IMG/VR virus record: IMGVR_UViG_3300020178_000002
Location: 62,001-126,000 of that record
Length of the DNA stretch: 64,000 nt
Reading direction: 5' to 3' (one strand)
Shown: piece by piece, positions 1 to 64,000 of the stretch
How the letters are laid out: the number at the start of each line of letters is the position of its first letter
Position numbering within the stretch: the stretch's first letter is position 1
Made by a program: the position numbers and the translations under genes
The notes under the pieces: model-generated
Databases searched by the model: none
What the model saw: the letters and a program-made list of their open reading frames with translations, nothing else
What the model was told of the DNA's origin: nothing

Positions 1-3000
1 GAAGTCTTTAACAATTTCGCTAAATCTTTAGCTCTGCTTTCTTCTGATGCTCTAAATAAATCAGGATAGTCTTGTCCCAGCTTTTCCATATGCTTAGTTG
101 CAATCTCTGCAGCAAGTCTTCTCGCTTTAATATTCTTAGTATTTCCAGGTATAGTCTCTAGCTTTGAGCTATCCTCTAAGGGCTGTCCATTCAGGTAAAA
201 ATCAGAGGGGTAACCTGTAGGTATCTTGTTCCTTTGTCTAAATACAAAAGGTCTTATTTGAGCAAGGGTGGAAGTAGGCTTATATTTTTTAGTGATAGTT
301 GTAGTTAAGACATTAATTAAGTTAGTCCGAAAAGAGTTACCAAAGCTATCACTAGACTCCCAAGCAGTGGGGTCTAGCTTTCTTCCTACCTCGACCTCTT
401 TTTGCTCTATTGTTTGATTGACTTGGAATGTTAAAGTTTTGATGTCTTTTGTAGGAACATATTCAAAGCCATTTGTATATAAGGTTCTGGTGTTAATCCC
501 TGCTACGACTTTTCCTCTTTCTTCTTTAACAAGCACATTGTCTTTTCCATGAAGTGGGTCGGAAACAACCATACTGATCCTTGTCGGGTCTGCAATGCCT
601 GGAGGGTCAAACCTTAAATCTGGAACAACACCCTCTGTTTCTTCACTGACTGAAGGGATATATGGTCCTTGATGCTCTCTACTAGGATGTGAACAAGAAT
701 AGTATCTGTAATAGCCAGGTAGGTGAGGGGCAAAGCTACTTTTCTTGTTATCAAGCTGTCTTAGTATGTCAGCTAAATTAAGACCATCATCTTGACCTTG
801 GTTTTGATCTGTTTGTTTTCTTAGTTCTAGTATCAAGTCATAGAGAGTAAAGGTGGGGTCACTACCATTATTTGTTAGACCTTCAAGAGCCTTCTTAAAT
901 TCTTTCTCTGCACTTTCTAGTATTCTTTTAGCTTTAGCTTCGTTTGTAGAAGCAAGTTTACCTTTACCTAGTAGCTTTGAAGCTTTTTCCCTAGCAGATC
1001 TTTTTCTAGAGGCTGCCTTTTCTAAAGCAGATTCCCCTAATATGATACTCTTAGACTTGGCTTGCTTTTTACTTATTCTGTTAGTTACGACTCGACCATT
1101 TTTCAGCTTTCGTAAATAAGGAGATCTTTCTTTCTCTAAGCCTAGAGTTCCCTCTCTTCTTCCTATTTTAAAAGTCCATGGGCCTTCAAATAAACTACCA
1201 CCTTCTACTGTCTTTATAATGCCATACCTTTTACCCTCAATAAGAAGCATGTTTCTATATGCCTGTCTAGCCTCTGTTCCAAGATAACCCATGTTCTGGT
1301 ACTCGATAGCATTTTTAAATGCTTCAGGGCTCATTTTAAAGGGGTCTAGAGCCATGACTACATTAGGGAAGCCTATTCTCTTTTTAACTGTGATTTTCTC
1401 TCCATAACTATTCTCCCTAGATTCAGTAGCATAGATGCTTTTCTCTGGAAGACTTGTATCTGCAAGATCGACAGCTTCAGAAGGGTTTTCTGCATAGCTG
1501 ACTTCAGTTCGACCAGGTGGGATAAACTTTTTCCTTTGGGCAGAGAGTGTCAATCCTGTAGTACACTCACCACCATAAGAAAAGTTATGAGAAACAGATT
1601 CAACATAATAGAAGCAATCATTCTCTTCTACATAGATAGGATAACCTGGCTTTAATTCTGGTCTTAGAGGAATAGTTATGCTGCAACCCTCTGTTGCTTT
1701 GTTAGCATTATCTAAAGCAACTACAGAAGCATAGAATGCTTTTCGAGCGGAATTGTAGAATGTTGTGTCAAAGGACAGGCTCTTCCATCCATACTTGGCA
1801 ACAAGCTTGTAGTCTACATACATTCCTTTTACACCCCATTCACCTTCAAGGTTAGTTCCCTTTAAGTTCCTAAAAGGACCACCAGAACAAATGACATAGG
1901 TAAATTCGGGTTCATTGTGTTCATAACTGATAGATATAGTGTCTTCTCTATTAATCCTATATATTCTATCTTCACTCGTATCCATATTATACATAGGGGG
2001 TTTGAATACAAGATCTCCATCCATATCTTGATAAAACTCATATCCTACTTTTTCAGCAACTTCTTGAGCTAAACTCAACTTACTGCTGAACTGTGACTCC
2101 CAAAAGTTAACCTGTCCTAATGAACCAAGATCAGTAATGAAGCTCTGTAGAGATAAGATATTAACAGCATCTTCTTTTTCACCTATGATAGAAGGAAGCT
2201 GTCTAACATCTAAAGTACGCAAGGTTCTACCTTGAGGGTCATGTGCTATGAACCCAGCTTTCATTAAGTTTGAAAGAGCACCTTTTTTAGCTTTACTATG
2301 TGGCTTAAGCTGTTCCTTAACAACTTTCTTAAATTCATTGTCCCTACCCTCAGGAGTAGTGTCCACCAAGATACTTTGCTCTAAAAGTGTGTAAGCCCTA
2401 CCAGAAGCACCGAACATTCTTAAACCATAAAGACCATTGCCCCACCTATTTTCTAGGTATCTTAAGTAAAGAGAATACTTTTGTTGCCCTGTTGAGATTT
2501 TACTAAGTAAGTTGTTCTTCTTTTGGAGAGCAAAGCCTGTACCCTCTGGAGAACCACCAGTGTCTCTATAAAGGTCATATATAATTTGGTGGGCTGTCAT
2601 ATTTGTATATACATGACCATTTAAACTAATAGACCCTCTAGCTTCTTTAGGGTTTGCAGCAAAGAATCCCTGTTCAGTATTTATCATCTGGCTATTCCAC
2701 ATACTTAAGATGTTGTTTGTGGAAATACTAATAGAATAAGAGTTGTCTTTATTGTCAATGCTCACAGCACTAATGAAACCATGAAAGACAGGATAATAAG
2801 GTCTGGTTTCAATGCTATTTAAATCAATCTCTTCACTACCCTCTCCCGTAGAAAGTGTTGCAACTGCACTATCTGCTTTCAGAGAAAGGTCTTTAGTCTT
2901 AAAAAACCCCCTAAAAAAGACTTTAATCTCAATGCCTGTTTCAAGAATGAATTTACCATCAACATAGACAACATCCCCATAACTTTTTGGGATGACTAAG

Positions 3001-3224
3001 TTAATGCTACAACTAGCTCCACCACTATCAATCCCACCACCTACTGAAACAGAAGTTATGAAAGAAGAGAAATCTATTTTATTTTTGCAAGTAGGACAGC
3101 CTGGTAATGTCGTATTTCCATTAAACTGAACAATGGCATCTGGTGTCCATGATACAACTGTCCTATATTTATTCTGTATGTCTAGTGACCAAGATCCTGC
3201 AAATGGCCTTTTATCTACTTTCAT
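1..3224 (-). CDS. Baseplate hub / tail-tip protein (gpD/gp27-like), 3' end runs off the window
   Basis: Absent from the ORF track because it has no stop in the window. ATG at 3224 (MKVDKRPFAGSW...) is in frame with open sequence at the window start (...ASEESRAKDLAKLLKT). Contains ITIPLRPELKPGYPIYVEENDCFYYVESVSHNFSYGG, typical of hub proteins. Lies downstream of the tape measure gene. Confidence 0.65.
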   Translation of the reverse strand, partial: MKVDKRPFAGSWSLDIQNKYRTVVSWTPDAIVQFNGNTTLPGCPTCKNKIDFSSFITSVSVGGGIDSGGASCSINLVIPKSYGDVVYVDGKFILETGIEIKVFFRGFFKTKDLSLKADSAVATLSTGEGSEEIDLNSIETRPYYPVFHGFISAVSIDNKDNSYSISISTNNILSMWNSQMINTEQGFFAANPKEARGSISLNGHVYTNMTAHQIIYDLYRDTGGSPEGTGFALQKKNNLLSKISTGQQKYSLYLRYLENRWGNGLYGLRMFGASGRAYTLLEQSILVDTTPEGRDNEFKKVVKEQLKPHSKAKKGALSNLMKAGFIAHDPQGRTLRTLDVRQLPSIIGEKEDAVNILSLQSFITDLGSLGQVNFWESQFSSKLSLAQEVAEKVGYEFYQDMDGDLVFKPPMYNMDTSEDRIYRINREDTISISYEHNEPEFTYVICSGGPFRNLKGTNLEGEWGVKGMYVDYKLVAKYGWKSLSFDTTFYNSARKAFYASVVALDNANKATEGCSITIPLRPELKPGYPIYVEENDCFYYVESVSHNFSYGGECTTGLTLSAQRKKFIPPGRTEVSYAENPSEAVDLADTSLPEKSIYATESRENSYGEKITVKKRIGFPNVVMALDPFKMSPEAFKNAIEYQNMGYLGTEARQAYRNMLLIEGKRYGIIKTVEGGSLFEGPWTFKIGRREGTLGLEKERSPYLRKLKNGRVVTNRISKKQAKSKSIILGESALEKAASRKRSAREKASKLLGKGKLASTNEAKAKRILESAEKEFKKALEGLTNNGSDPTFTLYDLILELRKQTDQNQGQDDGLNLADILRQLDNKKSSFAPHLPGYYRYYSCSHPSREHQGPYIPSVSEETEGVVPDLRFDPPGIADPTRISMVVSDPLHGKDNVLVKEERGKVVAGINTRTLYTNGFEYVPTKDIKTLTFQVNQTIEQKEVEVGRKLDPTAWESSDSFGNSFRTNLINVLTTTITKKYKPTSTLAQIRPFVFRQRNKIPTGYPSDFYLNGQPLEDSSKLETIPGNTKNIKARRLAAEIATKHMEKLGQDYPDLFRASEESRAKDLAKLLKT

Positions 3225-3235
3225 TTTTAGATCCT

Positions 3236-4252
3236 TTAACTAAAGTCATAATCATCTTCTTGAGGTTGCAACTCTTGAGAAGCATCCTTTTCCAAAACAG
3301 ATTTCTTAGTATTGAACAAATTAGGTGTAGGCTCATGCATAGGTAGCAAGAAGTTTCTAGTTTCAAAACCTTCTTGAGTATGTTTGTAAACTTCAAAATC
3401 CATTGAGAATTCGATGCCACCATTTTGTTGGCTTTCTCCAACAGAAAAACTTAGAGAAGTTATTCTACCTGTCCACCTTTGACCATCATAATATATGCTT
3501 TGAGTACCAACAGCATGGTTTGCCCTACTTCTCCCAAGTACATCACGAATCGCAGCACTGTTTCTATAAACAGCAAGGATGTTCATGAGCTGTCTCCACC
3601 CAGCACTGTCTCTCCTTGAAGCAAATTGTAAACCTGTCAACCCTGATACATTACCATTTATATCTACAAGCTCTCTTCTAGCCCTACCTGCTATAAAAGC
3701 ACCTATGGTACAGCTTATTTGTATCTTTACAATTTGCTCTCCCCACCTATAAAAGACAAATCCATACCTCGTGGACTCAGAGAAGTTTTGAACGCTCTCA
3801 TAAGAAAATCCCATTGTAGTTGGGTTTATTAAAAAAACAATTGGAGGTGTTGCTCTGATTTGTCTGTCTTGAGTGGCAATAGATATAAGTTGATCTCTAT
3901 CAACAAGACCTGCATCCACCCTTGACTCTAGCCCATTAACTCTGCCACCTCTTATAGGAGATTTTGCAAATGTAGGGATTCTAGGGCTGTACTTTAAATC
4001 CTCATAAGACCTTATCCCTGCCATTCCAGGAGAAGAATATCTAGCACCACTAAAAGGCTTCTTCTTCCCTGATTTAACATAGTCACCCATAAAAGGTGCA
4101 TCTATTGTTAAAACAAAAGGAGACATAGATCTAAGATGCTGTTGATTTGTAGGATCTAAAGGAATTGTCCCATCGTTGTCTTCTGGGAATAAGAAAAAGT
4201 CTTCAGAAGTAGGAAGCTGAAGAAAAGGCTGTGTGTCTATGGTAGCTTTCAT
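3236..4252 (-). CDS. Tail tube initiator / baseplate-associated protein (paralogue of 4255-4857)
   Basis: INPTTMGFSY...TRYGFVFYRWGE and YYDGQRWTGRITSLSF match NPEQIEY...TLHGFVEYYWGDE and FDGGTWFGWFQSFSV of the neighbour. Position between tape measure and hub. Confidence 0.5.
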   Translation of the reverse strand: MKATIDTQPFLQLPTSEDFFLFPEDNDGTIPLDPTNQQHLRSMSPFVLTIDAPFMGDYVKSGKKKPFSGARYSSPGMAGIRSYEDLKYSPRIPTFAKSPIRGGRVNGLESRVDAGLVDRDQLISIATQDRQIRATPPIVFLINPTTMGFSYESVQNFSESTRYGFVFYRWGEQIVKIQISCTIGAFIAGRARRELVDINGNVSGLTGLQFASRRDSAGWRQLMNILAVYRNSAAIRDVLGRSRANHAVGTQSIYYDGQRWTGRITSLSFSVGESQQNGGIEFSMDFEVYKHTQEGFETRNFLLPMHEPTPNLFNTKKSVLEKDASQELQPQEDDYDFS

Positions 4253-4254
4253 TA

Positions 4255-4857
4255 TTAAAGCCTCCTAATAGATTGACTTCTTACACCATGATATTCTCTC
4301 TCAACCTGCATAGCGAGACTTACCTTAAACTGATAAGGAGTGGTTGCATCGTCTGTCACACTGAAAGATTGAAACCAGCCAAACCAAGTACCACCATCAA
4401 AGGTCACTTTAATCTTACCCTGTAAGACAATTTGACCGATACTGTCATAAATAGACCCATTGCTATGGAACATCGCTAAAAGGTCTAAATACTTGTCATA
4501 AGTAATAGTATCTCTACGAGTACCACCTATGTTAGTACCACCCTCTTCTAAAGCAACAGGTCCTGTGATAGCACTTAAGCCTGTATAGGGTCTAATAAAA
4601 GCACCAGAAGCAACATCTATACTCAAAGTGGTAGGTTCATCCCCCCAATAGTATTCAACAAAACCATGTAGTGTCTGACTCATAGACCTTTGTTTTGTGT
4701 ACTTGTATTCTATTTGCTCTGGGTTTGCGTGTAGAGTCAGCTTTATGTCATCTGGCAATAAAGAAGTCATCCCATCAGGACTAACAATATCAAAGATAAA
4801 AGGTCTTATTCCTAAGTTAGCATTTTCAATGTCTTTAGTTATGTGAGATTTTATCAT
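4255..4857 (-). CDS. Tail tube initiator / gpU-like baseplate protein
   Basis: NPEQIEYKY motif, beta-rich; start overlaps the tape measure stop (ATGA). Confidence 0.5.
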   Translation of the reverse strand: MIKSHITKDIENANLGIRPFIFDIVSPDGMTSLLPDDIKLTLHANPEQIEYKYTKQRSMSQTLHGFVEYYWGDEPTTLSIDVASGAFIRPYTGLSAITGPVALEEGGTNIGGTRRDTITYDKYLDLLAMFHSNGSIYDSIGQIVLQGKIKVTFDGGTWFGWFQSFSVTDDATTPYQFKVSLAMQVEREYHGVRSQSIRRL

Positions 4858-7800
4858 TTGCTATATCCCTGAACAGAGTTCTTGAGTTTATTTATTTCTC
4901 TAACTACTTCTTGAGCAACTGCTTCTGGATTCTTAGCACCATTAACAGAAATGTTAGCATTGATAGTATTGCCACCAAGCATATTCTGTATAGGACCATT
5001 GTCCTTGAAAGCCATTACGGAGTCTTTGCTATTTATTGGATATATTTTTCCTTTAGAATAGAACCCATCGTTAAGCTTGACTCCCATTTCTAGCAGTTGG
5101 CTACCTGTATATCCATATCCCTCAAGGTCTGCTCTTGCTATGTTTCGCTGGTTAATTCTCTTTGCAAGCTCAGTTGAGCTCTCATTGTCTCCATATTTCA
5201 AGCCGATGGTACTTGCTAAGGTTTTTAATTTGCTTCTCTTTTCTACTTCCAAAGCTAACTCAGCAGCTCTCTTTGCCTCTTTTTCTTTTTCTTGCTTTAT
5301 AGAGCCATCTTTCATTATGGCTTTCTCTTCCTCTACAGCAGACTTCTTTGAATTATTTGGTTCACCAGCTTCAGCAAGTATCTCAAGGTATTTGTTTGAG
5401 TCTTCCATCGCATTTAGAGTTTGATTGCCTTCTTTAGTCTCTGATTCATATGCTACTGTCTGCCCACCTTTTAGATACATATCACCTTTTTTAGTATAGC
5501 CAGCTCTTGCTGCCAACTCTTCTGTACTAGCCACATGAACTTCCCCAGCTACCATTGTAGCACCAGCTTTTTTCCTCTCTCGGGCGATGTCTGCATCGAA
5601 CTTCTTTTGAGACTCACTTTTTTCACTTGAGTAAACTTTGGTGGCTTTCATTGCCTCCATTGCAGAATTGTTTCTAAGACTTGCTGTAGTTTGCTTCCCA
5701 TCAAAGCTATAAGTGTTAAGAACTTTAATCTGCTCTGAGACTACCCTGCTTGCTCGATTCAGATCTTCAAAATCTTTTTGCTCTTGTGCTAACTTATCTT
5801 TAAGAAACTGTTTTTTCTTGGGGTCTTTAGTTCGAGCTAATTCAGCCTCAGTTTTAGAAAGAGATTTATGCTTCTCTCTAGTTCTTTCTATTATGCCTTC
5901 TTTTCTAGAGTTAAGATCTGTAATGAGGTCTTTTTTGAGAGCTTTTGTTTCCTCAGATTCGTCAGAGCCTTTTGAAAAACTCCAGCTAACTAAAGACATA
6001 AGAGCACTAGAGATGTCCATTAAGATCTGTCCAAGATATGCATTGATCTTATCAGCAACACTTACAGTGGCACTAACCTGTTCTCTCAATAGTTGTTCTT
6101 GAGTGAGATCAGCTTTTCCACTTTTGTTAATAGTTTCACTCTGGGCTAAAATAAAAGTAGAGATGTCATCCACCAGAGCCCCCGATTTAGTCATCAGCTT
6201 TCCATCTTTAGTTTTTAGACCCATGTTGGCTAGTCTTTCTTCATCTTCTTTTGAAATGTCTTTTTTCTTTGCCAACCTTTTCGCAGTACGAAGTTGACCT
6301 TTATAAACCTCTTGCAAGTCTTCAAATTGTTGCATTTGATCTTTATTCAAGTCAGTGAACTTCATCATTTGTTCTTTTTCTAGATCAGACATTGTAGCTA
6401 GAGTCCTACCTCCTAGATGAGTTTCAAGTCTTGCATATTGTGCAGCTAGACCAGCACCTGCACCCATAGCATCTAAACCCTCTGAAATATCTGTCCTACT
6501 TGCATTCTTATCAGCACCCAGAGCGAGGTCTATAGTATTTGAAAGCTCTCTACCTAAACCTGCTGTTTCTTCACGCTCTGCTAACTCTCCAAGTATATCT
6601 TCTATCTGTGTTTGCGACATATTTTGAATTGACTTAATAAGACCTTCATTGCTAGTAGTATCTATCTTAGCTTTGTTTAAGATACTCATTCCTTTTTCAC
6701 TTTTACCAAAAGTCCCCAATAAAGCATCCGCAGATCTTTTGGCTTCTGCATCCAATATTTTCTTTAACTTTTTAGGGTTCGTAAGCATTTGTCTTTTTAT
6801 TTGCTCGAGATAACCCTCTGATTTTAAGTTAGCTATATTACTAAGGAAGCCAGAGACTCCATCTGGACCAACGATCTTACCTAATCTTATAAATAAAGAA
6901 CCTGCTTCTTTGCTTCTTAGATTCATATTATCAAGAGTGCTTGTTAAGTTTTTAACTTTTTCATAGAAGTTGTTAGTAGAATATCCAGTTTGAATTGCCA
7001 TATCTCTAATATCAGCAAAGTCACTTACCATGCTTTTCAATGCTGACCCATCTTTTATAGAGACACCTATTTCATAAGCAAAAGACTCTGCTCTGCTAAC
7101 AGCTTCCTCCATAGTAATGCCCATCAAGACTGATGACTCTTTAAGCTTGACCATTTGATTTTGCATTGCTTTAATGCCTTGCTCACCACCACCCAGAGCT
7201 CTAAATCCTAAATTTGCAGCGTCTAAAGATCCAGCTAGACTTACAACCTCATCACTAGTCATCCCTAAAGTGTTTAAGAAAGACCCTCTGGTAAATGCTT
7301 TTCTAACATCTTTTAGACTTCCTGCCAGATCTCCTTGTTTGACAGCCATCATGTCTGTAGCCGAGATACCTTCAAGGAGAGACTTGTTCATATCTTTAAC
7401 TTTGCCTTCAGCCATCACAAAGAGTGAAACAACAGCAGCAAGTCCACCACCTACCACGGCAAATACTTTGGCGAGTTTTGCCAAAGAAGCTGCAGCTTTC
7501 ATAAAGCCTTTTGCTTTAGTATCATCTGTTTCTTGAGATGCCTTTTGCTCTAACTTCCCAGCTTGTAAGCTTGCGAAATTACTTAAAGACCCAAATAAAC
7601 TTTTAGGTAGATCAGAGAGGTCGCTAACTTTACTCTCTAAGAGATCCATCCCTTTGTTAAGAGAGCCCATTAATTTTTCTTCAAAGATATAACCAGCTTT
7701 ACCAAGTTCTTCAACTTTTGCTTTTCTGTCTTCAAGATCTTGCATATATGCTTGGCTTGATTTCTCAAGCAACTTATTATATTCGACAATTTCTTTTTTG

Positions 7801-8153
7801 CTTTGTTTTTGCCTATCTGCAATGGTCTTAAAAGATGAGGTCACACTAGCAAGTTGTGCTTTGGCAGCGTTTAATGCCACCTCGTCACCCTCCCTTTTTG
7901 CTTTTTTGGACATTTTCTGAAACTTGTCGACCTGATTCATCATCAATTTAAGCTGGCTATCTAAGCTATCCCCAAAGCCTTTTAACATTCTAGTTTGGGC
8001 TTCGTTATTTCGATCTGATGCTTTGCTTTGAAGATCTCTGATTTCACCAGCAATCTCTGCAGCTTCTTTCATGGAGTCTACAGATTTCTTAAAGACATCT
8101 GTCTTTGCAGCTTTATCTAAGGATTCAAAAAGCTTTGTGTAGTCTGTAGCCAT
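4854..8153 (-). CDS. Tail tape measure protein
   Basis: 1099 aa, helical, rich in Ala/Lys/Glu, hydrophobic segment VFAVVGGGLAAVVSLFVMA, C-terminal NTINANISVNG; follows tube and chaperone genes. Confidence 0.8.
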   Translation of the reverse strand: MATDYTKLFESLDKAAKTDVFKKSVDSMKEAAEIAGEIRDLQSKASDRNNEAQTRMLKGFGDSLDSQLKLMMNQVDKFQKMSKKAKREGDEVALNAAKAQLASVTSSFKTIADRQKQSKKEIVEYNKLLEKSSQAYMQDLEDRKAKVEELGKAGYIFEEKLMGSLNKGMDLLESKVSDLSDLPKSLFGSLSNFASLQAGKLEQKASQETDDTKAKGFMKAAASLAKLAKVFAVVGGGLAAVVSLFVMAEGKVKDMNKSLLEGISATDMMAVKQGDLAGSLKDVRKAFTRGSFLNTLGMTSDEVVSLAGSLDAANLGFRALGGGEQGIKAMQNQMVKLKESSVLMGITMEEAVSRAESFAYEIGVSIKDGSALKSMVSDFADIRDMAIQTGYSTNNFYEKVKNLTSTLDNMNLRSKEAGSLFIRLGKIVGPDGVSGFLSNIANLKSEGYLEQIKRQMLTNPKKLKKILDAEAKRSADALLGTFGKSEKGMSILNKAKIDTTSNEGLIKSIQNMSQTQIEDILGELAEREETAGLGRELSNTIDLALGADKNASRTDISEGLDAMGAGAGLAAQYARLETHLGGRTLATMSDLEKEQMMKFTDLNKDQMQQFEDLQEVYKGQLRTAKRLAKKKDISKEDEERLANMGLKTKDGKLMTKSGALVDDISTFILAQSETINKSGKADLTQEQLLREQVSATVSVADKINAYLGQILMDISSALMSLVSWSFSKGSDESEETKALKKDLITDLNSRKEGIIERTREKHKSLSKTEAELARTKDPKKKQFLKDKLAQEQKDFEDLNRASRVVSEQIKVLNTYSFDGKQTTASLRNNSAMEAMKATKVYSSEKSESQKKFDADIARERKKAGATMVAGEVHVASTEELAARAGYTKKGDMYLKGGQTVAYESETKEGNQTLNAMEDSNKYLEILAEAGEPNNSKKSAVEEEKAIMKDGSIKQEKEKEAKRAAELALEVEKRSKLKTLASTIGLKYGDNESSTELAKRINQRNIARADLEGYGYTGSQLLEMGVKLNDGFYSKGKIYPINSKDSVMAFKDNGPIQNMLGGNTINANISVNGAKNPEAVAQEVVREINKLKNSVQGYSK

Positions 8154-8164
8154 AAGTACCTTCT

Positions 8165-9199
8165 TTAAATTGTGGGTAGTTTCCTGTTTGAGACTTTATC
8201 CATGAGAGAAGTGTTTTCGGATTTAACAAGTTCTCTTGCGTTCAGATACTTATTAGAAAGAAGCATATCATATTCTTCTCCCTCGTTGACCTGAACAGCT
8301 TTTTTAGATTTAACAATCTGATCAATCTCGGTATCAGAGAAAGCTCTAAGAGGTGAAACCATAGATAAACTATTCAGGTTGTCTTTCATCTCTTGGTATT
8401 GGCTTTCTTGGTTAGAAACAAACTTCCGACCATTCCTAAGAAACTCATTTAGCTTTTCTTTGTATTCTCTGATTTTAATATCGTGTTCGTCTTCAACACC
8501 CTCAACCCAGTTATAGTACTCTTTTTGCATATCCTCAGTGATTTTAGATTCTGCATCTTCTCTTTGAATTGCGATGCCTTGTTCAGCTTTTTTTAAGACC
8601 TCTTCTCTATACTTTTCTTCTTTATCTCTTCTTTGTTCCCAATCTTTTTGTACTTTCTTAACCCCTTTAGGGTTCATAGCAGATGCTTCAAAGAAAGTTC
8701 GACTCCATGCATCCTCGACTTGTTCTTTTCTATCTTCAACTTCGTTAAAGCTTATCCACTGCATATGGATTTCACTAAGTTCATTTTTATATGGCATCTT
8801 AAACCCAAATTTGATTGAGTGATTCCACCTTCTCCAGAGATACCTTGAGGTTGAGGTGTAGCAAAAAGCTTCAAAAAAGGTAGATAGCTCGCTGTGTTTT
8901 TCTACAACTTTCCAAAAGTGAGGCATAATCCTTCTTTTGATTTTAGGACATGCCTTAATCTCTTTGAGAAAAGAATAATTGAGGGATTGAGGTATCTCAA
9001 AACCTGCAATGGATTCTAAGCAAACAGCAAGTAAGAAATCTTCTTGATCACTACCTACATCACTGTAATTCAGACTTCTGGAGTAGTCTTCTGGATTAGG
9101 TACTCTGAAAGAGTATTTAGAACCTTTGCAGGTTAGAACCAACCCCTGCCCACCAGTGGATATGTAGTAATATAAGTCATCATAAAACAGTTTGCTCAT
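8165..9199 (-). CDS. Putative tail assembly chaperone 2
   Basis: Lies between chaperone 1 and tape measure; N-terminal part weakly resembles 9180-9731. Confidence 0.45.
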   Translation of the reverse strand: MSKLFYDDLYYYISTGGQGLVLTCKGSKYSFRVPNPEDYSRSLNYSDVGSDQEDFLLAVCLESIAGFEIPQSLNYSFLKEIKACPKIKRRIMPHFWKVVEKHSELSTFFEAFCYTSTSRYLWRRWNHSIKFGFKMPYKNELSEIHMQWISFNEVEDRKEQVEDAWSRTFFEASAMNPKGVKKVQKDWEQRRDKEEKYREEVLKKAEQGIAIQREDAESKITEDMQKEYYNWVEGVEDEHDIKIREYKEKLNEFLRNGRKFVSNQESQYQEMKDNLNSLSMVSPLRAFSDTEIDQIVKSKKAVQVNEGEEYDMLLSNKYLNARELVKSENTSLMDKVSNRKLPTI

Positions 9200-9731
9200 T
9201 GGAATCTTCTGAAATAGAGTCTAGATTTTGTGCTCGAACAATTTCTTCAGCTCTTTGCTTGAGTTGCTCAGAAGTAGCTTCAGTATCTTCAACATTTAAC
9301 TTTAAAGACTCATCCATCTCGGATTCGATTTCTTCAGAGAGTGTAGTATAAGCTTCAAAGATTTTAGAGATAACAGGCCGACTCCAACTTTCTATGATCT
9401 TCAAAACAGCTTCTTGTCGAGAGATCTTAATAGGAACACCAGAAGCTGTTTTTTCTCCAGTCTCTAGGTCTTTAAGGTTTCTTAAGTCCATAGAGTTTAC
9501 TTGAACAATAGCCCTAGACAAGGTTTCTCGTCTAAAGACATCTGCAAACTCCATAGCAAAAGAAGCATCTTCTGTAATGTCTGGAAGAAGCTTTTGAACT
9601 TCTGTCTCTTCAATAGGTGTTAATATTCTAAGAGTGACAGAAGTACCAACAAGGCTAATTGTTTTTTCTTTTTTACACATCTCTGTTAAAGGAGACATGA
9701 GTTCTTTTAACTCAGATAGATTTAGGCTCAT
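9180..9731 (-). CDS. Putative tail assembly chaperone
   Basis: Acidic 183 aa protein directly after tail tube; VTLRILT..EE and ETLSRAIVQVN pattern. Confidence 0.55.
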   Translation of the reverse strand: MSLNLSELKELMSPLTEMCKKEKTISLVGTSVTLRILTPIEETEVQKLLPDITEDASFAMEFADVFRRETLSRAIVQVNSMDLRNLKDLETGEKTASGVPIKISRQEAVLKIIESWSRPVISKIFEAYTTLSEEIESEMDESLKLNVEDTEATSEQLKQRAEEIVRAQNLDSISEDSNEQTVL

Positions 9732-9797
9732 ATTTTATATTATCCTGTATTTTTTAAGGGAACGGCTTCCCTATTGTACCACTTTAAATCTTAAATC

Positions 9798-10664
9798 TTA
9801 GGGAAGATTAAGGTTTGCAGGAACTTGAGCAGCCGCTGCCGCTGCTACAACAGGATTAACAGGGTTAGCTGGTTGCTCTCCACCAAAGTTTCTGTCTGCA
9901 CCTACTGTAAGTGAGTTACCACCTAGTCCAGAATAGATGATAGAAGCTCCTTGACCCAATGTAGGATCATTACCTGTAGCCATGAACTCACCATATGTAG
10001 AGTAAAGGTCATGCACATCTGTAACACTAGCACTGCAAGATTGACCTATGATACCACCATCTGTGGTCATAGAACCAAATGCAACTTCTGTAAGCCAGCA
10101 AGCCTCAAAGTATGTGATAATTGCTTTGTGCTTTTGAGAAGGGTTACCACTTGAATCTTTATATTGGTCACCACCAGATGCATTTTGAGCACTAAAGTCA
10201 ATGTCTTTAAGACCCTCAGAAGTAAGACCCTCTGCTTCTTGGTCAGCAGTAGTAGAAAGAACAATCTGTTGCTCAATATCAAAAGGCCATCTATGTTGTT
10301 GGAGTGTACGAACAGGACCATCTACACCACCTGCATAACCAAATGCTTGGTGACCATTTGATAGATATAGGAGGGTTCTCTCCATACTAACAGAGACAAC
10401 ACCTGTCACACCAGGTACAAGTTCTGCGATCTGATCACCAAAACCAATACCTCTAACCTCAGTTACATCCCTAGAACTAGAGCCAGCATCAAAAGAGTTT
10501 ACAACACCGATTTGATAAAGAAGACCCTCATCACCACCATACACAGGTGTGAGAATACGAACTTTTTGAGAGATAACAGCCCTAGTGTTAGGGCTTGAGT
10601 TGTATTTATAAAGAGAAGAAGTGCCTTGCACCCCAGCATTAGGGTTTCTATCTGTATTTCCCAT
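9798..10664 (-). CDS. Tail tube protein (contractile tail)
   Basis: EVRGIG..IAELVPG, VSMERTLLY, WPFDIEQ, ITYFEACW motifs. Start moved to ATG 10664, which has a GGAG RBS. Confidence 0.75.
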   Translation of the reverse strand: MGNTDRNPNAGVQGTSSLYKYNSSPNTRAVISQKVRILTPVYGGDEGLLYQIGVVNSFDAGSSSRDVTEVRGIGFGDQIAELVPGVTGVVSVSMERTLLYLSNGHQAFGYAGGVDGPVRTLQQHRWPFDIEQQIVLSTTADQEAEGLTSEGLKDIDFSAQNASGGDQYKDSSGNPSQKHKAIITYFEACWLTEVAFGSMTTDGGIIGQSCSASVTDVHDLYSTYGEFMATGNDPTLGQGASIIYSGLGGNSLTVGADRNFGGEQPANPVNPVVAAAAAAQVPANLNLP

Positions 10665-10692
10665 TGAACTTTCTCCATTTATGATTGAGTTG

Positions 10693-10725
10693 TAATTCAT
10701 TTATATTAAGCTTATAAAGAAACTA
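10693..10725. promoter_or_regulatory. Divergent overlapping pair of putative late-promoter motifs
   Basis: TAATTCATTTATA (+, 10693-10705) points to 10743; TAGTTTCTTTATA (-, 10713-10725) points to the tail tube gene. Confidence 0.6.
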
Positions 10726-10742
10726 TTAGAGGAGATACTGCT

Positions 10743-11435
10743 ATGGGTTATGGTTTGATTGCTGCAAAGAAGAAGAAAAAGAAAAGAAAAAAAGATCCCA
10801 AGTATGTTCATGACAAATACAAAGAGATATTAGACAATCAGAAAGAAAAGGATGAGGGCAAGGCTAAAGCAGTGGCTTGGTCTATTTACTGTAAGTATAA
10901 GAATCCTGAAAGCCCTAGATGTAGCAAGAAGCCCTCAGAATACCTAACCAAGAAAGCATATAGCTCTCCACAAGAAGAAAATATGTACAGAAAGAGAGCA
11001 CAGCTTGTAGGTTCGATTTTAGATCAATTCGTGAGCGAAGCACTTCTAAAGTCTTATGACATCATTGAACAAGAGTCCAATTCAAAGTATGTGGAAGAGC
11101 TAGCTCTTTATATGTGGACTAGAGGGCAAATACCTCATTCTTTGGTGAGCATTAGCTCTGAAGCTAAGACTCTAGGCTCTATCTCTAATGAGATACACAG
11201 AGAAAAAAAGCCTTCCAGACTACCTACGAGAGAAGAAAAGAGAGAAGTATACAAGATTCTCCGCAAGGTCTTCATCTCCATCTATAAGGATTCATCTGTT
11301 AAAGTTTGGGCGAAGCTCTACAATGTAATTGGAGACTTAAATCTTACAATCATTCAACTAGAGATATTATCTTATGATAACAAGGTCAACACACCTAGCC
11401 TTTATAGTGATTTACTTGGGATTATTCTTGGTTAA
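10743..11435 (+). CDS. Hypothetical protein, basic N-terminal domain
   Basis: GGAG RBS; Lys-rich N-terminus, AKAVAWSIYC motif, internal TKKA junction. Confidence 0.7.
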   Translation: MGYGLIAAKKKKKKRKKDPKYVHDKYKEILDNQKEKDEGKAKAVAWSIYCKYKNPESPRCSKKPSEYLTKKAYSSPQEENMYRKRAQLVGSILDQFVSEALLKSYDIIEQESNSKYVEELALYMWTRGQIPHSLVSISSEAKTLGSISNEIHREKKPSRLPTREEKREVYKILRKVFISIYKDSSVKVWAKLYNVIGDLNLTIIQLEILSYDNKVNTPSLYSDLLGIILG

Positions 11436-11483
11436 GGTTCAATAATTTTATAACAAAGGTATTCTATAAATAAAGGAGTACCT

Positions 11484-13088
11484 ATGTTAGATGATGAACG
11501 AATAAAGAAAACAGTTGAGAAGCTTAGGCAGATTCGGGCTAAAGAAGATTTAAAGCCCCCACCTTGCTCAATACTCAACACACACCTGCCTAATGGAGCT
11601 GAACTAAAACTAAGACAGTATCAGATTCAAGGTATTTTACACCTTCTGGCAATGCCGAGATTTGTTCTAGGGGATGATACAGGTTTGGGAAAAACCCTAC
11701 AAACAATCGCTGCTTTGTCTTATGTCTGGGATAAGAATCCAAACATAGCTGCTGTTATATGCACCACTAAGTCAGCAGTGGGGCAATGGGAGAGTGAATT
11801 TGATAAGTTCACCAATGGTGTGACAGTATTCAAGTGTTTGGGTACAAAGAAAAAGAGAGAGAAGATTCACAAAGAGTATCAACTTTTTGAAGGTCCAAAA
11901 GCTCTGATCATGGGGTACAGAACAGCAGTAATGGACTTTCAACACCTACAACATATGGTAGGTCATGTAATGGTATTTGATGAAGCCACAAACTTTAAAA
12001 ATGACAGAGCACAAGTACATCAAGTATGTAAACACTTGGCTGGTTCAGCAGAGAAAGTTTGGTCTTTATCTGCGACAATCATTAAAAATAGACTCATGGA
12101 AGCATGGGCTATTTATCAAGTAACTGTACCTGGATTGTTTTCAAATAAGACTCACTTTATGAGAGAGTATTGCATCACTAGAGAACAAAGCATAAAAGGC
12201 TCTAGGAGAAAGATACAGATTGTTGTTGGACACAGGAAGCGTGATATAGAAGCCTTTAGAGAGGTGATAGACCCTTTCTTTATTGGTCGCCCTAAGCATG
12301 AGGTTGCTAAAGAACTTCCTTTGCTTACAACTAAGATTTTAGAATGTGAGCTGAACAAGACCCAGAAAGCCAAGTATAAAGAAGCATTAGAAGGTATTCT
12401 TGAGACTATTGATGCTGAGACAGGTGAGGTTGTAGAAAAAGAAGTATCTAAGCTCACAGCAGTCACAATCTGTCAGCAGATAGTGAATCACCCAGCATTG
12501 ATAGATTGTGATGGAGATTCTAGCAAACTTGAGAGTCTTCTAGATCTTTTAACAAACGAGTTAGAGGGCGAGAAGATTATTATCTTTAGTAGGCTTCGTA
12601 AAATGGTAGACATTATGGAAGCTGAAATTGAGGCTAAGGGTATCAAGACTTGTCGTATCACAGGAGCTGAAAATGGAGACCAGAGACTTGCTAGTCAAAA
12701 GGCTTTCCAAGACCCAGAGAATGAAACTAAGGTTTGTTTGATTACAATGGCTGCTGCTGAAGGTGTGAACTTACAGCTAGCTAAAGCTGTTGTTTTTTAT
12801 GACACTCCTTGGTCTGCTGGAGACTATCTACAGATCATAGGTCGAATGATTCGCATTGGGTCTATACATGACAAGGTTTTCAGTTACCATGTTTGTGCTA
12901 AGAAGACTATTGATGAGAGGGTTATGAAGACCCTTAAAGCTAAGATGGGCTTGATAGAAGCTGTCTTAGGTAAGCGTTTGAAAGAAGAAGGTGAGTCTGA
13001 CGAGGTATTAGAGGTTGGTCAATCAGAGTTATCAGACATTTTTGATGGCCTTCTTGAAGATGCGAATGAGATCATAAAGGTGAAGTAA
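11484..13088 (+). CDS. SNF2-family (SF2) helicase/ATPase
   Basis: GDDTGLGKT, DEAT, LSAT, EGVNLQ, PWS..Q..GRMIRIG motifs; AAGGAG RBS. Confidence 0.92.
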   Translation: MLDDERIKKTVEKLRQIRAKEDLKPPPCSILNTHLPNGAELKLRQYQIQGILHLLAMPRFVLGDDTGLGKTLQTIAALSYVWDKNPNIAAVICTTKSAVGQWESEFDKFTNGVTVFKCLGTKKKREKIHKEYQLFEGPKALIMGYRTAVMDFQHLQHMVGHVMVFDEATNFKNDRAQVHQVCKHLAGSAEKVWSLSATIIKNRLMEAWAIYQVTVPGLFSNKTHFMREYCITREQSIKGSRRKIQIVVGHRKRDIEAFREVIDPFFIGRPKHEVAKELPLLTTKILECELNKTQKAKYKEALEGILETIDAETGEVVEKEVSKLTAVTICQQIVNHPALIDCDGDSSKLESLLDLLTNELEGEKIIIFSRLRKMVDIMEAEIEAKGIKTCRITGAENGDQRLASQKAFQDPENETKVCLITMAAAEGVNLQLAKAVVFYDTPWSAGDYLQIIGRMIRIGSIHDKVFSYHVCAKKTIDERVMKTLKAKMGLIEAVLGKRLKEEGESDEVLEVGQSELSDIFDGLLEDANEIIKVK

Positions 13089-13888
13089 TGGAAAACCAGA
13101 TTTTTAATGAGTCCTGTTTGGACACCATGAGCCGAATGGAAGACAACTCCATAGACTTAGTGGTTACTAGCCCTCCCTACGACAATCTTAGAAGCTACGA
13201 TAATGACGTAGATCAAACTTGGGGAGAGTCCGTTTGGAAGCCGATTATCTCAGAGTTGAGTAGAGTTCTAGCAGAAGGTGGGGTTATCGTTTGGGTTGTG
13301 GGAGATGCTACAATTGATGGTTCAGAGACAGGAAGCTCATTTAAACAAGCTCTCTATTTCATGGAGTGTGGACTTAACCTTTATGACACAATGATTTGGG
13401 AGAAAACAGGAACACCATTTCCTTCACAGGTGAGATACAATGGGATCTTTGAATATATGTTTGTTTTTTCTAAAGGCAAACCAAACACTTTCAACCCCTT
13501 AAAGAAGCCCAATAAGACAGCAGGCCAATACCGGAAGAATAGGACTTTCCGACAAAAAGACGGTGGGTTCTCGGAGGGTAAAGAGCTATCGGTTTCGGAA
13601 GAAAGTAATAGGAATAACATATGGGTCATTAAGAATGGCTTTAACAGGTCATCTAAAGATAAATATGCTTTTGACCATCCTGCCATATTCCCAGAAAACC
13701 TAGCTCACGATCATATTATCTCTTGGTCTAACGAGGGAGACTTAATTTACGACCCATTCTTAGGTTCAGGTACTACAGCTAAGATGTGCAAGATCACTAA
13801 GAGAAAATACATTGGATCAGAGATTAGTGAAGATTATTTCAAGATCGCACTTAAGAGGATCGAAGAAGCACAGGAGTATTTCTTTTAA
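13088..13888 (+). CDS. DNA N4-cytosine/N6-adenine methyltransferase, beta class
   Basis: TSPPY, HPAIFP, DPFLGSGTT, IGSEI. Confidence 0.93.
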   Translation: MENQIFNESCLDTMSRMEDNSIDLVVTSPPYDNLRSYDNDVDQTWGESVWKPIISELSRVLAEGGVIVWVVGDATIDGSETGSSFKQALYFMECGLNLYDTMIWEKTGTPFPSQVRYNGIFEYMFVFSKGKPNTFNPLKKPNKTAGQYRKNRTFRQKDGGFSEGKELSVSEESNRNNIWVIKNGFNRSSKDKYAFDHPAIFPENLAHDHIISWSNEGDLIYDPFLGSGTTAKMCKITKRKYIGSEISEDYFKIALKRIEEAQEYFF

Positions 13889-14691
13889 TGGAAAACCAGA
13901 TTTTTAATGAGTCCTGTTTGGACACCATGGGCAGAATGGAAGACAACTCCATAGACTTAGTGGTTACTAGCCCTCCCTACGATAATCTTAGAACCTATGA
14001 TAATGATGTAGATCAAACTTGGGGGGAATCCGTTTGGAAGCCGATTATCAAAGAGCTGGCTAGGGTTATCAAAGATGGAGGGGTTATCGTTTGGATTGTG
14101 AACGATGCAACAGTAGATGGTTCAGAGACAGGTTCTAGTTTCAAACAAGCCATTTATTTCATGGAGTGTGGGCTTAACCTTACGGACACTATGATTTGGG
14201 ATAAAGGGTCAAATGGTGCTGTAGGGAATAATAAGATTTATTGGCAGTCTTTTGAATATATGTTCGTCTTTTCTAAGGGTTCTCCTGCGACAATTAACTT
14301 AATAAAAGACAGGAAAAATAAGAGGGTAGAGAAGAAGAACAAGGGTACAAAAAGAATGAAAGATGGAGAGCTTATTCCCATCACAAAAGGGTCATACGGA
14401 GATTTCGGTAGGAGAACCAACATTTGGTCATACTTAACAGGCAGAGGACATTCAACTTTAGATGTGTATGCCTTTGAACACCCTGCTACATTTCCCGAAA
14501 ACCTAGCTCACGATCATATTGTTTCTTGGTCTAATGAGGGAGATGTGGTTTACGATCCATTCTTGGGTTCGGGCACTACAGCTAAAATGTCTAAGATGAC
14601 CAAGAGAAAATATATAGGGTCTGAGATTAGTGAAGATTATTTCAAGATCGCACTTAAGAGAATCGAAGAATCACAGGAATACCTATTTTGA
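13888..14691 (+). CDS. DNA N4-cytosine/N6-adenine methyltransferase, beta class (tandem paralogue)
   Basis: TSPPY, HPATFP, DPFLGSGTT; flanking domains near-identical to 13088-13888. Confidence 0.93.
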   Translation: MENQIFNESCLDTMGRMEDNSIDLVVTSPPYDNLRTYDNDVDQTWGESVWKPIIKELARVIKDGGVIVWIVNDATVDGSETGSSFKQAIYFMECGLNLTDTMIWDKGSNGAVGNNKIYWQSFEYMFVFSKGSPATINLIKDRKNKRVEKKNKGTKRMKDGELIPITKGSYGDFGRRTNIWSYLTGRGHSTLDVYAFEHPATFPENLAHDHIVSWSNEGDVVYDPFLGSGTTAKMSKMTKRKYIGSEISEDYFKIALKRIEESQEYLF

Positions 14692-14694
14692 TGC

Positions 14695-14763
14695 AAAAAA
14701 AAAGGTCTAGCTTTCGAGGGGCATTTGGTGAAAACAACACCAGCCCCCCTTTTGCTAGACCTT
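14695..14763 (-). terminator. Long GC-rich hairpin with U-tract (intrinsic terminator)
   Basis: Minus strand AGGTCTAGC..AGGGGGC.TGGTG-loop-CACCA..GCCCCT..GCTAGACCT followed by a T run. Confidence 0.7.
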
Positions 14764-14838
14764 ACTAAAGAAGAATACTTAGTCCTATTTAAAAGACCAG
14801 ATTCCTAGTAAAGAATGGGATTACATTCAGAAAAGACT

Positions 14839-15153
14839 TTAATCTGGGTCAATCATTTGAACCTTACGATTAAAGCCTGGTACATGGAACTTACACCATT
14901 CCCATGCTTCGAGTTCTTTAGCTACACCCTCTTTTCCTTCGAGACAGTTACGAAGGAAGTTGAGTCGGACACCAAGATCACCATGATTCTTTAAAAAAGT
15001 AAGGTTATCTATTTCTTCTAGTGTAGCTTTCTCAACAGCTTCTTTTAGAACCTTGAGTTCATCCTTATTGACAAGGAAAATAACTTGGTTATTTACACCG
15101 AACACATCGTTTAAAAGTTTTAATGCTTCTTTATTCATACTTACTCTTTCCAA
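14839..15153 (-). CDS. Hypothetical protein
   Basis: ORF in a tight minus-strand cluster; true start may be the second Met. Confidence 0.6.
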   Translation of the reverse strand: MERVSMNKEALKLLNDVFGVNNQVIFLVNKDELKVLKEAVEKATLEEIDNLTFLKNHGDLGVRLNFLRNCLEGKEGVAKELEAWEWCKFHVPGFNRKVQMIDPD

Positions 15154-15347
15154 GGTGGTAAGAAATCAAAGTTTGAGTTTCCTTGTTCAAGGGCAATTCT
15201 TTCTTGTCTGCGACACTCTGGATAATCTGGTCGCCTTTGTTCATTTTCTCTGCACTTAGGGCAGATTTTTTGTTGATTATACCATGAAGTATAAGAAACA
15301 TTCCCTAACTCTTGGTCACATCTGTCACATACTCTAAAACTTGGCAA
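15141..15347 (-). CDS. Small zinc-finger protein
   Basis: CDRC...CPKC. Confidence 0.65.
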   Translation of the reverse strand: MPSFRVCDRCDQELGNVSYTSWYNQQKICPKCRENEQRRPDYPECRRQERIALEQGNSNFDFLPPWKE

Positions 15348-15630
15348 GGTACTGTCCTTCCTGTGCGATACAAGTTAAGTGGTCAAGAGCCTCAACAGTA
15401 AAGCCTGTTTTGATAGCTGCTTGATTCTCTAGGTCTTGGATAATAACTTGAAGCTCAGAGTTCTTCATACCATTAGCTGGCAGATAACTGTTATTTCCAC
15501 CTCGACCCTTATTTGAAACATGAATAAAAGGTTTATTCTTGTGAAGCAAAACAGCTTCCCATGCAACTCCTTTAGGAGTTTCTCTCATTTTTAGGTCTGT
15601 TAGTTTTAAGTCTTTTAGCTTTACCTTCAT
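15334..15630 (-). CDS. Hypothetical protein
   Basis: ORF with GGAG RBS in operon. Confidence 0.65.
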   Translation of the reverse strand: MKVKLKDLKLTDLKMRETPKGVAWEAVLLHKNKPFIHVSNKGRGGNNSYLPANGMKNSELQVIIQDLENQAAIKTGFTVEALDHLTCIAQEGQYLAKF

Positions 15631-15636
15631 AGGACT

Positions 15637-15948
15637 TTACTCCTTTAGATCTGTGTAAAACTTTAGACAGTTTCCAGACAGTCCACCTGGGAGAGTATCT
15701 CCAACTTTAACTCCTTGCCAAGGTGACATATCGTTGTTGAGGTAAATAACTTTCCACCTCGCCCGATAACCATCGCTGTTTTGTTCGTTCAAGATTTTAC
15801 CTGTGCTTTGTACATGTACGATAAGAGTTTCTCCAGAGAAACATTTCATCTCTGCTGAAGCACCATATTGTCGGTAGGAGTCAAACTCCGCATCTGTACA
15901 ACCTACACCTGCAAGTACCGCTAACCCAATAATAATTTTCTTAATCAT
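15637..15948 (-). CDS. Putative lipoprotein
   Basis: MIKKIIIGLAVLAGVG-C lipobox-like signal. Confidence 0.65.
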   Translation of the reverse strand: MIKKIIIGLAVLAGVGCTDAEFDSYRQYGASAEMKCFSGETLIVHVQSTGKILNEQNSDGYRARWKVIYLNNDMSPWQGVKVGDTLPGGLSGNCLKFYTDLKE

Positions 15949-16331
15949 AGTTTTAATCCTTTTTTGTTTAAATGCTCAACTCGGGTCTCACACTTACTGT
16001 TTTTTGTTTGAGTGATTAGATCTGCTTGCCCAACTGGTAGTTTGAGCCCATACTGATCTGTGTAGTAGTCAAGGTTCTTTAAGAAAACCCATCCTGTGGG
16101 GGCTTCCCATTGAACCCCATTAGCTGATACTACTATCTCTGGGTCATTCGTATATGCGTAAAACACACGATCACGCAGACCTTTGTAGCAAGAAATAGTA
16201 TGATATTGCTCAGTAGTCTTCTGAACAGTTTCTACCTGTTGTGTGCTAAAAGCAACTAAGACCAAGAGAAGTAATACAAACAGACCTTGAAATAGCTTAG
16301 ATTGTGTTATTCTTTTTAATTTTTCTAACAA
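15945..16331 (-). CDS. Membrane-anchored/exported hypothetical protein
   Basis: N-terminal hydrophobic helix; AAAGGA RBS before TTG start. Confidence 0.65.
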   Translation of the reverse strand: MLEKLKRITQSKLFQGLFVLLLLVLVAFSTQQVETVQKTTEQYHTISCYKGLRDRVFYAYTNDPEIVVSANGVQWEAPTGWVFLKNLDYYTDQYGLKLPVGQADLITQTKNSKCETRVEHLNKKGLKL

Positions 16332-16397
16332 CTTTAATTCCTTTCATTCGATTTTTATATACTTATATTATCGAATGAAAGAGGGGGGGAGTGACTT

Positions 16398-16568
16398 TTA
16401 ATAGTGACCTATAGAAAAAACAATCCAACCAAAGACAACACAAATAAAAGCTTCCTTGAACTTCTCAACTCTTTCTTCATGTGTCTCTTGCTCGAAGATT
16501 TGAGATCTTATTTTATAGGCATACAGAAAGATGCAAAAAGAAACAACATCAGCTATAAAGGTGTACAT
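16398..16568 (-). CDS. Small two-TM membrane protein (56 aa, not in ORF track)
   Basis: Own translation: MYTFIADVVSFCIFLYAYKIRSQIFEQETHEERVEKFKEAFICVVFGWIVFSIGHY. Confidence 0.5.
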   Translation of the reverse strand: MYTFIADVVSFCIFLYAYKIRSQIFEQETHEERVEKFKEAFICVVFGWIVFSIGHY

Positions 16569-16582
16569 AGGATCATTCTTTT

Positions 16583-16595
16583 TAATCTATTTATA
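16583..16595 (+). promoter_or_regulatory. Putative late promoter motif
   Basis: TAATCTATTTATA, 34 nt upstream of 16630. Confidence 0.6.
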
Positions 16596-16629
16596 TGCAA
16601 TCTCTTAACAGAAGATAAGGAGAGGCTCT

Positions 16630-18114
16630 ATGGACAGCACAATAACAGATTTAGAATATGATTCAAACTTTAACTTATGGGTTGGAACAAGCCCTGTTAA
16701 AGTAGATGGTAAAGAAAACCCAATAGGGTATTGGACATTGAAGTCATGGAGAGATATGTCTCCTAAGAAAGAGATGAAGAGTAAAGAGAATGAAGTAAGA
16801 AAGCAGTTTGCAGATAAGAAGTTTTTAGAGTTTAAGAGAGCAATAGAAGCAAAAAAGAAGTCTGAATCTGGTGAGGATATCTCGGACATAGATCTTTCTG
16901 GTTTACCTGAAGATGTTCAAGTTGGAATAAAGCAAGAGATTCCCTTAGACCAAGTTAAAAAGATTACTAGGAGAAAGAACTATGGAATCCCCTCCAAGTT
17001 TTATTTCGAGAATAACCTGCATCTGTCAAAAGAAATGTCAGAGGAAGCGATAGATAAGCTTGCTGAGGAACTCAAAAAGATGATGGTGTTTCCTACAAGA
17101 CAAAGAAGCATGGTAAGAACTAAAATATTACCTTACTTAGGAACAGGTGTTCCTTCTACATATTGGAAGTTTGTGTCAAAGATTGCAGATTCTTATTTAG
17201 CTCGCACTACAGATAAGATGGATGAGCTTTTCCTTAACAAGTTTGACGAGATGGCTTTTGGCAAAACACCAGAGGAAAGACAAGAGATTAAGAAAAGAAT
17301 TGAAACTCTAAGAAAGAGCAACCCAGAGGTCATTTCTAGGAACTTTTTTACAGTAGTTCAAACTGCAATAAGTTGGATTGCCATTCCACTTGCTTTTCTT
17401 GGAACAATTAAAAAGTTCACAGGCTTAACAGGTTTCTTATTTAGAATAGCCACTAAGATGGCCCCTGTTCTTGCTTCTTCATTGAAGGGTCTAGCAGCTC
17501 TTTATGCTGGCTGTTTTCTAGGGGTTGTGGTTCTTGGTAGTACAGTCTTTAAGTTTTTCCATACCGACCATGTTGAAAATAAAAAGAAGCAACAAAGAAA
17601 AAAGAAGGACTCAGATCCTAATGAATACCTAGCCTTTGATACACTAGCTTATCAAGTATATAGTGGTGTTGTTATTCCAGAAGACATCACAGCACATTTT
17701 CAAAAAGAGCTAGACTTTATAATGTATACAGACTCTGGAACAGAGGAACAAAGAAAAAAGAGTATTCTCGACCTATGGAAAAGATTTGACTTGAATGTTC
17801 GTTCTTCTATTGAAAAGGGTATCTATCTTAGAAAAGAAGAAGAAGGCTCTGGTTTAACTATCTTTGACGACCCTGATCTTAGGTCTAATCGTAGAGCGAG
17901 TGTAAAACCAAAAGTAGACCCTTTCTTTACAAAGTTCTATATGATAGTCAAGAATATAGAAGCAGAGGAAAAAGTCGAAGAAGCTCTTGCGAGTCCTGAA
18001 TTCAAAGACATTGCAAAAGATGTTATGAAAGGCAAGGTTAAGATTCCTCCACAGTTAGCTAAAATGACAGCTAACTTGTTGGCTTTAGAAGCTAAATCTC
18101 TTACCCAAAGTTGA
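16630..18114 (+). CDS. Hypothetical membrane protein, candidate virion-internal protein
   Basis: Central hydrophobic segments; RRAS before the C-terminal tail; AAGGAG RBS. Confidence 0.7.
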   Translation: MDSTITDLEYDSNFNLWVGTSPVKVDGKENPIGYWTLKSWRDMSPKKEMKSKENEVRKQFADKKFLEFKRAIEAKKKSESGEDISDIDLSGLPEDVQVGIKQEIPLDQVKKITRRKNYGIPSKFYFENNLHLSKEMSEEAIDKLAEELKKMMVFPTRQRSMVRTKILPYLGTGVPSTYWKFVSKIADSYLARTTDKMDELFLNKFDEMAFGKTPEERQEIKKRIETLRKSNPEVISRNFFTVVQTAISWIAIPLAFLGTIKKFTGLTGFLFRIATKMAPVLASSLKGLAALYAGCFLGVVVLGSTVFKFFHTDHVENKKKQQRKKKDSDPNEYLAFDTLAYQVYSGVVIPEDITAHFQKELDFIMYTDSGTEEQRKKSILDLWKRFDLNVRSSIEKGIYLRKEEEGSGLTIFDDPDLRSNRRASVKPKVDPFFTKFYMIVKNIEAEEKVEEALASPEFKDIAKDVMKGKVKIPPQLAKMTANLLALEAKSLTQS

Positions 18115-18427
18115 ATGGATTTGGACTAGGGATTTTGTAGTCTCCCATAGCACCATCTGACCCTGCTTCTGACCCAGCTTCTTCAACAGTAGAATCTGAC
18201 CCAGCTTCTTCAACAGTAGAATCTGACCCTGCTTCTTCAACAGTAGCATCTGACCCAGCTTCTTCAACAGTAGCATCTGATTCCTCTGGTTCAATTTCAG
18301 CATCTTCTTCTCTAACTTCCATATCTAAAGAGACTTCTTCAACTTCAGAATCAGTTTTCTTAATAGGTTTTGCAGATTCTTCTCCACAAGCAGTTAGAAC
18401 AAGAATAAATAGAATTAAGTATCTCAT
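18101..18427 (-). CDS. Acidic repeat lipoprotein
   Basis: MRYLILFILVLTA-C lipobox with AAGGAG RBS at ATG 18427; SD(A/S)TVEEAG repeats. Confidence 0.7.
   Translation of the reverse strand: MRYLILFILVLTACGEESAKPIKKTDSEVEEVSLDMEVREEDAEIEPEESDATVEEAGSDATVEEAGSDSTVEEAGSDSTVEEAGSEAGSDGAMGDYKIPSPNPFNFG
18168..18280. repeat. 27-bp coding tandem repeat, about 4 copies
   Basis: tctgaccc(a/t)gcttcttcaacagtag(a/c)a at 18168, 18195, 18222, 18249. Confidence 0.95.
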
Positions 18428-18502
18428 GGGTTGCTCCTTCCAAGGCAAAAAAATAGGTTGAGACTACAACGCTTTTTAGAGTATTTAAGACCTATGAATT
18501 TT

Positions 18503-18515
18503 TAGTCTCTTTATA
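18503..18515 (+). promoter_or_regulatory. Putative late promoter motif
   Basis: TAGTCTCTTTATA, 40 nt upstream of 18556. Confidence 0.6.
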
Positions 18516-18555
18516 GCCTCTTTAAAGAGAACAATTAACTTAAAAGGAAAAAGCT

Positions 18556-19041
18556 ATGAGAAGAATCACAGCATCCGAGAAAATCGCCCAGCTTGAAAAG
18601 AGAGTCGCTCAACTTGAAAAAGAAAGCTTTGACTTAAAGCAGATTCCAGATTGGCTCTTTGGAAGAGTGGATTCTAAAATGGAAGACCTTCATACACAAC
18701 TTAACTACAACTTCAAAAATCTTTTTGGAAACAAGGTTAAAATCACCTATCCTGTTAAACAACAGATCAAAAACCCTTTTAATGTTTCACAAGCTAAGTA
18801 TGTAGGTAAGCTCATTGTTGGTCGTGAACACATTAACTACACTGTTCTTGTTCTTAACAACTCTAAAATCCAACTCGAGGGACTCAACCCTTTCTCACCA
18901 GAGCAGTTCTATAAGTCTTCTAACTTTGTTTTCTACATCTCTAACAAGAAGGTTGTTTCTTCAAGAGACATTACCTCTGTTGCTTCTTTAGAAGCTATTG
19001 TAGATGCTATTGAAGCTAAGTACTCTCATATCTTAGCCTAA
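18556..19041 (+). CDS. Hypothetical protein with shared N-terminal leader
   Basis: MRRITASEKIAQLEKRVAQLEKES leader. Confidence 0.75.
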   Translation: MRRITASEKIAQLEKRVAQLEKESFDLKQIPDWLFGRVDSKMEDLHTQLNYNFKNLFGNKVKITYPVKQQIKNPFNVSQAKYVGKLIVGREHINYTVLVLNNSKIQLEGLNPFSPEQFYKSSNFVFYISNKKVVSSRDITSVASLEAIVDAIEAKYSHILA

Positions 19042-19487
19042 ACCCCATCTAAAGGGTGTCTTAAAGAATGATGTGAAGGCTTACTTGATTTGAAGTAGGC
19101 TTCCATTATTCTTACTAGGTCAGAATTTGTCCATGCAATACCATCATTAGATTCTTCTGGTTTTGGTTCTACTACTTCAGGCTCAAAAGGCATTTCTGAA
19201 AGAACTATTGCATGGACATTCTTCCTACCTTGTGCAATAGCTTTTATAGCTCTATGGCAACCATCTATAATATTTCCATTGTGTACTAAGATAGGGAATG
19301 AGAGATCAGCTTCCAATACTCTTCCTATATGATCACACAGGTGTGTCTGACCCCAGAACCATTTTTGTAAAAAAGAGTCTGGTATAGACCATTCAACGAA
19401 TGTTTGGTCTTTCGTCATCTCCCAAAGTTTTTTTACTTCCCATTGGTAAGTCACACCATTTTCAGTGTGGGAATAAGTATGTCCCAT
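19038..19487 (-). CDS. ParB/Srx N-terminal-like domain protein
   Basis: ADLSFPILV....IIDGCHRAIKA. Confidence 0.7.
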   Translation of the reverse strand: MGHTYSHTENGVTYQWEVKKLWEMTKDQTFVEWSIPDSFLQKWFWGQTHLCDHIGRVLEADLSFPILVHNGNIIDGCHRAIKAIAQGRKNVHAIVLSEMPFEPEVVEPKPEESNDGIAWTNSDLVRIMEAYFKSSKPSHHSLRHPLDGV

Positions 19488-19491
19488 GTGT

Positions 19492-21270
19492 TTACTCCAT
19501 GCTAGAGAGCATCTCTAAGTTTGCTTTTAATCTTCTTCTGTAACTAGGGTCTCTTTTAACCCTACTAGCAATTCTTTGCAGAGCTGCTTTTTTGTTTCCT
19601 TTGAACTTCTTTTTAATAAAGTCAGCAACGATACCAACAGTCTTAATGCCTTGACTAAAGAGGTATTTAACTAGCCAACCTAGTAGTATAAAAGGTTCTG
19701 ATGCGATTGCAAAGAGAATACCTACCAAAGCAGTAATAAAAGAAGCAGAGCTTAAAAGGATAGATAAAGTAGTAGATCCTAATACAACACCCATTTTTCT
19801 TAGGTGTGAAGCTGTAAACTTAGCATTTGTTAGCAATGCAAAGATGGCTACAAAAACAATGAACCCACCAGCAGAAGTTGCAGCACCCATTAGCACTGTT
19901 TTTGCAGAAAGAGCTTTACCTGTAAAGAGGAAACTCTTAAGGTAAGGCCAGATAAGCTTAAAAGCAGCTATTTTCAGCCCAACAAAAATTGATTTAACTG
20001 CTAATATCTTAGTGTCTGGCAACAAAGATAGATACTTCATTATCTCAGAATACTTGCGAATAGAGTACATCAAAACAATTTGTGCTTTAGAAGAAGGCTC
20101 TTTGAAGTTTGGTATTTCGTGTAGGCTAAATTTACCTTTTTGTACAGACTTGTACTCATCATACTTTCTTCTAAGCTCAAACAACTCTCCTTTTAGCAAA
20201 GCCTCATCTGCTCTATTGTCAGCCAGCTCAATCTTCTCTTCTAGTTCTCTAATTTGCATAGCTACAGATTCAAACTTTGAATTATTCTCAGCTACAACTT
20301 CTCTGTACTTTTGAGAAATTGTACTTTTAATGTCTTTCATATCTTCAAAGCTAGTAGTAAGAAACCATCCTTCTTTTAGATTTATATACTCATCTAACAA
20401 AGAAAGGTACTCTTTGTAGTTTGGATCAAAGCCAAAAAATTTCTCTAGACGTTCAAATGGTATATTTGCAGCCATAGCTACTTCGCCTAGAGTTTTTGCT
20501 TTAACTAAAGTAACGACATTATCCGCCCAGATTGCAGGATTCCTTTGAGGGTCAAATTCATCTAAAACCATCTGTGCGAAAGGGTTGTGCTCTGCCATTT
20601 TCTTTACTGTCTTTGGAGTATACTCAACAAACATAGGCCAAAGAGAGCCTAAGTGTATTTTTTTATTCAAGACAGCTCCAATCAAGTACTTAACCTTAGC
20701 AACCATTCCCTTATCTATCTTCTTGCTTGCTTTTTCAGAGATGTCATTAATGACAGTAGCAGTAGCATCTAAAACTACTTTCTCTTTATCAGAAGCAAGT
20801 CTTCTATTGTCAGACATAAGGTGTGCAAGAATTAAGTTATTCATACTAGCTTTTTTACTGTGTTTCATTTTCCAAGACTTCCATTTGCTATGTGCAGGAC
20901 TAGATTTGAGTGAGGGGTCATGCCCCCAATTTCTGAGACTGATTTCCCATTTGGACATTCCAGAGCCCTTAATAGGTTGTCCTGGTTTGCCACCTAACAT
21001 ACGAGAGTTAAAACCATTCTCCTGAGCAGCATTATCAAAGTCTTGAGCTGTCCATTTGTCGAATGGCTTCGACTTTCTTCTCTTTATTCTGTGAAAAGAG
21101 TCATAGCCAGATTGTATATCACCAGCTTCTTCTGCTTCTTCTCTATTAATTGAAGCAAGAAGCCTATCATCATTCTTTGCCCATGAGTCTAAAGACTTCT
21201 GACTCATGTTTATAAGTGACTTCCACTTATTGTAGATTTCTTTTTTTTCTTCTGGTGATCTTTTGGCCAT
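19492..21270 (-). CDS. DUF3140-like N-terminal domain fused to a coiled-coil and multi-TM region
   Basis: INMS..L..W and SLRNWGHDP signature of DUF3140; C-terminal hydrophobic helices; KKAS, RLAS and RIAS motifs; AAGGAGG RBS. Confidence 0.7.
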   Translation of the reverse strand: MAKRSPEEKKEIYNKWKSLINMSQKSLDSWAKNDDRLLASINREEAEEAGDIQSGYDSFHRIKRRKSKPFDKWTAQDFDNAAQENGFNSRMLGGKPGQPIKGSGMSKWEISLRNWGHDPSLKSSPAHSKWKSWKMKHSKKASMNNLILAHLMSDNRRLASDKEKVVLDATATVINDISEKASKKIDKGMVAKVKYLIGAVLNKKIHLGSLWPMFVEYTPKTVKKMAEHNPFAQMVLDEFDPQRNPAIWADNVVTLVKAKTLGEVAMAANIPFERLEKFFGFDPNYKEYLSLLDEYINLKEGWFLTTSFEDMKDIKSTISQKYREVVAENNSKFESVAMQIRELEEKIELADNRADEALLKGELFELRRKYDEYKSVQKGKFSLHEIPNFKEPSSKAQIVLMYSIRKYSEIMKYLSLLPDTKILAVKSIFVGLKIAAFKLIWPYLKSFLFTGKALSAKTVLMGAATSAGGFIVFVAIFALLTNAKFTASHLRKMGVVLGSTTLSILLSSASFITALVGILFAIASEPFILLGWLVKYLFSQGIKTVGIVADFIKKKFKGNKKAALQRIASRVKRDPSYRRRLKANLEMLSSME

Positions 21271-21302
21271 AAGACACCTCCTTACACTACCTTATTTATA
21301 CT

Positions 21303-21315
21303 TATAAATAGATTA
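21303..21315 (-). promoter_or_regulatory. Putative late promoter motif
   Basis: TAATCTATTTATA, 32 nt upstream of 21270; identical to 16583. Confidence 0.6.
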
Positions 21316-21726
21316 GTGATAAGTGATGTGGTTGTACCCATGAATTAAGTCTGGAAAAAGATCCATGATGTCTAAAGATTGGATATTAACTGCTTCAGCT
21401 ACATCTTCAAGATTACAAGAAATAGCACTAGGGTAGTTGCTACTTTTGTCGTATAGCACACCAATGACTTTTCTGTTCCCTATAATATCTTGAATTAAAA
21501 ACCAGATGTAAACAAAATCTGAGTTGAGCATTTTTTTGTTTACAAATTTAACCCACTCCTCATTACTTCCCAGAAGAAGCTCTATGTTTTCATAATCTTC
21601 TTCTGTATAATAAGCGTGTGGTGGCATAGTAGTTAAATCTACACCTTTCTCTATAGCAATCCTTGCGTGGTTCTGCATAAAAGAGATACATGAGTTAAGT
21701 AATTTATTATGGAGGATGTTTGACAT
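21313..21726 (-). CDS. Hypothetical protein
   Basis: ORF; probable start ATG 21726 (MSNILH). Confidence 0.55.
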   Translation of the reverse strand: MSNILHNKLLNSCISFMQNHARIAIEKGVDLTTMPPHAYYTEEDYENIELLLGSNEEWVKFVNKKMLNSDFVYIWFLIQDIIGNRKVIGVLYDKSSNYPSAISCNLEDVAEAVNIQSLDIMDLFPDLIHGYNHITYH

Positions 21727-21970
21727 GAAGCCCAAACCTTTCAAATCTAAAGAATATATTGTTGAGTTTAAAAAATATGGCAACCTGATATCTCAGTTGC
21801 GTAATGTTCTTTCTTCTTATAGAAATAGCAGTAGCTTATGGGAAAACAATGACCTATTAAACCAAACTAAGAGATGTCAGAAAGAATTAGATTCTCTGAT
21901 GGGTATGATAAGCAGTATTGAAAAGAAAGAATCAGCCAGACTAAGGAAAGAGAAAAATGCCAACTTATAA
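21725..21970 (+). CDS. Hypothetical coiled-coil protein
   Basis: GGAGG 9 nt before ATG 21725. Confidence 0.55.
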   Translation: MKPKPFKSKEYIVEFKKYGNLISQLRNVLSSYRNSSSLWENNDLLNQTKRCQKELDSLMGMISSIEKKESARLRKEKNANL

Positions 21971-22142
21971 CTACAGGTGCAAAAAAGAAGAGTGCAAACA
22001 CGAGTTTGAAAAAATGCACAAGATGAATGACCCTAAGCCTGACTGTCCTAAGTGTAAAGAACCAGACCCAGAGAAGCTAATTTCTAAGAGTGGTACTTTT
22101 ATACTAAAGGGCAAAGGCTGGTTTAATACAGGTGGCTACTAG
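21957..22142 (+). CDS. FmdB-family zinc ribbon protein
   Basis: MPTYNYRC...C.HEFE...CPKC...FILKGKGWFNTGGY. Confidence 0.88.
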   Translation: MPTYNYRCKKEECKHEFEKMHKMNDPKPDCPKCKEPDPEKLISKSGTFILKGKGWFNTGGY

Positions 22143-22465
22143 TGAGACCTTACCTATTCCCTATCTTCTTACTTTGCGTGTCAAATGTGATATTCTGGTT
22201 TAAGGGGAACTCAAAAGAGCTTTTCGGTCTTGATTGGAGTCCTTTTAAGTGGTGGCTTTTTACAAGCCTATTTACTAATTATATGACCTTAACTGCATGG
22301 TGGAAGCTAATCCAGCTAGGGGATGTTTGGAAAGCTGGAGTTGTTTGGGGCTTGGTGAGTTTGACAACAGACCTCTTACTGAACACTGCATATTTTGGAT
22401 TTAATTGGAAAGGCATACTTGCATTGTGTTTATGTGCAATAGCAGCCTTAATTGCTCATAGTTAG
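22142..22465 (+). CDS. Small multi-pass membrane protein (SMR/DMT-like size)
   Basis: 107 aa, about 4 hydrophobic helices. Confidence 0.6.
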   Translation: MRPYLFPIFLLCVSNVIFWFKGNSKELFGLDWSPFKWWLFTSLFTNYMTLTAWWKLIQLGDVWKAGVVWGLVSLTTDLLLNTAYFGFNWKGILALCLCAIAALIAHS

Positions 22466-22475
22466 TTTATTTATA
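22463..22475 (+). promoter_or_regulatory. Putative late promoter motif
   Basis: TAGTTTATTTATA upstream of TopIB; overlaps the upstream stop codon. Confidence 0.5.
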
Positions 22476-22504
22476 CTTTGCTGTAGGCAACAAGTGCAGC
22501 AAAG

Positions 22505-23851
22505 GTGTTGAAGATGACTACTAAGAAGAAAAAGATTAAAGAAAAGAAACAGCTTGCCTTTCAAAAAAAGTCAGCAGCCGCTTTTAGAGCTTTAGGGAGA
22601 GCTGTTTATAGACATAGGCACAAAGCTAGGAAAAAGTACCCTAGCAGGTCAAATGAGTCGTTTAAGAAAAGAGGTAGATGGCTTATCCGCTTTCTGGATA
22701 AAGAACCTAAGACCATAGAATTTCTTGATACCTTTATTGGAACAGAAGATATGAATCCTCGAACAAAAGGTTGGAGAAGAAAAGTCTTAGAGCTTCTCTC
22801 TCTTTACCTTTTAAACAAGATCACATTGAGAGAAGCCTCTAAACTATTTGTGCCTATAGCTGCTAAGTCTTATGAAGTTGTTGCTTTAAACAAACAGCAA
22901 AATAAGATTCAAAAAACATTGCCACCAGAGATCATGGCCTTTTTGCCTAGCTCTATTGTTGTAGAAGTAGACAAAAACAACAACATCAAGGGCATCAATG
23001 ATATGTTTGTAAATGATACATATACATTGAAGGAAAAAATAAAGACCCAGAAGAAGCTAGTTTACCGATACAACACTATTGTTAAGCAAGTAAAGAAAGA
23101 TATGAAATCCAGAGATGAGATTACTAAGCTCTGTGCTTTAGTTACTTCCATCATAATGGAAACAGGCATTAGACCTGGAAAGATTGGTAATAGTGCTGTC
23201 AAGATTATAGAAGACAAGAAGATAGAAGTAGAGACTTTTGGAGCTGTTTCTCTCAATGCAGACCATGTGTCTTTTGTTAAAGACAACTTTGCAGAATTAA
23301 AGTTTGTAGGTAAGAAGGGTGGCTTGAACACAGCATCTCTCAAAGACTCAGATGTGATCAAAGTTTTAAAAGACTATGTAGATAACTCATTGAAGTCTGG
23401 TTCTAAGTACATATTTACAACTAGAGATGGTGAACAGTTTGATTACAAAGACCTTTCAAGCTACTTTAGGAAGAACTTTAAGGGCTTTAAAATCACAGAC
23501 TTTAGAAAGCTAAGAGCTACTAGAACTGTTTTTGAGGTTCTTAAAGATGAAAGAAGAAATATGCTAGGCAGGATCAAAGAGATTGCGTCTGGTGAGGTTG
23601 AGTCTATCAAAGCTAAAGCTACCGAAGAGATTGTTAAAACAATAGAATTGGCTCACCAGCAGGCACAGGCTGCCTTGAGTCACATGGATTCAAGCACAAC
23701 TCAAGATGCTTATATTAACCCTCAGGTTCTCTTACGCTTCTTAAGCACTGCAAAGATAGAGTCTTCTTTTAGAGACTATATCATGCAAGGCAAAACAAAG
23801 TTCAGATTTGATCCTATGATGTTTGTTAAAGAAGCTGAGAAGCTGGCATAA
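22505..23851 (+). CDS. DNA topoisomerase IB
   Basis: Catalytic pentad in order: TGIRPG (R), FVGKKG (K), TDFRK (R), LSH (H), AYINP (Y). Confidence 0.85.
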   Translation: MLKMTTKKKKIKEKKQLAFQKKSAAAFRALGRAVYRHRHKARKKYPSRSNESFKKRGRWLIRFLDKEPKTIEFLDTFIGTEDMNPRTKGWRRKVLELLSLYLLNKITLREASKLFVPIAAKSYEVVALNKQQNKIQKTLPPEIMAFLPSSIVVEVDKNNNIKGINDMFVNDTYTLKEKIKTQKKLVYRYNTIVKQVKKDMKSRDEITKLCALVTSIIMETGIRPGKIGNSAVKIIEDKKIEVETFGAVSLNADHVSFVKDNFAELKFVGKKGGLNTASLKDSDVIKVLKDYVDNSLKSGSKYIFTTRDGEQFDYKDLSSYFRKNFKGFKITDFRKLRATRTVFEVLKDERRNMLGRIKEIASGEVESIKAKATEEIVKTIELAHQQAQAALSHMDSSTTQDAYINPQVLLRFLSTAKIESSFRDYIMQGKTKFRFDPMMFVKEAEKLA

Positions 23852-24332
23852 GCTTTATAGGTTCTACATCAGAAGCCCAATGGTTTCTAATTGAGTTAAT
23901 GATATAGTGACCATGCTCTACTTTATTGACCTTAATATCTCCATGAGTTGAATTGGTATAGATCATATACCTTGCTCTGGGTACGTCATCAAATAGGATG
24001 TCTGTTAAAACTGTGTCAACTTCAAGACTATCTATAAAAAAAGAAAAGTATGTTGTGATCTCAGCTTTAGGTAAAGAAGGATGGCTCATAACCACAGAGT
24101 GATACCTATATTCTTTGTTAGCAGAAATATCTTTTTGATCCTCTGTTGTCTTGACAAATTCGTAACCCATTTCAAGCATTAGACTTTGATAAAAACTCGT
24201 TGTGTTTGCTAAAAACAAGTACATCTGAACTTCATAATCATCACCAACAGCATTTGAGAAGCTAATAATAGGGTCTGGGATATTTATGTTCATAATCCTT
24301 TGACCATTTGAAACTTGTGTATAATTATCCAT
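23826..24332 (-). CDS. Hypothetical protein
   Basis: ORF coupled to 24325-24933. Confidence 0.6.
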   Translation of the reverse strand: MDNYTQVSNGQRIMNINIPDPIISFSNAVGDDYEVQMYLFLANTTSFYQSLMLEMGYEFVKTTEDQKDISANKEYRYHSVVMSHPSLPKAEITTYFSFFIDSLEVDTVLTDILFDDVPRARYMIYTNSTHGDIKVNKVEHGHYIINSIRNHWASDVEPIKLMPASQLL

Positions 24333-24933
24333 TTGTTAACCTCACAAAAGCTCTAGGAATCCAATATGATTCAGACTGTCTGAGCATAGTCTGAAAATCT
24401 TCTTCGGACATGTCTGTAGGAGTTCCACCATCCCAGCCATAATAGTTGGCTTTCAAAGCATAGGGTGTAATAGGTGGCATAGATTCATCATTGTCTGGAT
24501 ATGCATTTATGCTTATTAGTTCCCAATTATCTGCACGAGGCTCTAGCTCATTGTCACCTGTTATAGAAAGGGCTAATGAGTTGTAGAAAATCAACCCTAC
24601 TTTTTGAGCTTGGGGTTTCTGACTACGAAGAACTTCCCTGTAAGGTCTCGGTTCTTCACCTTCTACTCTAGACCTAATTCCCTCAAAGACTTCTTCATCT
24701 TCTTGTATTAAACAAACTGCTGAATAAAAGTGTTGGCTTAGGTTTTCTGGGAGAGTAGCAACGAGGACTCTACCACCTTCATTGTGGTTTAATGGTAGAT
24801 ATCCTTCTCTTGTTTCAGCAACTAGTAAGAGATTAGCCACTTCCTCTAAGGGGAGTGTAGAGTGAGATAGGGGTGCTTCTGCGGTGTGTCTTTTAGCAAA
24901 GCTATTTACAGCAATCTTGTTTATAGTAGTCAA
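24325..24933 (-). CDS. DUF3228-like protein
   Basis: FAKRH, EGY, GEEP, WELISINA, PITP, GGT, YW pattern recalled for DUF3228. Confidence 0.6.
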   Translation of the reverse strand: MTTINKIAVNSFAKRHTAEAPLSHSTLPLEEVANLLLVAETREGYLPLNHNEGGRVLVATLPENLSQHFYSAVCLIQEDEEVFEGIRSRVEGEEPRPYREVLRSQKPQAQKVGLIFYNSLALSITGDNELEPRADNWELISINAYPDNDESMPPITPYALKANYYGWDGGTPTDMSEEDFQTMLRQSESYWIPRAFVRLTNG

Positions 24934-25008
24934 TTAAATTTCCTTTTGTGTAATATAATACCTAATCTAATGTGTTTTTTTTCTTAGATCGAACACTATA
25001 CTTATAGA

Positions 25009-26430
25009 TTACTCTAAAGAAGTTCCTTTAATTTCTTTAATCTTATCAGAGATTTTTTTGAGGTACTTATCCGTAGTAGCCTCTATGCTTTTTAGTTCTA
25101 TACCTGTAAACTCAAAATACTGCATAGCTTCTTCATTATCTAATAGCTGTTTAGCTACCTCTGATGTACTGATTTCACCTTGGTAATTCTCACCTTCTTC
25201 ATTGGTTATATAGCACAAACAAAGCTCTCCTTGAGGGTTTTCCTTTGTGAAAACATAACATTTATCTCTGATATAGGTTGAGGAGCTAGGGTCTGATGGT
25301 TTGTAGCCCTCTCTCTTATCAATTTCCTCTAAGACTTTTTGAGCATGTTCAATAGGGTACTCTAAAAGCATACCTTCCATATACCCATATGGCTTAGTTC
25401 CAAGTACAAGATGTTTTCTTCCTGTGCTATATATGTTGAAAGACCTTGATAGGTTATTAACATGGCCTCTTCTCTTTTTTGTGATTAGCTCTGGAAAGAT
25501 AGGTTCATACATAAGAGAGCCATAGACGAAAACCTTTAGAGTGTTTTCATGTGGGGCCATTAGAGGAATGTCTAACTTATTTTTTTCTAGGTTTGACAGA
25601 GTGACTTCACCCTCATCATTTAGATAAATACGCTTAACACAAAACTTACATTTCTCTTTGCCCTTGAAGTGTTTCTCATAGCCCTCATAAATACTATCTT
25701 CATCTATTAGGATTACAGTCATTCTTTTATACACAGGGTCTAATATGATCTGATTAGAAGTGAACATATTGTCTGTCTTTCTAACCACATTAAAAGGATT
25801 ATGTATGTCCTTTATTCTTTGAGTATAAAGCTTTTTGACTAGATCCATTGGAGATCTTTTGTAGGATTGCATTGCTTTCAATGCAGTATTGTATCTCGTT
25901 TCAGAAGATTCCCTATCTTCACCCTCAAGGTAGCCTGCGTCTGGGTGTCTAATACCGTGATTAGTTCTAACAAAGTGTTTATCTGTAATCTCCTCAACCT
26001 TTGGAGAATGCAAGCTTGTTTGTTCTACAATAAAAGTGTTCTTACCATCCGTGATAATATTATGACCTCTAACACCATTCCTATGGTGTGTCATTACATG
26101 AAGTGCTTCTAAAAGAGAATTACACTCTAAAGCCTTTAGAAACCTCCAAGCATCTCCTGAGAATCTGTTTCTATCTCCAGGTCTTTTTTTCTTACCCTCT
26201 TTTTCATCAGAGATTACAGCAAGAGCAGCATTTGTTATTGCAATACCATGCTCATTAATGCCCTCTACCCAGCCCGATATAGTATCTTGGAAATAAAGTA
26301 TTTCAGTGCCATTTTCAGCCCTTACATGGTATATCTTAAAAGTAGGGACATAGTTCCTATCTCTATTTTTGAACACTATCTTTCTATTTCCTACTTCAGT
26401 GAGTGCAATCACACAAGCGTTTTTATCCAT
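25009..26430 (-). CDS. Fusion: Cys-type Ntn hydrolase + gamma-glutamylcyclotransferase (GGCT/ChaC-like)
   Basis: C6-VIAL, KNRDR, GINEHGI, RTNH (Ntn); VFVYGSLM, IDKREGY (GGCT). Confidence 0.75.
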   Translation of the reverse strand: MDKNACVIALTEVGNRKIVFKNRDRNYVPTFKIYHVRAENGTEILYFQDTISGWVEGINEHGIAITNAALAVISDEKEGKKKRPGDRNRFSGDAWRFLKALECNSLLEALHVMTHHRNGVRGHNIITDGKNTFIVEQTSLHSPKVEEITDKHFVRTNHGIRHPDAGYLEGEDRESSETRYNTALKAMQSYKRSPMDLVKKLYTQRIKDIHNPFNVVRKTDNMFTSNQIILDPVYKRMTVILIDEDSIYEGYEKHFKGKEKCKFCVKRIYLNDEGEVTLSNLEKNKLDIPLMAPHENTLKVFVYGSLMYEPIFPELITKKRRGHVNNLSRSFNIYSTGRKHLVLGTKPYGYMEGMLLEYPIEHAQKVLEEIDKREGYKPSDPSSSTYIRDKCYVFTKENPQGELCLCYITNEEGENYQGEISTSEVAKQLLDNEEAMQYFEFTGIELKSIEATTDKYLKKISDKIKEIKGTSLE

Positions 26431-26499
26431 AGTGGGAATCCTTTGTTTTTATATCTCTATAGGATAAAGGTATATAACAATTACAATACGAGGCGAGAA

Positions 26500-26910
26500 A
26501 TGAGACACTCAAACCAAAGACAGGAGCATGATATGGGTGCTGGTATTATGCTTACTTGCAAGAAAAAAGTTTTAATACTCAAAAGGGCTAACTACAAGAA
26601 AGATCCTTTTGCAGGATATTGGAACTTTCCAGGTGGTAAAACAGATAACACTGAATCTGCATATGAAACAGCCCTTCGAGAAACCTTTGAAGAAACAGGC
26701 TTTGAAGAAAGAGACATTAAGATCTATAAACATGTAGAAAGCAGAGGCTACACAATGTTTATAGGTGTTCTTGATGAAGAGTATATGCCTGTTCTTGATG
26801 AAGAACACACAGACTACAAATGGGTAGATATTGAAGAAGTAAGAAACTATATCTTACACCCAAAAGATGAAAGGTGCTTCAAGAAGTATCTTGCTAGCAA
26901 GAAGAAATAA
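26500..26910 (+). CDS. NUDIX hydrolase
   Basis: PGGKTDNTESAYETALRETFEETGF Nudix box; start reassigned to ATG 26500. Confidence 0.9.
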   Translation: MRHSNQRQEHDMGAGIMLTCKKKVLILKRANYKKDPFAGYWNFPGGKTDNTESAYETALRETFEETGFEERDIKIYKHVESRGYTMFIGVLDEEYMPVLDEEHTDYKWVDIEEVRNYILHPKDERCFKKYLASKKK

Positions 26911-27975
26911 CTACCAGACTTGGAAGTGAACTCCTAAAGACCAAGTGTTAGTTCCATCAGATCCTGCTACCCAACCGAGACCAGGTGCTAGGTTTAGGTT
27001 CTTACCTAGCAAATAAGGATGCCATGTTGCTTTTGCCCCCAAGAAAACATTTGAGGGAGTGATAACACCATTAGCACCTATTCTGTATTGGCCTTTCTGG
27101 AAGTTAAGTAAACTTGCTCCGATGGAAAGCCCAAATTCATTCGCTTGATAAGTACTGCCTACCAAAAGACTAGGTTCAAAAAGTTTTAACAAAGTAGAGT
27201 TCTGAGCATCTTTTTTAGGTACATATATGAGCTTACTGTCAAGGTTAGGGTCGCCTTTTATGAGCTTGCTTTCAAGACCTGGTATTGGAACAAAATTGCC
27301 TTCTTGAACATAGCCACCTAATACATGAATCCCTTGATTCTGAACAGCACCAGAACCCAATCTTGATTGATCTTCACCATATGTGATGGCTACAACTTTA
27401 AAGGCTAAGTTAAGGTCAATGCTTCCAAGACCTTTCCATAGATTCAGAGAAGAGAATCTAGCTAGTGGTTTGCCATTTACTTGATAAGGAGACTCCCATT
27501 CAAAAGTGAATGGGGTACATTTATCTGGGTGGTCAGAGCATCTAGTTATATCTAGTCCGTCTACACCTTTCCAAGACGGGGGTGGTGCTGTTTTTTCTTT
27601 TACAGTCCTACCTATTTTCCCAATCCCTTTTTTAATCCTACCCTCCATACCTAAAACTCTTTGAGAGATACTATCTACCCTAGCACCTGTTTCTTTTGTG
27701 TATTTGTAAATAGCATCTTGTGTTCTTTGGTCTAGATTCGAAATAATCTTTGAAGATTGTTCTTCTAGCTCTTTCCTTGAAACCATTTGAGATTTAACAA
27801 CATTAATCTCATCTCTGGTCTCTGACAAGATTCTAGCAGTCTTACTTAACTCTCCATTCATTTGTTTCTGAATAGTGTTGTCTAACTGACTTATCTTATA
27901 GGTCATCCATGCATTGTTAGCAAGAGAGAGTGTGAGCAGACCTGAAGCTATATATGCTGCTATTTTAATATCCAT
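26911..27975 (-). CDS. Envelope protein: N-terminal TM, coiled coil, C-terminal beta-strand region (spanin-like candidate)
   Basis: IAAYIASGLLTLSLA anchor; ends WSLGVHFQVW; AAAGGA RBS at ATG 27975. Confidence 0.55.
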   Translation of the reverse strand: MDIKIAAYIASGLLTLSLANNAWMTYKISQLDNTIQKQMNGELSKTARILSETRDEINVVKSQMVSRKELEEQSSKIISNLDQRTQDAIYKYTKETGARVDSISQRVLGMEGRIKKGIGKIGRTVKEKTAPPPSWKGVDGLDITRCSDHPDKCTPFTFEWESPYQVNGKPLARFSSLNLWKGLGSIDLNLAFKVVAITYGEDQSRLGSGAVQNQGIHVLGGYVQEGNFVPIPGLESKLIKGDPNLDSKLIYVPKKDAQNSTLLKLFEPSLLVGSTYQANEFGLSIGASLLNFQKGQYRIGANGVITPSNVFLGAKATWHPYLLGKNLNLAPGLGWVAGSDGTNTWSLGVHFQVW

Positions 27976-27981
27976 TTTATT
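27969..27981 (+). promoter_or_regulatory. Putative late promoter motif
   Basis: TATCCATTTTATT, 38 nt upstream of 28020. Confidence 0.45.
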
Positions 27982-28019
27982 GTCCTTTGTCTTAGGCATC
28001 ATTAAAAAAGAGGTATATA

Positions 28020-28868
28020 ATGAATAAAATATCAACACAAGAAATTAGAAAGCTTGAAATTAGGATAGCAAGGTTAGAGAAGGAGTCCAAGATTCTTGAT
28101 TGGTTGAAGTCTATCCCTATAAACCTACTCTCTAAGATTCAAGACTCCTTTGGAGAAATTTCTTCTCTTTTAAAGCTTACCTTAAAAAAGAATAAGGAAA
28201 GTATCTTAGAGGGCTTAGTTAAGTTCTTAGAAGTTAGAGTCAGCAGTGCATTAGATAAATCTCTTATGTCTGGATACCCTATTAGGTTTTATATCACTAA
28301 TTTTGACCCAAACAATCCTATGAACTCTGAAGCCCAGCTTATGGTTAAAGAAGTAGGTGGTGAGTTAAAATCTTATGAAGCTACTATCCGAGATATGCCA
28401 TCAATGCTTAAAGATGTTGAGGGTCTACCCCCTAGCATAGATAAAGATATTAAAGGTGCATATATTTCATGGTGGAAAGACTTTGAAGAAGAACTAAAAA
28501 TGCTTCGTGAAGGAAGGATGAGTAGGTCTACGGATTTGAAATCTTTCTGGAACAGAATCAAAGGTGCAAGTAAGTTTCTTTACAGGTTCTTGAGAGTTGT
28601 CTACAGCTTTAAATGGGCTTATGAAGTGTTCTCTTTAGTTGTGATGTTTACAACCCTAATGCCTTTGGCAGAAGTTGCACCAGAAAGAGGGAAGACCCTC
28701 ACTTATCTAGGTGTTGGTAAGATGATCTTAAACATATTTGAAAAGGTTCTTCGCAGAAGAAAAGTAAATATGGATCTCTTTGATGAGCTTGCAGCTAAAA
28801 AAGCATCTTCTCACCCTTACCCATATTGTAATAGCTTAGTCTCTCATTACGAAAGGGTTTGCAAGTGA
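28020..28868 (+). CDS. Leader-bearing membrane protein (paralogue of 29547-30425)
   Basis: IRKLEIRIARLEKES leader; GAYISWWKD; RRRKVN...KKAS tail. Confidence 0.75.
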   Translation: MNKISTQEIRKLEIRIARLEKESKILDWLKSIPINLLSKIQDSFGEISSLLKLTLKKNKESILEGLVKFLEVRVSSALDKSLMSGYPIRFYITNFDPNNPMNSEAQLMVKEVGGELKSYEATIRDMPSMLKDVEGLPPSIDKDIKGAYISWWKDFEEELKMLREGRMSRSTDLKSFWNRIKGASKFLYRFLRVVYSFKWAYEVFSLVVMFTTLMPLAEVAPERGKTLTYLGVGKMILNIFEKVLRRRKVNMDLFDELAAKKASSHPYPYCNSLVSHYERVCK

Positions 28869-29494
28869 GGCAACTAACAGCATCACAGAAAATCGCTATC
28901 CTTGAGAACAGAGTAGCTCAACTTGAAAAACAAGCAATGCTTGAAAGCATCTTAGCTAAGATAAAAAGCAAGTTGTCCCGATTCAAGCCCCTTAAGGTAG
29001 CTCAACATGTGGCCAAAGACTCTAAAATGACAGTGGGGAAGTTTGAAGCCTTAGCAAAAGCGAATCCAAAGGAACTTAAAGAGTTAAAGAAAGCTGTGAG
29101 GTCTTCTAATCCTCAAACCTCTATTTTAAAGCTATTAGACATTTACAATAATAAAGAAAATGCAATCTATTTGAAAAGTGTATATGGGATAGATCTTGAG
29201 TCTCAAGAAAGAACAAAGAATGCAAGGAAGCTAGTTCAGCTCAACAGTCTGCCTGACTTTGCTCTCTATTTTGGTAGTATCATAGCCTTTTTTATTTGTG
29301 ATTTCGTTGTTGAGCTTTTATTTGACTATCTCCTTGAACTGATAGCTGAAGATCTCGAGAAATCAGACAATGTATTCAGGAAACTTAAACGTGCTTGCCT
29401 CTACTTGATCTTAGCACCTACTATGGGATTACACATACTACTTTCTGGGATCAAAGAAGGGCTGAAAGCAATGAACCCTTTTGCGTTTTTTTAA
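28865..29494 (+). CDS. Leader-bearing membrane protein
   Basis: GTG start overlapping the upstream TGA; RQLTASQKIAILENRVAQLEKQA leader; two C-terminal TM segments. Confidence 0.75.
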   Translation: MRQLTASQKIAILENRVAQLEKQAMLESILAKIKSKLSRFKPLKVAQHVAKDSKMTVGKFEALAKANPKELKELKKAVRSSNPQTSILKLLDIYNNKENAIYLKSVYGIDLESQERTKNARKLVQLNSLPDFALYFGSIIAFFICDFVVELLFDYLLELIAEDLEKSDNVFRKLKRACLYLILAPTMGLHILLSGIKEGLKAMNPFAFF

Positions 29495-29507
29495 TAACTG
29501 TTTTATA
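29495..29507 (+). promoter_or_regulatory. Putative late promoter motif
   Basis: TAACTGTTTTATA, 39 nt upstream of 29547. Confidence 0.55.
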
Positions 29508-29546
29508 GTCCACACCACTTTAGACAAATCGAAGAAAGAATAAACC

Positions 29547-30425
29547 ATGAGACAACTAACAGCATCACAAAAAATCGCTATTCTTGAGAACAGAGTGGCT
29601 CAACTTGAAAAGCAAGCAATCATTCAAATGATTAAGAATCTGGGAATGAACTGGTTTAAACCTCTAATTGCAGCAGCTCAAGACCTTGTGTCCACTTTCA
29701 AGGGGTCAATTATAAGTAATAGAGATACTTTTGCTTCTGCTGCTGAAATGAACTTACAGGCGAGACTGACCGAAGCTCTCCAAAGAAATATGTTTTTTGG
29801 GAAAACCACATCAATAAGTGTTGAAAAATTTGATGCTAAAAACCCAGTAAACTCTGTTTTGAAAGTCTCCTATTCTGTAAATGGAGAACCCAGGTTTCTT
29901 GATTTCACTCTGAGTTCTGTACAGAAAATTAGAGAGATTGACAGTAAAACCCAAAAAGACATTATGGGAGCATATGTTTCATGGTGGAAAGATTGGGGTG
30001 ATTCTCTGGATATTGTAATCAATGGCAAATCTCCATCAAAAAGTATGGTTCAGAGCGTAATTGATTTTTTCTCTAGGAAGTTTAAGTTCCTTGGGAGATT
30101 GCTTTCTGCACTAGTTAAATTTGGAACAAAAATAAGAACCCTAACCCTGATCCCTACTTTAGTAGCATCTTTAATAGTTTGCCTTTGTGGACCTCTCGGC
30201 CTAGTTGTTGGTAGTACTGTAGCTATGAACCAAATTGGGTTAATGACACTACCAAAAGTTGTAGACATGATTCTTAAGATGATTGAGGGTGCTTTCAGAA
30301 GAAGAAAAGTAAACATTGATAAGTTCAATGAAATAATTGGCAAACAAGCATCTGTGAATAAGTATGCAAGTAAATACCCACACACATATTCTATGTTATT
30401 AAGACTTGAGGGTGCTGGAGTCTAA
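29547..30425 (+). CDS. Leader-bearing membrane protein (paralogue of 28020-28868)
   Basis: MRQLTASQKIAILENRVAQLEKQA; GAYVSWWKD; RRRKVN...KQAS. Confidence 0.75.
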   Translation: MRQLTASQKIAILENRVAQLEKQAIIQMIKNLGMNWFKPLIAAAQDLVSTFKGSIISNRDTFASAAEMNLQARLTEALQRNMFFGKTTSISVEKFDAKNPVNSVLKVSYSVNGEPRFLDFTLSSVQKIREIDSKTQKDIMGAYVSWWKDWGDSLDIVINGKSPSKSMVQSVIDFFSRKFKFLGRLLSALVKFGTKIRTLTLIPTLVASLIVCLCGPLGLVVGSTVAMNQIGLMTLPKVVDMILKMIEGAFRRRKVNIDKFNEIIGKQASVNKYASKYPHTYSMLLRLEGAGV

Positions 30426-30426
30426 T

Positions 30427-31053
30427 ATGAACCAGAGAGACATAAAGAATATCAGAGAAGATCTTGATCGAATTGAAAGTAAATACCAAGTCTTAGGGAG
30501 TGCTATGAACAACCCTAAGTACAGTTGGAACTTCTATTCAATTGAAGATCTTAAAGACATCCTTAAAGAGGTTGATTCTTTCCATAAAGCAGATCTTCAA
30601 AAAGCACAGTCTTGGGCTAATATAGAGCTTAATAGAATATCTACTCCAGGTAGCTTTGGGATTGATCAACTTAACTTTGGATGGCATGACCTTATTTACA
30701 AAACAAATAAGGTTTTGATGATCAAAGAATATCTCCCTGAACTTATTAAAAAAAGAGAGCGAGATAGAGATGAAGTTCTTGAGGACATCAAAGATGTAAG
30801 AGAGCTTGTTGCTAAATCATACGAAAGCGACAGTGATCCTTTGGTTAGATTAAGTCTTGAAAGACTCACTAAGAAGATAACAAGACTCAAACCAGTATTT
30901 AAAGATGTCACTGAAGAAATGAGCGAGTTAAAAAGAGACTTAGAGAGGGCTCAAGAGTTCCTACCTAAAGTTAAAAATAAGCTTAGAAAGTGGTTTAGGT
31001 TAGCAGACCAACAAGCTAGTATAAGAGTGGCTAGTAGACACCTCAAAAAATAA
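30427..31053 (+). CDS. Coiled-coil protein with C-terminal QASIRVASRHLKK tag
   Basis: GGAG RBS before ATG 30427. Confidence 0.65.
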   Translation: MNQRDIKNIREDLDRIESKYQVLGSAMNNPKYSWNFYSIEDLKDILKEVDSFHKADLQKAQSWANIELNRISTPGSFGIDQLNFGWHDLIYKTNKVLMIKEYLPELIKKRERDRDEVLEDIKDVRELVAKSYESDSDPLVRLSLERLTKKITRLKPVFKDVTEEMSELKRDLERAQEFLPKVKNKLRKWFRLADQQASIRVASRHLKK

Positions 31054-31118
31054 CACTCTTTGCTTGCCTCTTATCTTATAATAGAAAGTAACTATTAAGA
31101 TTTGAGACAAGGAGAGAT

Positions 31119-33719
31119 ATGTTTAATGATATGCTTGCAGAGCTACTCAGACCTACAATCAACCCAAAAGGTTGGATGAAGGACTGTGAGCTACTACTAG
31201 GAACTGAAAGTAATCTTGAAGAATGTATTCAAGAATGTATGAATGCACCTGATGGTGTGTATGGCTTAGACCTTGAAACAACAGGGTTAGACAATCGTGT
31301 ATTTAATGGTGTCACCAGAGACAAGATTGTGGGTGTCTGTCTTGCCCCTCATAAAGATAAAGGCTACTACTTCCCTCTTGCCCATGCGGAGGGGTCAAAA
31401 CACAATATCTCATGGAGAGTTATGGGGGATGCCCTCAAGCGTTTGTTTGATCTTGAAGTAAAGTCAGACCCTGTGTTCCATAATGCTTCTTTTGACCAAG
31501 AGTTTCTTGAGTTCAATGGGTATGTAGACAGGCTAGGCAAAGAGAGATGGGACAATCAAAAGAGGTGGCATGATACGCTTATTATCAAGTATCTTCTCAA
31601 CCCAAGAGAAAAGGGTGGTCGTGGTTTAAAGCATCTTTCTAAAGTATTGCTTGAAAGAGAGATGATTGAGCTTGAAGACCTAATGCCAGATGCTGTGGAT
31701 AAAAACTATTCTACTTTAGACCCTAGCTGGGATCCCTGTGTTTTATATGCATCAGCAGATGCCATGAACACAGTTGGAATCTTCAACATTCTGAACAAAG
31801 AGTATGAAGAAGATACAGCTCACACTAAGTTCATCTACAACCTTGAGAAGAAAACTTTGTTATGTACTCGTTGGATGATGAGGAATAGGGTTCATGTAGA
31901 CAGGAAAACAGCACTCAAGTTTTGTCAAGAGGGTCAAGAGCTTTGGTTCAATGCATTGCTTGAAGTATATGAGGGTGCTAAAGACATACTTGGTCGAGAC
32001 ATTACTCCAAACTATGTTCGTATCTTAAAAGGTGACATTAAAGGTCTGAATCTTTTCAACCACATGGAAGTAGAGGGTGCAAGCTATAAGACTCGAGTGG
32101 ATGAAGCTCGTAAGGAAGCAAACAGACTACACCCAGACACAAAAGAAACTATCACTAAGCCTGTTAAGAGGTTAAGTAGCGATAAGTTTAAAAAGGCAGA
32201 AGGCTTTGAAGATGTAGACTTCCCTTTAACCTATGATATTCTTTCACCTCAACAGTTAGGTCTGTTGTTTAGAGAGTTAGATGTTCCAGGTCTGATGGTC
32301 ACGGAGAAGTCTGGTCAAGTAGCGACAGGGAAAGATGCTATTGATTCTGTGATTGAGGAAGCCTCTGAGGGATTCCCATTCATGGCAAAGATTAAAACCT
32401 TCCGAGAGCTTGGTAAAGCATTGGGTCAGTACCTTATTCCATTCGTAGAAGATGTAGGTCCAGATGGCACACTCAAACCTAAGTTTGATCAGTTTTCTGC
32501 TGACACAGGTCGCTTTTCTTGCAAGACAAACAGTAGACCTTGGAAAGTCAAAGATGGTGGTTGTCGTGTACCATTTCAAGGTATTCCAGCCACCTATGAC
32601 AAGAACAAGCCTAAATGCATATCTAAAATGAGACAGTGTATCTCTGTAAGGGATGACAACTATTGGTTAGCGGCCATTGACTATGCAGGTGTGGAATTAA
32701 GGTTGGTGACTAACCTATCTAAAGAGCCTAAGTGGATTGATGCTTTCTTCTCTTGTTCTGAATGTGGAAAGAAATATCAGCAAGAGCTTGGTGACGATGG
32801 CTTTGTTATTGCACCACCAAGTCTTTGTTCATGTGGTTCAGATAAGATTGGTGATCTTCACACAGGTACTGCTGTTGCTTTCTATGGAGAGGGTTCAAAG
32901 AAGCAAGACAATTGGAAAGTCCTTCGTGGTAATGGTAAGGCTTGTAATTTTGCCCTTTGTTATGGTGGTACAGGCAAGGCTGTTCAAAGGTCTATTGGCT
33001 GTGACGCTAAAGAGGGTGATGAAAAGTACAGAGTCTTTACCAAGACTTACTCTGGACTTACAGGTTGGTGGTCTCAACAACATAAGTTTGCTCGAAAGGC
33101 AGGTTATGTGAAAACTGCTATGGGCAGAGTACAGCCTTTACCAGACATCAACTCTGATCAGTTTAGGTTTAAGAGTAAAGATGAACGAAAGGCATTGAAC
33201 GGACCGATTCAAGGAACAAGTGCAGATGTTACCAAGTTAGCTATGGCTCTCATTTATGAGAATGTCCAAAAGCGAGGTTGGGAAGATAAGCTGTTAATGG
33301 TTTTAACAGTCCATGACGAAATTGTATTTGAGATCCACAAAGACATTCTTAAAGAGGCTATTGAAATGATTTCAGACCTTATGACTAAGAACAATGTGGT
33401 TCAAAAAATGAATTGGCCTATTCCATTACTTGTAGACGTTGAGTTAGGTAAGGATTGGACTGTTCCTTATGACTTGAAGGACATTATGCAAGCAGATGGA
33501 GACCCAGAGCTTGTTAAAATATTTGAGGGAGAGAAGCCTGAAGAGGTTGTCGAGACAGTAGAAGCTGTGGAAGTACCTACTATTTTAACATTTGAGGTAT
33601 TGAGCCTTGATGAAGAAACAGCAGATAAAATTGCTGAGTGGATTAAAGAAAGAAAACTACTCAATGATGAGTGGGATGTGTCCTACGAGGGCAGATCAGT
33701 AAAAGTATTATTTGAATAA
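31119..33719 (+). CDS. polA: DNA polymerase family A with 3'-5' exonuclease
   Basis: LDLETTG, FHNASFD, YASADA (exo); TGRFS, DYAGVELR, GKACNFALCYG, NGPIQGTSAD, TVHDE. Confidence 0.95.
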   Translation: MFNDMLAELLRPTINPKGWMKDCELLLGTESNLEECIQECMNAPDGVYGLDLETTGLDNRVFNGVTRDKIVGVCLAPHKDKGYYFPLAHAEGSKHNISWRVMGDALKRLFDLEVKSDPVFHNASFDQEFLEFNGYVDRLGKERWDNQKRWHDTLIIKYLLNPREKGGRGLKHLSKVLLEREMIELEDLMPDAVDKNYSTLDPSWDPCVLYASADAMNTVGIFNILNKEYEEDTAHTKFIYNLEKKTLLCTRWMMRNRVHVDRKTALKFCQEGQELWFNALLEVYEGAKDILGRDITPNYVRILKGDIKGLNLFNHMEVEGASYKTRVDEARKEANRLHPDTKETITKPVKRLSSDKFKKAEGFEDVDFPLTYDILSPQQLGLLFRELDVPGLMVTEKSGQVATGKDAIDSVIEEASEGFPFMAKIKTFRELGKALGQYLIPFVEDVGPDGTLKPKFDQFSADTGRFSCKTNSRPWKVKDGGCRVPFQGIPATYDKNKPKCISKMRQCISVRDDNYWLAAIDYAGVELRLVTNLSKEPKWIDAFFSCSECGKKYQQELGDDGFVIAPPSLCSCGSDKIGDLHTGTAVAFYGEGSKKQDNWKVLRGNGKACNFALCYGGTGKAVQRSIGCDAKEGDEKYRVFTKTYSGLTGWWSQQHKFARKAGYVKTAMGRVQPLPDINSDQFRFKSKDERKALNGPIQGTSADVTKLAMALIYENVQKRGWEDKLLMVLTVHDEIVFEIHKDILKEAIEMISDLMTKNNVVQKMNWPIPLLVDVELGKDWTVPYDLKDIMQADGDPELVKIFEGEKPEEVVETVEAVEVPTILTFEVLSLDEETADKIAEWIKERKLLNDEWDVSYEGRSVKVLFE

Positions 33720-33729
33720 GGAGGGACAA

Positions 33730-34503
33730 ATGAAAGTTGAATTAGATGGTGGAAATATCACACTTTATCATGGAGACTGCACCGAAGTATTGAAGTCCCT
33801 ATCTCCAAACAGCGTAGAGGTTGCAGTTACATCACCTCCTTATAATCTTCACCTTGAGGGTGCTGAATACTCCAAATCTAAAACCGCTATGGCATGGAAT
33901 AAGAAGTATGAAGATTGGTATGATGACAATATGTCAGAGTGGATGTATCAAGGGTGGCAACAAAGCGTAGTGCATGAACTGGTGAGAGTTTGTAGAAGTA
34001 GCGTATTCTACAACCACAAGATCAGATATGCATACCATCCTCGCAACAAAGAAAGAAACCTTACAAACATATACCACCCTATGGATTGGCTGAACAAGTT
34101 TCCTATCTGGTGCGAAATCATCTGGGATAGGTGTGGTATAGGTCACCCCTGTGGTCGGTATCACATCCAGACCGAAAAGATCTATCAGATAGGCAAACCT
34201 TGTAAATGGGATAACAAAGATGGTCTGACCAACATTTGGAAGATCCCTCCATCAAAGAATAAAGGTCATGTGTGTACCTTCCCAGAAAAGCTGGTGGACA
34301 ACTGCATATTACCTACGACAGAAAAAGGTGACATAGTGATAGATCCTTTTCTGGGGTCTGGTACTACTGGGGTAGTCGCTGTTCAAAGAGGTCGTAAATT
34401 CATCGGGATAGAGAAAAATGAAAAGTTTTTTGAATTAGCTCTAAAAAACATAGAGGACGAGATTAAGAAAAGAGATTCATCTCTGTTCTTCTATGAGGGC
34501 TAA
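33730..34503 (+). CDS. DNA N4C/N6A methyltransferase, beta class
   Basis: TSPPYN, HVCTFP, DPFLGSGTT; start ATG 33730 after GGAGGG. Confidence 0.92.
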   Translation: MKVELDGGNITLYHGDCTEVLKSLSPNSVEVAVTSPPYNLHLEGAEYSKSKTAMAWNKKYEDWYDDNMSEWMYQGWQQSVVHELVRVCRSSVFYNHKIRYAYHPRNKERNLTNIYHPMDWLNKFPIWCEIIWDRCGIGHPCGRYHIQTEKIYQIGKPCKWDNKDGLTNIWKIPPSKNKGHVCTFPEKLVDNCILPTTEKGDIVIDPFLGSGTTGVVAVQRGRKFIGIEKNEKFFELALKNIEDEIKKRDSSLFFYEG

Positions 34504-34553
34504 TAAAGAAAGAAGTTATCTAAAAAAGAATAAAATTTAAGGAGGAAAGTATT

Positions 34554-34811
34554 ATGGGTAGAGGTGGTAGAAATAAAACCCCAGCAGAGAGGGCTTTAGA
34601 AGTAATTTGTACTATGGCAGGGATTCCTTTTTCAGAGTTCGAGCAACTCTTGAAAAAGTCACAGGGAGACAGAGCCAGAGAAAGGGATTTCCCAGAGTCA
34701 TCTTATGAGATGGTGAGGAAATCTTATTTTAATAACTCTTCTATATCGAAAGATGAGTGGAGAAAGCTATTTCAGCACTGTAAAGAACCTAAAAGCAACT
34801 TTGGAAAATAG
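34554..34811 (+). CDS. Hypothetical protein
   Basis: AAGGAGG RBS. Confidence 0.7.
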   Translation: MGRGGRNKTPAERALEVICTMAGIPFSEFEQLLKKSQGDRARERDFPESSYEMVRKSYFNNSSISKDEWRKLFQHCKEPKSNFGK

Positions 34812-34813
34812 AC

Positions 34814-35122
34814 ATGACAGATAGTTTTAAAGATGAGATAGAACTTCATGCGGAAGAAAATGGGCTTTCATACCATGATGCAATCTTGGATTTGGTAGCT
34901 AAAGAAAACATGATGAGTAAAGACAGAGTAATTGCTGTGGGTTTCAGCACTCATAAAGCAATGTCTCACCTGATATACAATACATGGTCTGACTTTAGGT
35001 CTTTTTCTTTAGCTTTTAATAATCTCATTCTGGCTAAATATGTTAAGCCTGCAAGATATAATAGGACTATTAGTCAAAGTTCAATGAGAAGTCTTTACAT
35101 GAACGCTAAAAGAGCAAATTAA
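34814..35122 (+). CDS. Hypothetical protein
   Basis: ORF coupled to the upstream gene. Confidence 0.6.
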   Translation: MTDSFKDEIELHAEENGLSYHDAILDLVAKENMMSKDRVIAVGFSTHKAMSHLIYNTWSDFRSFSLAFNNLILAKYVKPARYNRTISQSSMRSLYMNAKRAN

Positions 35123-35763
35123 GTTCTCTCATACTTTATAATTTCATCTACAAGGCCAAGCTCAAGGCACTTCTCTGGGTTCATCCACAGATCCCTTTTA
35201 AGAAGTTCTTTGAGCTTTTTCTTTTTGAGCTTGGTGTGCTTCAAGTAGATAGACTCTAACATTTCCATGAGTGAGTCCATAGATTCTTTCTCATCTACAA
35301 GATTCCCATAAGTACCCCAGACACCTGTACTTACTTGGTGAATAAGCATAAAGCTGTGTTCTGTGATGTGTCTTTGAGCACCAACACAAGACATGATAGT
35401 TGCAGCACTCGCAGCAGATCCTTCTACATAAGTGAAGACAGGAACTTCTGATTCTAGGATATGACTAGCACCAGCAAGTCCTGAGAATGCACACCCACCA
35501 CCAGAGTTTATGTGTAAGTGGATAGGTGGGATAGAGGGTAGGCTTAGGTCAGTCATAAGATTAACAATCTGTTGACCTACACTCCTGATAGCAATCCCAA
35601 CTTCCATTACAGACTTTGGGGTGATGTCTGCATAGAGGTAAATGTGGTTATCAGAGATAGTGATGTCACCTTGGTAATTACCCTCTTGAGAACCTGCATA
35701 TACTTGTCCCTCTGAGTTTTCATAAACTCTGCGGTTTGTTGGTCTGTTTAGATACTTATTCAT
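35119..35763 (-). CDS. clpP: ClpP-like (S14) serine protease
   Basis: INSGGG, AASAA (Ser), MLIHQ (His), RDLWM (Asp), LGLVDEI; GAGGTG RBS at ATG 35763. Confidence 0.88.
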   Translation of the reverse strand: MNKYLNRPTNRRVYENSEGQVYAGSQEGNYQGDITISDNHIYLYADITPKSVMEVGIAIRSVGQQIVNLMTDLSLPSIPPIHLHINSGGGCAFSGLAGASHILESEVPVFTYVEGSAASAATIMSCVGAQRHITEHSFMLIHQVSTGVWGTYGNLVDEKESMDSLMEMLESIYLKHTKLKKKKLKELLKRDLWMNPEKCLELGLVDEIIKYERT

Positions 35764-36182
35764 ACAGTCACCTCTCTTATGATGTGGTAACCTTCTAGCC
35801 AAGCAATGACTAAAGGTCTGAGTAATGGGTTTGTTATTGGGGAGAAGCAATCAGGCATCTTTCTATTTCCCATTTGACACTTTTTCTTATCGAATGAGAG
35901 GCAGACGTTTTGCTCATCACAATCTTTAGGTACTTTTAGCATTTTTAAGCACCCATTTGGCTCTCTAAGCCCAGAGTTTAACAAAGGAGTACAATCACCC
36001 CTAGAGGCTCTGTCTATTGTCTCTATTTCGATTTCTGGAATCAATGAGGACATTTCAAGCTCCGAGATTTCATAGTATGCCCCCCAGTTGTTTTCTGTGG
36101 GTATAATTCTAGCAATCCGAACCTCACCCCATGTAGGATCAAAAAATCTGCTGAATATAATGCCATCTCTTCTATAAGTCAT
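35760..36182 (-). CDS. Hypothetical Cys-rich protein
   Basis: Six Cys in the C-terminal half; stop overlaps the clpP start. Confidence 0.6.
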   Translation of the reverse strand: MTYRRDGIIFSRFFDPTWGEVRIARIIPTENNWGAYYEISELEMSSLIPEIEIETIDRASRGDCTPLLNSGLREPNGCLKMLKVPKDCDEQNVCLSFDKKKCQMGNRKMPDCFSPITNPLLRPLVIAWLEGYHIIREVTV

Positions 36183-36231
36183 AGATGCAACCCCCTTATT
36201 TTAATTAACAGACAAGATTTAAGGATTATTA

Positions 36232-36828
36232 ATGTCAGAAATTGAGCCTCGTTTAGTTGTTTTAGAAGGAAGTGACCGAGTTTATGAGACTTTCGTTAAG
36301 CCATACCTTTCTAAGTTTAAGTCAGTTTCTTTAACAAATGAAGATGTTAAAAAACTAAAAGACAAGGTAGAAGCGATCAAGAAAGTAAAAGAAAAAGAAT
36401 ACTGGTTTGATTCAGGGTCTATGGAAAAGAGATGGATGACAGGTTGGGGTGGAGAACTTGCTGTTGAAAAGTATCTGGGCTTGAAAGTTGCAGACTTCAC
36501 TATTGGCAAAGCATACAACTATGCTTACTCTGACTTAAAAGAAGCAGGGTATGATGTAGGTGTTAAAACCTGTAATGAGGGAGACTTCCCTTTATTAAAA
36601 AAGCCTAGTGTATCTAGTCAAATCAATACTGAGATCTTTGTGATGAAAAGAGATGATCTTAATTATTTGATTTGTGGTCTTGGTTCTCGAGAAGTTTTGA
36701 ACAACCCAAAAAACTATTCTTCGCTTCTTGTAAGAAGCCCTTCTGTTAGACATAAAGCCTGCTTCTATAGGTTTGATCTATTGAAGCATGACTTTAGCCT
36801 TGAAGATCTTAGAGAGTATTGTTCTTAA
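36232..36828 (+). CDS. Putative PD-(D/E)xK-like nuclease
   Basis: GELAV...SD......DVGVKT resembles the E..D..xVK pattern, but is degenerate. Confidence 0.45.
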   Translation: MSEIEPRLVVLEGSDRVYETFVKPYLSKFKSVSLTNEDVKKLKDKVEAIKKVKEKEYWFDSGSMEKRWMTGWGGELAVEKYLGLKVADFTIGKAYNYAYSDLKEAGYDVGVKTCNEGDFPLLKKPSVSSQINTEIFVMKRDDLNYLICGLGSREVLNNPKNYSSLLVRSPSVRHKACFYRFDLLKHDFSLEDLREYCS

Positions 36829-38893
36829 ATCTTCTACTTAGTCCAGAGAACCCGTGATTCTTTTTTTGATTGTAAACACAAGTAGCTAAAGCACCAGAAT
36901 CACCCACAAGGTATACTTCATCTTTCGCTCTTGTTATAGCAGTATATAGTAAAGACCTTTGCAATAAGTTAGAGCTACAGCTACTGACTAAAGGCATGAT
37001 AATAAGGTCATACTCCAGACCTTGGCTTTTATGTACAGTGGTAGCATAAGCAAGTCTTAAGATTTTCGATACTTGGTCTCTAGGGATAGAAACTATTTGA
37101 TCTTGCACACCTTTAATCAGAACATCAACAGAGCTTTTGTTAATGCCACAAATACGACCAACATCTCCATTAAAGACCTCTAAGTCATATTCATTCTTGG
37201 TGATCATTACTCGGTCACCCTCTCTCAAGGTGTCTTTTCCAATTTTTAAACGAGAGCCTCCAATGTCAGGATTGAGAACAGACCTCAACTCTTTGTTTAA
37301 GTTGGTCACACCTAACAGGCCATGATGTGTAGGGCTTATAACATGAAAGTCCACATCATCTATATGGAAGTCTCTACAAAGAGAGATGATAGCTTCTAGT
37401 GCTTTTTGTTCTGACTCTTTCTCTAAAAAGTGAAACTCAGTATTACTTTGGGGAGTGATTCCATTATGAACATCATGTGCTGCTTGTGTGACTCCAGAGC
37501 CTTCACCTTGTCTAAAGACTTCCACAAGGTGTGTTCTTGGTACACTTTGACTTTCAATAATATCGGAAAGAACAAAGCCAGCACCTACAGGTGGTAGCTG
37601 TGCAATGTCTCCAACCATAATAACTCTACACTTAGGTGCTATCCCTCTCATCATTCTCCACATGAGGTGAAGATCTACCATAGAGGACTCATCAATAATC
37701 AGAACAGTTTCTGTTCTAGGGTTATTAATGTGATGTTTCCAGATTTCAGCTCTAGGGTTTACTTTTGTTAGGATAGGTTTTAGGTTTTCTGATTCTTCTT
37801 CTTTTTTAATTCCCTCATAGTCTGACTTCTTTTCATCAGATTCAGAGGGCTGACCTGCACCAAAAGCTCTATGTATAGTTACAGCTTTAACACCTGAGAG
37901 TATGGTAGCTCTTTTTGCAGCGATTCCTGTGGGTGCGACAAGTAAGATTTGTTCTTGGTAATCAATTAGGATTTTGCAGATAGTAGACAAGATAGTTGTT
38001 TTACCTGTACCAGGCAAACCTGTGACTATAGAGAAAGGTTCAGTGATTCCTTGTCTTATTGCATTAACTTGAGTGTCTGTAAGATTGTATCTAGTATAGC
38101 TCTTTATTTCTTCATCAGAGATTTCGATTCCAGATTGCTTTCTAACAGGAGAAGTGACTAAGCTTGCTACTTCTTCTTCCATTTGATGATAAGCGGGCAA
38201 ATAAAGGCATTTCTTGCTCTCATTCCTATCAATAATCATCTTTGGAGGGTCACACTCGACCATTTCTTTTATGCACTTTGCAATTTCAGTAGGTTCAGTG
38301 ATTCCTGTAAGTAGAGAAGCATCTCTAAAAACAGTATTACTATCTAAGAAACAGTTGCCTTGTTGTACTCCTTGAGCCATAGACCAGAAGATGCAGGCTT
38401 GAACTCTATATGGGTTAGTGATGTTATACTTATCTTCCATAAGAGTTTTAGCAATAGCATCAGCACCTTGAAAAGAAACACCTTTGTAAACAAGATACCA
38501 AGGATTTTCTTTAATCATATCAGGATTGCTTTTGATTTCTCTCCACAAGCTATTGATGATACTAACAGGTATGCCAGAATCTACAAGAGAGCTAATAAGT
38601 TCTAATGAGGATTCCATTTCTGGGTTAGACCACTCAGCCCATTGGGTGAGAGCAGTTCCTTTTAGAAACTTTGGGTTAATAGGGTTTCGAGAGATCTCAA
38701 GAACAGGCTTATTGTTTTTATCTAGCTTTCGTTTGCCTGAAAAAGTAAAGACAGAGCCACTAGAAACAGGTCCTACAACATTTCCTTTAACAACAATAGG
38801 TTCTGTTCCTATTTCTGAAGCTACAATACACCTAAGAATATAATAAGGTGGGTTTGCAAATATTTGGCTTAAAACTTTACTGGCATAATACAT
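36809..38893 (-). CDS. recD2: RecD2-like SF1B helicase
   Basis: TGLPGTGKTT, DESSM, GDIAQLPPVG, VFRQ, AYATTVHKSQG, LYTAITRAK; N-terminal NPW.L/HhH region; AAGGAG RBS at ATG 38893. Confidence 0.92.
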   Translation of the reverse strand: MYYASKVLSQIFANPPYYILRCIVASEIGTEPIVVKGNVVGPVSSGSVFTFSGKRKLDKNNKPVLEISRNPINPKFLKGTALTQWAEWSNPEMESSLELISSLVDSGIPVSIINSLWREIKSNPDMIKENPWYLVYKGVSFQGADAIAKTLMEDKYNITNPYRVQACIFWSMAQGVQQGNCFLDSNTVFRDASLLTGITEPTEIAKCIKEMVECDPPKMIIDRNESKKCLYLPAYHQMEEEVASLVTSPVRKQSGIEISDEEIKSYTRYNLTDTQVNAIRQGITEPFSIVTGLPGTGKTTILSTICKILIDYQEQILLVAPTGIAAKRATILSGVKAVTIHRAFGAGQPSESDEKKSDYEGIKKEEESENLKPILTKVNPRAEIWKHHINNPRTETVLIIDESSMVDLHLMWRMMRGIAPKCRVIMVGDIAQLPPVGAGFVLSDIIESQSVPRTHLVEVFRQGEGSGVTQAAHDVHNGITPQSNTEFHFLEKESEQKALEAIISLCRDFHIDDVDFHVISPTHHGLLGVTNLNKELRSVLNPDIGGSRLKIGKDTLREGDRVMITKNEYDLEVFNGDVGRICGINKSSVDVLIKGVQDQIVSIPRDQVSKILRLAYATTVHKSQGLEYDLIIMPLVSSCSSNLLQRSLLYTAITRAKDEVYLVGDSGALATCVYNQKKNHGFSGLSRRFKNNTL

Positions 38894-39377
38894 CTTGGTT
38901 CTCCTTCCACCAACTTCTAAAGCCATTTATAAAGGGATTAAATAATTCATCAAGACAACCTACATCAAGACAATCTATAAGGTACTCAAATGGATATATG
39001 TCCTCAAAGACCCTCCATGCAAAACTATAACAGGATTCTTGAGGTACGACTGTTAAGACTTCAACCTTTATCTTTTTATTTTCTTTTAGACAGAACCTAT
39101 CTAGTTGCCATCTTTTGTAGCTTGCAATCTTTTCTTCCCATCTTTTATCTAAATAAAGGTTTCGAATCCAAGTCTCATCAATATCATTTATGCTATTGAG
39201 AGGGGGCGATAAAGAGGGCGATTTTTCTTCTCGGATGAAATTTAATTCTTCCATAGTAGAAGCAATGGCTTTTTCTATAGGTAATATCCCATTAGTATGG
39301 TTTACAAACCCATCTTCCATTAAGATTGGGATGGCCTCTTTAAGACCCCCAGAGTTTTTAGTGAATAGCATATACAA
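38877..39377 (-). CDS. Hypothetical protein
   Basis: ORF upstream of recD2 with AAGGA RBS. Confidence 0.6.
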   Translation of the reverse strand: MYMLFTKNSGGLKEAIPILMEDGFVNHTNGILPIEKAIASTMEELNFIREEKSPSLSPPLNSINDIDETWIRNLYLDKRWEEKIASYKRWQLDRFCLKENKKIKVEVLTVVPQESCYSFAWRVFEDIYPFEYLIDCLDVGCLDELFNPFINGFRSWWKENQDVLCQ

Positions 39378-39453
39378 TTATTGTCCTTAAAAAGTGTGTG
39401 CTTTAATCCCTAATCTTATAAGATAGGAAACTTAACAAGGAGATAAATTAAAC

Positions 39454-40155
39454 ATGGTATGTAAAAAGTGCAATGGCTTTGGGTACATTCAAAGTGACGA
39501 TGGTCATATGGGAATCCCACGAGCAATTCAATGTGAATGTAAGATTAAAAAAGCCCTAGCAGACCAAGCTGAAAGAGCATGGGCAAATTTAAGTCTAGTC
39601 CCTGTAAAGAAAAGCTCTCCACTGAGTAAGTTGTTCTCTAAGAACCTTGTAATATCTTCAGAGAAAGACATTTTAAGGATGCATTTAAGAACCTGCTTTG
39701 CAAAGCAGAATAGACCCTCTCACTTTTACAAAGTCATTGGTGACCACACTCTAATGTCAGCTTGGCTAGGAAGTATGCATGTGCAAGGGATTGCAGTTGC
39801 TGACCCAGATTTCCAAAGAGAGTTAAAAGTTTATTCTCTTGAAGACCTAGCAGAGTCTCCACAATTATTAGTTGTAAGACTTGGTACTAAGATGGCAAGA
39901 AATTCTGCTATGCCAGAAGTCTTGGTAGAGGCCATTGAAATTAGAGAACACTTAAACAAGCCTACTTGGTTGGTAGAAGAACCATATAAACCTCTTGAAG
40001 AAGGACATCTTTCATGGAGTCCAACTTTAGAGGATATGATTGAGACTTGGGAGAAGGTTATCCTAACCACCCCAGAGGGGAAAAAGACAAAGCAAAAAAC
40101 AGGTAGTGGTAGAACAACTACATCTTTAGGAAGCCATAAGAGGGTTAAGCTGTAA
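39454..40155 (+). CDS. DnaC/loader-like protein with N-terminal Zn-binding motif, degenerate ATPase
   Basis: CKKCNGFGY...QCEC; IEIREHLNKPTWL resembles the DnaC R...KPT motif; translationally coupled to dnaB. Confidence 0.55.
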   Translation: MVCKKCNGFGYIQSDDGHMGIPRAIQCECKIKKALADQAERAWANLSLVPVKKSSPLSKLFSKNLVISSEKDILRMHLRTCFAKQNRPSHFYKVIGDHTLMSAWLGSMHVQGIAVADPDFQRELKVYSLEDLAESPQLLVVRLGTKMARNSAMPEVLVEAIEIREHLNKPTWLVEEPYKPLEEGHLSWSPTLEDMIETWEKVILTTPEGKKTKQKTGSGRTTTSLGSHKRVKL

Positions 40156-41675
40156 TGAGTAATATTTTAAGAAGTATTGTTCCATCACCAAGTTCTGGTG
40201 ATAATGAAAAACTAATGTACCAAAACTTTATTACTTTGAGGGAGTCTGTCTTAAGATTCGATATGCCCTCTGATGTAAATATTTATGAGTACATCAAAGA
40301 CTTTAGTCAAAAGCATGGTCACTTACCTAATGCTAAAAGTATTCGAGATTACTTTGAGCAAAACCAGAGCTTTGATGAAGCGGATAGGATACAGCAGATA
40401 AGTACACAAAGTGTTGCTTATCGAGGTGACTTTATCTCTCTAATAGAAAAGTCTGTTGAAGAGGGTAGGCTTACTAATCTAGCTTCTATGCTTGCTGATG
40501 CTAAGATGATAGCTAAGTCAGGTCTTGAAATTAAAGAGGGTAAGACTAAGAGAACTCTAAAAGGTGCAAGGGATGCTAGTAATCACCTCTTGAACCAGAT
40601 CTCAAAAATCAACACACCTACTTTTGGTAGTCGTATTGGTGGAGAAGCACTTAGTGATGGTGATGACTTCTGGGATGCTTATGAGAAAGCTAAGAACAGT
40701 GAGTTAGACATCAGACCAATGACAGGATTATCTGTCATTGACAATGCTATTGGTGGTTTCAAAAAGAAAGAGCTTTATATCTTAGCAGCTTTTACAGGTC
40801 ACTTGAAATCAACTAGCTCTTTAAATTGGGTTTATAATCAAGCAATCTATGGTGGCACTAACACCATTTACTTCTCATTAGAGATGCACTACCCACAGTG
40901 TCGAAGGATTATCTACACCTACCACTCAATGCACCCTAAGTTTAGAAAGAAGCGTATTGCTTTAGGACTTCAAACAGGTCAGACAGATGTCTGTATAGAC
41001 CCTAAGAAGATTAAAGAGGGTACACTGACCAAAGACGAAGAGGCATTTATGAAAGAGGTTGTTAAAGATCTCAATGATGGTGTTAAGTCTGGTCAATATG
41101 GCTCACTTCGATTTGAAGTAGCTGACCCTAATTTGATGGACTTTACAGTTGAAGATTTAAGAGCAAGAGCAGAAGCGATTGCACAATCTGAGTCAGTAAA
41201 GATGATTGTAGTAGACCACGCTCTCTTGGTATCTCCTAGAAGATGGGTAGCTAGTACAACAGACAGGCTTAATGAGGTTATTCGTGACCTTAAAAAGACT
41301 GCTCTGGGCTTCAATAGAGGTGAGGGTATTCCTATTCTTTGCTTGTTCCAAATTAGTCGTGAGGGCTTCAAGTCAGCAGAAAAGAATGGTGGCTCTTATA
41401 ACCTAACTCACTTGAGTTATGCAAATGAAGCAGAGCGTTCTGCGGATGTGGTTATCTCAAGTTGGTTTGGTGAAGACATGAAGCAGAACTCACAGGTTAA
41501 GTATCAATGCCTAAAGTCTAGAGATCAAGCTCCTTTCGATAACTTTGAAGCTCAGATTTCATGGCCTGCTGGTCGAGTTCTTGATATGCCTTTACAGTTT
41601 CAATCTAGTACAGCCAAAAGCAAGCCTGCCCCTAAGGGAGATGCTTTAGATAAGATACTAGATGAGGAACTTTAA
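40155..41675 (+). CDS. dnaB: DnaB-like replicative helicase
   Basis: MTGLSVID..GG, AAFTGHLKST, FSLEM, IVVDH, FQISRE, ERSADVV, KSRD. Confidence 0.88.
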   Translation: MSNILRSIVPSPSSGDNEKLMYQNFITLRESVLRFDMPSDVNIYEYIKDFSQKHGHLPNAKSIRDYFEQNQSFDEADRIQQISTQSVAYRGDFISLIEKSVEEGRLTNLASMLADAKMIAKSGLEIKEGKTKRTLKGARDASNHLLNQISKINTPTFGSRIGGEALSDGDDFWDAYEKAKNSELDIRPMTGLSVIDNAIGGFKKKELYILAAFTGHLKSTSSLNWVYNQAIYGGTNTIYFSLEMHYPQCRRIIYTYHSMHPKFRKKRIALGLQTGQTDVCIDPKKIKEGTLTKDEEAFMKEVVKDLNDGVKSGQYGSLRFEVADPNLMDFTVEDLRARAEAIAQSESVKMIVVDHALLVSPRRWVASTTDRLNEVIRDLKKTALGFNRGEGIPILCLFQISREGFKSAEKNGGSYNLTHLSYANEAERSADVVISSWFGEDMKQNSQVKYQCLKSRDQAPFDNFEAQISWPAGRVLDMPLQFQSSTAKSKPAPKGDALDKILDEEL

Positions 41676-41986
41676 TGAGAAGAAAGAAAAATGATGACCT
41701 TTATTTCATTCAATCTGCAAAGACAGGGATGATTAAAATAGGAAGATCTAAGAACCCAGAAAAAAGACTGAAGCAACTCCAGACAGGCTCTCCAAATAAG
41801 CTTAAGCTTATAGCTTCTTTTAAAGAAGAGGGCTGGAGAGAGTCTGAACTCCATGAGCATTTAAGAGAGTGGAAAGTTAGAAGCAATGGAGAATGGTTTA
41901 CCTATGATTGTGTAGGTAATATACCCAAGCACTTCTATGAAAGAATAGAGTGGGGCTCTTTTGATGATTGGTGGGAGAGTCCTTAG
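41675..41986 (+). CDS. GIY-YIG nuclease (T5orf172/MUG113-like)
   Basis: LYFIQ, IKIGRS..PEKRLKQLQTGSP, GEWF. Confidence 0.85.
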   Translation: MRRKKNDDLYFIQSAKTGMIKIGRSKNPEKRLKQLQTGSPNKLKLIASFKEEGWRESELHEHLREWKVRSNGEWFTYDCVGNIPKHFYERIEWGSFDDWWESP

Positions 41987-42957
41987 TAAGTCTGGAACTT
42001 TTGTAAGAGGTGATCTCTTTTTTGTTCCGCAATCTTGCTTAGGGTTACTCCCATACACTTTTTGTTAAGATAATCCTCTATAGAAGAGATAAGCTTATTC
42101 TTAGCTAACTGCACTTCTTTAGAATATCTTTGCTCATTATATGGAGTCTCAAGCTCCCAATCTTTTAGGCTCTTTTCATAGAACTTCATATCTTGATTTC
42201 GTTTTTCCACCTTTTCTTTTGAAAGGTGGCTCTTAAATTGGTCTTCAATTTTTAAGAGAGTCTCTTCTGTGTCTCTTATAGCAACAAGAACAAACAAGAA
42301 GTTTTTCTTCTTAAAGATATCTCTTTGGACATAGAGAACTTTGTCATAGAATGCTCTTATTTCAAGACCAAACTTCTTTTTTATTACATCACTCAGATAT
42401 TTAATATTGGTGTACTTGCTGAAATTGCTTTCTAAGAACCCTATCCAAGTCTCTTCAAAGTCTCTCTTGTAAGAAGATATTTTCACATAGAGATTAGAAC
42501 TATTGTAAAGAGCAATCCTATAATCTTTAGGGTTTATTTTTAATGGGTTTAATGATTTGTTCAGATCTTCTATCTTCTCTAGTTCACTAATGTTGTATAG
42601 CTTCTCTATTATCTTTCTCACAGTTCGACTACCTAGAGATTTCTTTATAGCACCTGGTTTCTTTTCTTCAATCTTATTTAACATTTCTAATTCTTTAGAA
42701 ACGACCTTTGCTATTTTTATAGGCAGGTTTGAAACAAAGTCATCAGGATAAACAGAAGTTAGCCCCCCATAAGGACTTCTCTCATATTTGTAATACTGTC
42801 GGCCTATAACATCACCAGAGTTATTGTAAAGGTAGTCTCCTGCATAAATCCCCTTTTTTTTAGCTAGAGCGTCTACTTTCATTATATCAAGAGATGAGCC
42901 ATAGACCTCTAAAAAAGTACCTTCTCTTGTCTTAAAAGTTTTATATCTTATCTTCAT
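41983..42957 (-). CDS. Hypothetical basic protein
   Basis: AAGGAG RBS; variant motif TAATACTCTTTATA upstream. Confidence 0.65.
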   Translation of the reverse strand: MKIRYKTFKTREGTFLEVYGSSLDIMKVDALAKKKGIYAGDYLYNNSGDVIGRQYYKYERSPYGGLTSVYPDDFVSNLPIKIAKVVSKELEMLNKIEEKKPGAIKKSLGSRTVRKIIEKLYNISELEKIEDLNKSLNPLKINPKDYRIALYNSSNLYVKISSYKRDFEETWIGFLESNFSKYTNIKYLSDVIKKKFGLEIRAFYDKVLYVQRDIFKKKNFLFVLVAIRDTEETLLKIEDQFKSHLSKEKVEKRNQDMKFYEKSLKDWELETPYNEQRYSKEVQLAKNKLISSIEDYLNKKCMGVTLSKIAEQKRDHLLQKFQTY

Positions 42958-42997
42958 AACAGAACTCCTTCTTCAATCGAGTGTCATATAAAGAGTA

Positions 42998-45037
42998 TTA
43001 AGCGATTACAATGTAATTGACTTTAATACTTATTGAGCCATTACTGTAGTTTGCAATCCCTAAAACACTAGAATGGCCAGCAGCATCACTATACCTCAGT
43101 TGCAGGTAGCGTTTTGTCGCATACACAAAGGAAGCCCCAACATAAAGATAAGGACTCCCATCTATCTCCATAAAAGAGCTGGTGGAAGTCACAAAAGATA
43201 AGACTTTAACATTATCATATAGCAGATTCCCACTTGAGTCTATGGGGCTGTAAAGACCTGTGTAATCTTCTGTAGTCTCTGGATAGAAAAGGGTGTTTTC
43301 ATTATTATTTAGATGACCCATACGAATGTCTGTAGATCCTCCAGAATTATAAGTCACATCTTGAAAGAATAAAGGAATCACATCAACATGGTAGTTCAGA
43401 TTGATGTCAAAAGAAACAGACCCAGAACCTAAGATACTTATACCTAAAGCTCTCAATACATTATTAGCACCTAGAGCCATTAATTTGTTTGGTGCATCCG
43501 AGACAATAGCACTTGAAGATACTGTGACATTAGTACCAGCATCAATCTCCACACCAAGACCTGAAAGTGATACAGTATCTGTGGCTGTAGTAGTTATATT
43601 CTCTGCCGTAGTTTCAATCGAACCACTAACAGCAGAGAATTCAATCAAACCACTAGCAGCAGTAGTGGTCACACTTGGTGCTGTAATATTTATTTCATCA
43701 TCTCCAGTAACATCTACTGTGCGACCATCAATAGCAACAGAACCTCTCTTTTCTAAAATACTGTTGCCACTAACAGCACCACCTCGAATGGTCACAGAAC
43801 CTCCAAAGATACCACCATTGCCATTATTTAAACCTAAGAAGCTACCACCCTCAATCAATACATCTCCTGCATATGCAAAGTCACTATCCAAAAGAGAGAA
43901 ATCAAAGTCTTCAACAGCACCACCTCGAATAAAAACCTTTCCTTTAGTTGCTGCATCTTTAGAGGTAGGTTCATCAGCAGTACCAGCTCCGATAACAACA
44001 TCTCCAGGTGTGCCACTTAGATTTGAATCGCCACTGTAGATATGAATGTCACCACCACTTGAATCTGTAAATCCTGAAGCACCCTCTATGGTTAAACCAC
44101 CTGCTGTGCCACCAGAATAGTTATCGCCTACTTTTATATCTATATCTCCACCAATACCTTGATCTGTTTTACCTGTACCTATATTTATAGAGCCAGCAGT
44201 TCCACTATTTGAATTGCTAGTTTTGATAGAAAGGTCACCACTACTAGAAGAACCGTATAGTGAGCCTGTGAAACTACCTGTACTGATAGAAATACCACCT
44301 GTAAATTCACTAGGGTCTGTTCGATCTGAAGTGTGTAAATTAACACCAGACGCTCTACCTTTTATATCTACATAGTAGGCATCCATTGTAAGATTCCCAT
44401 AACCATAGGCTATTAAGTTAATGTAGCCACCCCAAGTTTCTGAATCTTGCAAACCATTGTTTGCTTTACCACCTAAAATATTAACATCTCCAGCTCTATT
44501 AAAGTAAGATCCATCGAGAGCCATATTGCCCCCTCTTACATCAATACGGCCTGGATCATCTCCTGTATTGTCACTTTGACCATAGATTAAGACATTTGCA
44601 TTCAAGCTTGTGTATGTAGGCTTAGGTACAGGGGAGATTAAAATATCATCTCCAGACCTAAGCTCTAGTCTTTCTTCACTTTGGACATATATGTGACCTC
44701 TTTCAGAGAGGGTAAGAGGAGTAGCATACTCTCCACTTTTAATAAGTATTCGACCAGAGCTAACTCCTGTACCAGAAATCAACTCTATTTTCCCACCGAC
44801 ACCGCCTGTTTTTGACTCTCCTGCATGCAATAGGATTTCACCCCCAGCACCATCAAAAGAGTCTCCAGATTCTAGGGTAATAATGCCACCATCTCCAAAA
44901 CCAGAGGCAGAGTTTATAAGTATACCTCTTTCAGAGCTTCCGAAAAGAGAAGCACTATCTATTGAGGGTTTAATAATTCGACCTCTTTGTTGAGACTGGT
45001 TGATTGAAACTTCTAAGGAATCTTTAGTTGAACTCAT
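42998..45037 (-). CDS. Gly/Ser-rich repeat protein, putative fibre/spike structural protein
   Basis: Many GG-x-I-x-[IL]-x-[GS]G repeats, then a globular C-terminus; late motif upstream. Confidence 0.55.
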   Translation of the reverse strand: MSSTKDSLEVSINQSQQRGRIIKPSIDSASLFGSSERGILINSASGFGDGGIITLESGDSFDGAGGEILLHAGESKTGGVGGKIELISGTGVSSGRILIKSGEYATPLTLSERGHIYVQSEERLELRSGDDILISPVPKPTYTSLNANVLIYGQSDNTGDDPGRIDVRGGNMALDGSYFNRAGDVNILGGKANNGLQDSETWGGYINLIAYGYGNLTMDAYYVDIKGRASGVNLHTSDRTDPSEFTGGISISTGSFTGSLYGSSSSGDLSIKTSNSNSGTAGSINIGTGKTDQGIGGDIDIKVGDNYSGGTAGGLTIEGASGFTDSSGGDIHIYSGDSNLSGTPGDVVIGAGTADEPTSKDAATKGKVFIRGGAVEDFDFSLLDSDFAYAGDVLIEGGSFLGLNNGNGGIFGGSVTIRGGAVSGNSILEKRGSVAIDGRTVDVTGDDEINITAPSVTTTAASGLIEFSAVSGSIETTAENITTTATDTVSLSGLGVEIDAGTNVTVSSSAIVSDAPNKLMALGANNVLRALGISILGSGSVSFDINLNYHVDVIPLFFQDVTYNSGGSTDIRMGHLNNNENTLFYPETTEDYTGLYSPIDSSGNLLYDNVKVLSFVTSTSSFMEIDGSPYLYVGASFVYATKRYLQLRYSDAAGHSSVLGIANYSNGSISIKVNYIVIA

Positions 45038-45065
45038 GTTAACCTCTCTTTTTTAGTATAGGCTT

Positions 45066-45078
45066 AATAAAAGACATA
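45066..45078 (-). promoter_or_regulatory. Putative late promoter motif
   Basis: TATGTCTTTTATT, 28 nt upstream of 45037. Confidence 0.55.
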
Positions 45079-45129
45079 GTGATAGTTAATCTATTGCTTG
45101 TCACTTTTGCTAAATAAAGGAGTTCATCT

Positions 45130-46464
45130 ATGAGTAAATACAACGCTATAAGAGAAGAGAATGAAAAGTTTAATGCATGGATTCTTGAAGAAGAAGAGGC
45201 AGGTGGCTTCTTTGATCCTATAGAAGAAAGAAAAGTTAGGTTTTTTAATGAACTGAGTGAAGAAGGCAAGGAGAAAGCATACGAAGAATTTGAAGCTACC
45301 AAAGAAATCAAAGACATTAAAAGATATAGGGCTCTGGCATTTCAGGGCAAGCTTTTTGCTTTGCGGTGGTTGTTAAAAAGATCTAAGGATTTTGAAGAAT
45401 TTAAAGAGCCTTTAGAAAACAAAACCAAGAAATTAGATCTCAGTCCTAGTAAAGATCGAAGAACAAAAATCAAAGATATGACCCAGACCAAAGCAAGAGA
45501 CTTATACTTGGAAGATGTTATATTTGATGACTTAGACCTATCTTGGTCAGACTTCTCGGGTAGCACTCTAGTCAACTGTAGTTTTAATAACACAACACTG
45601 ACAGGTGCAAAGTTTGTAAACTGTTCTTTACAGATAGTAGACTTTGGTGGTGCAGACCTCACCTTAGTGGACTTCAAAAATGTGGATCTTCGAGCCACCA
45701 AGGACTTTGGTAAGGCAACAATTAAGCAAACCAACTTATCTGGTGCTGATGTTAGAGGTGTTGATCTAAGAGGTGCTGGAGAAAGTAAGGAAGATCTTTT
45801 CTATGTTAGTCCAACAACTAAATTTGATGTTACTAACAAAAAGCTGATTACTAAAGTGCCTATTTACATGGAGAAGTTTGATGTTCTGTTAAAAAACATA
45901 GAAGACCAAATCAATAAAGGAAAAGAAATTGGATATGATAAGTCTAAAGTCAAAGAACTAAAAAAATATCTTAATGAAAATACATTTAAGGTCTTCTATG
46001 GAGATAGGATATTAAAAGTACTAGACTACTACAAAAAAGAGCTTTCTTGGAGAAAACGCTTGCCAGATTCCTTTTTGCCTTTTTCTTATTCTTTTAAAGA
46101 CTTAAAGAAGTTCTTTAGGAACACTGACAGCCAAGTTAAGAATATGGTTAGCAAGATTAATCAAAAGATTGGCTCAAAGAGATATGTACTGACAGAGCCT
46201 GTTAATACTAACAGCCATACTAACAGATTAAAGGGCAAGATAGTCTATGGGGGAAATCTTTTAGGTTTATCTCAAACAGTGCCCTATTACATAATTGTAA
46301 ACATTGGAAATTCTGGCTTTGGCCTTAGAAGATTTTATACACCAGAGTCTTATATCTTCTGCATACCTCAAAAGAGTTGCTCATCCGAATTTGAAGAATT
46401 TGGTCAAAGAGAGCTAGGTACTATTGTTATGAAGATAGAAGACTTAATCTGGAGAGAACGTTAG
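45130..46464 (+). CDS. Pentapeptide-repeat protein with extra N- and C-terminal domains
   Basis: LDLSW SDFSG STLVN CSFNN TTLTG AKFVN...ADLTL VDFKN VDLRA; AAGGAG RBS. Confidence 0.85.
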   Translation: MSKYNAIREENEKFNAWILEEEEAGGFFDPIEERKVRFFNELSEEGKEKAYEEFEATKEIKDIKRYRALAFQGKLFALRWLLKRSKDFEEFKEPLENKTKKLDLSPSKDRRTKIKDMTQTKARDLYLEDVIFDDLDLSWSDFSGSTLVNCSFNNTTLTGAKFVNCSLQIVDFGGADLTLVDFKNVDLRATKDFGKATIKQTNLSGADVRGVDLRGAGESKEDLFYVSPTTKFDVTNKKLITKVPIYMEKFDVLLKNIEDQINKGKEIGYDKSKVKELKKYLNENTFKVFYGDRILKVLDYYKKELSWRKRLPDSFLPFSYSFKDLKKFFRNTDSQVKNMVSKINQKIGSKRYVLTEPVNTNSHTNRLKGKIVYGGNLLGLSQTVPYYIIVNIGNSGFGLRRFYTPESYIFCIPQKSCSSEFEEFGQRELGTIVMKIEDLIWRER

Positions 46465-46928
46465 TACTGATATAAAGCCATGATCTTTTGACGCTGGCGA
46501 GGTGTTCTAACGCTATTTTTGACGATAGTTTTAATGTTCTGGATGATGAATTTAGGGTTTTCAGAAGAGAAGTTAGGCACTACCACTAAATTAAATTGTT
46601 CTCTGGTGTATATACTTGTTAAGTAAACCCTTAGTAGGTCTTGCTCCTTATCAAGCTCTACATTAATAAACATAAGTTGTTGTCTATCATTTTTGATATG
46701 ACCTCGTGCCTCTAATTGGTATATTTTATTGGGCTTTTTGATGTAGCCATCATCACCTTTGGTGTTTGCAAGACCATAGTCTACCAGAGCATCTCCTGTT
46801 CCGTTAGCTATTGCCTTAAGGGTTTCTTTAATTTTATCTCCAAAAATGTCAAATAGTCCAGCTTCTTTTTCAAGCCTGGCGATTCTCATTTCAAGAGATC
46901 TGATTTGTTGTGCTGCTGTTCTTCTCAT
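46461..46928 (-). CDS. Hypothetical protein with shared N-terminal leader
   Basis: MRRTAAQQIRSLEMRIARLEKEA from ATG 46928 (AGGA RBS). Confidence 0.75.
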   Translation of the reverse strand: MRRTAAQQIRSLEMRIARLEKEAGLFDIFGDKIKETLKAIANGTGDALVDYGLANTKGDDGYIKKPNKIYQLEARGHIKNDRQQLMFINVELDKEQDLLRVYLTSIYTREQFNLVVVPNFSSENPKFIIQNIKTIVKNSVRTPRQRQKIMALYQY

Positions 46929-46969
46929 TTTACGTTTTCCTATCTGATAAAGATTCATTCCTTGTGGGA

Positions 46970-46982
46970 CATAAAAGACATA
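46970..46982 (-). promoter_or_regulatory. Putative late promoter motif
   Basis: TATGTCTTTTATG, 41 nt upstream of 46928; 12/13 identical to 45066. Confidence 0.55.
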
Positions 46983-48812
46983 TTAATATAAAGGTGTCTT
47001 TGCGACAGAGATTTCACGACTAGATGCTTTAACTTCTTCTTCTACAATGTCGATGATATCATCAACAACCAACTCTGAAGAGAGATCTCTTACTGCGTTG
47101 ACTACATTTTGTGGGATGCTAAAGAGTTTTTCTAACAGACCTGTACAAGTCACTATGTTTGATGTTGTCAACTCTTCTTCAAAGGTATGTGGCATAACAG
47201 ATAAGATCAAGCTCATACGAACACCCTCTGCCATAGGGATTGCAACAAGAGAGTAAGGGTAGCTCTTGTCACTATCTTTAAAGTAAGACTTTACCCTATC
47301 TTTGTAGATCCTATTAACAACAGAGAGTTGAATATCTCCCCTTTGCATTTCTTTTTCTCTGATGTTCAAATATATGTCAATATACTTCATCATTGTAGAT
47401 TTGAAGTTAGCAGGTGTAACTCCCATAGTAGTTATAGGCAAGCAGAGTTTGCAAGACTCCCACAAGGCTGCAATGTAATCCTCTGGCTCTGTGCTGTTCT
47501 CTGCAATATTTGCCATTGAAGTACCCCATTTTTTAGAGCTACTGTGCAGATCACCCTCAATCTTGATTCCCTGATAGGTGAATCCACCATTAACAGCCAA
47601 GAACAAGTTGACCCACTGAGGAATAGATTTGGTTCTCTTCCTCATTCTTTTTGCAAAGTCAGACTTTCCTTTTTTAACCTTTGTTTTAATCTTAGGGTTA
47701 AAGATTTTAGCATCTGCATCCATACAATTATCAACAAAAGAAGCAAAGAGCCTAAGTTGTCCAATGCTCATAAACTTGTATTTCTTAATGATCATTGGTG
47801 CAAGCTTCCTCGAAGACACCTCACTACAAGTCATTACTATATCTTGAACTATATCTTCATCCCATCTCTTAGCGATAAGCATAGCCCAATCTTCATCAAG
47901 CATTCTCCATACACTCGCAGACAAGAATAAGAGATCTTTCTTCTTTTGTAGCATATTTGCAGACATATTATATGTTGCGTTCTCTTTAAATGCCTTACCC
48001 TCTAAAGCTCTGGTGATAAGATTATCTACTTCTTTTTGAGCAACTAAAGGGTCTGTGCCATCAAAGAGTTCCATTTGGTCATAGACAGTTGTATTTGATG
48101 AGGTGTCCTCTATATTTTCAATTGGGTCACCATAAGCATTTTCGTCTGTGTTTAAGTCTACAATATATCTTTTCCTCTTTAAGTCACCTGGCATGATCTC
48201 TCGTTTGGTGAAGTGAGGACTTTTTGGGTCATATACTCTTCTAATATAATTGCCAACATACTTAATTGCAGATGCAATGTCTGTAAACTTACTAGGGTCT
48301 TTGTTGAGTCTGTACCAGACACCACCATTAAGCTCCATTTGAGTCTTACCAGCACTAGAGCGAGAAGCTTCAGGTTCGCTCTTATTTCTGCCATGAGGTA
48401 TTAAGAAATATCTAGAGAAAAGGTCTGTACCTAAGTCCATAAAAGAACCTCTAAATGTAGATGCTAATTTACTAAGCATAGTAGCCCATTCAGCACCACC
48501 AGAACCATTCCACTCATCCATAATCATCTTATCAAGAGAGCTGTCTCTTCTTCTTAATTGTCTTCTTAGCCCTCGAAAGTCCGAAGGTAAAGTAGAGTCT
48601 GTAGGTTCTAATTCTGTTTGACCAAGAGCGAATAAAGTGGACCATGCAGTGTAATAAAAGTACCTTTGAGAAGTCTCTTTATTAAAAGGGTCGCTAAGGT
48701 CTTTCAAAAAAGCTTCTTTAAGCCACATCTCTGAGGCTGCTTTGATGAGATTCTCTGAAGCTTGCTTATCTCTCTGGCTTATAATGTCAACTAACTTTAA
48801 ATATGGACTCAT
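46983..48812 (-). CDS. Large hypothetical protein with KQAS/KAAS/KEA-containing N-terminus
   Basis: 609 aa ORF, GGGAGG RBS, late motif upstream. Confidence 0.7.
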   Translation of the reverse strand: MSPYLKLVDIISQRDKQASENLIKAASEMWLKEAFLKDLSDPFNKETSQRYFYYTAWSTLFALGQTELEPTDSTLPSDFRGLRRQLRRRDSSLDKMIMDEWNGSGGAEWATMLSKLASTFRGSFMDLGTDLFSRYFLIPHGRNKSEPEASRSSAGKTQMELNGGVWYRLNKDPSKFTDIASAIKYVGNYIRRVYDPKSPHFTKREIMPGDLKRKRYIVDLNTDENAYGDPIENIEDTSSNTTVYDQMELFDGTDPLVAQKEVDNLITRALEGKAFKENATYNMSANMLQKKKDLLFLSASVWRMLDEDWAMLIAKRWDEDIVQDIVMTCSEVSSRKLAPMIIKKYKFMSIGQLRLFASFVDNCMDADAKIFNPKIKTKVKKGKSDFAKRMRKRTKSIPQWVNLFLAVNGGFTYQGIKIEGDLHSSSKKWGTSMANIAENSTEPEDYIAALWESCKLCLPITTMGVTPANFKSTMMKYIDIYLNIREKEMQRGDIQLSVVNRIYKDRVKSYFKDSDKSYPYSLVAIPMAEGVRMSLILSVMPHTFEEELTTSNIVTCTGLLEKLFSIPQNVVNAVRDLSSELVVDDIIDIVEEEVKASSREISVAKTPLY

Positions 48813-48841
48813 GTGTAATCCCTCCCTTGTCTACTCTTTCT

Positions 48842-48854
48842 TATAAAAGATTTA
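48842..48854 (-). promoter_or_regulatory. Putative late promoter motif
   Basis: TAAATCTTTTATA, 29 nt upstream of 48812. Confidence 0.55.
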
Positions 48855-48873
48855 CAAAAGATAACTGTACCCC

Positions 48874-48907
48874 TTGCTTTTTATTGATAAGTGTATATAA
48901 TCAATAA
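48874..48907 (+). promoter_or_regulatory. Sigma70-type promoter overlapped by an inverted repeat
   Basis: TTGCTT-16nt-TATAAT; arms TTATTGAT (48881-88) and ATCAATAA (48900-07). Confidence 0.5.
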
Positions 48908-48968
48908 CACATCACGACAAAGTTCCGTTAGAACAAAGTCAAAGTTAAAGTAAAAACAAGGAGTGTAA

Positions 48969-49853
48969 ATGTTTAATATCTCGGTAGAGAGTACCCAACC
49001 TATTCTCAAAGAGTTGACTATTCTTAACATCCAGCCCTCATTCAATTTCCTCTATGAACTTGATTCTTTAAACAGAGAAGTCTCTAAATACAAGCTCTTT
49101 AAAAAGAGATCACGAAAGAGATTATCTGGCAATCCAACCAAAGCAAAAGAGCTTAATAGTTGGAATGAAACCCAGAAGTGGATTTTCGATGCTGAGTCAA
49201 ATCGGTTTGAGAAGATAAAGAACTTCTGTATCAAGACAGCCTCTAAGGATATCAAGACAGGTGACATCATCTATGACAACTATGAAGATTTCTTCATGGG
49301 ATGGGTCACAGACCTCTGTAAAAGAAACACCTTAGCTACAAAGATCAATAGCGGTGAGAAGATCAACAACTCAGTGCTTTATTGGTGGTACAGACAGTTT
49401 ATTCAGAGAGCTTCTATGAAGTCTGCACAAGATGCTCATTCAAGAGTTTATGGTGTTCGGACTCAAAGTGAAATCACCCATGAAAAGGTTCATGAACATG
49501 ATCTTGCTTACTTAGATGCTTCTGGCCTACAAGAAGCTAAAGTAGTCCACAAGTTTAATGAGGAAACAGGTTCTACAACAGGAGAGCCTGACTATTATGT
49601 TGATGAAGACCCTTATCAAAAGCTACACCTGCAAAGTGTGCATGCTTTTGTTAAAAAAGTTTTTTTGAGGTCTTATGGGAGTGTTGAAAAGACAGAGAAT
49701 AGATACCAGCTTTTCCTTGAAATCCTTGAAGGTAAAGGTGGTTATTCAAATCTTGAAGAATGGGCTGAGTCTCATGGTATTTCTATTAACAAGCTAAAGA
49801 AGCGTATCTCTCACATTGAAAGTCTTTTAAGTAAGCACAAAGACGAGATCTAA
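48969..49853 (+). CDS. Putative phage sigma-70-like factor
   Basis: VLYWWYRQFIQRA resembles sigma region 2.3-2.4 (TYAxWWIRQAIxRA); C-terminal HTH YSNLEEWAESHGISINKLKKRISHI resembles region 4.2. Confidence 0.6.
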   Translation: MFNISVESTQPILKELTILNIQPSFNFLYELDSLNREVSKYKLFKKRSRKRLSGNPTKAKELNSWNETQKWIFDAESNRFEKIKNFCIKTASKDIKTGDIIYDNYEDFFMGWVTDLCKRNTLATKINSGEKINNSVLYWWYRQFIQRASMKSAQDAHSRVYGVRTQSEITHEKVHEHDLAYLDASGLQEAKVVHKFNEETGSTTGEPDYYVDEDPYQKLHLQSVHAFVKKVFLRSYGSVEKTENRYQLFLEILEGKGGYSNLEEWAESHGISINKLKKRISHIESLLSKHKDEI

Positions 49854-49888
49854 TTCTTTACCAATGCCCTCTAAAACAATTTGCTTTT

Positions 49889-49930
49889 AAGCCCTGCTTC
49901 CCAGAAATGGAAGGCAGGGCTTTTTTTTTT
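49889..49930 (+). terminator. Intrinsic terminator
   Basis: AAGCCCTGCTTCC-loop-GGAAGGCAGGGC followed by T10. Confidence 0.9.
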
Positions 49931-51554
49931 ACAAGAATTTTTTGAGGTTCTTAATCTCTGACTTTAAATTTTGTAGAGCACTTGAAGCAATATGCATCTT
50001 TTCAGAGGCAGCTTTACCTGCCTTTTGTTTCTGGTTTACAGACTTAACATACTTCTGAACCTGTGCCTTGATTTCAGCAACAGCTTTTTCCATTTCAGCC
50101 CTGTAGCCATCTGCATCAAAGTTCCCATCTTCATCAATAAACTGAGAAACAGCTAGTAGCTCATCTTTACCTATGTTCCCATAAAATTGAGCAAGGGCAT
50201 CTTCAAAGTTGACTTTAGCAGCAACTCTCATTGCATTGTCTACTGCATTACCTACTAAGAATGCACTACCACCAACAACTTTGCCTATACCTGAAATGCC
50301 TGCGTTGAAAGTGCCCCAAAGCAGACCCTCTGACACTTCTTTAGCTCCAATGGCAAGCTCTTTTGTAGCTTCAGCTATAGCTGACATAGCACTTTGCCTA
50401 CCTTTTGTGATTTCTTCACTAATCTTAGTCTGGCTTTCTTTATTGACACTATTTCCAAAAACTGCGGAGATTGCTTTCTTAACAGAGTTTGAGATTTTCT
50501 TGGTGTCAACTTGAGCAGCTTGACTAAAACCCTCAGAGAACGAATCTCGAGGGTCTCTAGTGCCATCTAGCATAGCTTTACCAATAGCTTTCGGTGCTTT
50601 ACCAAAGGCTGCTTGGATAGGAGTAGCGAGAGCTGGCCCCCATGTAGGTAAATGTTCAGAGCTTTTAACAACTTGATCAGTCCACCTTGTTTTGTTGTGT
50701 TTTTTCATAAACGCAACAGCTTTACTATTCAGAGGATGGTCTTTCTTTGATGCATAAGACCTAACAGTAGAAAGAGCTAAGTCTTTACCTTCAAATTGAA
50801 CTCTTTCAACTTTTTTTGGCTTAGATTCAGGCTTGCTTTTCGGTTTCTTTTTGTCTTTGCCAAAAATTGCAACTCTTTCATTATGTGCTTTTTTAATTCC
50901 GAAGAAGCCACCTATGTCTCTTTTAAAACGATTCCATTTATTACCAGCTATATTTGCAAGGCTGTCATTCTCTTCAACGACTTTACATAGCCTATCAAAT
51001 TCTGGCTCAAGCTCTCTAAATATGGGAAGCTCTAGTCTTCCTAAATTGTTTTTTTCTCGATATATGCCTTGTTTTATCTTATCAAGAGCATCAAAAGAAG
51101 AAGCTGTCTCTGCTTCTTCAGTCCAGCCTTTGATTAAATCCCTTACTCTCTTTAGCTTTTTAGTACGCTCTTTGACAATATCATCTATGGTAGTCTTAAT
51201 CTTATACAAGTCCTTTGCTTTATTTTGAACTCGACTATAATAGTGGTGGTGTAAAGAATTGTTTATAGCCTTAAGATCTATCTTCTTCATGGTATAAAAT
51301 ATGTTCTTCATATCTTTAGTTGATAGGTCTTCTGGACTATAAGTGCTAGAAAACATACCTTTACCATAAGACAAAACTTTGTAGTTAAGTTCTGACCATA
51401 TCTTCTCAACTTTATGACCATCCTCTATTAGCTTCTTGAGACTAGGCCACTTCTTATCAAAGTCAGCCCTATGTCTCTCTAAAGCTTCACCACTAGGCTG
51501 GTAAGGTAGTCTTTTCAAGTATTCATCAAATTCTATCTCTTTGTTAATATTCAT
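49929..51554 (-). CDS. Multi-module helical protein, candidate virion-internal protein
   Basis: Coiled coil, KKA/RVA junctions, Ala/Gly-rich hydrophobic segment, KAAS..HIAS tail. Confidence 0.65.
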   Translation of the reverse strand: MNINKEIEFDEYLKRLPYQPSGEALERHRADFDKKWPSLKKLIEDGHKVEKIWSELNYKVLSYGKGMFSSTYSPEDLSTKDMKNIFYTMKKIDLKAINNSLHHHYYSRVQNKAKDLYKIKTTIDDIVKERTKKLKRVRDLIKGWTEEAETASSFDALDKIKQGIYREKNNLGRLELPIFRELEPEFDRLCKVVEENDSLANIAGNKWNRFKRDIGGFFGIKKAHNERVAIFGKDKKKPKSKPESKPKKVERVQFEGKDLALSTVRSYASKKDHPLNSKAVAFMKKHNKTRWTDQVVKSSEHLPTWGPALATPIQAAFGKAPKAIGKAMLDGTRDPRDSFSEGFSQAAQVDTKKISNSVKKAISAVFGNSVNKESQTKISEEITKGRQSAMSAIAEATKELAIGAKEVSEGLLWGTFNAGISGIGKVVGGSAFLVGNAVDNAMRVAAKVNFEDALAQFYGNIGKDELLAVSQFIDEDGNFDADGYRAEMEKAVAEIKAQVQKYVKSVNQKQKAGKAASEKMHIASSALQNLKSEIKNLKKFL

Positions 51555-51557
51555 ATC

Positions 51558-52064
51558 TTAGCCTCTAATTCTACGCTCATGTAGAAATATAACATCTCCA
51601 CTGCTGGGGTTTTTTCTAGCTAGAGACTTCCAGACTCTAATAGCTTTATCTGAAGTAGTTCTAGTATGACAATAGTTAGGAATAAAGAAGATAGGGATTC
51701 CAACATCCTCTCTTACTTTATTTGCAATGGTTTTATACATCAATATGCCACATTTTTTATTTCGATGCTCTTCATCTAGGTTAGATTCTGTTATCTCAAA
51801 AACAGGAATACCATTTTCCCATGTGCTTGCAGGGAAAGAATCGCTCCACAGTTCCCATAAGATTTCCATGTCCTCTTTGCATACAAAGTTATCGAAATCA
51901 GATACCTCTATATAGTGGAGAGCACCCTCGATAGAGCCTACTATTTCATCATTATGGATCAAATCAAAACCATGTGTTGCGTCATATCTTGTCCAATCTG
52001 TTTCTTCAATAGTGTACCTGTTTTTCTTAGCGTACCTGAGAGCTACTTTCTTTGCTAATCTCAT
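51558..52064 (-). CDS. GNAT-like acetyltransferase (paralogue of 53767-54270)
   Basis: LDEEHRNKKCGILMY acetyl-CoA-loop-like; TSDKAIRVWKSL. Confidence 0.6.
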   Translation of the reverse strand: MRLAKKVALRYAKKNRYTIEETDWTRYDATHGFDLIHNDEIVGSIEGALHYIEVSDFDNFVCKEDMEILWELWSDSFPASTWENGIPVFEITESNLDEEHRNKKCGILMYKTIANKVREDVGIPIFFIPNYCHTRTTSDKAIRVWKSLARKNPSSGDVIFLHERRIRG

Positions 52065-52432
52065 CGTTTACCCCCATCGTATGATACAGCATGGCCTACA
52101 CGAATCATTTCATCATTTAAAGACTCACCTAGTTCTTCCATACCATCTTCGTAAATCCATATAACACCTAACCAGCGACCAAATTTGCCTTTCTTAACAG
52201 TGTTAATGACAATGGTCTTACCCTCGATACGAGATTTCAGGTAGTCCTTAGCAGCATACCCTCTCTCTTTTTCTTCAAGGTCTTTAGTTCTTATTTCAGG
52301 TGTGTTGATGCCAATCATGCGAACTTTGACTCTAGCAAAGTGCTTCATGCCTTGGTCAATCATGACTGTGATGGTATCTCCGTCATAGACCGAAAGTACC
52401 TCTGCTTTGTAATGATATAAGTTGAGAGCCAT
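52061..52432 (-). CDS. Thermonuclease (SNase) family nuclease
   Basis: VYDGDTI, VRMIGINTPE, GKFGRWLG, YDGGKR. Confidence 0.92.
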   Translation of the reverse strand: MALNLYHYKAEVLSVYDGDTITVMIDQGMKHFARVKVRMIGINTPEIRTKDLEEKERGYAAKDYLKSRIEGKTIVINTVKKGKFGRWLGVIWIYEDGMEELGESLNDEMIRVGHAVSYDGGKR

Positions 52433-52464
52433 TCTATATCTCCTAAATGTTTTTCAATTGGAGA

Positions 52465-52477
52465 TATAAATAGACTA
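52465..52477 (-). promoter_or_regulatory. Putative late promoter motif
   Basis: TAGTCTATTTATA, 32 nt upstream of 52432. Confidence 0.6.
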
Positions 52478-52480
52478 TGA

Positions 52481-52873
52481 CTAATCTTCTTTTTTGGGTT
52501 CTTCTGGCTTAGGTGTTTCTTCTAATGTAAGAGTGCTTTTAATCTTTTGCTTGAAGGCTTTAACAATATATGCATTTAAAACACCTGCACAAGCACCCAT
52601 CCATATATCTACCATTTGGAGTGGGTCAGATAGAGTGTATGCCACAAAAGCACCTGTTAAAACTGCAAAGGACCTTATAAAAGAGTCTGCCATACCATTG
52701 CAAAACTTCCACAAAAAAGGCTTCACAATTTGAGTGACTGCAAAGCTGATGATAGCTGCAATGAGAACAAGATAAAGATGACCCATATGAGGTTCTAAGG
52801 AGTTAGGTTCATTTGGGTTTACTTCTTTTGCTGTATGTATCTGGTGACCAGGTACAAAATGTTTATTGCTCAT
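52481..52873 (-). CDS. Holin-like three-TM membrane protein
   Basis: Three hydrophobic helices, VTQIVK motif, charged C-tail. Confidence 0.5.
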   Translation of the reverse strand: MSNKHFVPGHQIHTAKEVNPNEPNSLEPHMGHLYLVLIAAIISFAVTQIVKPFLWKFCNGMADSFIRSFAVLTGAFVAYTLSDPLQMVDIWMGACAGVLNAYIVKAFKQKIKSTLTLEETPKPEEPKKED

Positions 52874-53754
52874 ACAAGACCCCCATCTAAATGTACTTTT
52901 GGTTTACCATATTCATCTACAAGATTCTTTGTGTAGAGAGCATATAATTGAAAAGCAAATGCAGGGACTAAGATAGCATTCCAACCTATACTTAATGACT
53001 TAAGAATCCAGCCAGATGGAACAGAAGGGAATAGAATGCCGAAGACAAGACCTAAACCAGACTCTGGTAAGCTATCTATCAAATCTACCCAATCAATCAT
53101 CCCTAAAAGCCCTGTCAATATGTCAGTTATCTTCCAACTTATCTCTGAAACATTGATCCAGATAAACCAGAAAATATATGCTTTAGCAGGCCAAGTAATT
53201 AGCTTTAACAAAGGATGTTTTTTTGCAAAGTTATCAAGCCACTCCCCTATATTACGAGACTTACCTGTAATAGGTTTAACAAAAGAAGCCACCCACTTCC
53301 CAAGCTTTCCTGTATATCCACCATACTTGTTGATAATAGACTGAACTATCGAGGTGAACGTAGGGGCATCAGATGCATATAAGAACAAGAAGTGTATTAG
53401 CTTACTCTTTTTCTTTAGCTTATTAGCTGTAGCTCTCCACCAATCTTTGCCCCTATCAAGCAAAACTTGAAACTTTTTGGAGAGTTGCCAATACATATCA
53501 ATACCAGCAGTGATTCCCAACTTGTCTTTGAAAATCTGCCACAGGTTAGGGGCTTTTTGAAAGCCTTGATAGATCTCTTTAAGTTTCTTAACAAGAAGAC
53601 CTTTTTTGGTGTGACTGCCAAATCTTAAAATACCCTCTCCAAAGACGCTCAAAGACCTAACATCTAACTCTCTTGTCACAAGGCTTGATGTTTTACAATA
53701 TGAAGAAGACTTGATAGCCAGATAAGAGGCAGCTAGAGCTATTTCTTTACTCAT
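52870..53754 (-). CDS. Membrane protein, basic/amphipathic with C-terminal TM helices
   Basis: Hydrophobic C-terminal third; KSS/KTS in the N-terminus. Confidence 0.65.
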   Translation of the reverse strand: MSKEIALAASYLAIKSSSYCKTSSLVTRELDVRSLSVFGEGILRFGSHTKKGLLVKKLKEIYQGFQKAPNLWQIFKDKLGITAGIDMYWQLSKKFQVLLDRGKDWWRATANKLKKKSKLIHFLFLYASDAPTFTSIVQSIINKYGGYTGKLGKWVASFVKPITGKSRNIGEWLDNFAKKHPLLKLITWPAKAYIFWFIWINVSEISWKITDILTGLLGMIDWVDLIDSLPESGLGLVFGILFPSVPSGWILKSLSIGWNAILVPAFAFQLYALYTKNLVDEYGKPKVHLDGGLV

Positions 53755-53766
53755 TACAGATAATCC

Positions 53767-54270
53767 TTAAGGTCTTTTTAAGATAGCAATACAGTCACCA
53801 GAGGAAGGGTGGTTTTTAGCGAGGGAACTCCACACTCTTTTAGCATCTACACTAGTGCTCCCACCCTCATCATTACATTCCTGTGGAATGAAGATAAAAG
53901 GATTACTACCATTTCTATCCCATTGGAGTTTTGCATACATGAGATACATCTTAGTGCCATACCCTTGACCCTTAAGCTCTTGCTCTATCCTACTTCTATC
54001 GACTTCAACAATACGAATTCCTTTAGAGCTTTTCATTTGAGGGTACTTGTTTACAAGAACCATTATGTCGTCATAGCAAGCAAACCTTGTGATGTCAGGG
54101 TATATGTTATGATACCCTTCAACAATCCCTAAACGATTGCCATCACCAGACATGAGACTAACAGAAGCCAACTCTCCAAATGGAGGGTCTTTTTGATACT
54201 GCTTCATAAATGTTAGTTTTTGTTTAGCCATGTGCTTCATTGCAATTCTCTTTATAAGTTGTTTTTTCAT
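53767..54270 (-). CDS. GNAT-like acetyltransferase
   Basis: IEQELKGQGYGTKMY motif A; start ATG 54270 after AGGGGG. Confidence 0.7.
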   Translation of the reverse strand: MKKQLIKRIAMKHMAKQKLTFMKQYQKDPPFGELASVSLMSGDGNRLGIVEGYHNIYPDITRFACYDDIMVLVNKYPQMKSSKGIRIVEVDRSRIEQELKGQGYGTKMYLMYAKLQWDRNGSNPFIFIPQECNDEGGSTSVDAKRVWSSLAKNHPSSGDCIAILKRP

Positions 54271-54297
54271 ACAGCCCCCTATATGAAAAGGGTCTTC

Positions 54298-54310
54298 GAT
54301 AAACAAAATA
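54298..54310 (-). promoter_or_regulatory. Putative late promoter motif
   Basis: TATTTTGTTTATC, 27 nt upstream of 54270, directly after a terminator. Confidence 0.45.
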
Positions 54311-54347
54311 AAAAAAGCCCTGCTCTCATTAAGAGAAACAGGGCTTT
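54307..54347 (-). terminator. Intrinsic terminator
   Basis: AAAGCCCTGTTTCTC-loop-GAGAGCAGGGCTTTTTTT on the minus strand. Confidence 0.85.
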
Positions 54348-54416
54348 AAGAGACAGCTACTTCTACCCAATAGCAGAAGCACATCAGAAGCTCCTCAGAG
54401 TAAATGCATTCCCACA

Positions 54417-54605
54417 TTACTCTTCGTTCTTGCGAGCCTCCAGAACATCTTTTCGTACTTCCTTACAAGAAGCAATGACCTCTTGCATAGCCTTACGAAC
54501 TCTTGTTCCAGCAGACTTGTTTCCATTGTCTGTCTTTTGTGCATCCTCATTAAGGGCTGCTAGGGTACTTTGTAGTTGTGCAATCTTTGTTGTAATGTCA
54601 CTCAT
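54417..54605 (-). CDS. Histone H1-like (Hc1-family) nucleoid protein
   Basis: GNKSAGTRVRKAMQ matches the Hc1-family GNKAAxxRVR core; AGGAGG RBS. Confidence 0.75.
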   Translation of the reverse strand: MSDITTKIAQLQSTLAALNEDAQKTDNGNKSAGTRVRKAMQEVIASCKEVRKDVLEARKNEE

Positions 54606-54654
54606 TGTGAACCTCCTAATTTATGGTTTATATTTGATTATACCGATTGTGTAC

Positions 54655-55008
54655 TCAATCTTTATAGAAAAAGATCTCATGTCCCTCTAAAAATTTGAAC
54701 GTTTCTTTTTTAGTCTTGGAACTGTATTCTTTTACCAACAAAGGATTAATTTGTGACACCCAAAGTAGCAAGTCAGGTTTATGAGGTAGCTTAGTCCAAC
54801 CGATATAGATTAAACCATCTTCATCAAGCCAAACTCTCTCATGCCCTAAAGCTTTTCGATTAGTAAAAAGTATAACCAAGCCATTCTTCTCTACCCAAGC
54901 TTTAGACTTCTCTAAAGTTTCGGGGTCTTTATCATAGAACCCTCGTATATAAGAAGAGGGTAGTATGCAAGAAGGCTTGACTCTACGCTTATACTTTATT
55001 GGCTTCAT
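54655..55008 (-). CDS. Hypothetical protein
   Basis: TAATG-coupled to 55008-55976. Confidence 0.55.
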   Translation of the reverse strand: MKPIKYKRRVKPSCILPSSYIRGFYDKDPETLEKSKAWVEKNGLVILFTNRKALGHERVWLDEDGLIYIGWTKLPHKPDLLLWVSQINPLLVKEYSSKTKKETFKFLEGHEIFFYKD

Positions 55009-55976
55009 TAATCTTTTTGAAAGGTTCTAGGGTTTACCTTAGAAAGTTCCTTCAAATCACCCATAGCATCCTCTACAAATACATTCTTATCTGGGATAAA
55101 GTCATCAAGGTCTTGGTTATCAACAAACATGTCTGTTGTTCCAGAGAGTACTTTCTTAAACCTAGCCCAAGCTTTCCCTCTCTTAAGGAATGCTTCTTTT
55201 GGATTGTAGTAGAAAAGTCCAATGACCCCAAGTGTCAAACCATATTTAAAGAGGAAGGTAGCTAAAGATGGGAAAACCATTCCTATCATGAAAGTCTTTA
55301 CAGCAGCAGATATAAAAGGACCTAAGCCTTTTGACTCACTGCCCCAATATTTTTTTGCAATAAGAGCATCTTTAACAGGGTTAATAGTATTCAAAGCTGC
55401 ATTAGCTACTTCAGAAATAGTTCTTGTACCGATATCTCTTCTTGCAACAGAAATAGCTCTAGCTTTTAACTCTGAAGAAGGCTGACCCTCATATCCCATT
55501 AAGTATTCTTCATAGAAAGGAGCTGTCTGGTAGAAAGAGCCAGAAACTTGAGTTGTGAGCTTTGCAAACTTTTTATTCTTAACTTTCCATGCAAGATAAG
55601 AAAGCAACTGTTCCTCATCTCTTTTAGGTTTTTCATTCTTCCTATCTAAAGCACCTCTTCTCCAAGAGTCATACATACCCTCAAGGAGTCTTTCAAAAGC
55701 AATCGCTCTAAAGAACTTAGTTAGGTGTGAAATGATAGGTGTGTATATGAATATAAACTTTGTAATCTTATGGAGAATGTTAGCAAAGAAAGTCCTAACA
55801 CCGACAATCTTAGCCACACCTGAGTCTATAAGATTTGTTATAAAGTTTTTAGCTTCCTTTATAGTAGTTGCTTCTTTGAACTGATAGTTAGCAATCCTAT
55901 AAAGGGTTCTTTTATCTTCCGAAGCAAACCTTAGATTTGCCTTGAAAACACTAGGGTCATCTAGAAAATTAATCAT
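55008..55976 (-). CDS. Membrane protein, tandem paralogue A
   Basis: MINFL..RFAS..RIANYQFKEA; PFYEEYLMGYEG; RDIGTRT. Confidence 0.75.
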   Translation of the reverse strand: MINFLDDPSVFKANLRFASEDKRTLYRIANYQFKEATTIKEAKNFITNLIDSGVAKIVGVRTFFANILHKITKFIFIYTPIISHLTKFFRAIAFERLLEGMYDSWRRGALDRKNEKPKRDEEQLLSYLAWKVKNKKFAKLTTQVSGSFYQTAPFYEEYLMGYEGQPSSELKARAISVARRDIGTRTISEVANAALNTINPVKDALIAKKYWGSESKGLGPFISAAVKTFMIGMVFPSLATFLFKYGLTLGVIGLFYYNPKEAFLKRGKAWARFKKVLSGTTDMFVDNQDLDDFIPDKNVFVEDAMGDLKELSKVNPRTFQKD

Positions 55977-57033
55977 TATCTAGTTCCTTTCTTATATCCT
56001 CTAGCTCTTCCTCAGATGGATTTACAAGCTGACCTAAAGAGTTCGAAACAAACACATCTTTCCTCAAGACTTTTTTGCCTAGAACTTCTTCAAAGTTGGA
56101 CTCAAAGTATTTCTTATCTTTGAAAAGTTTAGAGAAATGTCTAACCACATAGCCTTTTTGGAAGAAAGCTTCTGAGCCACTGTAATAGAAAAACCCTAAA
56201 ATACCAAGAGGGATCATTCCTTTTAAAAGAAGCATTCCATAGCCCATCTCAACCACAACAATCCAGAGTATTGATTGAGGGAGAATTCTCCTTATAACAT
56301 CGTTTGTATAATTACTTTTAGTTATTTTAACTTGTTGTCCTGTTCCTCTTTGCAGCTTTTTGCCTGTATATGCCTCATTGTCTACCATATCTCGCATAAG
56401 CTGGAACATAGTATTAAAGATATTCAAAGAGTCAAAGGCAGCTTTAGCTACCTCAGAAACAGTTCTTGTACCAATATCTCTGTCTGTAACCATCTTAGCT
56501 CTAGCAGCAAGACTGTTCTCATCTTTACCCTCATAGCCCATTAAGTATTCTTCATAGAAAGGATCTGCCATATAGAAAGTGCCTTGAGATTTAACATAGG
56601 CACTTCGGAAGTGCCTGCCATTGAACATCTTGCTCTTTTTTATTCGATTGCTTAGATAAACACTCACAGCCTTTGCTGTTCTTTTTTTGTTGTTTATTTT
56701 GTCTTTAACACCCAACAGCCATGAATCATACATTGCACTTAAAAGTCTCTTATAAGCTACCTTTCTAAAGAAATTAGTAAGGTGCGAGATGACAGGTGTA
56801 GATAAAAAGAACTTTTTGGTCACAGCATGGATTGCATTGACTGTCTTCTGATAAAGGTTTTTAACCCAGATCACACCTGAAGATATAGCATTAGTTAGCC
56901 AGTTAGAGACCTTAGGCATTGAGTTTGCTTGTCTTAACTGATAGTTTGCAATCTTATATAAAGAAGACCTGTCAACAGAAGCAAGCTTGACTTGAGCAGA
57001 GAATTGCTCTGGAGAAGCAAGGAAATTAATCAT
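55969..57033 (-). CDS. Membrane protein, tandem paralogue B
   Basis: MINFL..KLAS..KIANYQLRQA; PFYEEYLMGYEG; RDIGTRT. Confidence 0.75.
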   Translation of the reverse strand: MINFLASPEQFSAQVKLASVDRSSLYKIANYQLRQANSMPKVSNWLTNAISSGVIWVKNLYQKTVNAIHAVTKKFFLSTPVISHLTNFFRKVAYKRLLSAMYDSWLLGVKDKINNKKRTAKAVSVYLSNRIKKSKMFNGRHFRSAYVKSQGTFYMADPFYEEYLMGYEGKDENSLAARAKMVTDRDIGTRTVSEVAKAAFDSLNIFNTMFQLMRDMVDNEAYTGKKLQRGTGQQVKITKSNYTNDVIRRILPQSILWIVVVEMGYGMLLLKGMIPLGILGFFYYSGSEAFFQKGYVVRHFSKLFKDKKYFESNFEEVLGKKVLRKDVFVSNSLGQLVNPSEEELEDIRKELDND

Positions 57034-57074
57034 ATCTTTACCCTTTGAGTGTGTTATGTTGATAACATAAGGCT

Positions 57075-57087
57075 TATAAATGAATTA
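57075..57087 (-). promoter_or_regulatory. Putative late promoter motif
   Basis: TAATTCATTTATA, 41 nt upstream of 57033; identical to 10693. Confidence 0.6.
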
Positions 57088-57627
57088 TTAGCCACCCATC
57101 TTAAACTTCCCACCAACAGCAACAGTTTTAGATACTGCCCAAGGGTCTTGGACTACAGGCTTTACCTCTTCTAAGTGACCCCCTAAGTTAAAGGATTGTG
57201 CAGGTGTGTTGAAGCTACTGTCTGCTTTTCTAGGCACTGCTTCCTGAACCTCTGGGGGCTGACAATCTTGTACTTCTATGGTAGGTTTAACCTCTATTAT
57301 AGTAGGCTTAACTTCTATCTTTGGTTCTTCTATATGAACCAAAGGTTGAGAACTAGACCCCCAAGTTTCACTCTGTTGCTCTTGGAAAACTTCTAAGTCT
57401 GCAATGCCTTCCCACCTAGAAGACTCTGATTGCTTGACTATATTTGGATTGTCTAGCAACCTATCTACCTGAGTTAGTATTCTCTTATCCCAAGAAGAAT
57501 AACCCCAACTCGCACGAACACACTCTCTATTCTTGCATTGAGAGCAAAAAATCTCTTCAAACTGTTGAGGGCTTAACTTAGAAGCCCCGTCATTGCATTC
57601 TATATAAAAATCTTTGCTTGGTTTCAT
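57088..57627 (-). CDS. Hypothetical protein, N-terminal Cys cluster and low-complexity tail
   Basis: C..FCSQCKNRECVR; motif TAGGCTCTTTATG at 57662-57674 upstream. Confidence 0.65.
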   Translation of the reverse strand: MKPSKDFYIECNDGASKLSPQQFEEIFCSQCKNRECVRASWGYSSWDKRILTQVDRLLDNPNIVKQSESSRWEGIADLEVFQEQQSETWGSSSQPLVHIEEPKIEVKPTIIEVKPTIEVQDCQPPEVQEAVPRKADSSFNTPAQSFNLGGHLEEVKPVVQDPWAVSKTVAVGGKFKMGG

Positions 57628-57671
57628 CTGGATCTCTCTTTCAAGTTATATCTCAGAATACCATAAAGAGC

Positions 57672-58028
57672 CTATAACGTAAAAGTAAGGTGTAAAAGAG
57701 AGCCTTTCTTTTTGTATGATAAAGTGTAGCCTTTTGGTGCAACGACACGCAAACCTTTTGCTTCCTGCTTTAAGAACACCTCTCCTACAAAAGAGCTTGA
57801 GCCAGAGCTAGTAAAACAGTCTTTAATCAGTAGTGTGTTTCCTTGCTTTTCATAAGTGACCCACTCTATAGGCTCATTGAAAGAGAGTATGATTGATATA
57901 GTCTTATCAGCAGAGACACGAACTGCCTCTGGGATAGTATATAAATAATTCTCATCAATACACCCAACCTCGGCTAAACTAACAGATAGAGGGAGAATTG
58001 TAAGTATGCAACATAGTAAATACTTCAT
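57672..58028 (-). CDS. Exported protein with signal peptide
   Basis: MKYLLCCILTILPLSVSLA-E. Confidence 0.6.
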   Translation of the reverse strand: MKYLLCCILTILPLSVSLAEVGCIDENYLYTIPEAVRVSADKTISIILSFNEPIEWVTYEKQGNTLLIKDCFTSSGSSSFVGEVFLKQEAKGLRVVAPKGYTLSYKKKGSLLHLTFTL

Positions 58029-58618
58029 AGCAAGCCTTTCTTTAATCTTGCATGTTTTCTTCGAACAGCCAAAACACTTTTGTTTAAATGAGTGGAGATC
58101 TCAGCAAAAGAAGTACCTTTAGCTCTCTCTCTTAAGAGATAGTTTTCTTCTTTCCCTGTCCAACCTTTTTTATTAACATCTAGCCAGAGTCTATCTCTTT
58201 TATTTCTACATGCACTAGCAGGTCGGCCTATGGCTTTTGAAATATCTTCCCAAGATTGACCTTCAGAAACCATCTTAGAGAGCATCTCTATTTCATCTTC
58301 TGTCCAAGCATTGTATTCAAGGCTATAGCCCATCCTAGAAGCCTTTAATCGGATAGCTTTTTCTGACTTACCTAGAGATCTTGCAATACCTTTAGTTGAG
58401 CTTTTGTCATATATAGCTCTAGCTAGCTTTGCTTCCTCTTCCTCAGTCCATGTTCTCTCGCCTCTATGTGTCTTTCTGACCTTACTTTTTAAGCCGAGTT
58501 CTGACATTTTCTTCTTTACCCCAGATTCTCCTCTGCCAAGACTCTGAGCTACCTTGTGAATAGGGTAGATTTCAAGAAGAACTTCTAGCTTTAACAAATC
58601 CTCGCTTGACCACTTCAT
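58025..58618 (-). CDS. Myb/SANT-like HTH repeat DNA-binding protein (4 repeats)
   Basis: WSSEDL, WTEEEE, WTEDEI, WTGKEE, each followed by IAxxLG[RK]-type helices. Confidence 0.75.
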   Translation of the reverse strand: MKWSSEDLLKLEVLLEIYPIHKVAQSLGRGESGVKKKMSELGLKSKVRKTHRGERTWTEEEEAKLARAIYDKSSTKGIARSLGKSEKAIRLKASRMGYSLEYNAWTEDEIEMLSKMVSEGQSWEDISKAIGRPASACRNKRDRLWLDVNKKGWTGKEENYLLRERAKGTSFAEISTHLNKSVLAVRRKHARLKKGLL

Positions 58619-58679
58619 TTTAAAAACCTTTCTGTATAAGTATTTTCTACTTATAGAAAAAGGCTTTGAACCCTATTAA

Positions 58680-59567
58680 TTAAAGAGCAGTATTATCTTC
58701 TTCTCCATTAGGAACATCATCTAACAAACACTGATAAAGGCTAAGTGGATTCTTTAAAGCTAGAGGGTTGTTTAAATCGGGAACTCTTTTAGGGTAGTCT
58801 TCTTTAACATTGAAGAAGTTTAAATCTATGTTAGTGATGATATAACTCAAATGGTTATCTGCCAAGAGTTCTTTTTTGTCGAAAGTTTCTAGTGTAGCTA
58901 CGCTACCTGCAAGGGTGTTATACAAGATAACATCTCTTTCTTTCATAAGTTGCTCTCTAAGGTCACAAAGTTTAAGAATCCTAGCTTCTAGGTCATTCCT
59001 TAGCTGTGCAATCTCTTGTCTTATCCAACCTCTGGCTTTTGAAACTTGACCACCAACTTCATCAGCTTCTGGAAATACATTAACTTCTCCGCTACCTAAC
59101 TTTCGAGGAGAGTACTTCCATAAAGGAAGCCAACCTCTTTGGTCCACACCCCTAAAATCTTCTTCTTCCTGACCTTGAGGTGCAAGAACTCCACCATAAG
59201 GCTGGGTGAAAGAAACCTTTGTATCACCTACAGTCCAACCCTCATTAGAGTCATCTTCACCAACTTCTACAATTTTGTAGGAGTCTGGCATTAGGAACAT
59301 TGAGATATCAAAAGGATTTCCACCTTGTGCGATATATGCAACAAGAAGCTTACCTAGCGAGGTATCTCTATTAACACTAATGCCTGTCCTTTTTTCTGTC
59401 CTTTTACCATCAGCTTCTTCGTAAGTAATGGTGATATTACCTATCTTGTCTAGCTCTCTTTGGATATAGAGAAATCTATCTGGTACATTTTGTCTTTGGT
59501 TGAGTGCAAACCTTCTAAACTCAAGCCAAGAGCCTTTTCTAAACATACATGTCCAACCAAAACTCAT
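58680..59567 (-). CDS. Hypothetical, probably structural protein
   Basis: Last gene of a tightly coupled operon of large genes. Confidence 0.55.
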   Translation of the reverse strand: MSFGWTCMFRKGSWLEFRRFALNQRQNVPDRFLYIQRELDKIGNITITYEEADGKRTEKRTGISVNRDTSLGKLLVAYIAQGGNPFDISMFLMPDSYKIVEVGEDDSNEGWTVGDTKVSFTQPYGGVLAPQGQEEEDFRGVDQRGWLPLWKYSPRKLGSGEVNVFPEADEVGGQVSKARGWIRQEIAQLRNDLEARILKLCDLREQLMKERDVILYNTLAGSVATLETFDKKELLADNHLSYIITNIDLNFFNVKEDYPKRVPDLNNPLALKNPLSLYQCLLDDVPNGEEDNTAL

Positions 59568-61987
59568 TAGTCATCTCCTCCAATCATAAGCTTAAGAAGA
59601 TCTACCACAATATTAGGTAGGCCACCAGCTACAAGCATAGCACCTACTCCTACTCCATCATTTCCAATAGGAGGTTTGTTTTCTGATCTAGAAATAGCTG
59701 AAACTAAGGCATTTGTGCCATTTGTGATGTGGTAAGTTGCAAAGATACCTGTGGGTAAACTGAAGTTTAATATCGCATCTATCAGAGCTTTAATTTTTAA
59801 GATGATGAGCCTTAGCTCCTCAATTCGAATCTGAATCAACTTTATGTACTTTAAGATCTCATCAATTATTCCTTGAGTTGCATTAAAAAAGCGATCCAGA
59901 AAAGACTTAAAATCTTCAAAACCAGAGATAAGAGCAGACAAGTCTGTGTTCTCAAAAGGTCGATACTTATACCACTGACCTCCAAAAGAACCTGCAACTA
60001 CGGGAACTCCATAAAGTAAAATAGCACCATTCTCTACTATCTTCCTAGCTTGAGGCAATGAACCTATATAACTCTGTACTTTGTTCGACCCCTCAAGTAT
60101 AGAAATAAACCCTTGAGGGTATGTATCTACAATGATTTCATACTCTGCATATATCTCTATGTTATCCCAAATTTTTTCCAAATCCTCAAAAGAGGTATAA
60201 CCTTCAAACATATTCTCACCAAATTCAGTGAATATGCCTTCATACTCTGGAGTACTACTTTTGAAGTAACCATCCTCATTCCCACCACTGTCTTGGCTTT
60301 GAACTAAAACCTCAAAGAAAGAGAAAGGGAGTTGGTTAATCTCATCAATCAAATTTTGGTTTGCAGAAATAAAATCTGCTGCTGGAAGTGTTGTGTTTAA
60401 CAAAGATCTTTCAATGAAGCTTTCAAAGAACTCTAAAGTAATCTCTCTATCACCAAAAGTGCTTAATGAGTCATCATAAACTTTAGCCTTGATAGAACTA
60501 AGGAACTTTGCAGTCTCGCCATAAATCATCTCTTGATTGAAATAATACTTTTGAGCTTCTACACTTTCAAGATTACAAAGGTAATAGATTGTGTAAAACT
60601 CTCTTAAAGCTCTAAGAAAGTCAGACTTTTGTATTGTTGGTATGTCTATATGCTTTATCTCTGTAGGTTCAGACAAACCAAGCACCTCAACACCAGATAA
60701 TTGATAAGGGTCAATTAAATCTTCTTCCACCCCATTTACTTTTTTTAGGTTTGAATCTCTTACTGTCTCATAGAAAAGAGTCTGATCCTCTGGCTTATTG
60801 TATGAGTATACAGAGACATAATAATCATCTGCAAGTTTATTGCCTATCTTCATCTCTTCTAATGGTAAGTAAGCTTCAAAGTCTGGGTCATTTAAGAAGC
60901 CAAAAATCTCATTGTCTGGGACTTCTAGCGAATATACCCTATAAGCATCTTTAAGAGAGACTCCCTCGGCCTTGTTTAGATAGACATCTTCTTCTGCAAG
61001 AACAGCATACCTGTAATCTTCTGTCTTAAGATTAGAGTTTTTTACCTCTAAGCCAACAACTTCAGCATCGTCTGCAAGAGGCTGACTCTTACTTAAAACC
61101 AAAGGAAGTAAGTTTGCAGGTATTTGTCTAGGGTTTTCAATAAGCTTGACTTCTGTTTTAGAGTCCTGACCTTTCTCTCCCTCGTTGCTATCCAGAGTTC
61201 TGGTCTTTAAATACCCTATCTTCTCATTCTTGTTCCTAGTTGAGATCGCTATAAGGAACTCTTTTGGAGCTAAATAAGGTCTAGGGAAGAAAGGATTATC
61301 TGAGGGTTGACCTTTTAACTGCCATTTAACCTTAACACCATCTGGAAGACTATCTTCTGTAAAGCTACTCTTAAAGTCTACTTCGTACTTTAATAAGCCT
61401 CCCTTATAGAGAGATGTTTCTAAGTTTTTCGGAGAGGATGCTTTATCCTCATTACCACCTTTTTTCAAAAGAGCTAAGAGCTGGCTAATAGGCTTAATGA
61501 TATTTTTGTAGATGCCTTCAATACCTTCTAAACCAACCCCTGCAAAGAAGTTAATTGCAAAAAGGCTAGTATCAGCAGAAAAGTCTGGCCTTGTGTAATC
61601 ATCCTTATTTAAAAGCTTCTTTATAATTCTATCTTCGTATGCTGGATAGCCACCAAAGTATTGTGCAATGTCCTCTGTAAAACCCTTATCATAAGTATAA
61701 TAGAAGCCAGCTTTCTTGATGTCATTTATTAAAGATTCTAAGATAGAAAGTATAAGCTCTATTACAGGCTTAAGTGGGTTTGTTATATCTAGTAAGAAAG
61801 AAGCAATTAAATCTAAGACTGTGTTGACTAACTCAAAGCCTAACAAAATTACTTCAAAGACAGCATCTGTCTGCTGCTTTATTTCTTTAGATACTTTTGC
61901 AAGGTCACTTCTAGCTGGCCCAAAAGGGTCAAAGACACCCCAAGAGTCTCTTGATGGTTTTTTAAAAGCTTTATCTGAATCAGGCAT
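59567..61987 (-). CDS. Large hypothetical, probably virion structural protein
   Basis: 806 aa; amphipathic helices at both ends, beta-rich middle. Confidence 0.55.
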   Translation of the reverse strand: MPDSDKAFKKPSRDSWGVFDPFGPARSDLAKVSKEIKQQTDAVFEVILLGFELVNTVLDLIASFLLDITNPLKPVIELILSILESLINDIKKAGFYYTYDKGFTEDIAQYFGGYPAYEDRIIKKLLNKDDYTRPDFSADTSLFAINFFAGVGLEGIEGIYKNIIKPISQLLALLKKGGNEDKASSPKNLETSLYKGGLLKYEVDFKSSFTEDSLPDGVKVKWQLKGQPSDNPFFPRPYLAPKEFLIAISTRNKNEKIGYLKTRTLDSNEGEKGQDSKTEVKLIENPRQIPANLLPLVLSKSQPLADDAEVVGLEVKNSNLKTEDYRYAVLAEEDVYLNKAEGVSLKDAYRVYSLEVPDNEIFGFLNDPDFEAYLPLEEMKIGNKLADDYYVSVYSYNKPEDQTLFYETVRDSNLKKVNGVEEDLIDPYQLSGVEVLGLSEPTEIKHIDIPTIQKSDFLRALREFYTIYYLCNLESVEAQKYYFNQEMIYGETAKFLSSIKAKVYDDSLSTFGDREITLEFFESFIERSLLNTTLPAADFISANQNLIDEINQLPFSFFEVLVQSQDSGGNEDGYFKSSTPEYEGIFTEFGENMFEGYTSFEDLEKIWDNIEIYAEYEIIVDTYPQGFISILEGSNKVQSYIGSLPQARKIVENGAILLYGVPVVAGSFGGQWYKYRPFENTDLSALISGFEDFKSFLDRFFNATQGIIDEILKYIKLIQIRIEELRLIILKIKALIDAILNFSLPTGIFATYHITNGTNALVSAISRSENKPPIGNDGVGVGAMLVAGGLPNIVVDLLKLMIGGDD

Positions 61988-62192
61988 CTCTATTCCTCAC
62001 TTTCCTTTTTTTCTTTTGAAGTAAAAGTAAGTCTTTCTTCTTCTCAAGATACTCTAAGTTCTCAATGTTCTTTTCAAGCTCCTCTGAAAAATGATCTTTG
62101 AGTTTAATTAGGTTTTCAAGCAAATCGCCTACTTGAGTACCCTCAAAGTTGACCTTAGTGCCCTCTGTCTGATTCCATTTATTCTCACTCAT
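61980..62192 (-). CDS. Small coiled-coil protein
   Basis: 8-nt overlaps with both neighbours; GGAGG RBS. Confidence 0.6.
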   Translation of the reverse strand: MSENKWNQTEGTKVNFEGTQVGDLLENLIKLKDHFSEELEKNIENLEYLEKKKDLLLLQKKKRKVRNRDA

Positions 62193-64000
62193 CTATGTCC
62201 TCCAAAGCTTTTATGTCTGGGCTTGCCAGATCTATTCGAGAGAGCTTTTGTAAAGTACCCTCTACAGTATTAGTCCTTACCTTAATCCACCTGTTTCTCT
62301 TCTCTCTAGCTTCCATAATAGAAAGACCAGAATTAAACAGTGAAGGCATACCTGTCACTAAAGTATGACCCTCATTAAGCATTTGAGGGTCTTCTACTAG
62401 CAATCTTCTGTCTGGAACAGACAACATATCATCACTGAATGGGAATGAACCATCTCCAAGTATTGTCGAAATCAACAAATCATTTGAAGGGTGGGTGTTA
62501 TCATTAACCCCTACCTTATCAATCAAATCTTCTGCTTCATATAAAGCCCAAGTTTGTCTTTCTAAAGGTATAGAGTTAAATTGCCTAATCTTATCAGCCC
62601 AAGATAAGGTTCTCTCTCTAAAGAAGAAAACAAGAGCTGCTAAAGAATCATTAAGATAGGTCTTCCTCTTGTATATCTTGTAAGAGAATGGATGAATTGA
62701 ATTAGGGTTAGCTGTGTAAGTTCCATTTTCAATACCAGATGTCACCCTTAGTTCATTTGAACTCACACCATTAACCAATGGTAAGAAATAATCTTCTGGA
62801 TTATCATCTCCTGCATAAAACTCAACAGATATAGAGTTAGCTGTAAATGAAGTGATCTTATAAACACCTCTATTGTCATCCAAAGGACTAGGGCTACCAA
62901 ACACCCCCTGTGAGTCATCACCTAAAGGTGGCTGACCATACTCATCTAAAGTGTTCGGAAGCAAACCTTGAGGATCTATGATCAAGTAATATAACTCTTG
63001 ATCATCTGCATTTAAGAGAAGATTGAAATCTACATTGGTGTCTGTTAGCTCATTTACTTGGTCTACACTTATCCCATCTACAGGCTCTGATGAATACACC
63101 TCTTCAAAGCCATGTGAGATGAACTTCTCAAAAGACTGTATTTCAGGTACTAAACTATCCCTAACCTCTACTTTAAAGTAAGAATGCAGGTCTGAAAGAG
63201 AACCCGAAACGACCTTACCTAATAAGTAGGTGTCGTCTACCTCTGAAACTCTAAACTTAAGAGTTTCATTGTCCTCTTCATCAAAACACCTTACTATATC
63301 TCCGATAGATACTGTGTCTGTAAAGAGACCTATGTTAGTACCCTGACCACTATAATCAAAGTAGTCCTCAACAGAAGCTAACCTTATTAAATCTCCCACT
63401 CTGTCTATCTGGCTAACAATCCCATATCTTTCATCATAAAGGAATCTAAAGCCTGTTAAAGTAGTATGAAGCCTTGTAAATAATTCACTAAATCTTCTAA
63501 GCCTACGAACTACAAAACCTACTTCTTCATAACCTACCCAACCTGTAGTGCCACTCACTGTGTAATCAGAAAAAGTCTTAACTTGTGAAGTAGGGTCACC
63601 CAATAAAACAGGCTCTGTACCTCTGTAATCTCTCCATAATTCTGGGAAAGAATTGTCTAAGTAAATACCCCTATAACTATTCACTGTGAATGTTATAATG
63701 TCCTCTGGTGTTATAAAGGCTTCACCATAGTCATTCCCTGCACCATCTAAGATGGAAGCAAAAGAAGCAGACCATGAACCCCCAAAAAGAACCCTCAAAG
63801 TATAAAGACCTGAAACTATAAAACCATCATATATGCTTGAAAGAGAACTTGAAGTACCTGTTAAACCACCAGCTACTTGTAAAGAGTAGTCAAAAGAACC
63901 CTCTACATCAACAATATGCAAAGAGCTGACTAAAGAAGTCTTAAGGGTATCAAATGAAAACTTATGAATACCAGCAATGGTCTGACCAGCACTGTCTAAA
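62185..64000 (-). CDS. C-terminal part of a large acidic, probably structural (baseplate/tail) protein; 5' end outside the window
   Basis: Frame stays open from 63921 to the window end (LDSAGQTIAGIHKFSFD...). Confidence 0.6.
   Translation of the reverse strand, partial: LDSAGQTIAGIHKFSFDTLKTSLVSSLHIVDVEGSFDYSLQVAGGLTGTSSSLSSIYDGFIVSGLYTLRVLFGGSWSASFASILDGAGNDYGEAFITPEDIITFTVNSYRGIYLDNSFPELWRDYRGTEPVLLGDPTSQVKTFSDYTVSGTTGWVGYEEVGFVVRRLRRFSELFTRLHTTLTGFRFLYDERYGIVSQIDRVGDLIRLASVEDYFDYSGQGTNIGLFTDTVSIGDIVRCFDEEDNETLKFRVSEVDDTYLLGKVVSGSLSDLHSYFKVEVRDSLVPEIQSFEKFISHGFEEVYSSEPVDGISVDQVNELTDTNVDFNLLLNADDQELYYLIIDPQGLLPNTLDEYGQPPLGDDSQGVFGSPSPLDDNRGVYKITSFTANSISVEFYAGDDNPEDYFLPLVNGVSSNELRVTSGIENGTYTANPNSIHPFSYKIYKRKTYLNDSLAALVFFFRERTLSWADKIRQFNSIPLERQTWALYEAEDLIDKVGVNDNTHPSNDLLISTILGDGSFPFSDDMLSVPDRRLLVEDPQMLNEGHTLVTGMPSLFNSGLSIMEAREKRNRWIKVRTNTVEGTLQKLSRIDLASPDIKALEDIDE

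What the first reader, a model, noticed from the sequence alone, without database searches (positions are those of the whole stretch)
10693..57674. Oriented promoter-like motif TA-N5-TTTAT upstream of 15 genes defines a putative late regulon
Seen on the sense strand 27-48 nt before starts at 10693(+), 10713(-), 16583(+), 18503(+), 21303(-), 22463(+), 27969(+), 29495(+), 45066(-), 46970(-), 48842(-), 52465(-), 54298(-), 57075(-) and 57662(-). One-base-longer variants occur near 26463(-) and 42987(-). TAATCTATTTATA and TAATTCATTTATA each occur twice exactly. I found no exact copy at this distance before polA, dnaC/dnaB, recD2, SNF2 or the sigma-like gene. Some copies contain the reverse complement of the T4 late promoter TATAAATA, but orientation in co-directional gene pairs shows TTTAT is the sense reading. 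Caveats: the motif is AT-rich, and in three cases the TA[AG] is the upstream stop codon.
Basis: partly seen in the sequence, partly recalled or inferred. Interest (0 to 1): 0.75.

Follow-up and report, generated by a model that had tools for sequence, protein, structure and literature searches.

The report
Conserved late-gene promoter motif of a huge phage
A short oriented DNA word, (A)ATAG-N4-TTTAT(A), sits about 30-50 bases ahead of many genes of an uncultured 312-kb marine phage and its relatives, including the tail-tube, tail-sheath and major-head operons, and is most likely the promoter of the phage's late genes; it is a solid but fairly ordinary kind of finding, and what reads the motif is still unknown.

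Summary
All 15 sites exist. TA-N5-TTTAT lies in sense orientation 28-49 nt before 15 of 64 starts, against about 1.2 expected from dinucleotide shuffles. It never occurs at convergent junctions or inside tight operons.

The true element is longer, (T)TAATAG-N4-TTTAT(A). An unseeded motif search on four related contigs with independent gene calls recovers it.

It is conserved while its flanks diverge: before tail-tube orthologs (15/19 relatives), before the major-head operon of this phage's own contig and 12/14 relatives, and before the sheath operon (10/12 relatives). Orthologs of SNF2 (0/9) and DnaB (0/6) lack it. In related phages, replication-gene orthologs carry a TATAAT-like element instead, TC(N)TATAA(G/T).

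So "oriented promoter of a late regulon" is supported, with three corrections:
- RecD2 also has a copy, 32 nt before its RBS-supported start.
- A nuclease and a topoisomerase-IB-like gene are also members.
- The "sigma-like" gene is a Myb/HTH regulator.

No transcript-start data could be obtained. No T4 gp55, T7-like or multisubunit phage RNA polymerase was found, so the reading factor is unknown. I rate it a new member of a known kind, of moderate interest.

The parts
10693..10704 (+). class A motif before 10743-11435 (230 aa, unknown); faces the tube-gene copy
   Evidence: 16.9 bits; an opposed copy is also present in relatives L016 and L017
10714..10725 (-). class A motif before the tail-tube gene 9798-10664(-), which heads the tail module
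   Evidence: 20.3 bits; conserved before 15/19 orthologs
9798..10664 (-). tail tube protein gene (288 aa)
   Evidence: fold matches to contractile-tail and Hcp tubes (model pLDDT only 54.6); Atlas features point to Phi812_tail_tube; the ortholog in Tunturi_5 is a virion structural protein lying between sheath and head genes
16583..16594 (+). class A motif before 16630-18114 (494 aa, unknown)
   Evidence: 20.5 bits
18503..18514 (+). class A motif before 18556-19041 (161 aa)
   Evidence: 21.0 bits
21304..21315 (-). class A motif before 19492-21270 (592 aa, unknown)
   Evidence: 17.0 bits
22463..22474 (+). class A motif before 22514-23851 (topoisomerase-IB-like); its TAG is the stop codon of 22142-22465
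27969..27980 (+). class A motif before 28020-28868 (282 aa)
   Evidence: 14.5 bits
29495..29506 (+). class A motif before 29547-30425 (292 aa); starts one base after the upstream stop
   Evidence: (17.8 bits)
   Evidence: (13.3 bits)
45067..45078 (-). class A motif before 42998-45037 (679 aa)
   Evidence: conserved at 29 nt before the ortholog in L098
45083..45094 (+). variant (TAGTTAATCTAT, within GATAGTTAATCTAT) before the pentapeptide-repeat gene 45130-46464
   Evidence: 5.6 bits, listed; the same word is conserved before the ortholog in L098
46971..46982 (-). class A motif before 46461-46928
   Evidence: 17.4 bits; the ortholog in L098 keeps a copy at 40 nt
48843..48854 (-). class A motif before 46983-48812 (609 aa)
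   Evidence: orthologs in L094, L097 and L098 keep it at 29-34 nt
52466..52477 (-). class A motif before 52061-52432 (staphylococcal-nuclease homologue)
54299..54310 (-). class A motif before 53767-54270; preceded by a hairpin plus T-run
57076..57087 (-). class A motif before 55969-57033 (354 aa)
   Evidence: 20.1 bits
57663..57674 (-). class A motif before 57088-57627; its TAG is the stop codon of 57672-58028
26464..26476 (-). N6 variant before 25009-26430 (ChaC/AAT protein)
   Evidence: the ortholog in L094 has an exact N5 copy at 45 nt
42988..43000 (-). N6 variant before 41983-42957
   Evidence: the ortholog in L098 has an exact N5 copy at 30 nt
31073..31082 (+). contrast, class B element ATCTTATAAT before polA
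39413..39424 (.). contrast, class B palindrome ATCTTATAAGAT shared by the divergent pair 38877-39377(-) and 39454-40155(+), the latter leading the DnaB operon
   Evidence: TC(N)TATAA(G/T) is conserved before orthologs
58650..58658 (-). contrast, class B element TTCTATAAG before the Myb/HTH regulator 58025-58618

Best explanation
The motif is the core promoter of the late (virion-gene-centred) transcription class of an uncultured 312-kb myovirus-type huge phage and its lower-GC relatives.

The functional element is a single oriented block of about 16-17 bp, (T)TAATAG-N4-TTTAT(A), with no -35 partner. It sits directly after the stop codon of the preceding gene and 28-49 nt before the next start. 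The exception is the head operon, where a conserved structured leader puts it more than 100 nt upstream.

Shown:
- placement and strand specificity;
- conservation of position before the tube, head and sheath operons across relatives;
- its absence before SNF2 and DnaB orthologs, which carry a separate TATAAT-like element.

Inferred:
- TTTATA acts as a -10-type element and ATAG as an upstream extension near -20..-17. Before the head operon, the motif is followed by 4-5 variable bases and conservation then resumes, which looks like a discriminator followed by the transcript start.
- Each late gene or short operon is started separately.
For: Enrichment and strand bias: 15 sense against about 1.2 expected, 5 antisense. 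The upstream TA is informative. Weight-matrix hits are confined to promoter positions.

Anatomy: 0 of 32 tight same-strand junctions and 0 of 8 convergent junctions carry the motif. Every same-strand gap of 24 nt or more carries the motif, a variant of it, or a TATAA(G/T)-containing element. The 78-nt divergent region 10665-10742 holds little besides two opposed copies, yet it must contain two promoters.

Independent replicate: an unseeded EM search on 57 upstream regions of four related contigs with JGI/Logan gene calls gives TTTAATAGT(C/T)TTTTTATA in about 61% of them, mostly ending 25-46 nt before starts.

Footprinting:
- tube orthologs 15/19; genes internal to the tail operon 0-1 of 17-19; SNF2 0/9; DnaB 0/6;
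- this phage's own head locus L163 has a copy heading the 207-aa gene plus major-head operon, conserved in 12/14 relatives at 104-115 nt;
- sheath operon in 10/12 relatives at 30-43 nt;
- orthologs of 42998, 46461 and 46983 keep it at 29-40 nt, and the four orthologs of the non-motif gene 48969 all lack it.

Other points: the tube identification rests. Two-box sigma-70 matches are depleted and never coincide with the sites.
Against: There is no transcript-start or timing evidence. The only RNA run holding the phage gave nine contigs of 130-385 nt laid on the stretch, at depth 2-5, scattered over tube, SNF2 and methylase genes.

No reading factor was found: no gp55, no T7-like RNAP, no D[FY]DGD multisubunit RNAP, and no sigma family among the proteins scanned. 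About 250 kb of this phage's contig was not examined.

Members include RecD2, a nuclease and a topoisomerase-like gene. In relatives the motif precedes about 60% of intergenic starts, so it may be the general non-early promoter and not strictly late.

The unseeded search inside the window merges it with the TATAAG-type elements, so the class boundary is not sharp. Most motif-headed genes in the window have no known function and no ortholog in the distant relative LR745208.1.
Confidence: 0.65

Rival explanations
1. These are ordinary host housekeeping-sigma promoters. TATA(A/T)N is a degenerate -10 box, the T-run and ATAG are an AT-rich upstream or extended region, and there is no separate late class.
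For: The unseeded search in the window merges the sites with CTTATAAG/TCTATAAG elements into one Y-rich+TATAAG model. Four sites read TATAAG. Canonical TGGTATAAT-type boxes occur in the same genomes, so host sigma-70-type recognition is probably used by this clade.
Against: The invariant bases are TTTAT and the upstream TA(G/A), not the A-11/T-7 of TAnnnT. No -35 is conserved, and two-box matches are depleted and never coincide with the sites. Across relatives the two element types stay with different gene sets: tube, head and sheath against SNF2 and DnaB. The word persists across phages of 36-48% GC from different habitats.
Confidence: 0.15
2. The motif is an operator for a phage DNA-binding regulator, for example the Myb/HTH protein 58025-58618. 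That protein would activate or repress adjacent weak promoters, and the motif would not be the RNA-polymerase recognition element itself.
For: There are two short blocks about one helical turn apart. A multi-HTH regulator (phrog_323) is encoded in the window behind a TATAAG-type element.
Against: No other conserved promoter element accompanies the motif in gaps as short as 44-54 nt. The strict single orientation and the narrow distance to the start fit a core promoter better. The motif is not a dyad.
Confidence: 0.1
3. The motif works at the RNA level: a U-rich processing site, an RNase E or Hfq-type site, or a translational operator in polycistronic transcripts.
For: It is U-rich and lies in short intercistronic gaps of same-strand gene blocks, often touching the upstream stop codon.
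Against: It is also present, correctly oriented, in divergent intergenic regions where transcription must start. Its distance to the start codon varies from 28 to more than 100 nt. Before the head operon, sequence conservation begins at the motif and the bases just upstream are unconserved.
Confidence: 0.05
4. It is a chance by-product of AT-rich intergenic DNA.
For: The motif is AT-rich and the loose pattern occurs 24 times elsewhere in the window.
Against: Dinucleotide-matched shuffles of the same upstream windows give 1.17 against 15 observed. There is strand bias, positional conservation across dozens of diverged genomes, and recovery by unseeded search on independent contigs.
Confidence: 0.01

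Closest known systems
T4-type late promoters (TATAAATA at -10, read by host RNAP core with gp55, gp33 and the gp45 clamp)
   Same: A single AT-rich element of about 8-16 bp with no -35 box. It precedes virion-gene operons of a large myovirus, while replication genes use a different, TATAAT-like promoter type.
   Different: The word is different, and where the 8-mer occurs it is in the opposite orientation: sense TATAAATA in 1 upstream window against 4 antisense. There is an extra upstream ATAG block. No gp55 homolog was detected in the window, the complete 485-kb relative or any locus.
Extended -10 / '-16 region' promoters of bacterial primary sigma factors (TGnTATAAT; TRTG at -18..-15 in Firmicutes, from my own knowledge)
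   Same: No -35 is required. An upstream extension of a -10-type hexamer lies at a similar distance, and the inferred gap to the transcript start has discriminator length.
   Different: The hexamer TTTATA lacks the A-11/T-7 signature, and the extension is ATAG, not TG. Canonical TGGTATAAT occurs elsewhere in the same clade as a separate element.
Promoters of jumbo phages that encode their own multisubunit RNAPs (phiKZ late TATG at +1; AR9 late AACA-N6-TA/G; AT-rich, roughly 10-nt early motifs centred at -10; PMC7598289)
   Same: Phage-specific, single-block, AT-rich motifs found bioinformatically upstream of operons in genomes above 200 kb.
   Different: In those phages the easily found motif marks early genes; here it marks tail and head genes. 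No D[FY]DGD RNAP subunit is present in the window or in the complete relative.
T7-like single-subunit RNAP promoters (TAATACGACTCACTATAG)
   Same: An oriented block of about 17 bp that starts TAATA and ends TATA(G/A).
   Different: No T7-like RNAP was detectable. Four to five variable bases separate TATA from the conserved leader, whereas T7 starts directly after TATA.

Membership tests
T4-type late promoter system | TATAAATA on the non-template (sense) strand at about -10 | tested here: not met
   Sense TATAAATA occurs in 1 upstream window and antisense in 4. The conserved sense word is TTTAT(A).
T4-type late promoter system | no -35 element; one compact block only | tested here: met
   Unseeded searches find a single block. 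Two-box scans never coincide with the sites.
T4-type late promoter system | a phage-encoded gp55-family sigma | tested here: inconclusive
   phmmer with T4 gp55 found nothing at E<=10 in the window, the complete LR745208.1 or any fetched locus. This was a single-sequence search, and about 250 kb of this phage's own contig was not examined.
T4-type late promoter system | precedes virion structural genes and not replication genes | tested here: met
   Tube, head and sheath operons carry it. SNF2 orthologs 0/9 and DnaB orthologs 0/6. Exception: the RecD2 copy.
Sigma-70 two-box housekeeping promoter | TTGACA, 16-18 nt spacer, TATAAT | tested here: not met
   None of the 63 two-box matches lies at a motif site in the position of that gene's promoter. 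Matches are depleted: 27 against 49.1 +/- 7.2, and 36 against 49.8 +/- 6.1.
Sigma-70 two-box housekeeping promoter | -10 hexamer with conserved A at position 2 and T at position 6 | tested here: not met
   The invariant core is T-T-T-A-T. The bases after it are weakly conserved: A 13/22, then mixed.
phiKZ/AR9-type jumbo-phage RNAP promoters | phage-encoded split beta/beta' subunits with the DFDGD catalytic motif | tested here: not met
   No D[FY]DGD in six-frame translations of the window, the complete 485-kb relative or the loci fetched up to that call, L001-L092.
phiKZ/AR9-type jumbo-phage RNAP promoters | late consensus TATG(+1) or AACA-N6-TA/G | tested here: not met
   The consensus here is (T)TAATAG-N4-TTTAT(A). 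Reference motifs are from PMC7598289.
T7-like single-subunit RNAP promoter | phage-encoded T7-family RNAP | tested here: not met
   phmmer with T7 gp1 found no hit at E<=10 in 7,762 ORF fragments from the window, the relative and the loci fetched up to that call, L001-L092. Very divergent enzymes would be missed.
T7-like single-subunit RNAP promoter | conserved block abuts the start site (TATA then +1) | tested here: not met
   Before the head operon, 4-5 variable bases separate TTTATA from the conserved ACGC and leader. There are no direct start-site data.
Any promoter | primary transcript 5' ends just downstream | tested here: inconclusive
   The one metatranscriptome holding the phage gave only scattered low-depth contigs.

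The most novel reading that the evidence does not exclude
The motif is read by a phage-encoded specificity factor that is not detectably related to gp55, sigma-70, T7-like or phiKZ-like polymerases, and this factor co-evolves with its promoter word across a cosmopolitan family of 200-600 kb phages. The evidence is compatible with this. The same conserved tube gene is preceded by (A)ATAG-N4-TTTAT in relatives of 36-48% GC, and by other words (CCATTTTGCGCGGT, CCCTATCG, CCTATAC/G) in higher-GC relatives. That pattern hints at lineage-specific recognition and not a shared host sigma.
Probability: 0.3. Interest if true: 0.6.

Novelty: new member of a known kind. Interest (0 to 1): 0.4.

Why it matters
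This phage family is very widespread: 369 tube-gene and more than 500 head-gene relatives in IMG/VR, on contigs up to 619 kb. More than two thirds of the window's proteins have no recognisable family.

A validated late-promoter word gives a sequence-only way to split these genomes into transcription units and temporal classes, and to flag unknown genes as probably virion or late functions. It also gives a specific ligand with which to look for the unknown factor that redirects transcription. The only cultured relative, Tunturi_5, has had no transcription analysis (PMC11924767).

Tried and rejected
RNA evidence: both run searches and the single read-laying run were used. Run X20 gave nine short low-depth contigs spread over late-type and early-type genes, so there is no verdict on transcript starts.

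Distant relative LR745208.1 (485 kb, 55% GC): it shares 20/65 proteins but has only 5 copies of the motif and carries a different repeat. It is uninformative for this motif.

Reading factor:
- The Atlas hint that 46983-48812 resembles sigma region 2 was not supported. It has 7 close homologs, none with a Pfam label, and no Pfam or informative PHROG hit.
- The 'sigma-like' 58025-58618 is a Myb/HTH regulator.
- No T7-like RNAP, no D[FY]DGD, no gp55.
- The giant 3642-aa protein of the relative has no Pfam domain.

Function of motif-headed genes: Pfam and PHROG scans left most of the window's ORFs unannotated. PDB sequence searches of four large proteins and of the tube profile found nothing. An Atlas search of 16630-18114 gave nothing usable.

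Terminators: the scan was too noisy to show terminators before motif sites. Most gaps are too short to hold one.

Other: Rfam found no family in the window or in L163. A Bacteroidota-type TAnnTTTG reading was dismissed because the genes have strong Shine-Dalgarno sites and the spacing differs (sequence inspection).

Full report
**What the window is.** The 64-kb window (38% GC) is part of IMG/VR contig IMGVR_UViG_3300020178_000002, which is 312 kb long. The phage is found in salt-marsh, estuary and marine metagenomes. It has no close GenBank relative. Its PolA is 44% identical to that of the uncultured 485-kb phage LR745208.1. Its most conserved protein links it to one cultured phage, the 309-kb myovirus Tunturi_5 of an Acidobacteriota host (PMC11924767). 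I called 65 genes in many alternating strand blocks.

Pfam recognises the following:
- SNF2 helicase
- three N6/N4 DNA methylases
- a topoisomerase-IB-like protein
- a ChaC/AAT protein
- PolA
- ClpP
- RecD2
- DnaB
- a pentapeptide-repeat protein
- a staphylococcal-nuclease homologue
- a GIY-YIG-type protein
- a Myb/HTH regulator

Most other proteins match nothing in Pfam or PHROGs.

**The observation.** All 15 sites are present; '-' strand coordinates are one base low. The loose pattern occurs 39 times against 21.65 +/- 4.46 in shuffles, and the excess is entirely positional. Fifteen copies lie in sense orientation 28-49 nt before a start. Dinucleotide shuffles of the same AT-rich upstream windows give 1.17 +/- 1.06, maximum 7 in 2000. 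Antisense matches number 5, several of them in divergent intergenic regions. Given an upstream TTTAT, TA is found 7 bases before it in 15 of 22 cases, against 39 of 308 genome-wide, so the two half-sites are coupled. A weight matrix at 10 bits or more finds 19 sites, 15 at promoter position. The other 4 are no more than a Markov null predicts, about 7.

**Anatomy.** Same-strand neighbouring genes are bimodal. Thirty-two pairs are separated by 12 nt or less and never carry the motif. No pair has a gap of 13-23 nt. All fourteen pairs with gaps of 24 nt or more carry the motif, a one-base variant, or a TATAA(G/T)-containing element. None of the eight convergent junctions has the motif. The 78-nt divergent region between the tube gene and 10743 holds little besides two opposed copies whose TTTAT cores are 9 nt apart. 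Comparable core spacings of mostly 8-9 nt (up to 12) recur before the tube orthologs of relatives (my reading of the printed sequences). Since both genes need a promoter there, this is the strongest within-genome argument that the motif is the promoter.

**A second element.** An unseeded EM search on the window's intergenic upstream regions converges on a broader model, a pyrimidine-rich stretch ending in TATAAG. That group lies before polA, the divergent pair 38877/39454 (the latter leading the DnaB operon), 36232, 24325 and the HTH regulator. Six of 16 non-class-A genes have [CT]TATAA[GT], against 1.1 in shuffles. Comparative data separate the two groups. Orthologs of SNF2 and 39454 in related phages carry TC(N)TATAA(G/T), a TATAAT-like box, and never the class A word.

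**Comparative evidence that it is a conserved promoter.** The protein just downstream of the 10714-10725(-) copy has 369 relatives in IMG/VR. In relatives of 37-48% GC and 51-73% protein identity, the upstream region has diverged except for a block (A)ATAG-N4-TTTAT(A), which is present before 15 of 19 orthologs. Genes internal to the tail operon show it in 0-1 of 17-19 loci.

Four further related contigs were obtained through a different gene and came with JGI/Logan gene calls. They show 22 of 51 pattern hits at 17-51 nt sense-upstream of called starts. An unseeded search on their 57 intergenic upstream regions returns TTTAATAGT(C/T)TTTTTATA in about 61% of them. Orthologs of 42998, 46461 and 46983 keep the element at 29-40 nt. 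The orthologs of the two genes with one-base-longer variants have exact copies. The four orthologs of the non-motif gene 48969 lack it.

**Is it 'late'?** The 288-aa protein is a tail tube. An AlphaFold model (low confidence, pLDDT 54.6) matches contractile-tail, PVC, AFP and Hcp tubes and a jumbo-phage inner tube. Atlas features point to Phi812_tail_tube. Its Tunturi_5 ortholog is a virion structural protein lying between the sheath and the major head protein. It heads a module that ends in a baseplate-hub-like protein.

Using the annotated Tunturi_5 head and sheath proteins as bridges, I fetched this phage's own major-head locus, L163, from elsewhere on the same contig. The head gene is the second gene of a two-gene operon. 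A near-consensus copy, TTAATAGTTTGTTTATAG, stands in the gap before that operon, and another copy precedes the next gene. In 12 of 14 non-redundant low-GC relatives the motif sits at the same place, 104-115 nt before the operon.

The sheath gene of the window's own contig was not among the 80 loci returned. In 10 of 12 low-GC relatives, however, the two-gene sheath operon is headed by the motif at 30-43 nt. So all three textbook late modules carry it, while SNF2 and DnaB orthologs do not.

There are exceptions. RecD2 has a copy 32 nt before its RBS-supported start. A nuclease, a topoisomerase-IB-like gene and, through variants, the ChaC/AAT and pentapeptide-repeat genes are also members.

**Geometry and mechanism.** Before the head operon the sequence upstream of the motif is unconserved. 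The motif is conserved, 4-5 variable bases follow, and conservation then resumes with ACGC and a long leader that folds into hairpins. This is the pattern expected of a -10-type element, a discriminator and a transcript start. It argues against a T7-like arrangement in which transcription begins directly after TATA.

There is no conserved -35. Two-box sigma-70 matches are depleted in the window and never coincide with the sites. I therefore favour recognition by a bacterial-type RNA polymerase carrying a non-standard specificity factor. This step is inference.

Searches for a factor were negative:
- no D[FY]DGD polymerase signature in the window, the complete 485-kb relative or the loci held at that point;
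- no T7-like polymerase;
- no T4 gp55;
- a weak sigma hint for 46983-48812 was not borne out.

**Direct evidence.** One salt-marsh metatranscriptome holds the phage, but only as scattered low-depth contigs over late-type and early-type genes alike. No transcript boundaries can be read from it.

**Comparison and novelty.** In logic the system resembles T4: TATAAT-type promoters for replication genes and a compact late element with no -35. It fails the T4 membership tests on word, orientation and gp55. It differs from phiKZ/AR9-type jumbo phages, whose easily found motifs mark early genes and which encode their own polymerases. Neither the literature searches nor the paper on the only cultured relative turned up a promoter analysis for this clade. 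It is a new member of the known kind 'phage-specific late promoter', well supported by comparative evidence, with an open question about what reads it.

Noticed in passing
window 9732-9797 (between the tube gene and 9180-9731): A block conserved in at least 12 related phages: (T)GGTATAAT, then a short GC hairpin (GGGTAGCCGTACCC), then AAATAAACGGACAGGAT. The window's version is GTGGTACAATAGGGAAGCCGTTCCC. It looks like an extended -10 box plus a 5' hairpin, or an attenuator or processing site after the tube gene.
   Followed up: no
L163:5285-5400 (this phage's head-operon leader) and the same place in relatives: A conserved leader of about 100 nt lies between the motif and the head operon. The tested part, L163:5285-5360, which spans the first hairpin (GGGGTTGG...CCACC), folds at z = -2.8. 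A second stem-loop just downstream appears to covary across the family: CTCTCTTGAAAACAGAGAG, CCCCTGTAAACAGGGAG and CCCCGAACAGGGAG from 39 to 66% GC. There is no Rfam match.
   Followed up: partly
window 10693-10725 and orthologous regions in L016, L017, L019, L023, L036: The two class A copies of the divergent pair face each other, with mostly 8-9 nt (up to 12) between the TTTAT and ATAAA cores, in the window and in relatives. The two polymerases could probably not occupy both at once, which suggests competition between the two promoters.
   Followed up: no
window 53894-53905 (-): A strong class A copy (16.0 bits, GTAGTAATCCTTTTATC) lies inside gene 53767-54270, 139 nt before the next start. 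It could be an internal promoter or a mis-called gene boundary.
   Followed up: no
LR745208.1 (L004-L013), for example record positions 13225, 15320, 197322, 464721: The 55%-GC relative lacks the motif but carries its own intergenic repeat of about 50 nt: CCCTATCGGTATG...TTTTTAG.GAAATCGAC.
   Followed up: partly
upstream of tube orthologs in L039, L040, L044, L054, L057, L060, L063: Higher-GC relatives carry CCATTTTGCGCGGT before the tube gene. Others carry CCTATAC/G or CCCTATCG. The promoter word seems to change with subclade.
   Followed up: no
window 9000-28900 and 44500-64000: Two-box sigma-70-like matches are depleted relative to shuffles: 36 against 49.8 +/- 6.1, and 27 against 49.1 +/- 7.2.
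   Followed up: no
window 58025-58618 (-): The gene read as sigma-like is a three-HTH Myb-type regulator (phrog_323; only a fragment of Sigma70_r4 matches). It sits behind a TATAAG-type element, so it is a candidate early or middle regulator.
   Followed up: partly
L101-L180 (major head protein loci): The 291-aa major head protein is unusually conserved, with 87-94% identity in the best segment, across contigs from 39 to 66% GC and up to 619 kb. It always directly follows a conserved gene of about 200 aa.
   Followed up: no
window 13088-14691 and 33712-34503: Three N6/N4 DNA methyltransferase genes, two of them tandem paralogs that start with the same ATGGAAAAC.
   Followed up: no
window 62185-63999 (-), open at the window's end: This is part of a very large protein. 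Its relative in LR745208.1 is 3642 aa with no Pfam domain.
   Followed up: partly

What the first reader, a model, noticed from the sequence alone, without database searches (positions are those of the whole stretch)
16630..57033. The same basic-x-A(S) tags also appear as shorter leaders, internal linkers and C-terminal trailers
Seen in motif-preceded units. N-terminal: KKVALRY (52064), KRIAMKH (54270), KQAS..KAAS..KEA (48812), RFAS..RIANYQFKEA and KLAS..KIANYQLRQA (55976, 57033). Internal: KKAS..RLAS right after the DUF3140 domain (21270), TKKA (10743), KKA..RVA (51554). C-terminal: QASIRVASRHLKK (31053), KKAALQRIASR (19492), KKAS (28868), KQAS..KYAS (30425), RRAS (18114), KAAS..HIAS (49929). 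They tend to fall at domain boundaries. Inference: a [RK]-[VI]-A-x-[RK] docking element plus K-x-A cut sites can be placed at either end, and some proteins may be polyproteins.
Basis: partly seen in the sequence, partly recalled or inferred. Interest (0 to 1): 0.65.

Follow-up and report, generated by a model that had tools for sequence, protein, structure and literature searches.

The report
Cut-and-address tags on phage head cargo
In this uncultured 312-kb phage, and in its relatives including phage G, a short motif (Lys/Arg-x-Ala-Ser) and two kinds of terminal helix mark the ends and domain joints of dozens of proteins; they are most likely the cutting sites of the head-maturation protease plus address tags that load cargo proteins into the capsid.

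Summary
[KR]-x-A-S occurs 130 times in the phage's 327 ORFs against 57 expected (z 9.8). It is five-fold concentrated in the last 45 residues, and permuted controls are flat. Bare K-x-A is barely enriched (1.15x), so items such as TKKA or KEA carry no weight.

The window belongs to a 312-kb phage related to Bacillus phage G, Tunturiibacter phage Tunturi_5 and LR745208. In all of these the motif clusters in three places: the prohead protease (assemblin/T4 gp21 fold), the acidic scaffold beside it, and putative ejection proteins. It is scarce in tail proteins. In 120 protease homologues it sits at fixed positions, as conserved islands in variable linkers.

A second tag, [KR][VI]A-x-[RK][YFH], is terminal and conserved across genomes. 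So is a portable coiled-coil leader, found on 27 proteins here. In window gene 19492-21270 the KKAS/RLAS pair lies exactly where a DUF3140-like module ends. In relatives that module is fused to unrelated enzymes through the same junction.

Best reading: protease sites ([KR]-x-A|S, reminiscent of herpesvirus A|S) plus capsid-targeting tags. This is a new variant of the T4/phiKZ propeptide theme. Cleavage itself is inferred, not shown.

The parts
20866..21270 (-). DUF3140-like N-terminal module (aa 1-135) of the 592-aa protein encoded at 19492-21270
   Evidence: Pfam PF11338 E 0.053, spanning the full profile. The module is 60-84% identical in 100 metagenomic proteins with unrelated bodies. AF2 pLDDT is 84-96 up to residue ~139.
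20845..20856 (-). KKAS (aa 139-142), junction site directly after the module
   Evidence: pLDDT collapses at residue 140. A strict [KR].AS lies within ~30 aa after the module in 63 of 100 homologues.
20791..20802 (-). RLAS (aa 157-160), second junction site
   Evidence: It lies in the low-confidence stretch 140-219.
19558..19575 (-). RIASRV (aa 566-571), C-terminal site and tag 27 aa from the end, preceded by KKAALQ
17890..17901 (+). RRAS (aa 421 of 494) in the protein encoded at 16630-18114
   Evidence: A paralogue at genome 12477-13862 has an N-terminal RVLRKY and a C-terminal KKAS.
18556..18627 (+). N-terminal coiled-coil leader ending LEKES, gene 18556-19041
   Evidence: Leader regex found in 27 proteins, always within the first ~30 aa. 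22 of 27 leaders end in LE-[KR]-x-[AS].
28020..28088 (+). N-terminal leader ending LEKES, gene 28020-28868
28797..28808 (+). KKAS, 23 aa before the C-terminus of the protein encoded at 28020-28868
   Evidence: Paralogues carry the same [KR]xAS followed by a YP tail.
29547..29618 (+). N-terminal leader ending LEKQA, gene 29547-30425
   Evidence: Retained unchanged in orthologues of 48-90% identity, and shared as the only similarity by six unrelated small hydrophobic proteins.
30342..30371 (+). KQAS..KYAS, C-terminal trailer sites 27 and 21 aa from the end
   Evidence: The C-terminal ~45 aa, including K[QKS]AS, are among the best-conserved parts of the orthologues.
31009..31041 (+). QQAS-I-RVASRH composite tag at the extreme C-terminus of the protein encoded at 30427-31053
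   Evidence: The same composite, K.[AS]S-(I)Q-RVA.RYL, recurs after the DUF3140-like module in relatives.
46860..46958 (-). N-terminal leader (aa 1-33) ending LEKEA, gene 46461-46958
48732..48767 (-). KQAS (aa 16) and KAAS (aa 24), short N-terminal leader of the 609-aa protein encoded at 46983-48812
48459..48470 (-). KLAS (aa 115) in the same protein
49983..50015 (-). KAAS..HIAS, C-terminal trailer (28 and 21 aa from the end) of the 541-aa protein encoded at 49929-51554
   Evidence: The paralogue at genome 219229-220242 ends in KTAS-RVASRYL.
52032..52049 (-). KVALRY, N-terminal tag (aa 6-11) of the 168-aa protein encoded at 51558-52064
   Evidence: The motif class is enriched (15 against 3.9) and terminal.
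54232..54249 (-). RIAMKH, N-terminal tag (aa 8-13) of the paralogous 167-aa protein encoded at 53767-54270
55869..55931 (-). RFAS (aa 16) followed by RIANYQFKEA (aa 27-36), N-terminus of the protein encoded at 55008-55976
   Evidence: Conserved in the neighbouring paralogue.
56926..56988 (-). KLAS (aa 16) followed by KIANYQLRQA (aa 27-36), N-terminus of the protein encoded at 55969-57033
35119..35763 (-). ClpP-related protease gene (context: the rival candidate enzyme)
   Evidence: NCBIfam NF045542 'head maturation protease, ClpP-related', 104 bits against a cut-off of 120. The family is absent from LR745208.1 and Tunturi_5, which nevertheless have the motif clusters.

Best explanation
The window is part of a complete 312-kb tailed phage of the phage G / Tunturi_5 / LR745208 clade. 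[KR]-x-A-S is most likely the recognition site of its prohead (capsid-maturation) protease. That enzyme has the herpesvirus-assemblin / T4 gp21 fold and is encoded outside the window (genome 176745-178133), next to an acidic scaffold protein and the HK97-fold major capsid protein. By analogy with assemblin the cut would fall between Ala and Ser.

The proteins that carry the motif near a terminus or at a domain joint would be head-internal cargo. Many of them have hydrophobic, membrane-type helices, as ejection proteins do. The cargo would be brought into the prohead by portable address elements: a two-heptad coiled-coil leader (I..LE.R[IV]A.LE-[KR]-x-[AS]), a basic amphipathic tag ([KR][VI]A-x-[RK][YFH]L) at either extreme end, family-specific C-terminal tails, and a DUF3140-like carrier module. 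The protease would then trim these elements off or separate them, so that some gene products behave as small polyproteins.

Shown here: the motif statistics, its positional bias, its clade-wide conservation in protease, scaffold and putative ejection proteins, the portability of the tags, and the fold of the protease. Inferred: that cleavage happens, the scissile bond, that the tags dock, and their partner.
For: 1. Specific enrichment and terminal bias of [KR].AS, with flat permuted controls.
2. The proteins with the most sites include the protease itself (5), the adjacent acidic scaffold (6) and a 783-aa protein encoded beside the terminase large-subunit gene (9).
3. Clade-wide conservation despite GC contents from 33 to 58%. 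The LR745208 orthologues keep 3, 6 and 6 sites, two of the scaffold sites at homologous positions, one of them ~22 aa before the conserved C-terminal tail. In 100 kb of Tunturi_5, K.AS is seen 28 times against 8.5 expected; sites lie in the protease C-terminus, the acidic gp332 (4), the 'DNA ejection protein' gp328 (5), gp348 (7) and the DarB-like gp350 (5). In the first 50 kb of phage G: 16 against 4.5, in the C-terminus of protease gp19, in portal gp14 and in gp7. Three metagenomic relatives have 4-6 sites in the protease and 8-9 in the scaffold.
4. In 120 protease homologues the mean is 3.0 sites against 0.37 expected. The positions are fixed: residue ~25 (R 121/121, A 121/121, S 106/121) and residue ~281 (K113-x-A105-S74), the latter an island in a gappy linker just after the catalytic domain. 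The AF2 model puts both in disordered segments that flank the core.
5. The protease core (52-266) best matches herpesvirus proteases (Z 8.3, 8.2) and T4 gp21 (Z 8.1), and hits PHROG 18299 'head maturation protease'.
6. Tail and fibre proteins are poor in the motif (3 sites in 15,732 aa). Untagged genes in the window span are at background.
7. The tags are portable. The leader is on 27 proteins in 15 families, with synonymous codon variation. It is also on unrelated proteins in other phages and at C-termini. RVAxRY is enriched and terminal in two genomes.
8. The DUF3140-like module is joined to unrelated enzymes via KKAS +/- RVAxRYL on either side, and AF2 puts the domain boundary at residue 139-140.
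9. Precedent: T4, phiKZ and SPN3US propeptides with a protease motif repeated in the protease, the scaffold-like proteins and the ejection proteins (PMC10052503).
Against: - There is no mass-spectrometric or biochemical evidence of cleavage in any member of the clade. None was found in the searched literature.
- Some carriers are not obvious head proteins: a UvrD-like helicase (6 sites) and a volactin, and a type IB topoisomerase.
- Genome-wide enrichment in LR745208 is weak (1.29x) and its leader family is absent.
- Three protease sites (381, 410, 420) lie in a confidently folded helical domain.
- Cutting at some extreme C-terminal tags would remove only 5-9 residues.
- The portal of this phage has no strict site.
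- The fold match is only moderate (Z ~8, model pLDDT 60).
Confidence: 0.6

Rival explanations
1. The motifs are real processing sites, but they are cut by another enzyme (the ClpP-related protease in the window at 35119-35763, or a host protease), and processing is not tied to the capsid.
For: A ClpP-related gene whose best match is 'head maturation protease, ClpP-related' lies in the window. Phage G encodes ClpP/ClpX, and both were detected in its virions. Some motif carriers look like replication or cytoskeletal proteins.
Against: The CLP_protease family is absent from the whole records of LR745208.1 and Tunturi_5, which still have the motif clusters in protease, scaffold and ejection proteins. 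The hosts of the clade differ widely, so a shared host protease is unlikely. The sites sit at conserved positions flanking the catalytic domain of the assemblin-fold protease itself.
Confidence: 0.12
2. The motifs are uncleaved short linear binding motifs (for docking to scaffold, capsid, portal or a chaperone), or structural helix-capping signatures. Nothing is cut.
For: Several tags are so close to the end that cutting would remove only a few residues. The RVAxRY tag has variable P1' residues (A, Q, L, M, F). Some sites lie inside confident helices.
Against: The motif clusters in exactly the proteins that other phages process: the protease C-terminus, the scaffold, N-terminal propeptides and ejection proteins. 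It marks joints between modules that occur as separate or differently fused genes in relatives. The Ala-Ser pair is invariant in otherwise variable linkers.
Confidence: 0.13
3. [KR]-x-A-S is a phosphorylation site for a basophilic Ser kinase (cf. Kemptide RRAS).
For: A basic residue at -3 from Ser resembles AGC-type kinase sites (own knowledge). RRAS and KRAS variants occur.
Against: The genome has no Pkinase-family gene. The strict Ala at -1 and the terminal or linker placement are not kinase features. The motif is conserved across phages of unrelated hosts.
Confidence: 0.04
4. Compositional or paralogy artefact: the strings reflect Lys/Ala/Ser richness and recent gene duplication.
For: Twelve leader proteins form one BLAST cluster. 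Bare K-x-A is at 1.15x.
Against: Shuffles preserve each protein's composition. Permuted motifs are flat. The enrichment survives with one representative per family (z 6.9). It recurs in genomes of GC content 33-58%.
Confidence: 0.02

Closest known systems
T4 prohead protease gp21 with capsid-targeting sequences of internal proteins (cut at L/I-x-E)
   Same: The protease has the same fold class (T4 gp21, 5jbl, Z 8.1). Short N-terminal address peptides are followed by a protease motif. The motif is repeated in the protease, the scaffold and the internal proteins.
   Different: The motif is [KR]-x-A-S, with no Glu at P1. The tags are also C-terminal and internal. The leader is a two-heptad coiled coil carried by 27 proteins. 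Targeting has not been tested.
Giant-phage proteases phiKZ gp175 / SPN3US gp245 (A-x-E motif; N-terminal propeptides, C-terminal self-cleavage)
   Same: Many head and ejection proteins carry multiple motif copies in propeptides. The protease removes its own C-terminal part. Long precursors are cut into several pieces (PMC10052503).
   Different: This is a different phage clade (phage G-like, with a small HK97-type capsid protein of 292 aa). The specificity is different. C-terminal trailers are widespread, whereas in SPN3US all substrate propeptides but the protease's own are N-terminal.
Herpesvirus assemblin and scaffold (UL26/UL26.5): R-site and M-site, consensus (V/L/I)-x-A|S
   Same: The Ala-Ser pair is shared. 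One site lies just after the protease domain (about residue 281) and one ~22 aa before the conserved C-terminal tail of the scaffold, like the R and M sites. The best structural matches of the protease core are herpesvirus proteases (Z 8.2-8.3).
   Different: P3 is Lys/Arg, not hydrophobic. Protease and scaffold are separate genes. The scissile bond is assumed, not shown. The herpesvirus consensus is cited from established knowledge, not from a tool.
Encapsulin cargo-loading peptides
   Same: Short terminal peptides, at either end, that address diverse cargo to the inside of an HK97-fold shell.
   Different: There is no sequence resemblance to the known loading peptides, those are not cleaved, and binding to the capsid protein is untested.
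Phage P1 Dar proteins and MuF-fused head cargo (conserved carrier joined to variable effector)
   Same: A conserved module (here DUF3140-like) is fused to variable enzymatic bodies in phage genomes. The Tunturi_5 DarB-like protein carries 5 motif copies.
   Different: The carrier domain is different. The junction bears a putative protease site. Packaging has not been demonstrated.

Membership tests
Assemblin / T4 gp21-fold prohead protease (the enzyme proposed to read the motif; genome 176745-178133, outside the window) | Fold of the catalytic domain | tested here: met
   In the AF2 model (pLDDT 60), core residues 52-266 align with the proteases of PRV (Z 8.3) and VZV (Z 8.2) and with T4 gp21 (Z 8.1, 131 aligned residues). 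Herpesvirus proteases and gp21 dominate the Foldseek list, though each with a weak E-value.
Assemblin / T4 gp21-fold prohead protease | Gene placed with the scaffold and major capsid protein genes | tested here: met
   The order is protease, acidic scaffold, a 202-aa protein, then the HK97-fold capsid protein (NF042927, 155 bits). The order is the same in L031, L033 and Tunturi_5, and the corresponding genes are consecutive in LR745208.
Assemblin / T4 gp21-fold prohead protease | Conserved catalytic His and Ser | tested here: inconclusive
   His130 (FVEH) and Ser181 (SMGC) are invariant in 32 homologues and present in Tunturi_5 gp331 and phage G gp19. Their assignment as the catalytic pair is an inference from spacing, not a superposition.
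Prohead-protease substrate motif systems (T4 LxE, phiKZ/SPN3US AxE) | Motif recurs in the protease itself, the scaffold and head-internal proteins, not in tails | tested here: met
   Tail block: 3 sites in 15,732 aa.
Prohead-protease substrate motif systems (T4 LxE, phiKZ/SPN3US AxE) | Glu at P1 | tested here: not met
   The enriched motif has Ala-Ser. [DE].AS and other variants are not enriched. The system therefore works like these but has a different specificity.
Prohead-protease substrate motif systems | Cleavage demonstrated at the motif | not testable with these tools
   This needs proteomics or an in vitro assay. No such data were found for phage G or Tunturi_5.
Herpesvirus assemblin sites (V/L/I)-x-A|S | Ala-Ser at the site, hydrophobic P3 | tested here: not met
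   Ala-Ser is present, but P3 is K/R (enrichment 1.7-2.0x, no hydrophobic preference). Hydrophobic or Thr residues are preferred at P2.
T4-type capsid-targeting sequence | Short N-terminal peptide followed by the protease motif | tested here: met
   27 leaders lie within the first ~30 aa, and 22 of them end in LE-[KR]-x-[AS].
T4-type capsid-targeting sequence | Sufficient to direct a protein into the prohead | not testable with these tools
   This requires fusion-protein packaging experiments.
Pfam DUF3140 (PF11338), for aa 1-135 of the protein encoded at window 19492-21270 | Score above the gathering threshold | tested here: not met
   14.4 bits against 25, E 0.053, but covering profile positions 2-91 of 92. 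Four related proteins carry PF11338 in the precomputed annotation. Best called DUF3140-like.
Ser/Thr kinase substrate motif | A kinase available to the phage | tested here: not met
   No PF00069 match in the complete genome.

The most novel reading that the evidence does not exclude
A whole clade of huge phages (phage G, Tunturi_5, LR745208 and hundreds of metagenomic relatives) uses an assemblin-fold protease with a herpesvirus-like Ala|Ser specificity, together with a generalised, portable 'address plus cut' system: a coiled-coil leader, the RVAxRYL tag and a DUF3140-like carrier. The system would load scores of different proteins into the capsid, including membrane-active proteins and enzymes such as Ntn-hydrolase/ChaC, JmjC-type and GNAT domains. 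The injected effector repertoire of any such phage could then be read directly from its genome.
Probability: 0.35. Interest if true: 0.8.

Novelty: new variant of a known kind. Interest (0 to 1): 0.62.

Why it matters
If the reading is right, three things follow.
1. It gives a sequence rule that predicts, from genome data alone, which proteins of an uncultured 312-kb phage and its many relatives are packed into the head and trimmed there. That list of candidate injected effectors would include membrane-active proteins and host-modifying enzymes.
2. The rule is directly testable in two cultivable relatives, phage G and Tunturi_5.
3. The Ala-Ser specificity in an assemblin-fold phage protease, with sites placed like the herpesvirus R and M sites, adds a concrete point to the phage-herpesvirus assembly relationship.

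The portable leader and tags could also serve as handles for loading foreign proteins into large phage capsids.

Tried and rejected
- Megablast of the window against phage records: no match.
- Literature search for the tag strings themselves: no paper. The phage G and Tunturi papers report no cleavage motif and, for Tunturi_5, no virion proteomics.
- Complex prediction of the major capsid protein with the C-terminal 44 residues of the protein encoded at 30427-31053: the verdict was 'no answer', so it counts neither for nor against binding. An earlier attempt failed because the machine was busy.
- Fold search of the whole model of the protein encoded at 19492-21270: no meaningful match.
- PDB sequence search with the protease: only a spurious designed-repeat hit.
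- The search for related loci with the single protease sequence: only two fragments of near-identical phages.
- A crude promoter split (TTTATA upstream against the rest) gave only a modest difference: 1.62 against 1.09 sites per 1000 aa, and terminal sites in 21% against 10% of genes. The promoter call is too rough to carry weight.
- Signal-peptidase-type A-x-A processing was rejected on sequence grounds: K/R at -3 and no hydrophobic core.
- One script call returned nothing and was repeated.

Full report
WHAT THE WINDOW IS. The 64-kb window is bases 62001-126000 of a single 312,136-bp contig with terminal overlap. GC is 38% and I called about 327 ORFs; the source classes the record as a complete virus with direct terminal repeats. 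PHROG, Pfam and NCBIfam identify a large terminase, a portal, a head-maturation protease and an HK97-fold major capsid protein. All of these lie outside the window. The nearest deposited phages, by protein, are:
- the uncultured 485-kb phage LR745208.1 (portal 71%, capsid protein 89%, protease 42% identity; GC 55%);
- Tunturiibacter phage Tunturi_5;
- Bacillus phage G.

CHECK OF THE OBSERVATION. In the whole proteome:
- [KR].AS occurs 130 times against 57 expected from within-protein shuffles (z 9.8).
- The permuted controls SA.[KR], [KR].SA, [KR].AT and [KR].GS, and also [DE].AS, are flat.
- K.AS and R.AS rank 9th-10th of about 8000 gapped tripeptides. The preferences are specific: K/R at the first position, Ala at the third, Ser at the fourth.
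- With one representative per paralogue family the excess remains (97 against 47.8, z 6.9).
- The motif is concentrated at the ends: 38 against 7.7 in the last 45 residues, and 18 against 7.5 in the first 40.
The proteins he listed carry 3.7 per 1000 aa. The other genes of the span, which include a type IB topoisomerase and a ClpP-like protease, carry 0.57 per 1000, which is the background rate. The listed set was chosen for having the motif.
- Tail and fibre proteins have 3 sites in 15,732 aa.
- Bare [KR].A is only 1.15x enriched. TKKA, KKA and KEA-type items are therefore not evidence.

THREE ELEMENTS, NOT ONE.
(a) The cut-site candidate, [KR]-x-A-S.
(b) A basic tag, [KR][VI][ASCV]-x-[RK][YFH] (RVAS-RYL type). 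It occurs 15 times against 3.9 expected here and 14 against 4.0 in LR745208. Nine of the 15 lie within 25 residues of a terminus.
(c) A coiled-coil leader, I..LE.R[IV]A.LE, found on 27 proteins and always within the first ~30 residues. In 22 of the 27 it ends in [KR]-x-[AS]. The conserved residues use varied synonymous codons, so selection acts on the peptide.
The leader occurs in 15 BLAST families. In the 14-member pentapeptide-repeat family one member has the leader, while others have C-terminal KRAS/RKAS..RVAARF tags.

WHERE THE MOTIF CONCENTRATES. The richest carriers are a 783-aa protein encoded beside the terminase large-subunit gene (9 sites), the acidic Met/Asp/Glu-rich protein next to the protease (6), the protease itself (5) and a UvrD-like helicase (6). 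The same pattern holds in relatives of very different base composition:
- LR745208: the orthologues keep 3, 6 and 6 sites although they are barely alignable. Two scaffold sites are at homologous positions, one of them about 22 residues before the conserved C-terminal tail.
- Tunturi_5: K.AS occurs 28 times against 8.5 expected in 100 kb. Sites lie in the protease C-terminus, the acidic gp332, the 'DNA ejection protein' gp328, gp348 and the DarB-like gp350.
- Phage G: 16 against 4.5 in the first 50 kb. Sites lie in the C-terminus of protease gp19, both ends of portal gp14, and gp7.
- Three metagenomic relatives (GC 33-47%): 4-6 sites in the protease and 8-9 in the scaffold. One has KLAS at residue 27 of the capsid protein.
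LR745208 lacks the leader family and shows only 1.29x enrichment genome-wide. The core use therefore looks ancestral, and the wide spread onto many proteins looks lineage-specific.

THE PROTEASE.
- Among 120 homologues (47-95% identity) the mean is 3.0 sites per protein against 0.37 expected.
- The sites are at fixed places: residue ~25 (R and A invariant, S in 106 of 121) and residue ~281 (K113-x-A105-S74). The latter stands as a conserved island in a gappy linker directly after the catalytic domain.
- The AF2 model (pLDDT 60) shows residues 1-31 and 269-312 as disordered flanks of a core at 35-265, followed by a long helix and a confident C-terminal helical domain.
- The core aligns best with herpesvirus proteases (Z 8.3, 8.2) and T4 gp21 (Z 8.1).
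- His130 and Ser181 are invariant and are candidate catalytic residues; this is an inference.
- The rival enzyme, the ClpP-related gene in the window, belongs to a family absent from the complete records of LR745208 and Tunturi_5, which nevertheless show the motif clusters.
- No Pkinase gene exists in the genome.

DOMAIN BOUNDARIES AND POLYPROTEINS (window gene 19492-21270).
- Its first ~135 residues are a DUF3140-like module (sub-threshold Pfam hit spanning the whole profile).
- The module recurs at 60-84% identity in 100 metagenomic proteins from contigs of the same phage clade.
- It is N-terminal in 87 of them and C-terminal in 13, joined to unrelated bodies: JmjC/cupin, AAT-type Ntn-hydrolase with ChaC, SWIM, GNAT and others.
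- A strict [KR].AS follows the module within about 30 residues in 63 of 100, and a relaxed form in 76. It is often continued by (I)Q-RVA.RYL or by a leader-type helix.
- Where the module is C-terminal, KFAS or KTAS-..-VAQRYL precedes it.
- AF2 gives pLDDT 84-96 up to residue ~139 and below 50 from residue 140. KKAS (139) and RLAS (157) therefore sit exactly at the boundary.
- The AAT/ChaC enzyme that relatives fuse behind this junction is a separate, untagged gene here (window 25009-26430). That is the fusion/fission pattern expected at a processing site.

LEADERS AND TRAILERS (window gene 29547-30425). Orthologues of 48-90% identity keep the leader and the C-terminal ~45 residues (K[QKS]AS..KYPHTY..LRLE) better than the body. 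Six unrelated small hydrophobic proteins share nothing with it but the leader. A relative also has leader-like helices at C-termini, and C-terminal [KR][IV]A[SH][KR]Y[LM] tags occur in three relatives. Many tagged window proteins contain membrane-type hydrophobic helices, as ejection proteins do.

INTERPRETATION. The anatomy matches the known logic of head maturation in T4, phiKZ and SPN3US. In those phages one protease motif is repeated in the protease, the scaffold-like proteins and the ejection proteins; propeptides address proteins to the prohead; and the protease removes its own C-terminal part (PMC10052503). What differs here:
- the motif is [KR]-x-A-S, sharing Ala-Ser with the herpesvirus (V/L/I)-x-A|S consensus (established knowledge);
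- trailers and internal joints are used as freely as leaders;
- the address elements are interchangeable;
- there is a conserved carrier module.
Cleavage, the scissile bond, docking and the docking partner are all inferred. One complex prediction (capsid protein with a tag) gave no answer and is not evidence either way.

VERDICT. The system is a new variant of a known kind. Confidence in the protease-site-plus-address reading is 0.6.

Noticed in passing
window 35119-35763 (-): ClpP-related protease gene whose best match is NCBIfam 'head maturation protease, ClpP-related' (104 bits, below the cut-off of 120). This is a second protease in a phage that already has an assemblin-fold prohead protease. 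Phage G also has ClpP/ClpX; LR745208 and Tunturi_5 have none.
   Followed up: partly
window 22514-23851 (+): Type IB topoisomerase (PF01028, E 4.5e-15) with a basic N-terminal extension and one REAS. A paralogue at genome 184900-186267 ends with an RVAS trailer.
   Followed up: partly
window 25009-26430 (-): Fusion of an AAT-type Ntn-hydrolase domain and a ChaC/gamma-glutamyl cyclotransferase domain, starting MDKNA-C. In related phages the same enzyme is fused behind the DUF3140-like module and a KKAS junction.
   Followed up: partly
window 13088-13888 and 13888-14691 (+): Two tandem, nearly identical genes (266 and 267 aa) with an SPPY motif typical of N6/N4 DNA methyltransferases. They belong to a six-member family in the genome.
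   Followed up: no
upstream of many tagged genes, e.g. window 18510, 29502, 46990; genome-wide: A (G/A)TTTATA(G) motif 35-60 nt upstream of start codons is the most enriched upstream 7-mer class (probably a late promoter). A second enriched motif is TTGATAA(TA). Genes in TTTATA units have somewhat more sites (1.62 against 1.09 per 1000 aa).
   Followed up: partly
genome 176745-178133 (window-equivalent 114745-116133, outside the window): The prohead protease carries a conserved CxxC-x(10)-CxH insert (Cys191, Cys194, Cys205, His207) between the candidate catalytic Ser and the end of the core. It is also present in Tunturi_5 gp331 and phage G gp19 and looks like a zinc ribbon.
   Followed up: no
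genome 178152-179819 (outside the window): The scaffold-like protein is extremely acidic and Met-rich, with repeats such as DPMAEE and MMADLMDD. Its C-terminal ~20 residues (..LSKLWESAPDVSKFFG) are conserved across relatives with GC 33-55%.
   Followed up: partly
genome 157152-158144 (outside the window): A volactin-family actin homologue (PF25216, E 5e-74), 63% identical to one in LR745208.
   Followed up: no
genome 252721-255843 (outside the window): The large terminase is 1040 aa against 639 aa in LR745208. Only residues 524-1020 align, and the N-terminal part hits a PHROG of unknown function. This may be an inserted element or an intein.
   Followed up: no
window 45130-46464 (+) and 13 other genes genome-wide: A 14-member pentapeptide-repeat protein family. 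Different members carry the leader, C-terminal KRAS/RKAS..RVAARF tags, or no tag.
   Followed up: partly
window 16630-18114, 19492-21270, 29547-30425, 55008-57033: Several tagged proteins contain one to three long hydrophobic, membrane-type helices. This fits membrane-inserting ejection proteins, but it was read by eye and not tested with a predictor.
   Followed up: no

What the first reader, a model, noticed from the sequence alone, without database searches (positions are those of the whole stretch)
18556..46928. Portable N-terminal leader on unrelated proteins: candidate capsid-targeting / maturation signal with a [K/R]-x-[A/S] cleavage code
Seen: five dispersed genes start with the same 23-24 aa leader. 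They are 18556 MRRITASEKIAQLEKRVAQLEKES, 28020 MNKISTQEIRKLEIRIARLEKES, 28865 and 29547 (M)RQLTASQKIAILENRVAQLEKQA, and 46928(-) MRRTAAQQIRSLEMRIARLEKEA. Similarity stops right after LEK-[EQ]-[AS], and the bodies are mostly unrelated. All five are in units headed by the TA-N5-TTTAT motif that also precedes the tail tube. Known: T4 internal proteins carry a short capsid-targeting leader removed by the prohead protease after Glu, and phiKZ head proteins are also cut after Glu. Inference: this is an analogous cargo-loading tag with a different specificity (basic P3, Ala/Ser P1), which would let the phage package and inject varied payloads. This is my best candidate for the undescribed system.
Basis: partly seen in the sequence, partly recalled or inferred. 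Interest (0 to 1): 0.9.

Follow-up and report, generated by a model that had tools for sequence, protein, structure and literature searches.

The report
Shared leader tag in huge phage
An uncultured 312-kb phage and its relatives put the same 24-residue N-terminal tag on hundreds of unrelated small proteins, most likely to load them into the phage head (and perhaps be clipped off there), but no experiment has yet tested this.

Summary
Exactly five ORFs in the window start with a 23-24 aa leader (M-R-x-L-T-A-S-Q-K-I-A-x-L-E-x-R-[IV]-A-x-L-E-K-[EQ]-[AS]). Conservation collapses after residue 24. It is selected at protein level, not at DNA or RNA level. A profile of the leader finds 792 protein clusters (E<=1e-3), almost always starting at residue 1. 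The best ~165 carry at least 84 unrelated bodies. I found it only in uncultured huge-phage contigs whose major capsid protein resembles phage G gp27. In the same 312-kb genome, two diverged leader genes, one a JmjC hydroxylase, lie 1.8-2.5 kb downstream of the capsid gene. The same arrangement holds in 8 of 14 distinct relatives. New evidence concerns the leader's end, [KR]-x-[AS]. It resembles a [KR]-x-A-S motif that is about 10-fold enriched in the neighbouring head protease and scaffold-like protein, sits at their domain boundaries, and is absent from the capsid and decoration proteins. So a capsid-targeting propeptide is the best reading (about 0.5), by analogy and circumstantial evidence only. 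The promoter argument is weak because the TTTAT core also precedes replication genes. No tail tube was identified, and the cleaved bond is unknown. I rate it a new variant of a known kind.

The parts
18556..18627 (+). Leader 1 (24 codons, MRRITASEKIAQLEKRVAQLEKES) of gene 18556-19041 (161 aa; soluble ORFan body; one homolog, P0092, 67% identity)
   Evidence: (leader HMM E 1e-14)
28020..28088 (+). Leader 2 (23 codons, MNKISTQEIRKLEIRIARLEKES) of gene 28020-28868 (282 aa; body family B, hydrophobic C-terminal region; KKAS motif at residues 260-263, nt 28797-28808)
28865..28936 (+). Leader 3 (24 codons, GTG start overlapping the stop of 28020) of gene 28865-29494 (209 aa; body family A, the largest leader family; hydrophobic segments)
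29547..29618 (+). Leader 4 (24 codons, same peptide as leader 3; 68 of 72 nt identical, every difference synonymous) of gene 29547-30425 (292 aa; family B paralog of 28020; KQAS and KYAS motifs at nt 30342-30353 and 30360-30371)
46860..46928 (-). Leader 5 (23 codons, MRRTAAQQIRSLEMRIARLEKEA) of gene 46461-46928 (155 aa; soluble ORFan body; homologs P0077 and P0111). An independent gene caller also uses this start.
18503..18519 (+). Promoter-like motif TAGTCTCTTTATAGCCT, 37 nt upstream of leader gene 1
27966..27985 (+). Promoter-like motif TAATATCCATTTTATTGTCC, 35 nt upstream of the 28020-28865 pair
29492..29511 (+). Promoter-like motif TAATAACTGTTTTATAGTCC, 36 nt upstream of leader gene 4
46966..46985 (-). 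Promoter-like motif TAATATGTCTTTTATGTCCC upstream of leader gene 5
46983..48812 (-). 609-aa ORFan directly upstream of leader gene 5. Its N-terminus carries two [KR]-x-A-S motifs (residues 16-19 and 24-27), three in all against 0.64 expected. Candidate processed protein.
19492..21270 (-). 592-aa protein near leader gene 1 with three [KR]-x-A-S motifs (0.62 expected) and a multi-pass hydrophobic C-terminal region. Candidate processed membrane-active protein.
55008..57033 (-). Two paralogous genes (354 and 322 aa, 37% identity) whose products carry a strictly conserved [KR]-x-A-S at residues 16-19. Candidate short propeptides using the same code. Preceded by TAATAATTCATTTAT.

Best explanation
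The 24-residue leader is a portable N-terminal capsid-targeting propeptide of a clade of uncultured huge phages that build their heads with a phage-G-type capsid protein. It is an amphipathic helix of two heptads (I/V at position a, L at d, an invariant Glu, and Arg/Lys) preceded by M-R-x-(L)-T/S-A-S. Inferred mechanism: the helix docks the tagged protein onto the assembling procapsid core, either the acidic coiled-coil scaffold-like protein or the inner face of the capsid protein. Unrelated cargo is thereby enclosed: membrane-active proteins of families A and B, a JmjC hydroxylase, pentapeptide-repeat proteins and many ORFans. The head maturation protease then probably cuts at the conserved [KR]-[QE]-[AS] boundary, and perhaps also at the N-terminal [KR]-x-A-S of the short variant. 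It would do this as it cuts the [KR]-x-A-S sites that mark its own domain boundaries and the scaffold-like protein. The cargo would stay in the head for delivery with the DNA. Shown here: the tag's existence, position, conservation profile, diversity of bodies, restriction to phage contigs, proximity to the head module, and the motif statistics. Inferred: packaging, cleavage, the scissile bond, and injection.
For: 1. The tag is N-terminal. 792 protein clusters match the leader profile at E<=1e-3 (45 at <=1e-10) among 1.84 billion representatives. In 157 of 168 analysed proteins the tag starts at residue 1.
2. There is a sharp module boundary. Position 22 is K/R in 98%, position 23 is Q/E in 87%, position 24 is A/S in 97%, and then the signal is gone.
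3. The bodies are diverse. 163 representatives fall into 84 BLASTP families, 68 of them singletons, with a median length of 160 aa, and 31% have TM-like segments. Almost none has a Pfam or PHROG hit.
4. Selection acts on the protein, not on DNA or RNA.
5. The tag is phage-restricted. No confirmed match was found in one genome of each of 185,579 bacterial and archaeal species. Every long contig carrying the tag that I could check (six) also carries the same capsid gene.
6. There is a link to the head module. In the window's own contig (locus L041) the order is protease, acidic scaffold-like protein, decoration-like protein, then the capsid protein. The capsid protein matches PDB 6wkk, phage G gp27, at E 6e-63 and phrog_2522 at E 1e-51. 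Two leader genes follow 1.8 and 2.5 kb downstream on the same strand, one with a Cupin_8/JmjC domain at E 3e-22. Among 14 distinct capsid loci, 8 have leader genes within 6 kb downstream (16 genes) and none has one upstream.
7. The protease code is plausible. [KR]-x-A-S occurs 6 times in the L041 scaffold-like protein (0.61 expected) and 5 times in the protease (0.41 expected); 1 of 20,000 shuffles reaches each count. It occurs 0 times in the capsid and decoration proteins. Sites are positionally conserved across 13 orthologs and lie at domain boundaries, for example the invariant R-[VI]-A-S at protease residues 25-28. The motif is also enriched in leader-protein bodies (63 against 17 expected) and near the C-termini of 28020 and 29547.
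8. Precedents exist. [quoted passage not shown] The N-terminal 30 residues of P1 DarB suffice for packaging (PMC9024508). SPN3US has head proteins with 20- and 24-residue propeptides (PMC10052503).
Against: There is no proteomic, expression or structural evidence. There is no cultured member: phage G, Tunturi_5 and LR745208.1 lack the tag near their capsid genes.

In the window the five leader genes sit among replication and accessory genes, three of them directly upstream of DNA polymerase I. Their density downstream of the capsid gene (about 0.2-0.3 per kb) is no higher than in other accessory regions, such as L034 with 6 in 7 kb. The 'downstream of the capsid gene' pattern may therefore only reflect a variable region.

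The promoter-like TTTAT core is shared with helicase and topoisomerase genes.

The leader's end matches the scaffold motif only loosely, since position 25 is Ser in just 17%. The strict [KR]-x-A-S lies at residues 3-6 of the short variant, which does not fit a simple 'remove the whole leader' model.

Bodies are enriched, not depleted, in the motif.

The AlphaFold model of family B was poor (pLDDT 55), so it gives no structural support.
Confidence: 0.5

Rival explanations
1. The leader is a docking or zipper tag for a complex outside the head. The two-heptad helix would recruit unrelated proteins to a common hub during infection, for example a membrane-associated complex built around the TM-bearing families A and B, or a replication or anti-defence factory. 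No encapsidation or cleavage would be involved.
For: The heptad pattern has an invariant Glu and Arg/Lys placed so that they could form salt bridges between helices (my reading of the logo). 31% of bodies have TM-like segments. The window's leader genes lie among replication genes. Rare internal or C-terminal copies of the helix occur, at L007:4368-5441 and L020:8088-8342.
Against: It does not explain the strict N-terminal position, the invariant small residue at position 24 with an abrupt end of conservation, the resemblance of that boundary to the motif enriched in the protease and scaffold-like protein, or the recurrent placement right after the capsid gene. Two heptads are short for a stable free-standing zipper.
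Confidence: 0.2
2. The leader is a permanent virion anchor and is not cleaved. It would bind tagged proteins to the portal, the inner capsid wall or another virion part, and it would stay on the mature protein. On this view the [KR]-x-[AS] end is only a helix cap or linker.
For: All the head-module evidence above applies. Position 25 is variable, unlike the Ser of the scaffold and protease motif. SPN3US packages 42 head proteins without cleavage (PMC10052503).
Against: K/R at 98% and A/S at 97% at positions 22 and 24 are hard to explain by helix capping alone. The same tripeptide class recurs at protease and scaffold domain boundaries.
Confidence: 0.15
3. The leader is a regulatory tag, either a degron or a phospho-site. 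The N-terminal RR[ST]AS and the helix would mark proteins for timed degradation by the phage protease or a Clp-type protease, or for phosphorylation by a basophilic Ser/Thr kinase. This would control a regulon of accessory proteins after translation.
For: R-R-x-A-S resembles a basophilic kinase site (my own knowledge). The motif is enriched in many non-shell proteins. Phage G encodes ClpP and ClpX (PMC12484599).
Against: No kinase or Clp gene was seen in the parts of this genome that I examined. The long leader variant lacks the basic residue at the required spacing. The motif's concentration in the scaffold-like protein and the protease, and its absence from shell proteins, fits maturation cleavage better.
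Confidence: 0.07
4. There is no protein function. The shared 5' end would be a by-product of gene conversion or duplication, or a nucleic-acid element (a translation-initiation region or an RNA operator).
For: The leaders of 28865 and 29547 are 68/72 nt identical and the identity ends abruptly.
Against: Other pairs share residues through different codons, 8 of 10 for 18556 against 28020. There is no RNA structure signal. The peptide is conserved across phages whose DNA polymerases are only 65-72% identical, and on 84 body families.
Confidence: 0.02

Closest known systems
T4 capsid targeting sequence (CTS) of internal proteins IPI/IPII/IPIII and Alt
   Same: Both are short conserved N-terminal peptides on otherwise diverse, fast-evolving small proteins of one phage, with several tagged genes per genome. 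In T4 the tag directs proteins into the scaffolding core and is removed by the prohead protease (PMC3012670; Mullaney and Black 1996, as cited in PMC10052503).
   Different: There is no sequence similarity. The tag is 24 residues against about 10. It is a two-heptad amphipathic helix. The boundary is [KR]-[QE]-[AS] rather than (L/I)-x-E. The head is phage-G/HK97-type, not T4 gp23-type. There are far more tagged families (at least 84). Packaging and cleavage are untested here.
P1 DarB N-terminal packaging signal (Dar anti-restriction system)
   Same: Both are N-terminal signals of at most 30 residues. In P1 the signal is sufficient to load a heterologous protein into the capsid, and the cargo is anti-defence (PMC9024508).
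   Different: The P1 signal is on one protein and needs helper Dar proteins. Here one tag is shared by many unrelated proteins.
Propeptides and cleavage code of phiKZ-like giant phages (phiKZ gp175, SPN3US gp245)
   Same: Many head and ejection proteins are processed at a short linear motif that recurs in propeptides. The protease auto-processes. Some propeptides are only 20-24 residues long (PMC10052503).
   Different: The cleavage there follows Glu at P1. Those propeptides are not a shared portable sequence. The capsid and protease families are unrelated at sequence level.
Encapsulin cargo-loading (targeting) peptides
   Same: A short terminal peptide on diverse cargo binds the interior of an HK97-fold shell, and cargo genes often sit next to the shell gene (my own knowledge).
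   Different: Encapsulin peptides are usually C-terminal and of Gly/Ser/Leu-rich type and are not cleaved. Here the shell is a bona fide virion capsid protein in a protease-scaffold-decoration-capsid module.
Herpesvirus assemblin and HK97-family prohead protease sites (x-A|S)
   Same: The small-residue Ala-Ser pair in the recurrent motif recalls the (V/L/I)-x-A|S maturation and release sites of herpesvirus assemblin, whose fold phage prohead proteases share (my own knowledge).
   Different: The third-to-last position is basic here. The scissile bond and the catalytic type of this protease are unknown (PHROG match only, no Pfam or PDB match).

Membership tests
T4-type capsid targeting sequence | Short conserved N-terminal peptide shared by otherwise unrelated proteins of the same phage | tested here: met
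   Five genes in the window, at least 10 in the 105 kb of this genome examined, and 84 body families overall.
T4-type capsid targeting sequence | Tag ends at a gp21-type site, (L/I)-x-E, and is cut after Glu | tested here: not met
   The boundary is L-E-[KR]-[QE]-[AS] and conservation ends after A/S. Cleavage itself is not testable with these tools.
T4-type capsid targeting sequence | Sequence homology to the T4 CTS, and a T4-type head (gp23 capsid, gp21 protease) | tested here: not met
   The tagged proteins have no PHROG or Pfam match. The capsid protein is phage G gp27-type.
T4-type capsid targeting sequence | Tag is sufficient to package a foreign protein into the prohead | not testable with these tools
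   Needs a leader-reporter fusion and particle purification.
phiKZ/SPN3US-type prohead-protease propeptides | Cleavage motif (S/A/G)-x-E | tested here: not met
   The recurrent motif here is [KR]-x-A-S.
phiKZ/SPN3US-type prohead-protease propeptides | One short motif recurs in the protease itself and in head-internal proteins at propeptide or domain boundaries | tested here: met
   Scaffold-like protein 6 against 0.61 expected, protease 5 against 0.41 expected (1 of 20,000 shuffles each). Sites are positionally conserved in 13 orthologs. None occurs in the capsid or decoration proteins. That these sites are cleaved is inference.
Encapsulin cargo-loading peptide | Terminal peptide on cargo encoded next to an HK97-fold shell gene | tested here: inconclusive
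   The shell is HK97-type and leader genes follow it in 8 of 14 lineages, but most leader genes are dispersed.
Encapsulin cargo-loading peptide | The shell is a stand-alone nanocompartment (no portal, protease or virion module), and the peptide is usually C-terminal and Gly/Ser/Leu-rich | tested here: not met
   The shell gene lies in a protease-scaffold-decoration-capsid module syntenic with phage G and Tunturi_5. The peptide is N-terminal and helical.
   157 of 168 copies start at residue 1. None is on a recognisable replication protein. There is no confirmed copy in 185,579 species' genomes.

The most novel reading that the evidence does not exclude
The leader and the [KR]-x-A-S code together form a general, programmable protein-packaging-and-release system of phage-G-like huge phages. 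On this reading, any protein given the 24-residue tag is loaded into the procapsid, trimmed by the head protease and delivered with the DNA. These phages would use it to carry dozens of interchangeable effectors: membrane-active proteins, a JmjC protein hydroxylase, DNA-mimic-like pentapeptide proteins and many ORFans.
Probability: 0.35. Interest if true: 0.85.

Novelty: new variant of a known kind. Interest (0 to 1): 0.7.

Why it matters
Huge phages carry many proteins inside the head, and how those proteins are chosen is largely unknown outside T4, P1 and the phiKZ group.

- A single recognisable tag on at least 792 protein clusters would give a sequence-only way to predict the packaged and injected proteome of an uncultured clade. 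It would point to a large pool of candidate early-acting effectors and anti-defence proteins.
- The tag, together with the capsid, scaffold-like and protease genes, would give a minimal set of parts for testing protein loading in a heterologous system.
- The [KR]-x-A-S motif is an independent, testable prediction of the specificity of a prohead protease family that has no Pfam model. Part of it can be tested in the cultured relative Tunturi_5.

Tried and rejected
- PHROG and Pfam scans of the five proteins, of 150 tagged proteins and of most large window ORFs gave almost nothing.
- Megablast of 10 kb of the window against phages found no match.
- A tblastn search of the leader against 50,697 phage records gave only chance hits.
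- The leader HMM found nothing on the regions around the capsid gene of phage G, Tunturi_5 and LR745208.1.
- A scan of cellular genomes gave 549 pattern matches, none confirmed.
- A full-text search for six leader strings found no paper.
- RNA folding of the 5' regions gave no signal.
- The promoter motif as a late-gene marker is rejected. The core also precedes replication genes, although the decoration-capsid operon in L041 does carry TAATA-N5-TTTATAG.
- AlphaFold of family B (pLDDT 55) and of the 354-aa paralog family (pLDDT 49, all-helical, so not a tail tube) were too poor to search by fold. No fold search was run.
- PDB sequence searches of the protease and of the topoisomerase-like gene gave nothing useful.
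- Neighbourhood look-ups of leader proteins on other long contigs showed only arrays of small ORFans.
- The rest of the 312-kb contig was not fetched, so the terminase, portal and tail genes of this phage, and the total number of leader genes, remain unknown.
- The similarity between the leader's end (R-I-A-R-L-E-K-Q-A-S) and the scaffold-like protein's conserved I-A-E-x-R-L-G-[KR]-x-A-S is suggestive, but the HMM does not detect it.
Full report
**1. What the window is.**
The window is positions 62001-126000 of IMG/VR contig IMGVR_UViG_3300020178_000002, which is 312,136 bp long (offsets). GC content is 37-40%. It has no near match among 50,697 phage records. Recognisable genes are few: DNA polymerase I (31119-33719), SNF2, Dda and DnaB-type helicases, three DNA methyltransferases, a topoisomerase-IB-like gene (22505-23851), and a pentapeptide-repeat protein (45130-46464). 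Most ORFs have no PHROG or Pfam match.

**2. The observation.**
A six-frame scan finds the core LE-x-R-[IV]-A-[QR]-LEK five times, always 9-12 residues after an ORF start.

The gene at 28865 starts with GTG and overlaps the stop of the 28020 gene, so those two are probably translationally coupled.

Only the bodies of 28020 and 29547 are related (26-29% identity, E 5e-25). The other pairs show no similarity.

Identical leader residues are frequently encoded by different codons. The 28865/29547 pair differs only at synonymous sites, and its nucleotide identity ends abruptly at codon 24. The 5' coding RNA has no unusual structure. Selection therefore acts on the peptide.

**3. How widespread it is.**
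Related huge-phage contigs carry many copies each. For example, L034 has six leader genes within 7 kb.

A 34-position profile was searched against 1.84 billion representative proteins. It found 792 proteins at E<=1e-3 and 45 at E<=1e-10. In nearly all of the best 150 the match starts at residue 1.

There are two flavours:
- MR[QH]LTASQKIAxLExR[IV]AxLEKQA
- MRR[ST]ASE[IV]IRNLExR[IV]ARLE[KR]Q[AS]

In 164 distinct leaders every position up to 24 is conserved, apart from the two variable positions 12 and 15. Position 22 is K/R in 98%, position 23 is Q/E in 87%, and position 24 is A/S in 97%. Relative entropy then drops from 2.76 to 0.77 bits.

163 representatives fall into 84 body families, 68 of them singletons. 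Median length is 160 aa, and 31% have TM-like segments. Pfam and PHROG recognise almost nothing in the 150 scanned: one pentapeptide-repeat protein, one DUF2958, and a few weak hits.

A scan of one genome from each of 185,579 bacterial and archaeal species gave no confirmed copy. No paper contains the leader strings.

**4. The head module.**
The decisive lead came from locus L020, from a related 296-kb contig. Directly upstream of two leader genes lies a head module. It contains a head maturation protease (phrog_18299, E 6e-15), a 555-aa acidic protein, a roughly 200-aa protein, and a 292-aa major head protein (phrog_2522, E 1e-51).

This capsid protein is 92-97% identical across 80 fetched loci. 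It matches the solved phage G capsid protein gp27 (PDB 6wkk, E 6e-63). It is 47% identical to the capsid protein of Tunturiibacter phage Tunturi_5 and 38% to that of phage G. The gene order protease, 500-700-aa protein, decoration-sized protein, capsid protein is shared with both cultured phages.

In the window's own contig the module is locus L041; the capsid gene lies about 54.6 kb beyond the window's right end. There the capsid gene (L041:10001-10879) is followed on the same strand by two diverged leader genes:
- L041:12636-13202 (188 aa)
- L041:13340-14239 (299 aa, with a Cupin_8/JmjC domain: Pfam E 3e-22; PDB JMJD7, JMJD5 and FIH at about 2e-9)

A second topoisomerase-IB-like gene comes next.

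Locus L019 of the same contig adds three strong leader copies and one weak one. The genome therefore has at least 10 tagged genes in the 105 kb examined.

Among 14 distinct capsid loci with at least 6 kb on both sides, 8 have leader genes within 6 kb downstream (16 genes). None has one upstream. In several lineages the leader gene starts 150-190 nt after the capsid stop, behind a terminator-like hairpin and a TTTAT element.

One caution applies. The upstream side is filled with conserved head genes, and leader density downstream of the capsid gene is similar to that in other accessory regions. This placement is suggestive, not conclusive.

**5. A candidate protease code.**
I aligned 13 orthologs each of the protease and the scaffold-like protein. 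This revealed a recurrent [KR]-x-A-S motif.
- In the protease: an invariant R-[VI]-A-S at residues 25-28, sites just after the catalytic domain, and sites in the C-terminal domain.
- In the scaffold-like protein: G-[KR]-x-A-S, K-K-A-S-[YF], R-[QK]-A-S and S-R-E-A-S blocks, plus further copies in the acidic spacers.

The mean counts are:

| Protein | [KR]-x-A-S per sequence | Shuffled expectation |
|---|---|---|
| Scaffold-like | 7.0 | 0.73 |
| Protease | 3.5 | 0.37 |
| Decoration-like | 0 | 0.11 |
| Capsid | 0.15 | 0.15 |

The looser [KR]-x-[AS] is depleted in the capsid protein, at 2 against 5.4 expected. For the single L041 sequences, 6 against 0.61 and 5 against 0.41 are each reached by 1 of 20,000 shuffles. 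Between 46% and 56% of all Ala-Ser pairs in these two proteins are preceded by [KR]-x, against 0-7% in the shell proteins.

Enrichment in the proteins that must be destroyed and absence from the proteins that must persist is the signature expected of a maturation-protease site, as in T4 and phiKZ-like phages (PMC10052503). That these sites are cleaved is inference.

The motif is also enriched in several other places:
- Tunturi_5 gp332, at 4 against 0.47 expected
- leader-protein bodies, at 63 against 17 expected
- the C-termini of 28020 and 29547
- window ORFs 46983-48812 and 19492-21270
- residues 16-19 of the paralogs at 55969-57033 and 55008-55976

**6. How the leader fits the code.**
The short leader variant starts with M-R-R-[ST]-A-S, which is a strict copy of the motif. 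A-S at positions 6-7 is 99% and 93% conserved in both variants.

The tag may therefore be cut at its end, near its start, or at both. The data cannot say which.

**7. The promoter.**
A very similar TAATA-N5-TTTATAG heads the decoration-capsid operon in L041. However, a TTTAT core at -34 to -50 also precedes a helicase, the topoisomerase-like gene and many other units: 18 of 35 in all, against 13% of random windows. It is consistent with co-expression with head genes but is not diagnostic. No tail tube was identified. The 354-aa candidate family is predicted to be all-helical at low confidence.

**8. Interpretation.**
The best-supported reading is a capsid-targeting propeptide that works like the T4 CTS but is not a member of that family. 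It differs in sequence, length, boundary motif and head type. Precedents are the T4 internal proteins (PMC3012670), P1 DarB (PMC9024508) and the short SPN3US propeptides (PMC10052503).

The rivals, in order of my confidence, are:
- a docking tag for a complex outside the head
- an uncleaved virion anchor
- a degron or phospho-tag
- a nucleic-acid or gene-conversion artefact, which the codon data essentially exclude

Structure prediction gave no help.

**9. Verdict.**
I rate it a new variant of a known kind, interest 0.7.

Noticed in passing
window 55008-57033 (-): Two paralogous genes (354 and 322 aa, 37% identity) whose products start M[IL]NFL..P..F and carry a strictly conserved [KR]-x-A-S at residues 16-19 in all 13 full-length family members aligned. 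This is a candidate 18-19-residue propeptide. The AlphaFold model was all-helical at low confidence.
   Followed up: partly
window 46983-48812 (-) and 19492-21270 (-): Two large ORFans next to leader genes each carry three [KR]-x-A-S motifs (about 0.6 expected). The first has two in its first 27 residues. The second ends in a multi-pass hydrophobic region.
   Followed up: partly
window 62185-63921 (-), running off the right end: This ORF is the C-terminal part of a 3007-residue protein with no Pfam hit, according to the gene calls on a Logan contig.
   Followed up: no
window 54417-54605 (-) and 52061-52432 (-): A 62-aa Hc1 histone-like protein and a 123-aa staphylococcal-nuclease-like protein lie in a block of ORFans.
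   Followed up: no
window 22505-23851 (+) and L041:14337-15704 (+): The phage has two topoisomerase-IB-like genes (Pfam Topoisom_I, E 4e-15 and 4e-17). The second lies in the head-module region just after the leader genes.
   Followed up: partly
window 45130-46464 (+); L019:11963-12691; L034:2339-3340; L007:3580-5740: Pentapeptide-repeat proteins recur beside leader genes. In L007 one carries a leader-like helix internally (residues about 187-210). One short ORF has the leader followed by the start of the repeats. One ends with RKAS/RVAS plus a helix.
   Followed up: partly
L020:8088-8342 (+), same as L074:11137-11418: An 84-aa ORF directly after the capsid gene has the leader-like helix at its C-terminus (the protein ends ...IVRNLERRVARLEKSSR). 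This is the only clear C-terminal copy seen.
   Followed up: no
window 25009-26430 (-): A fusion of an AAT (peptidase C45-like) domain with a ChaC/gamma-glutamyl cyclotransferase domain.
   Followed up: no
L036-L115 compared with L021-L031: The capsid protein is 92-97% identical across the clade, while DNA polymerase I is only 65-72% identical. That is an unusually strong constraint on the shell protein.
   Followed up: no
L116 (phage G, gp13, gp17, gp38): Three phage G proteins near the head module start with M/L-K-R-L-I-[KS]-K. This may be an unrelated short shared N-terminus. The rest of the phage G genome was not scanned.
   Followed up: no
window 16331-16404: The divergent intergenic region holds a near-perfect inverted repeat (TTCATTCGAT...ATCGAATGAA) around an AT-rich centre, between oppositely oriented genes.
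   Followed up: no
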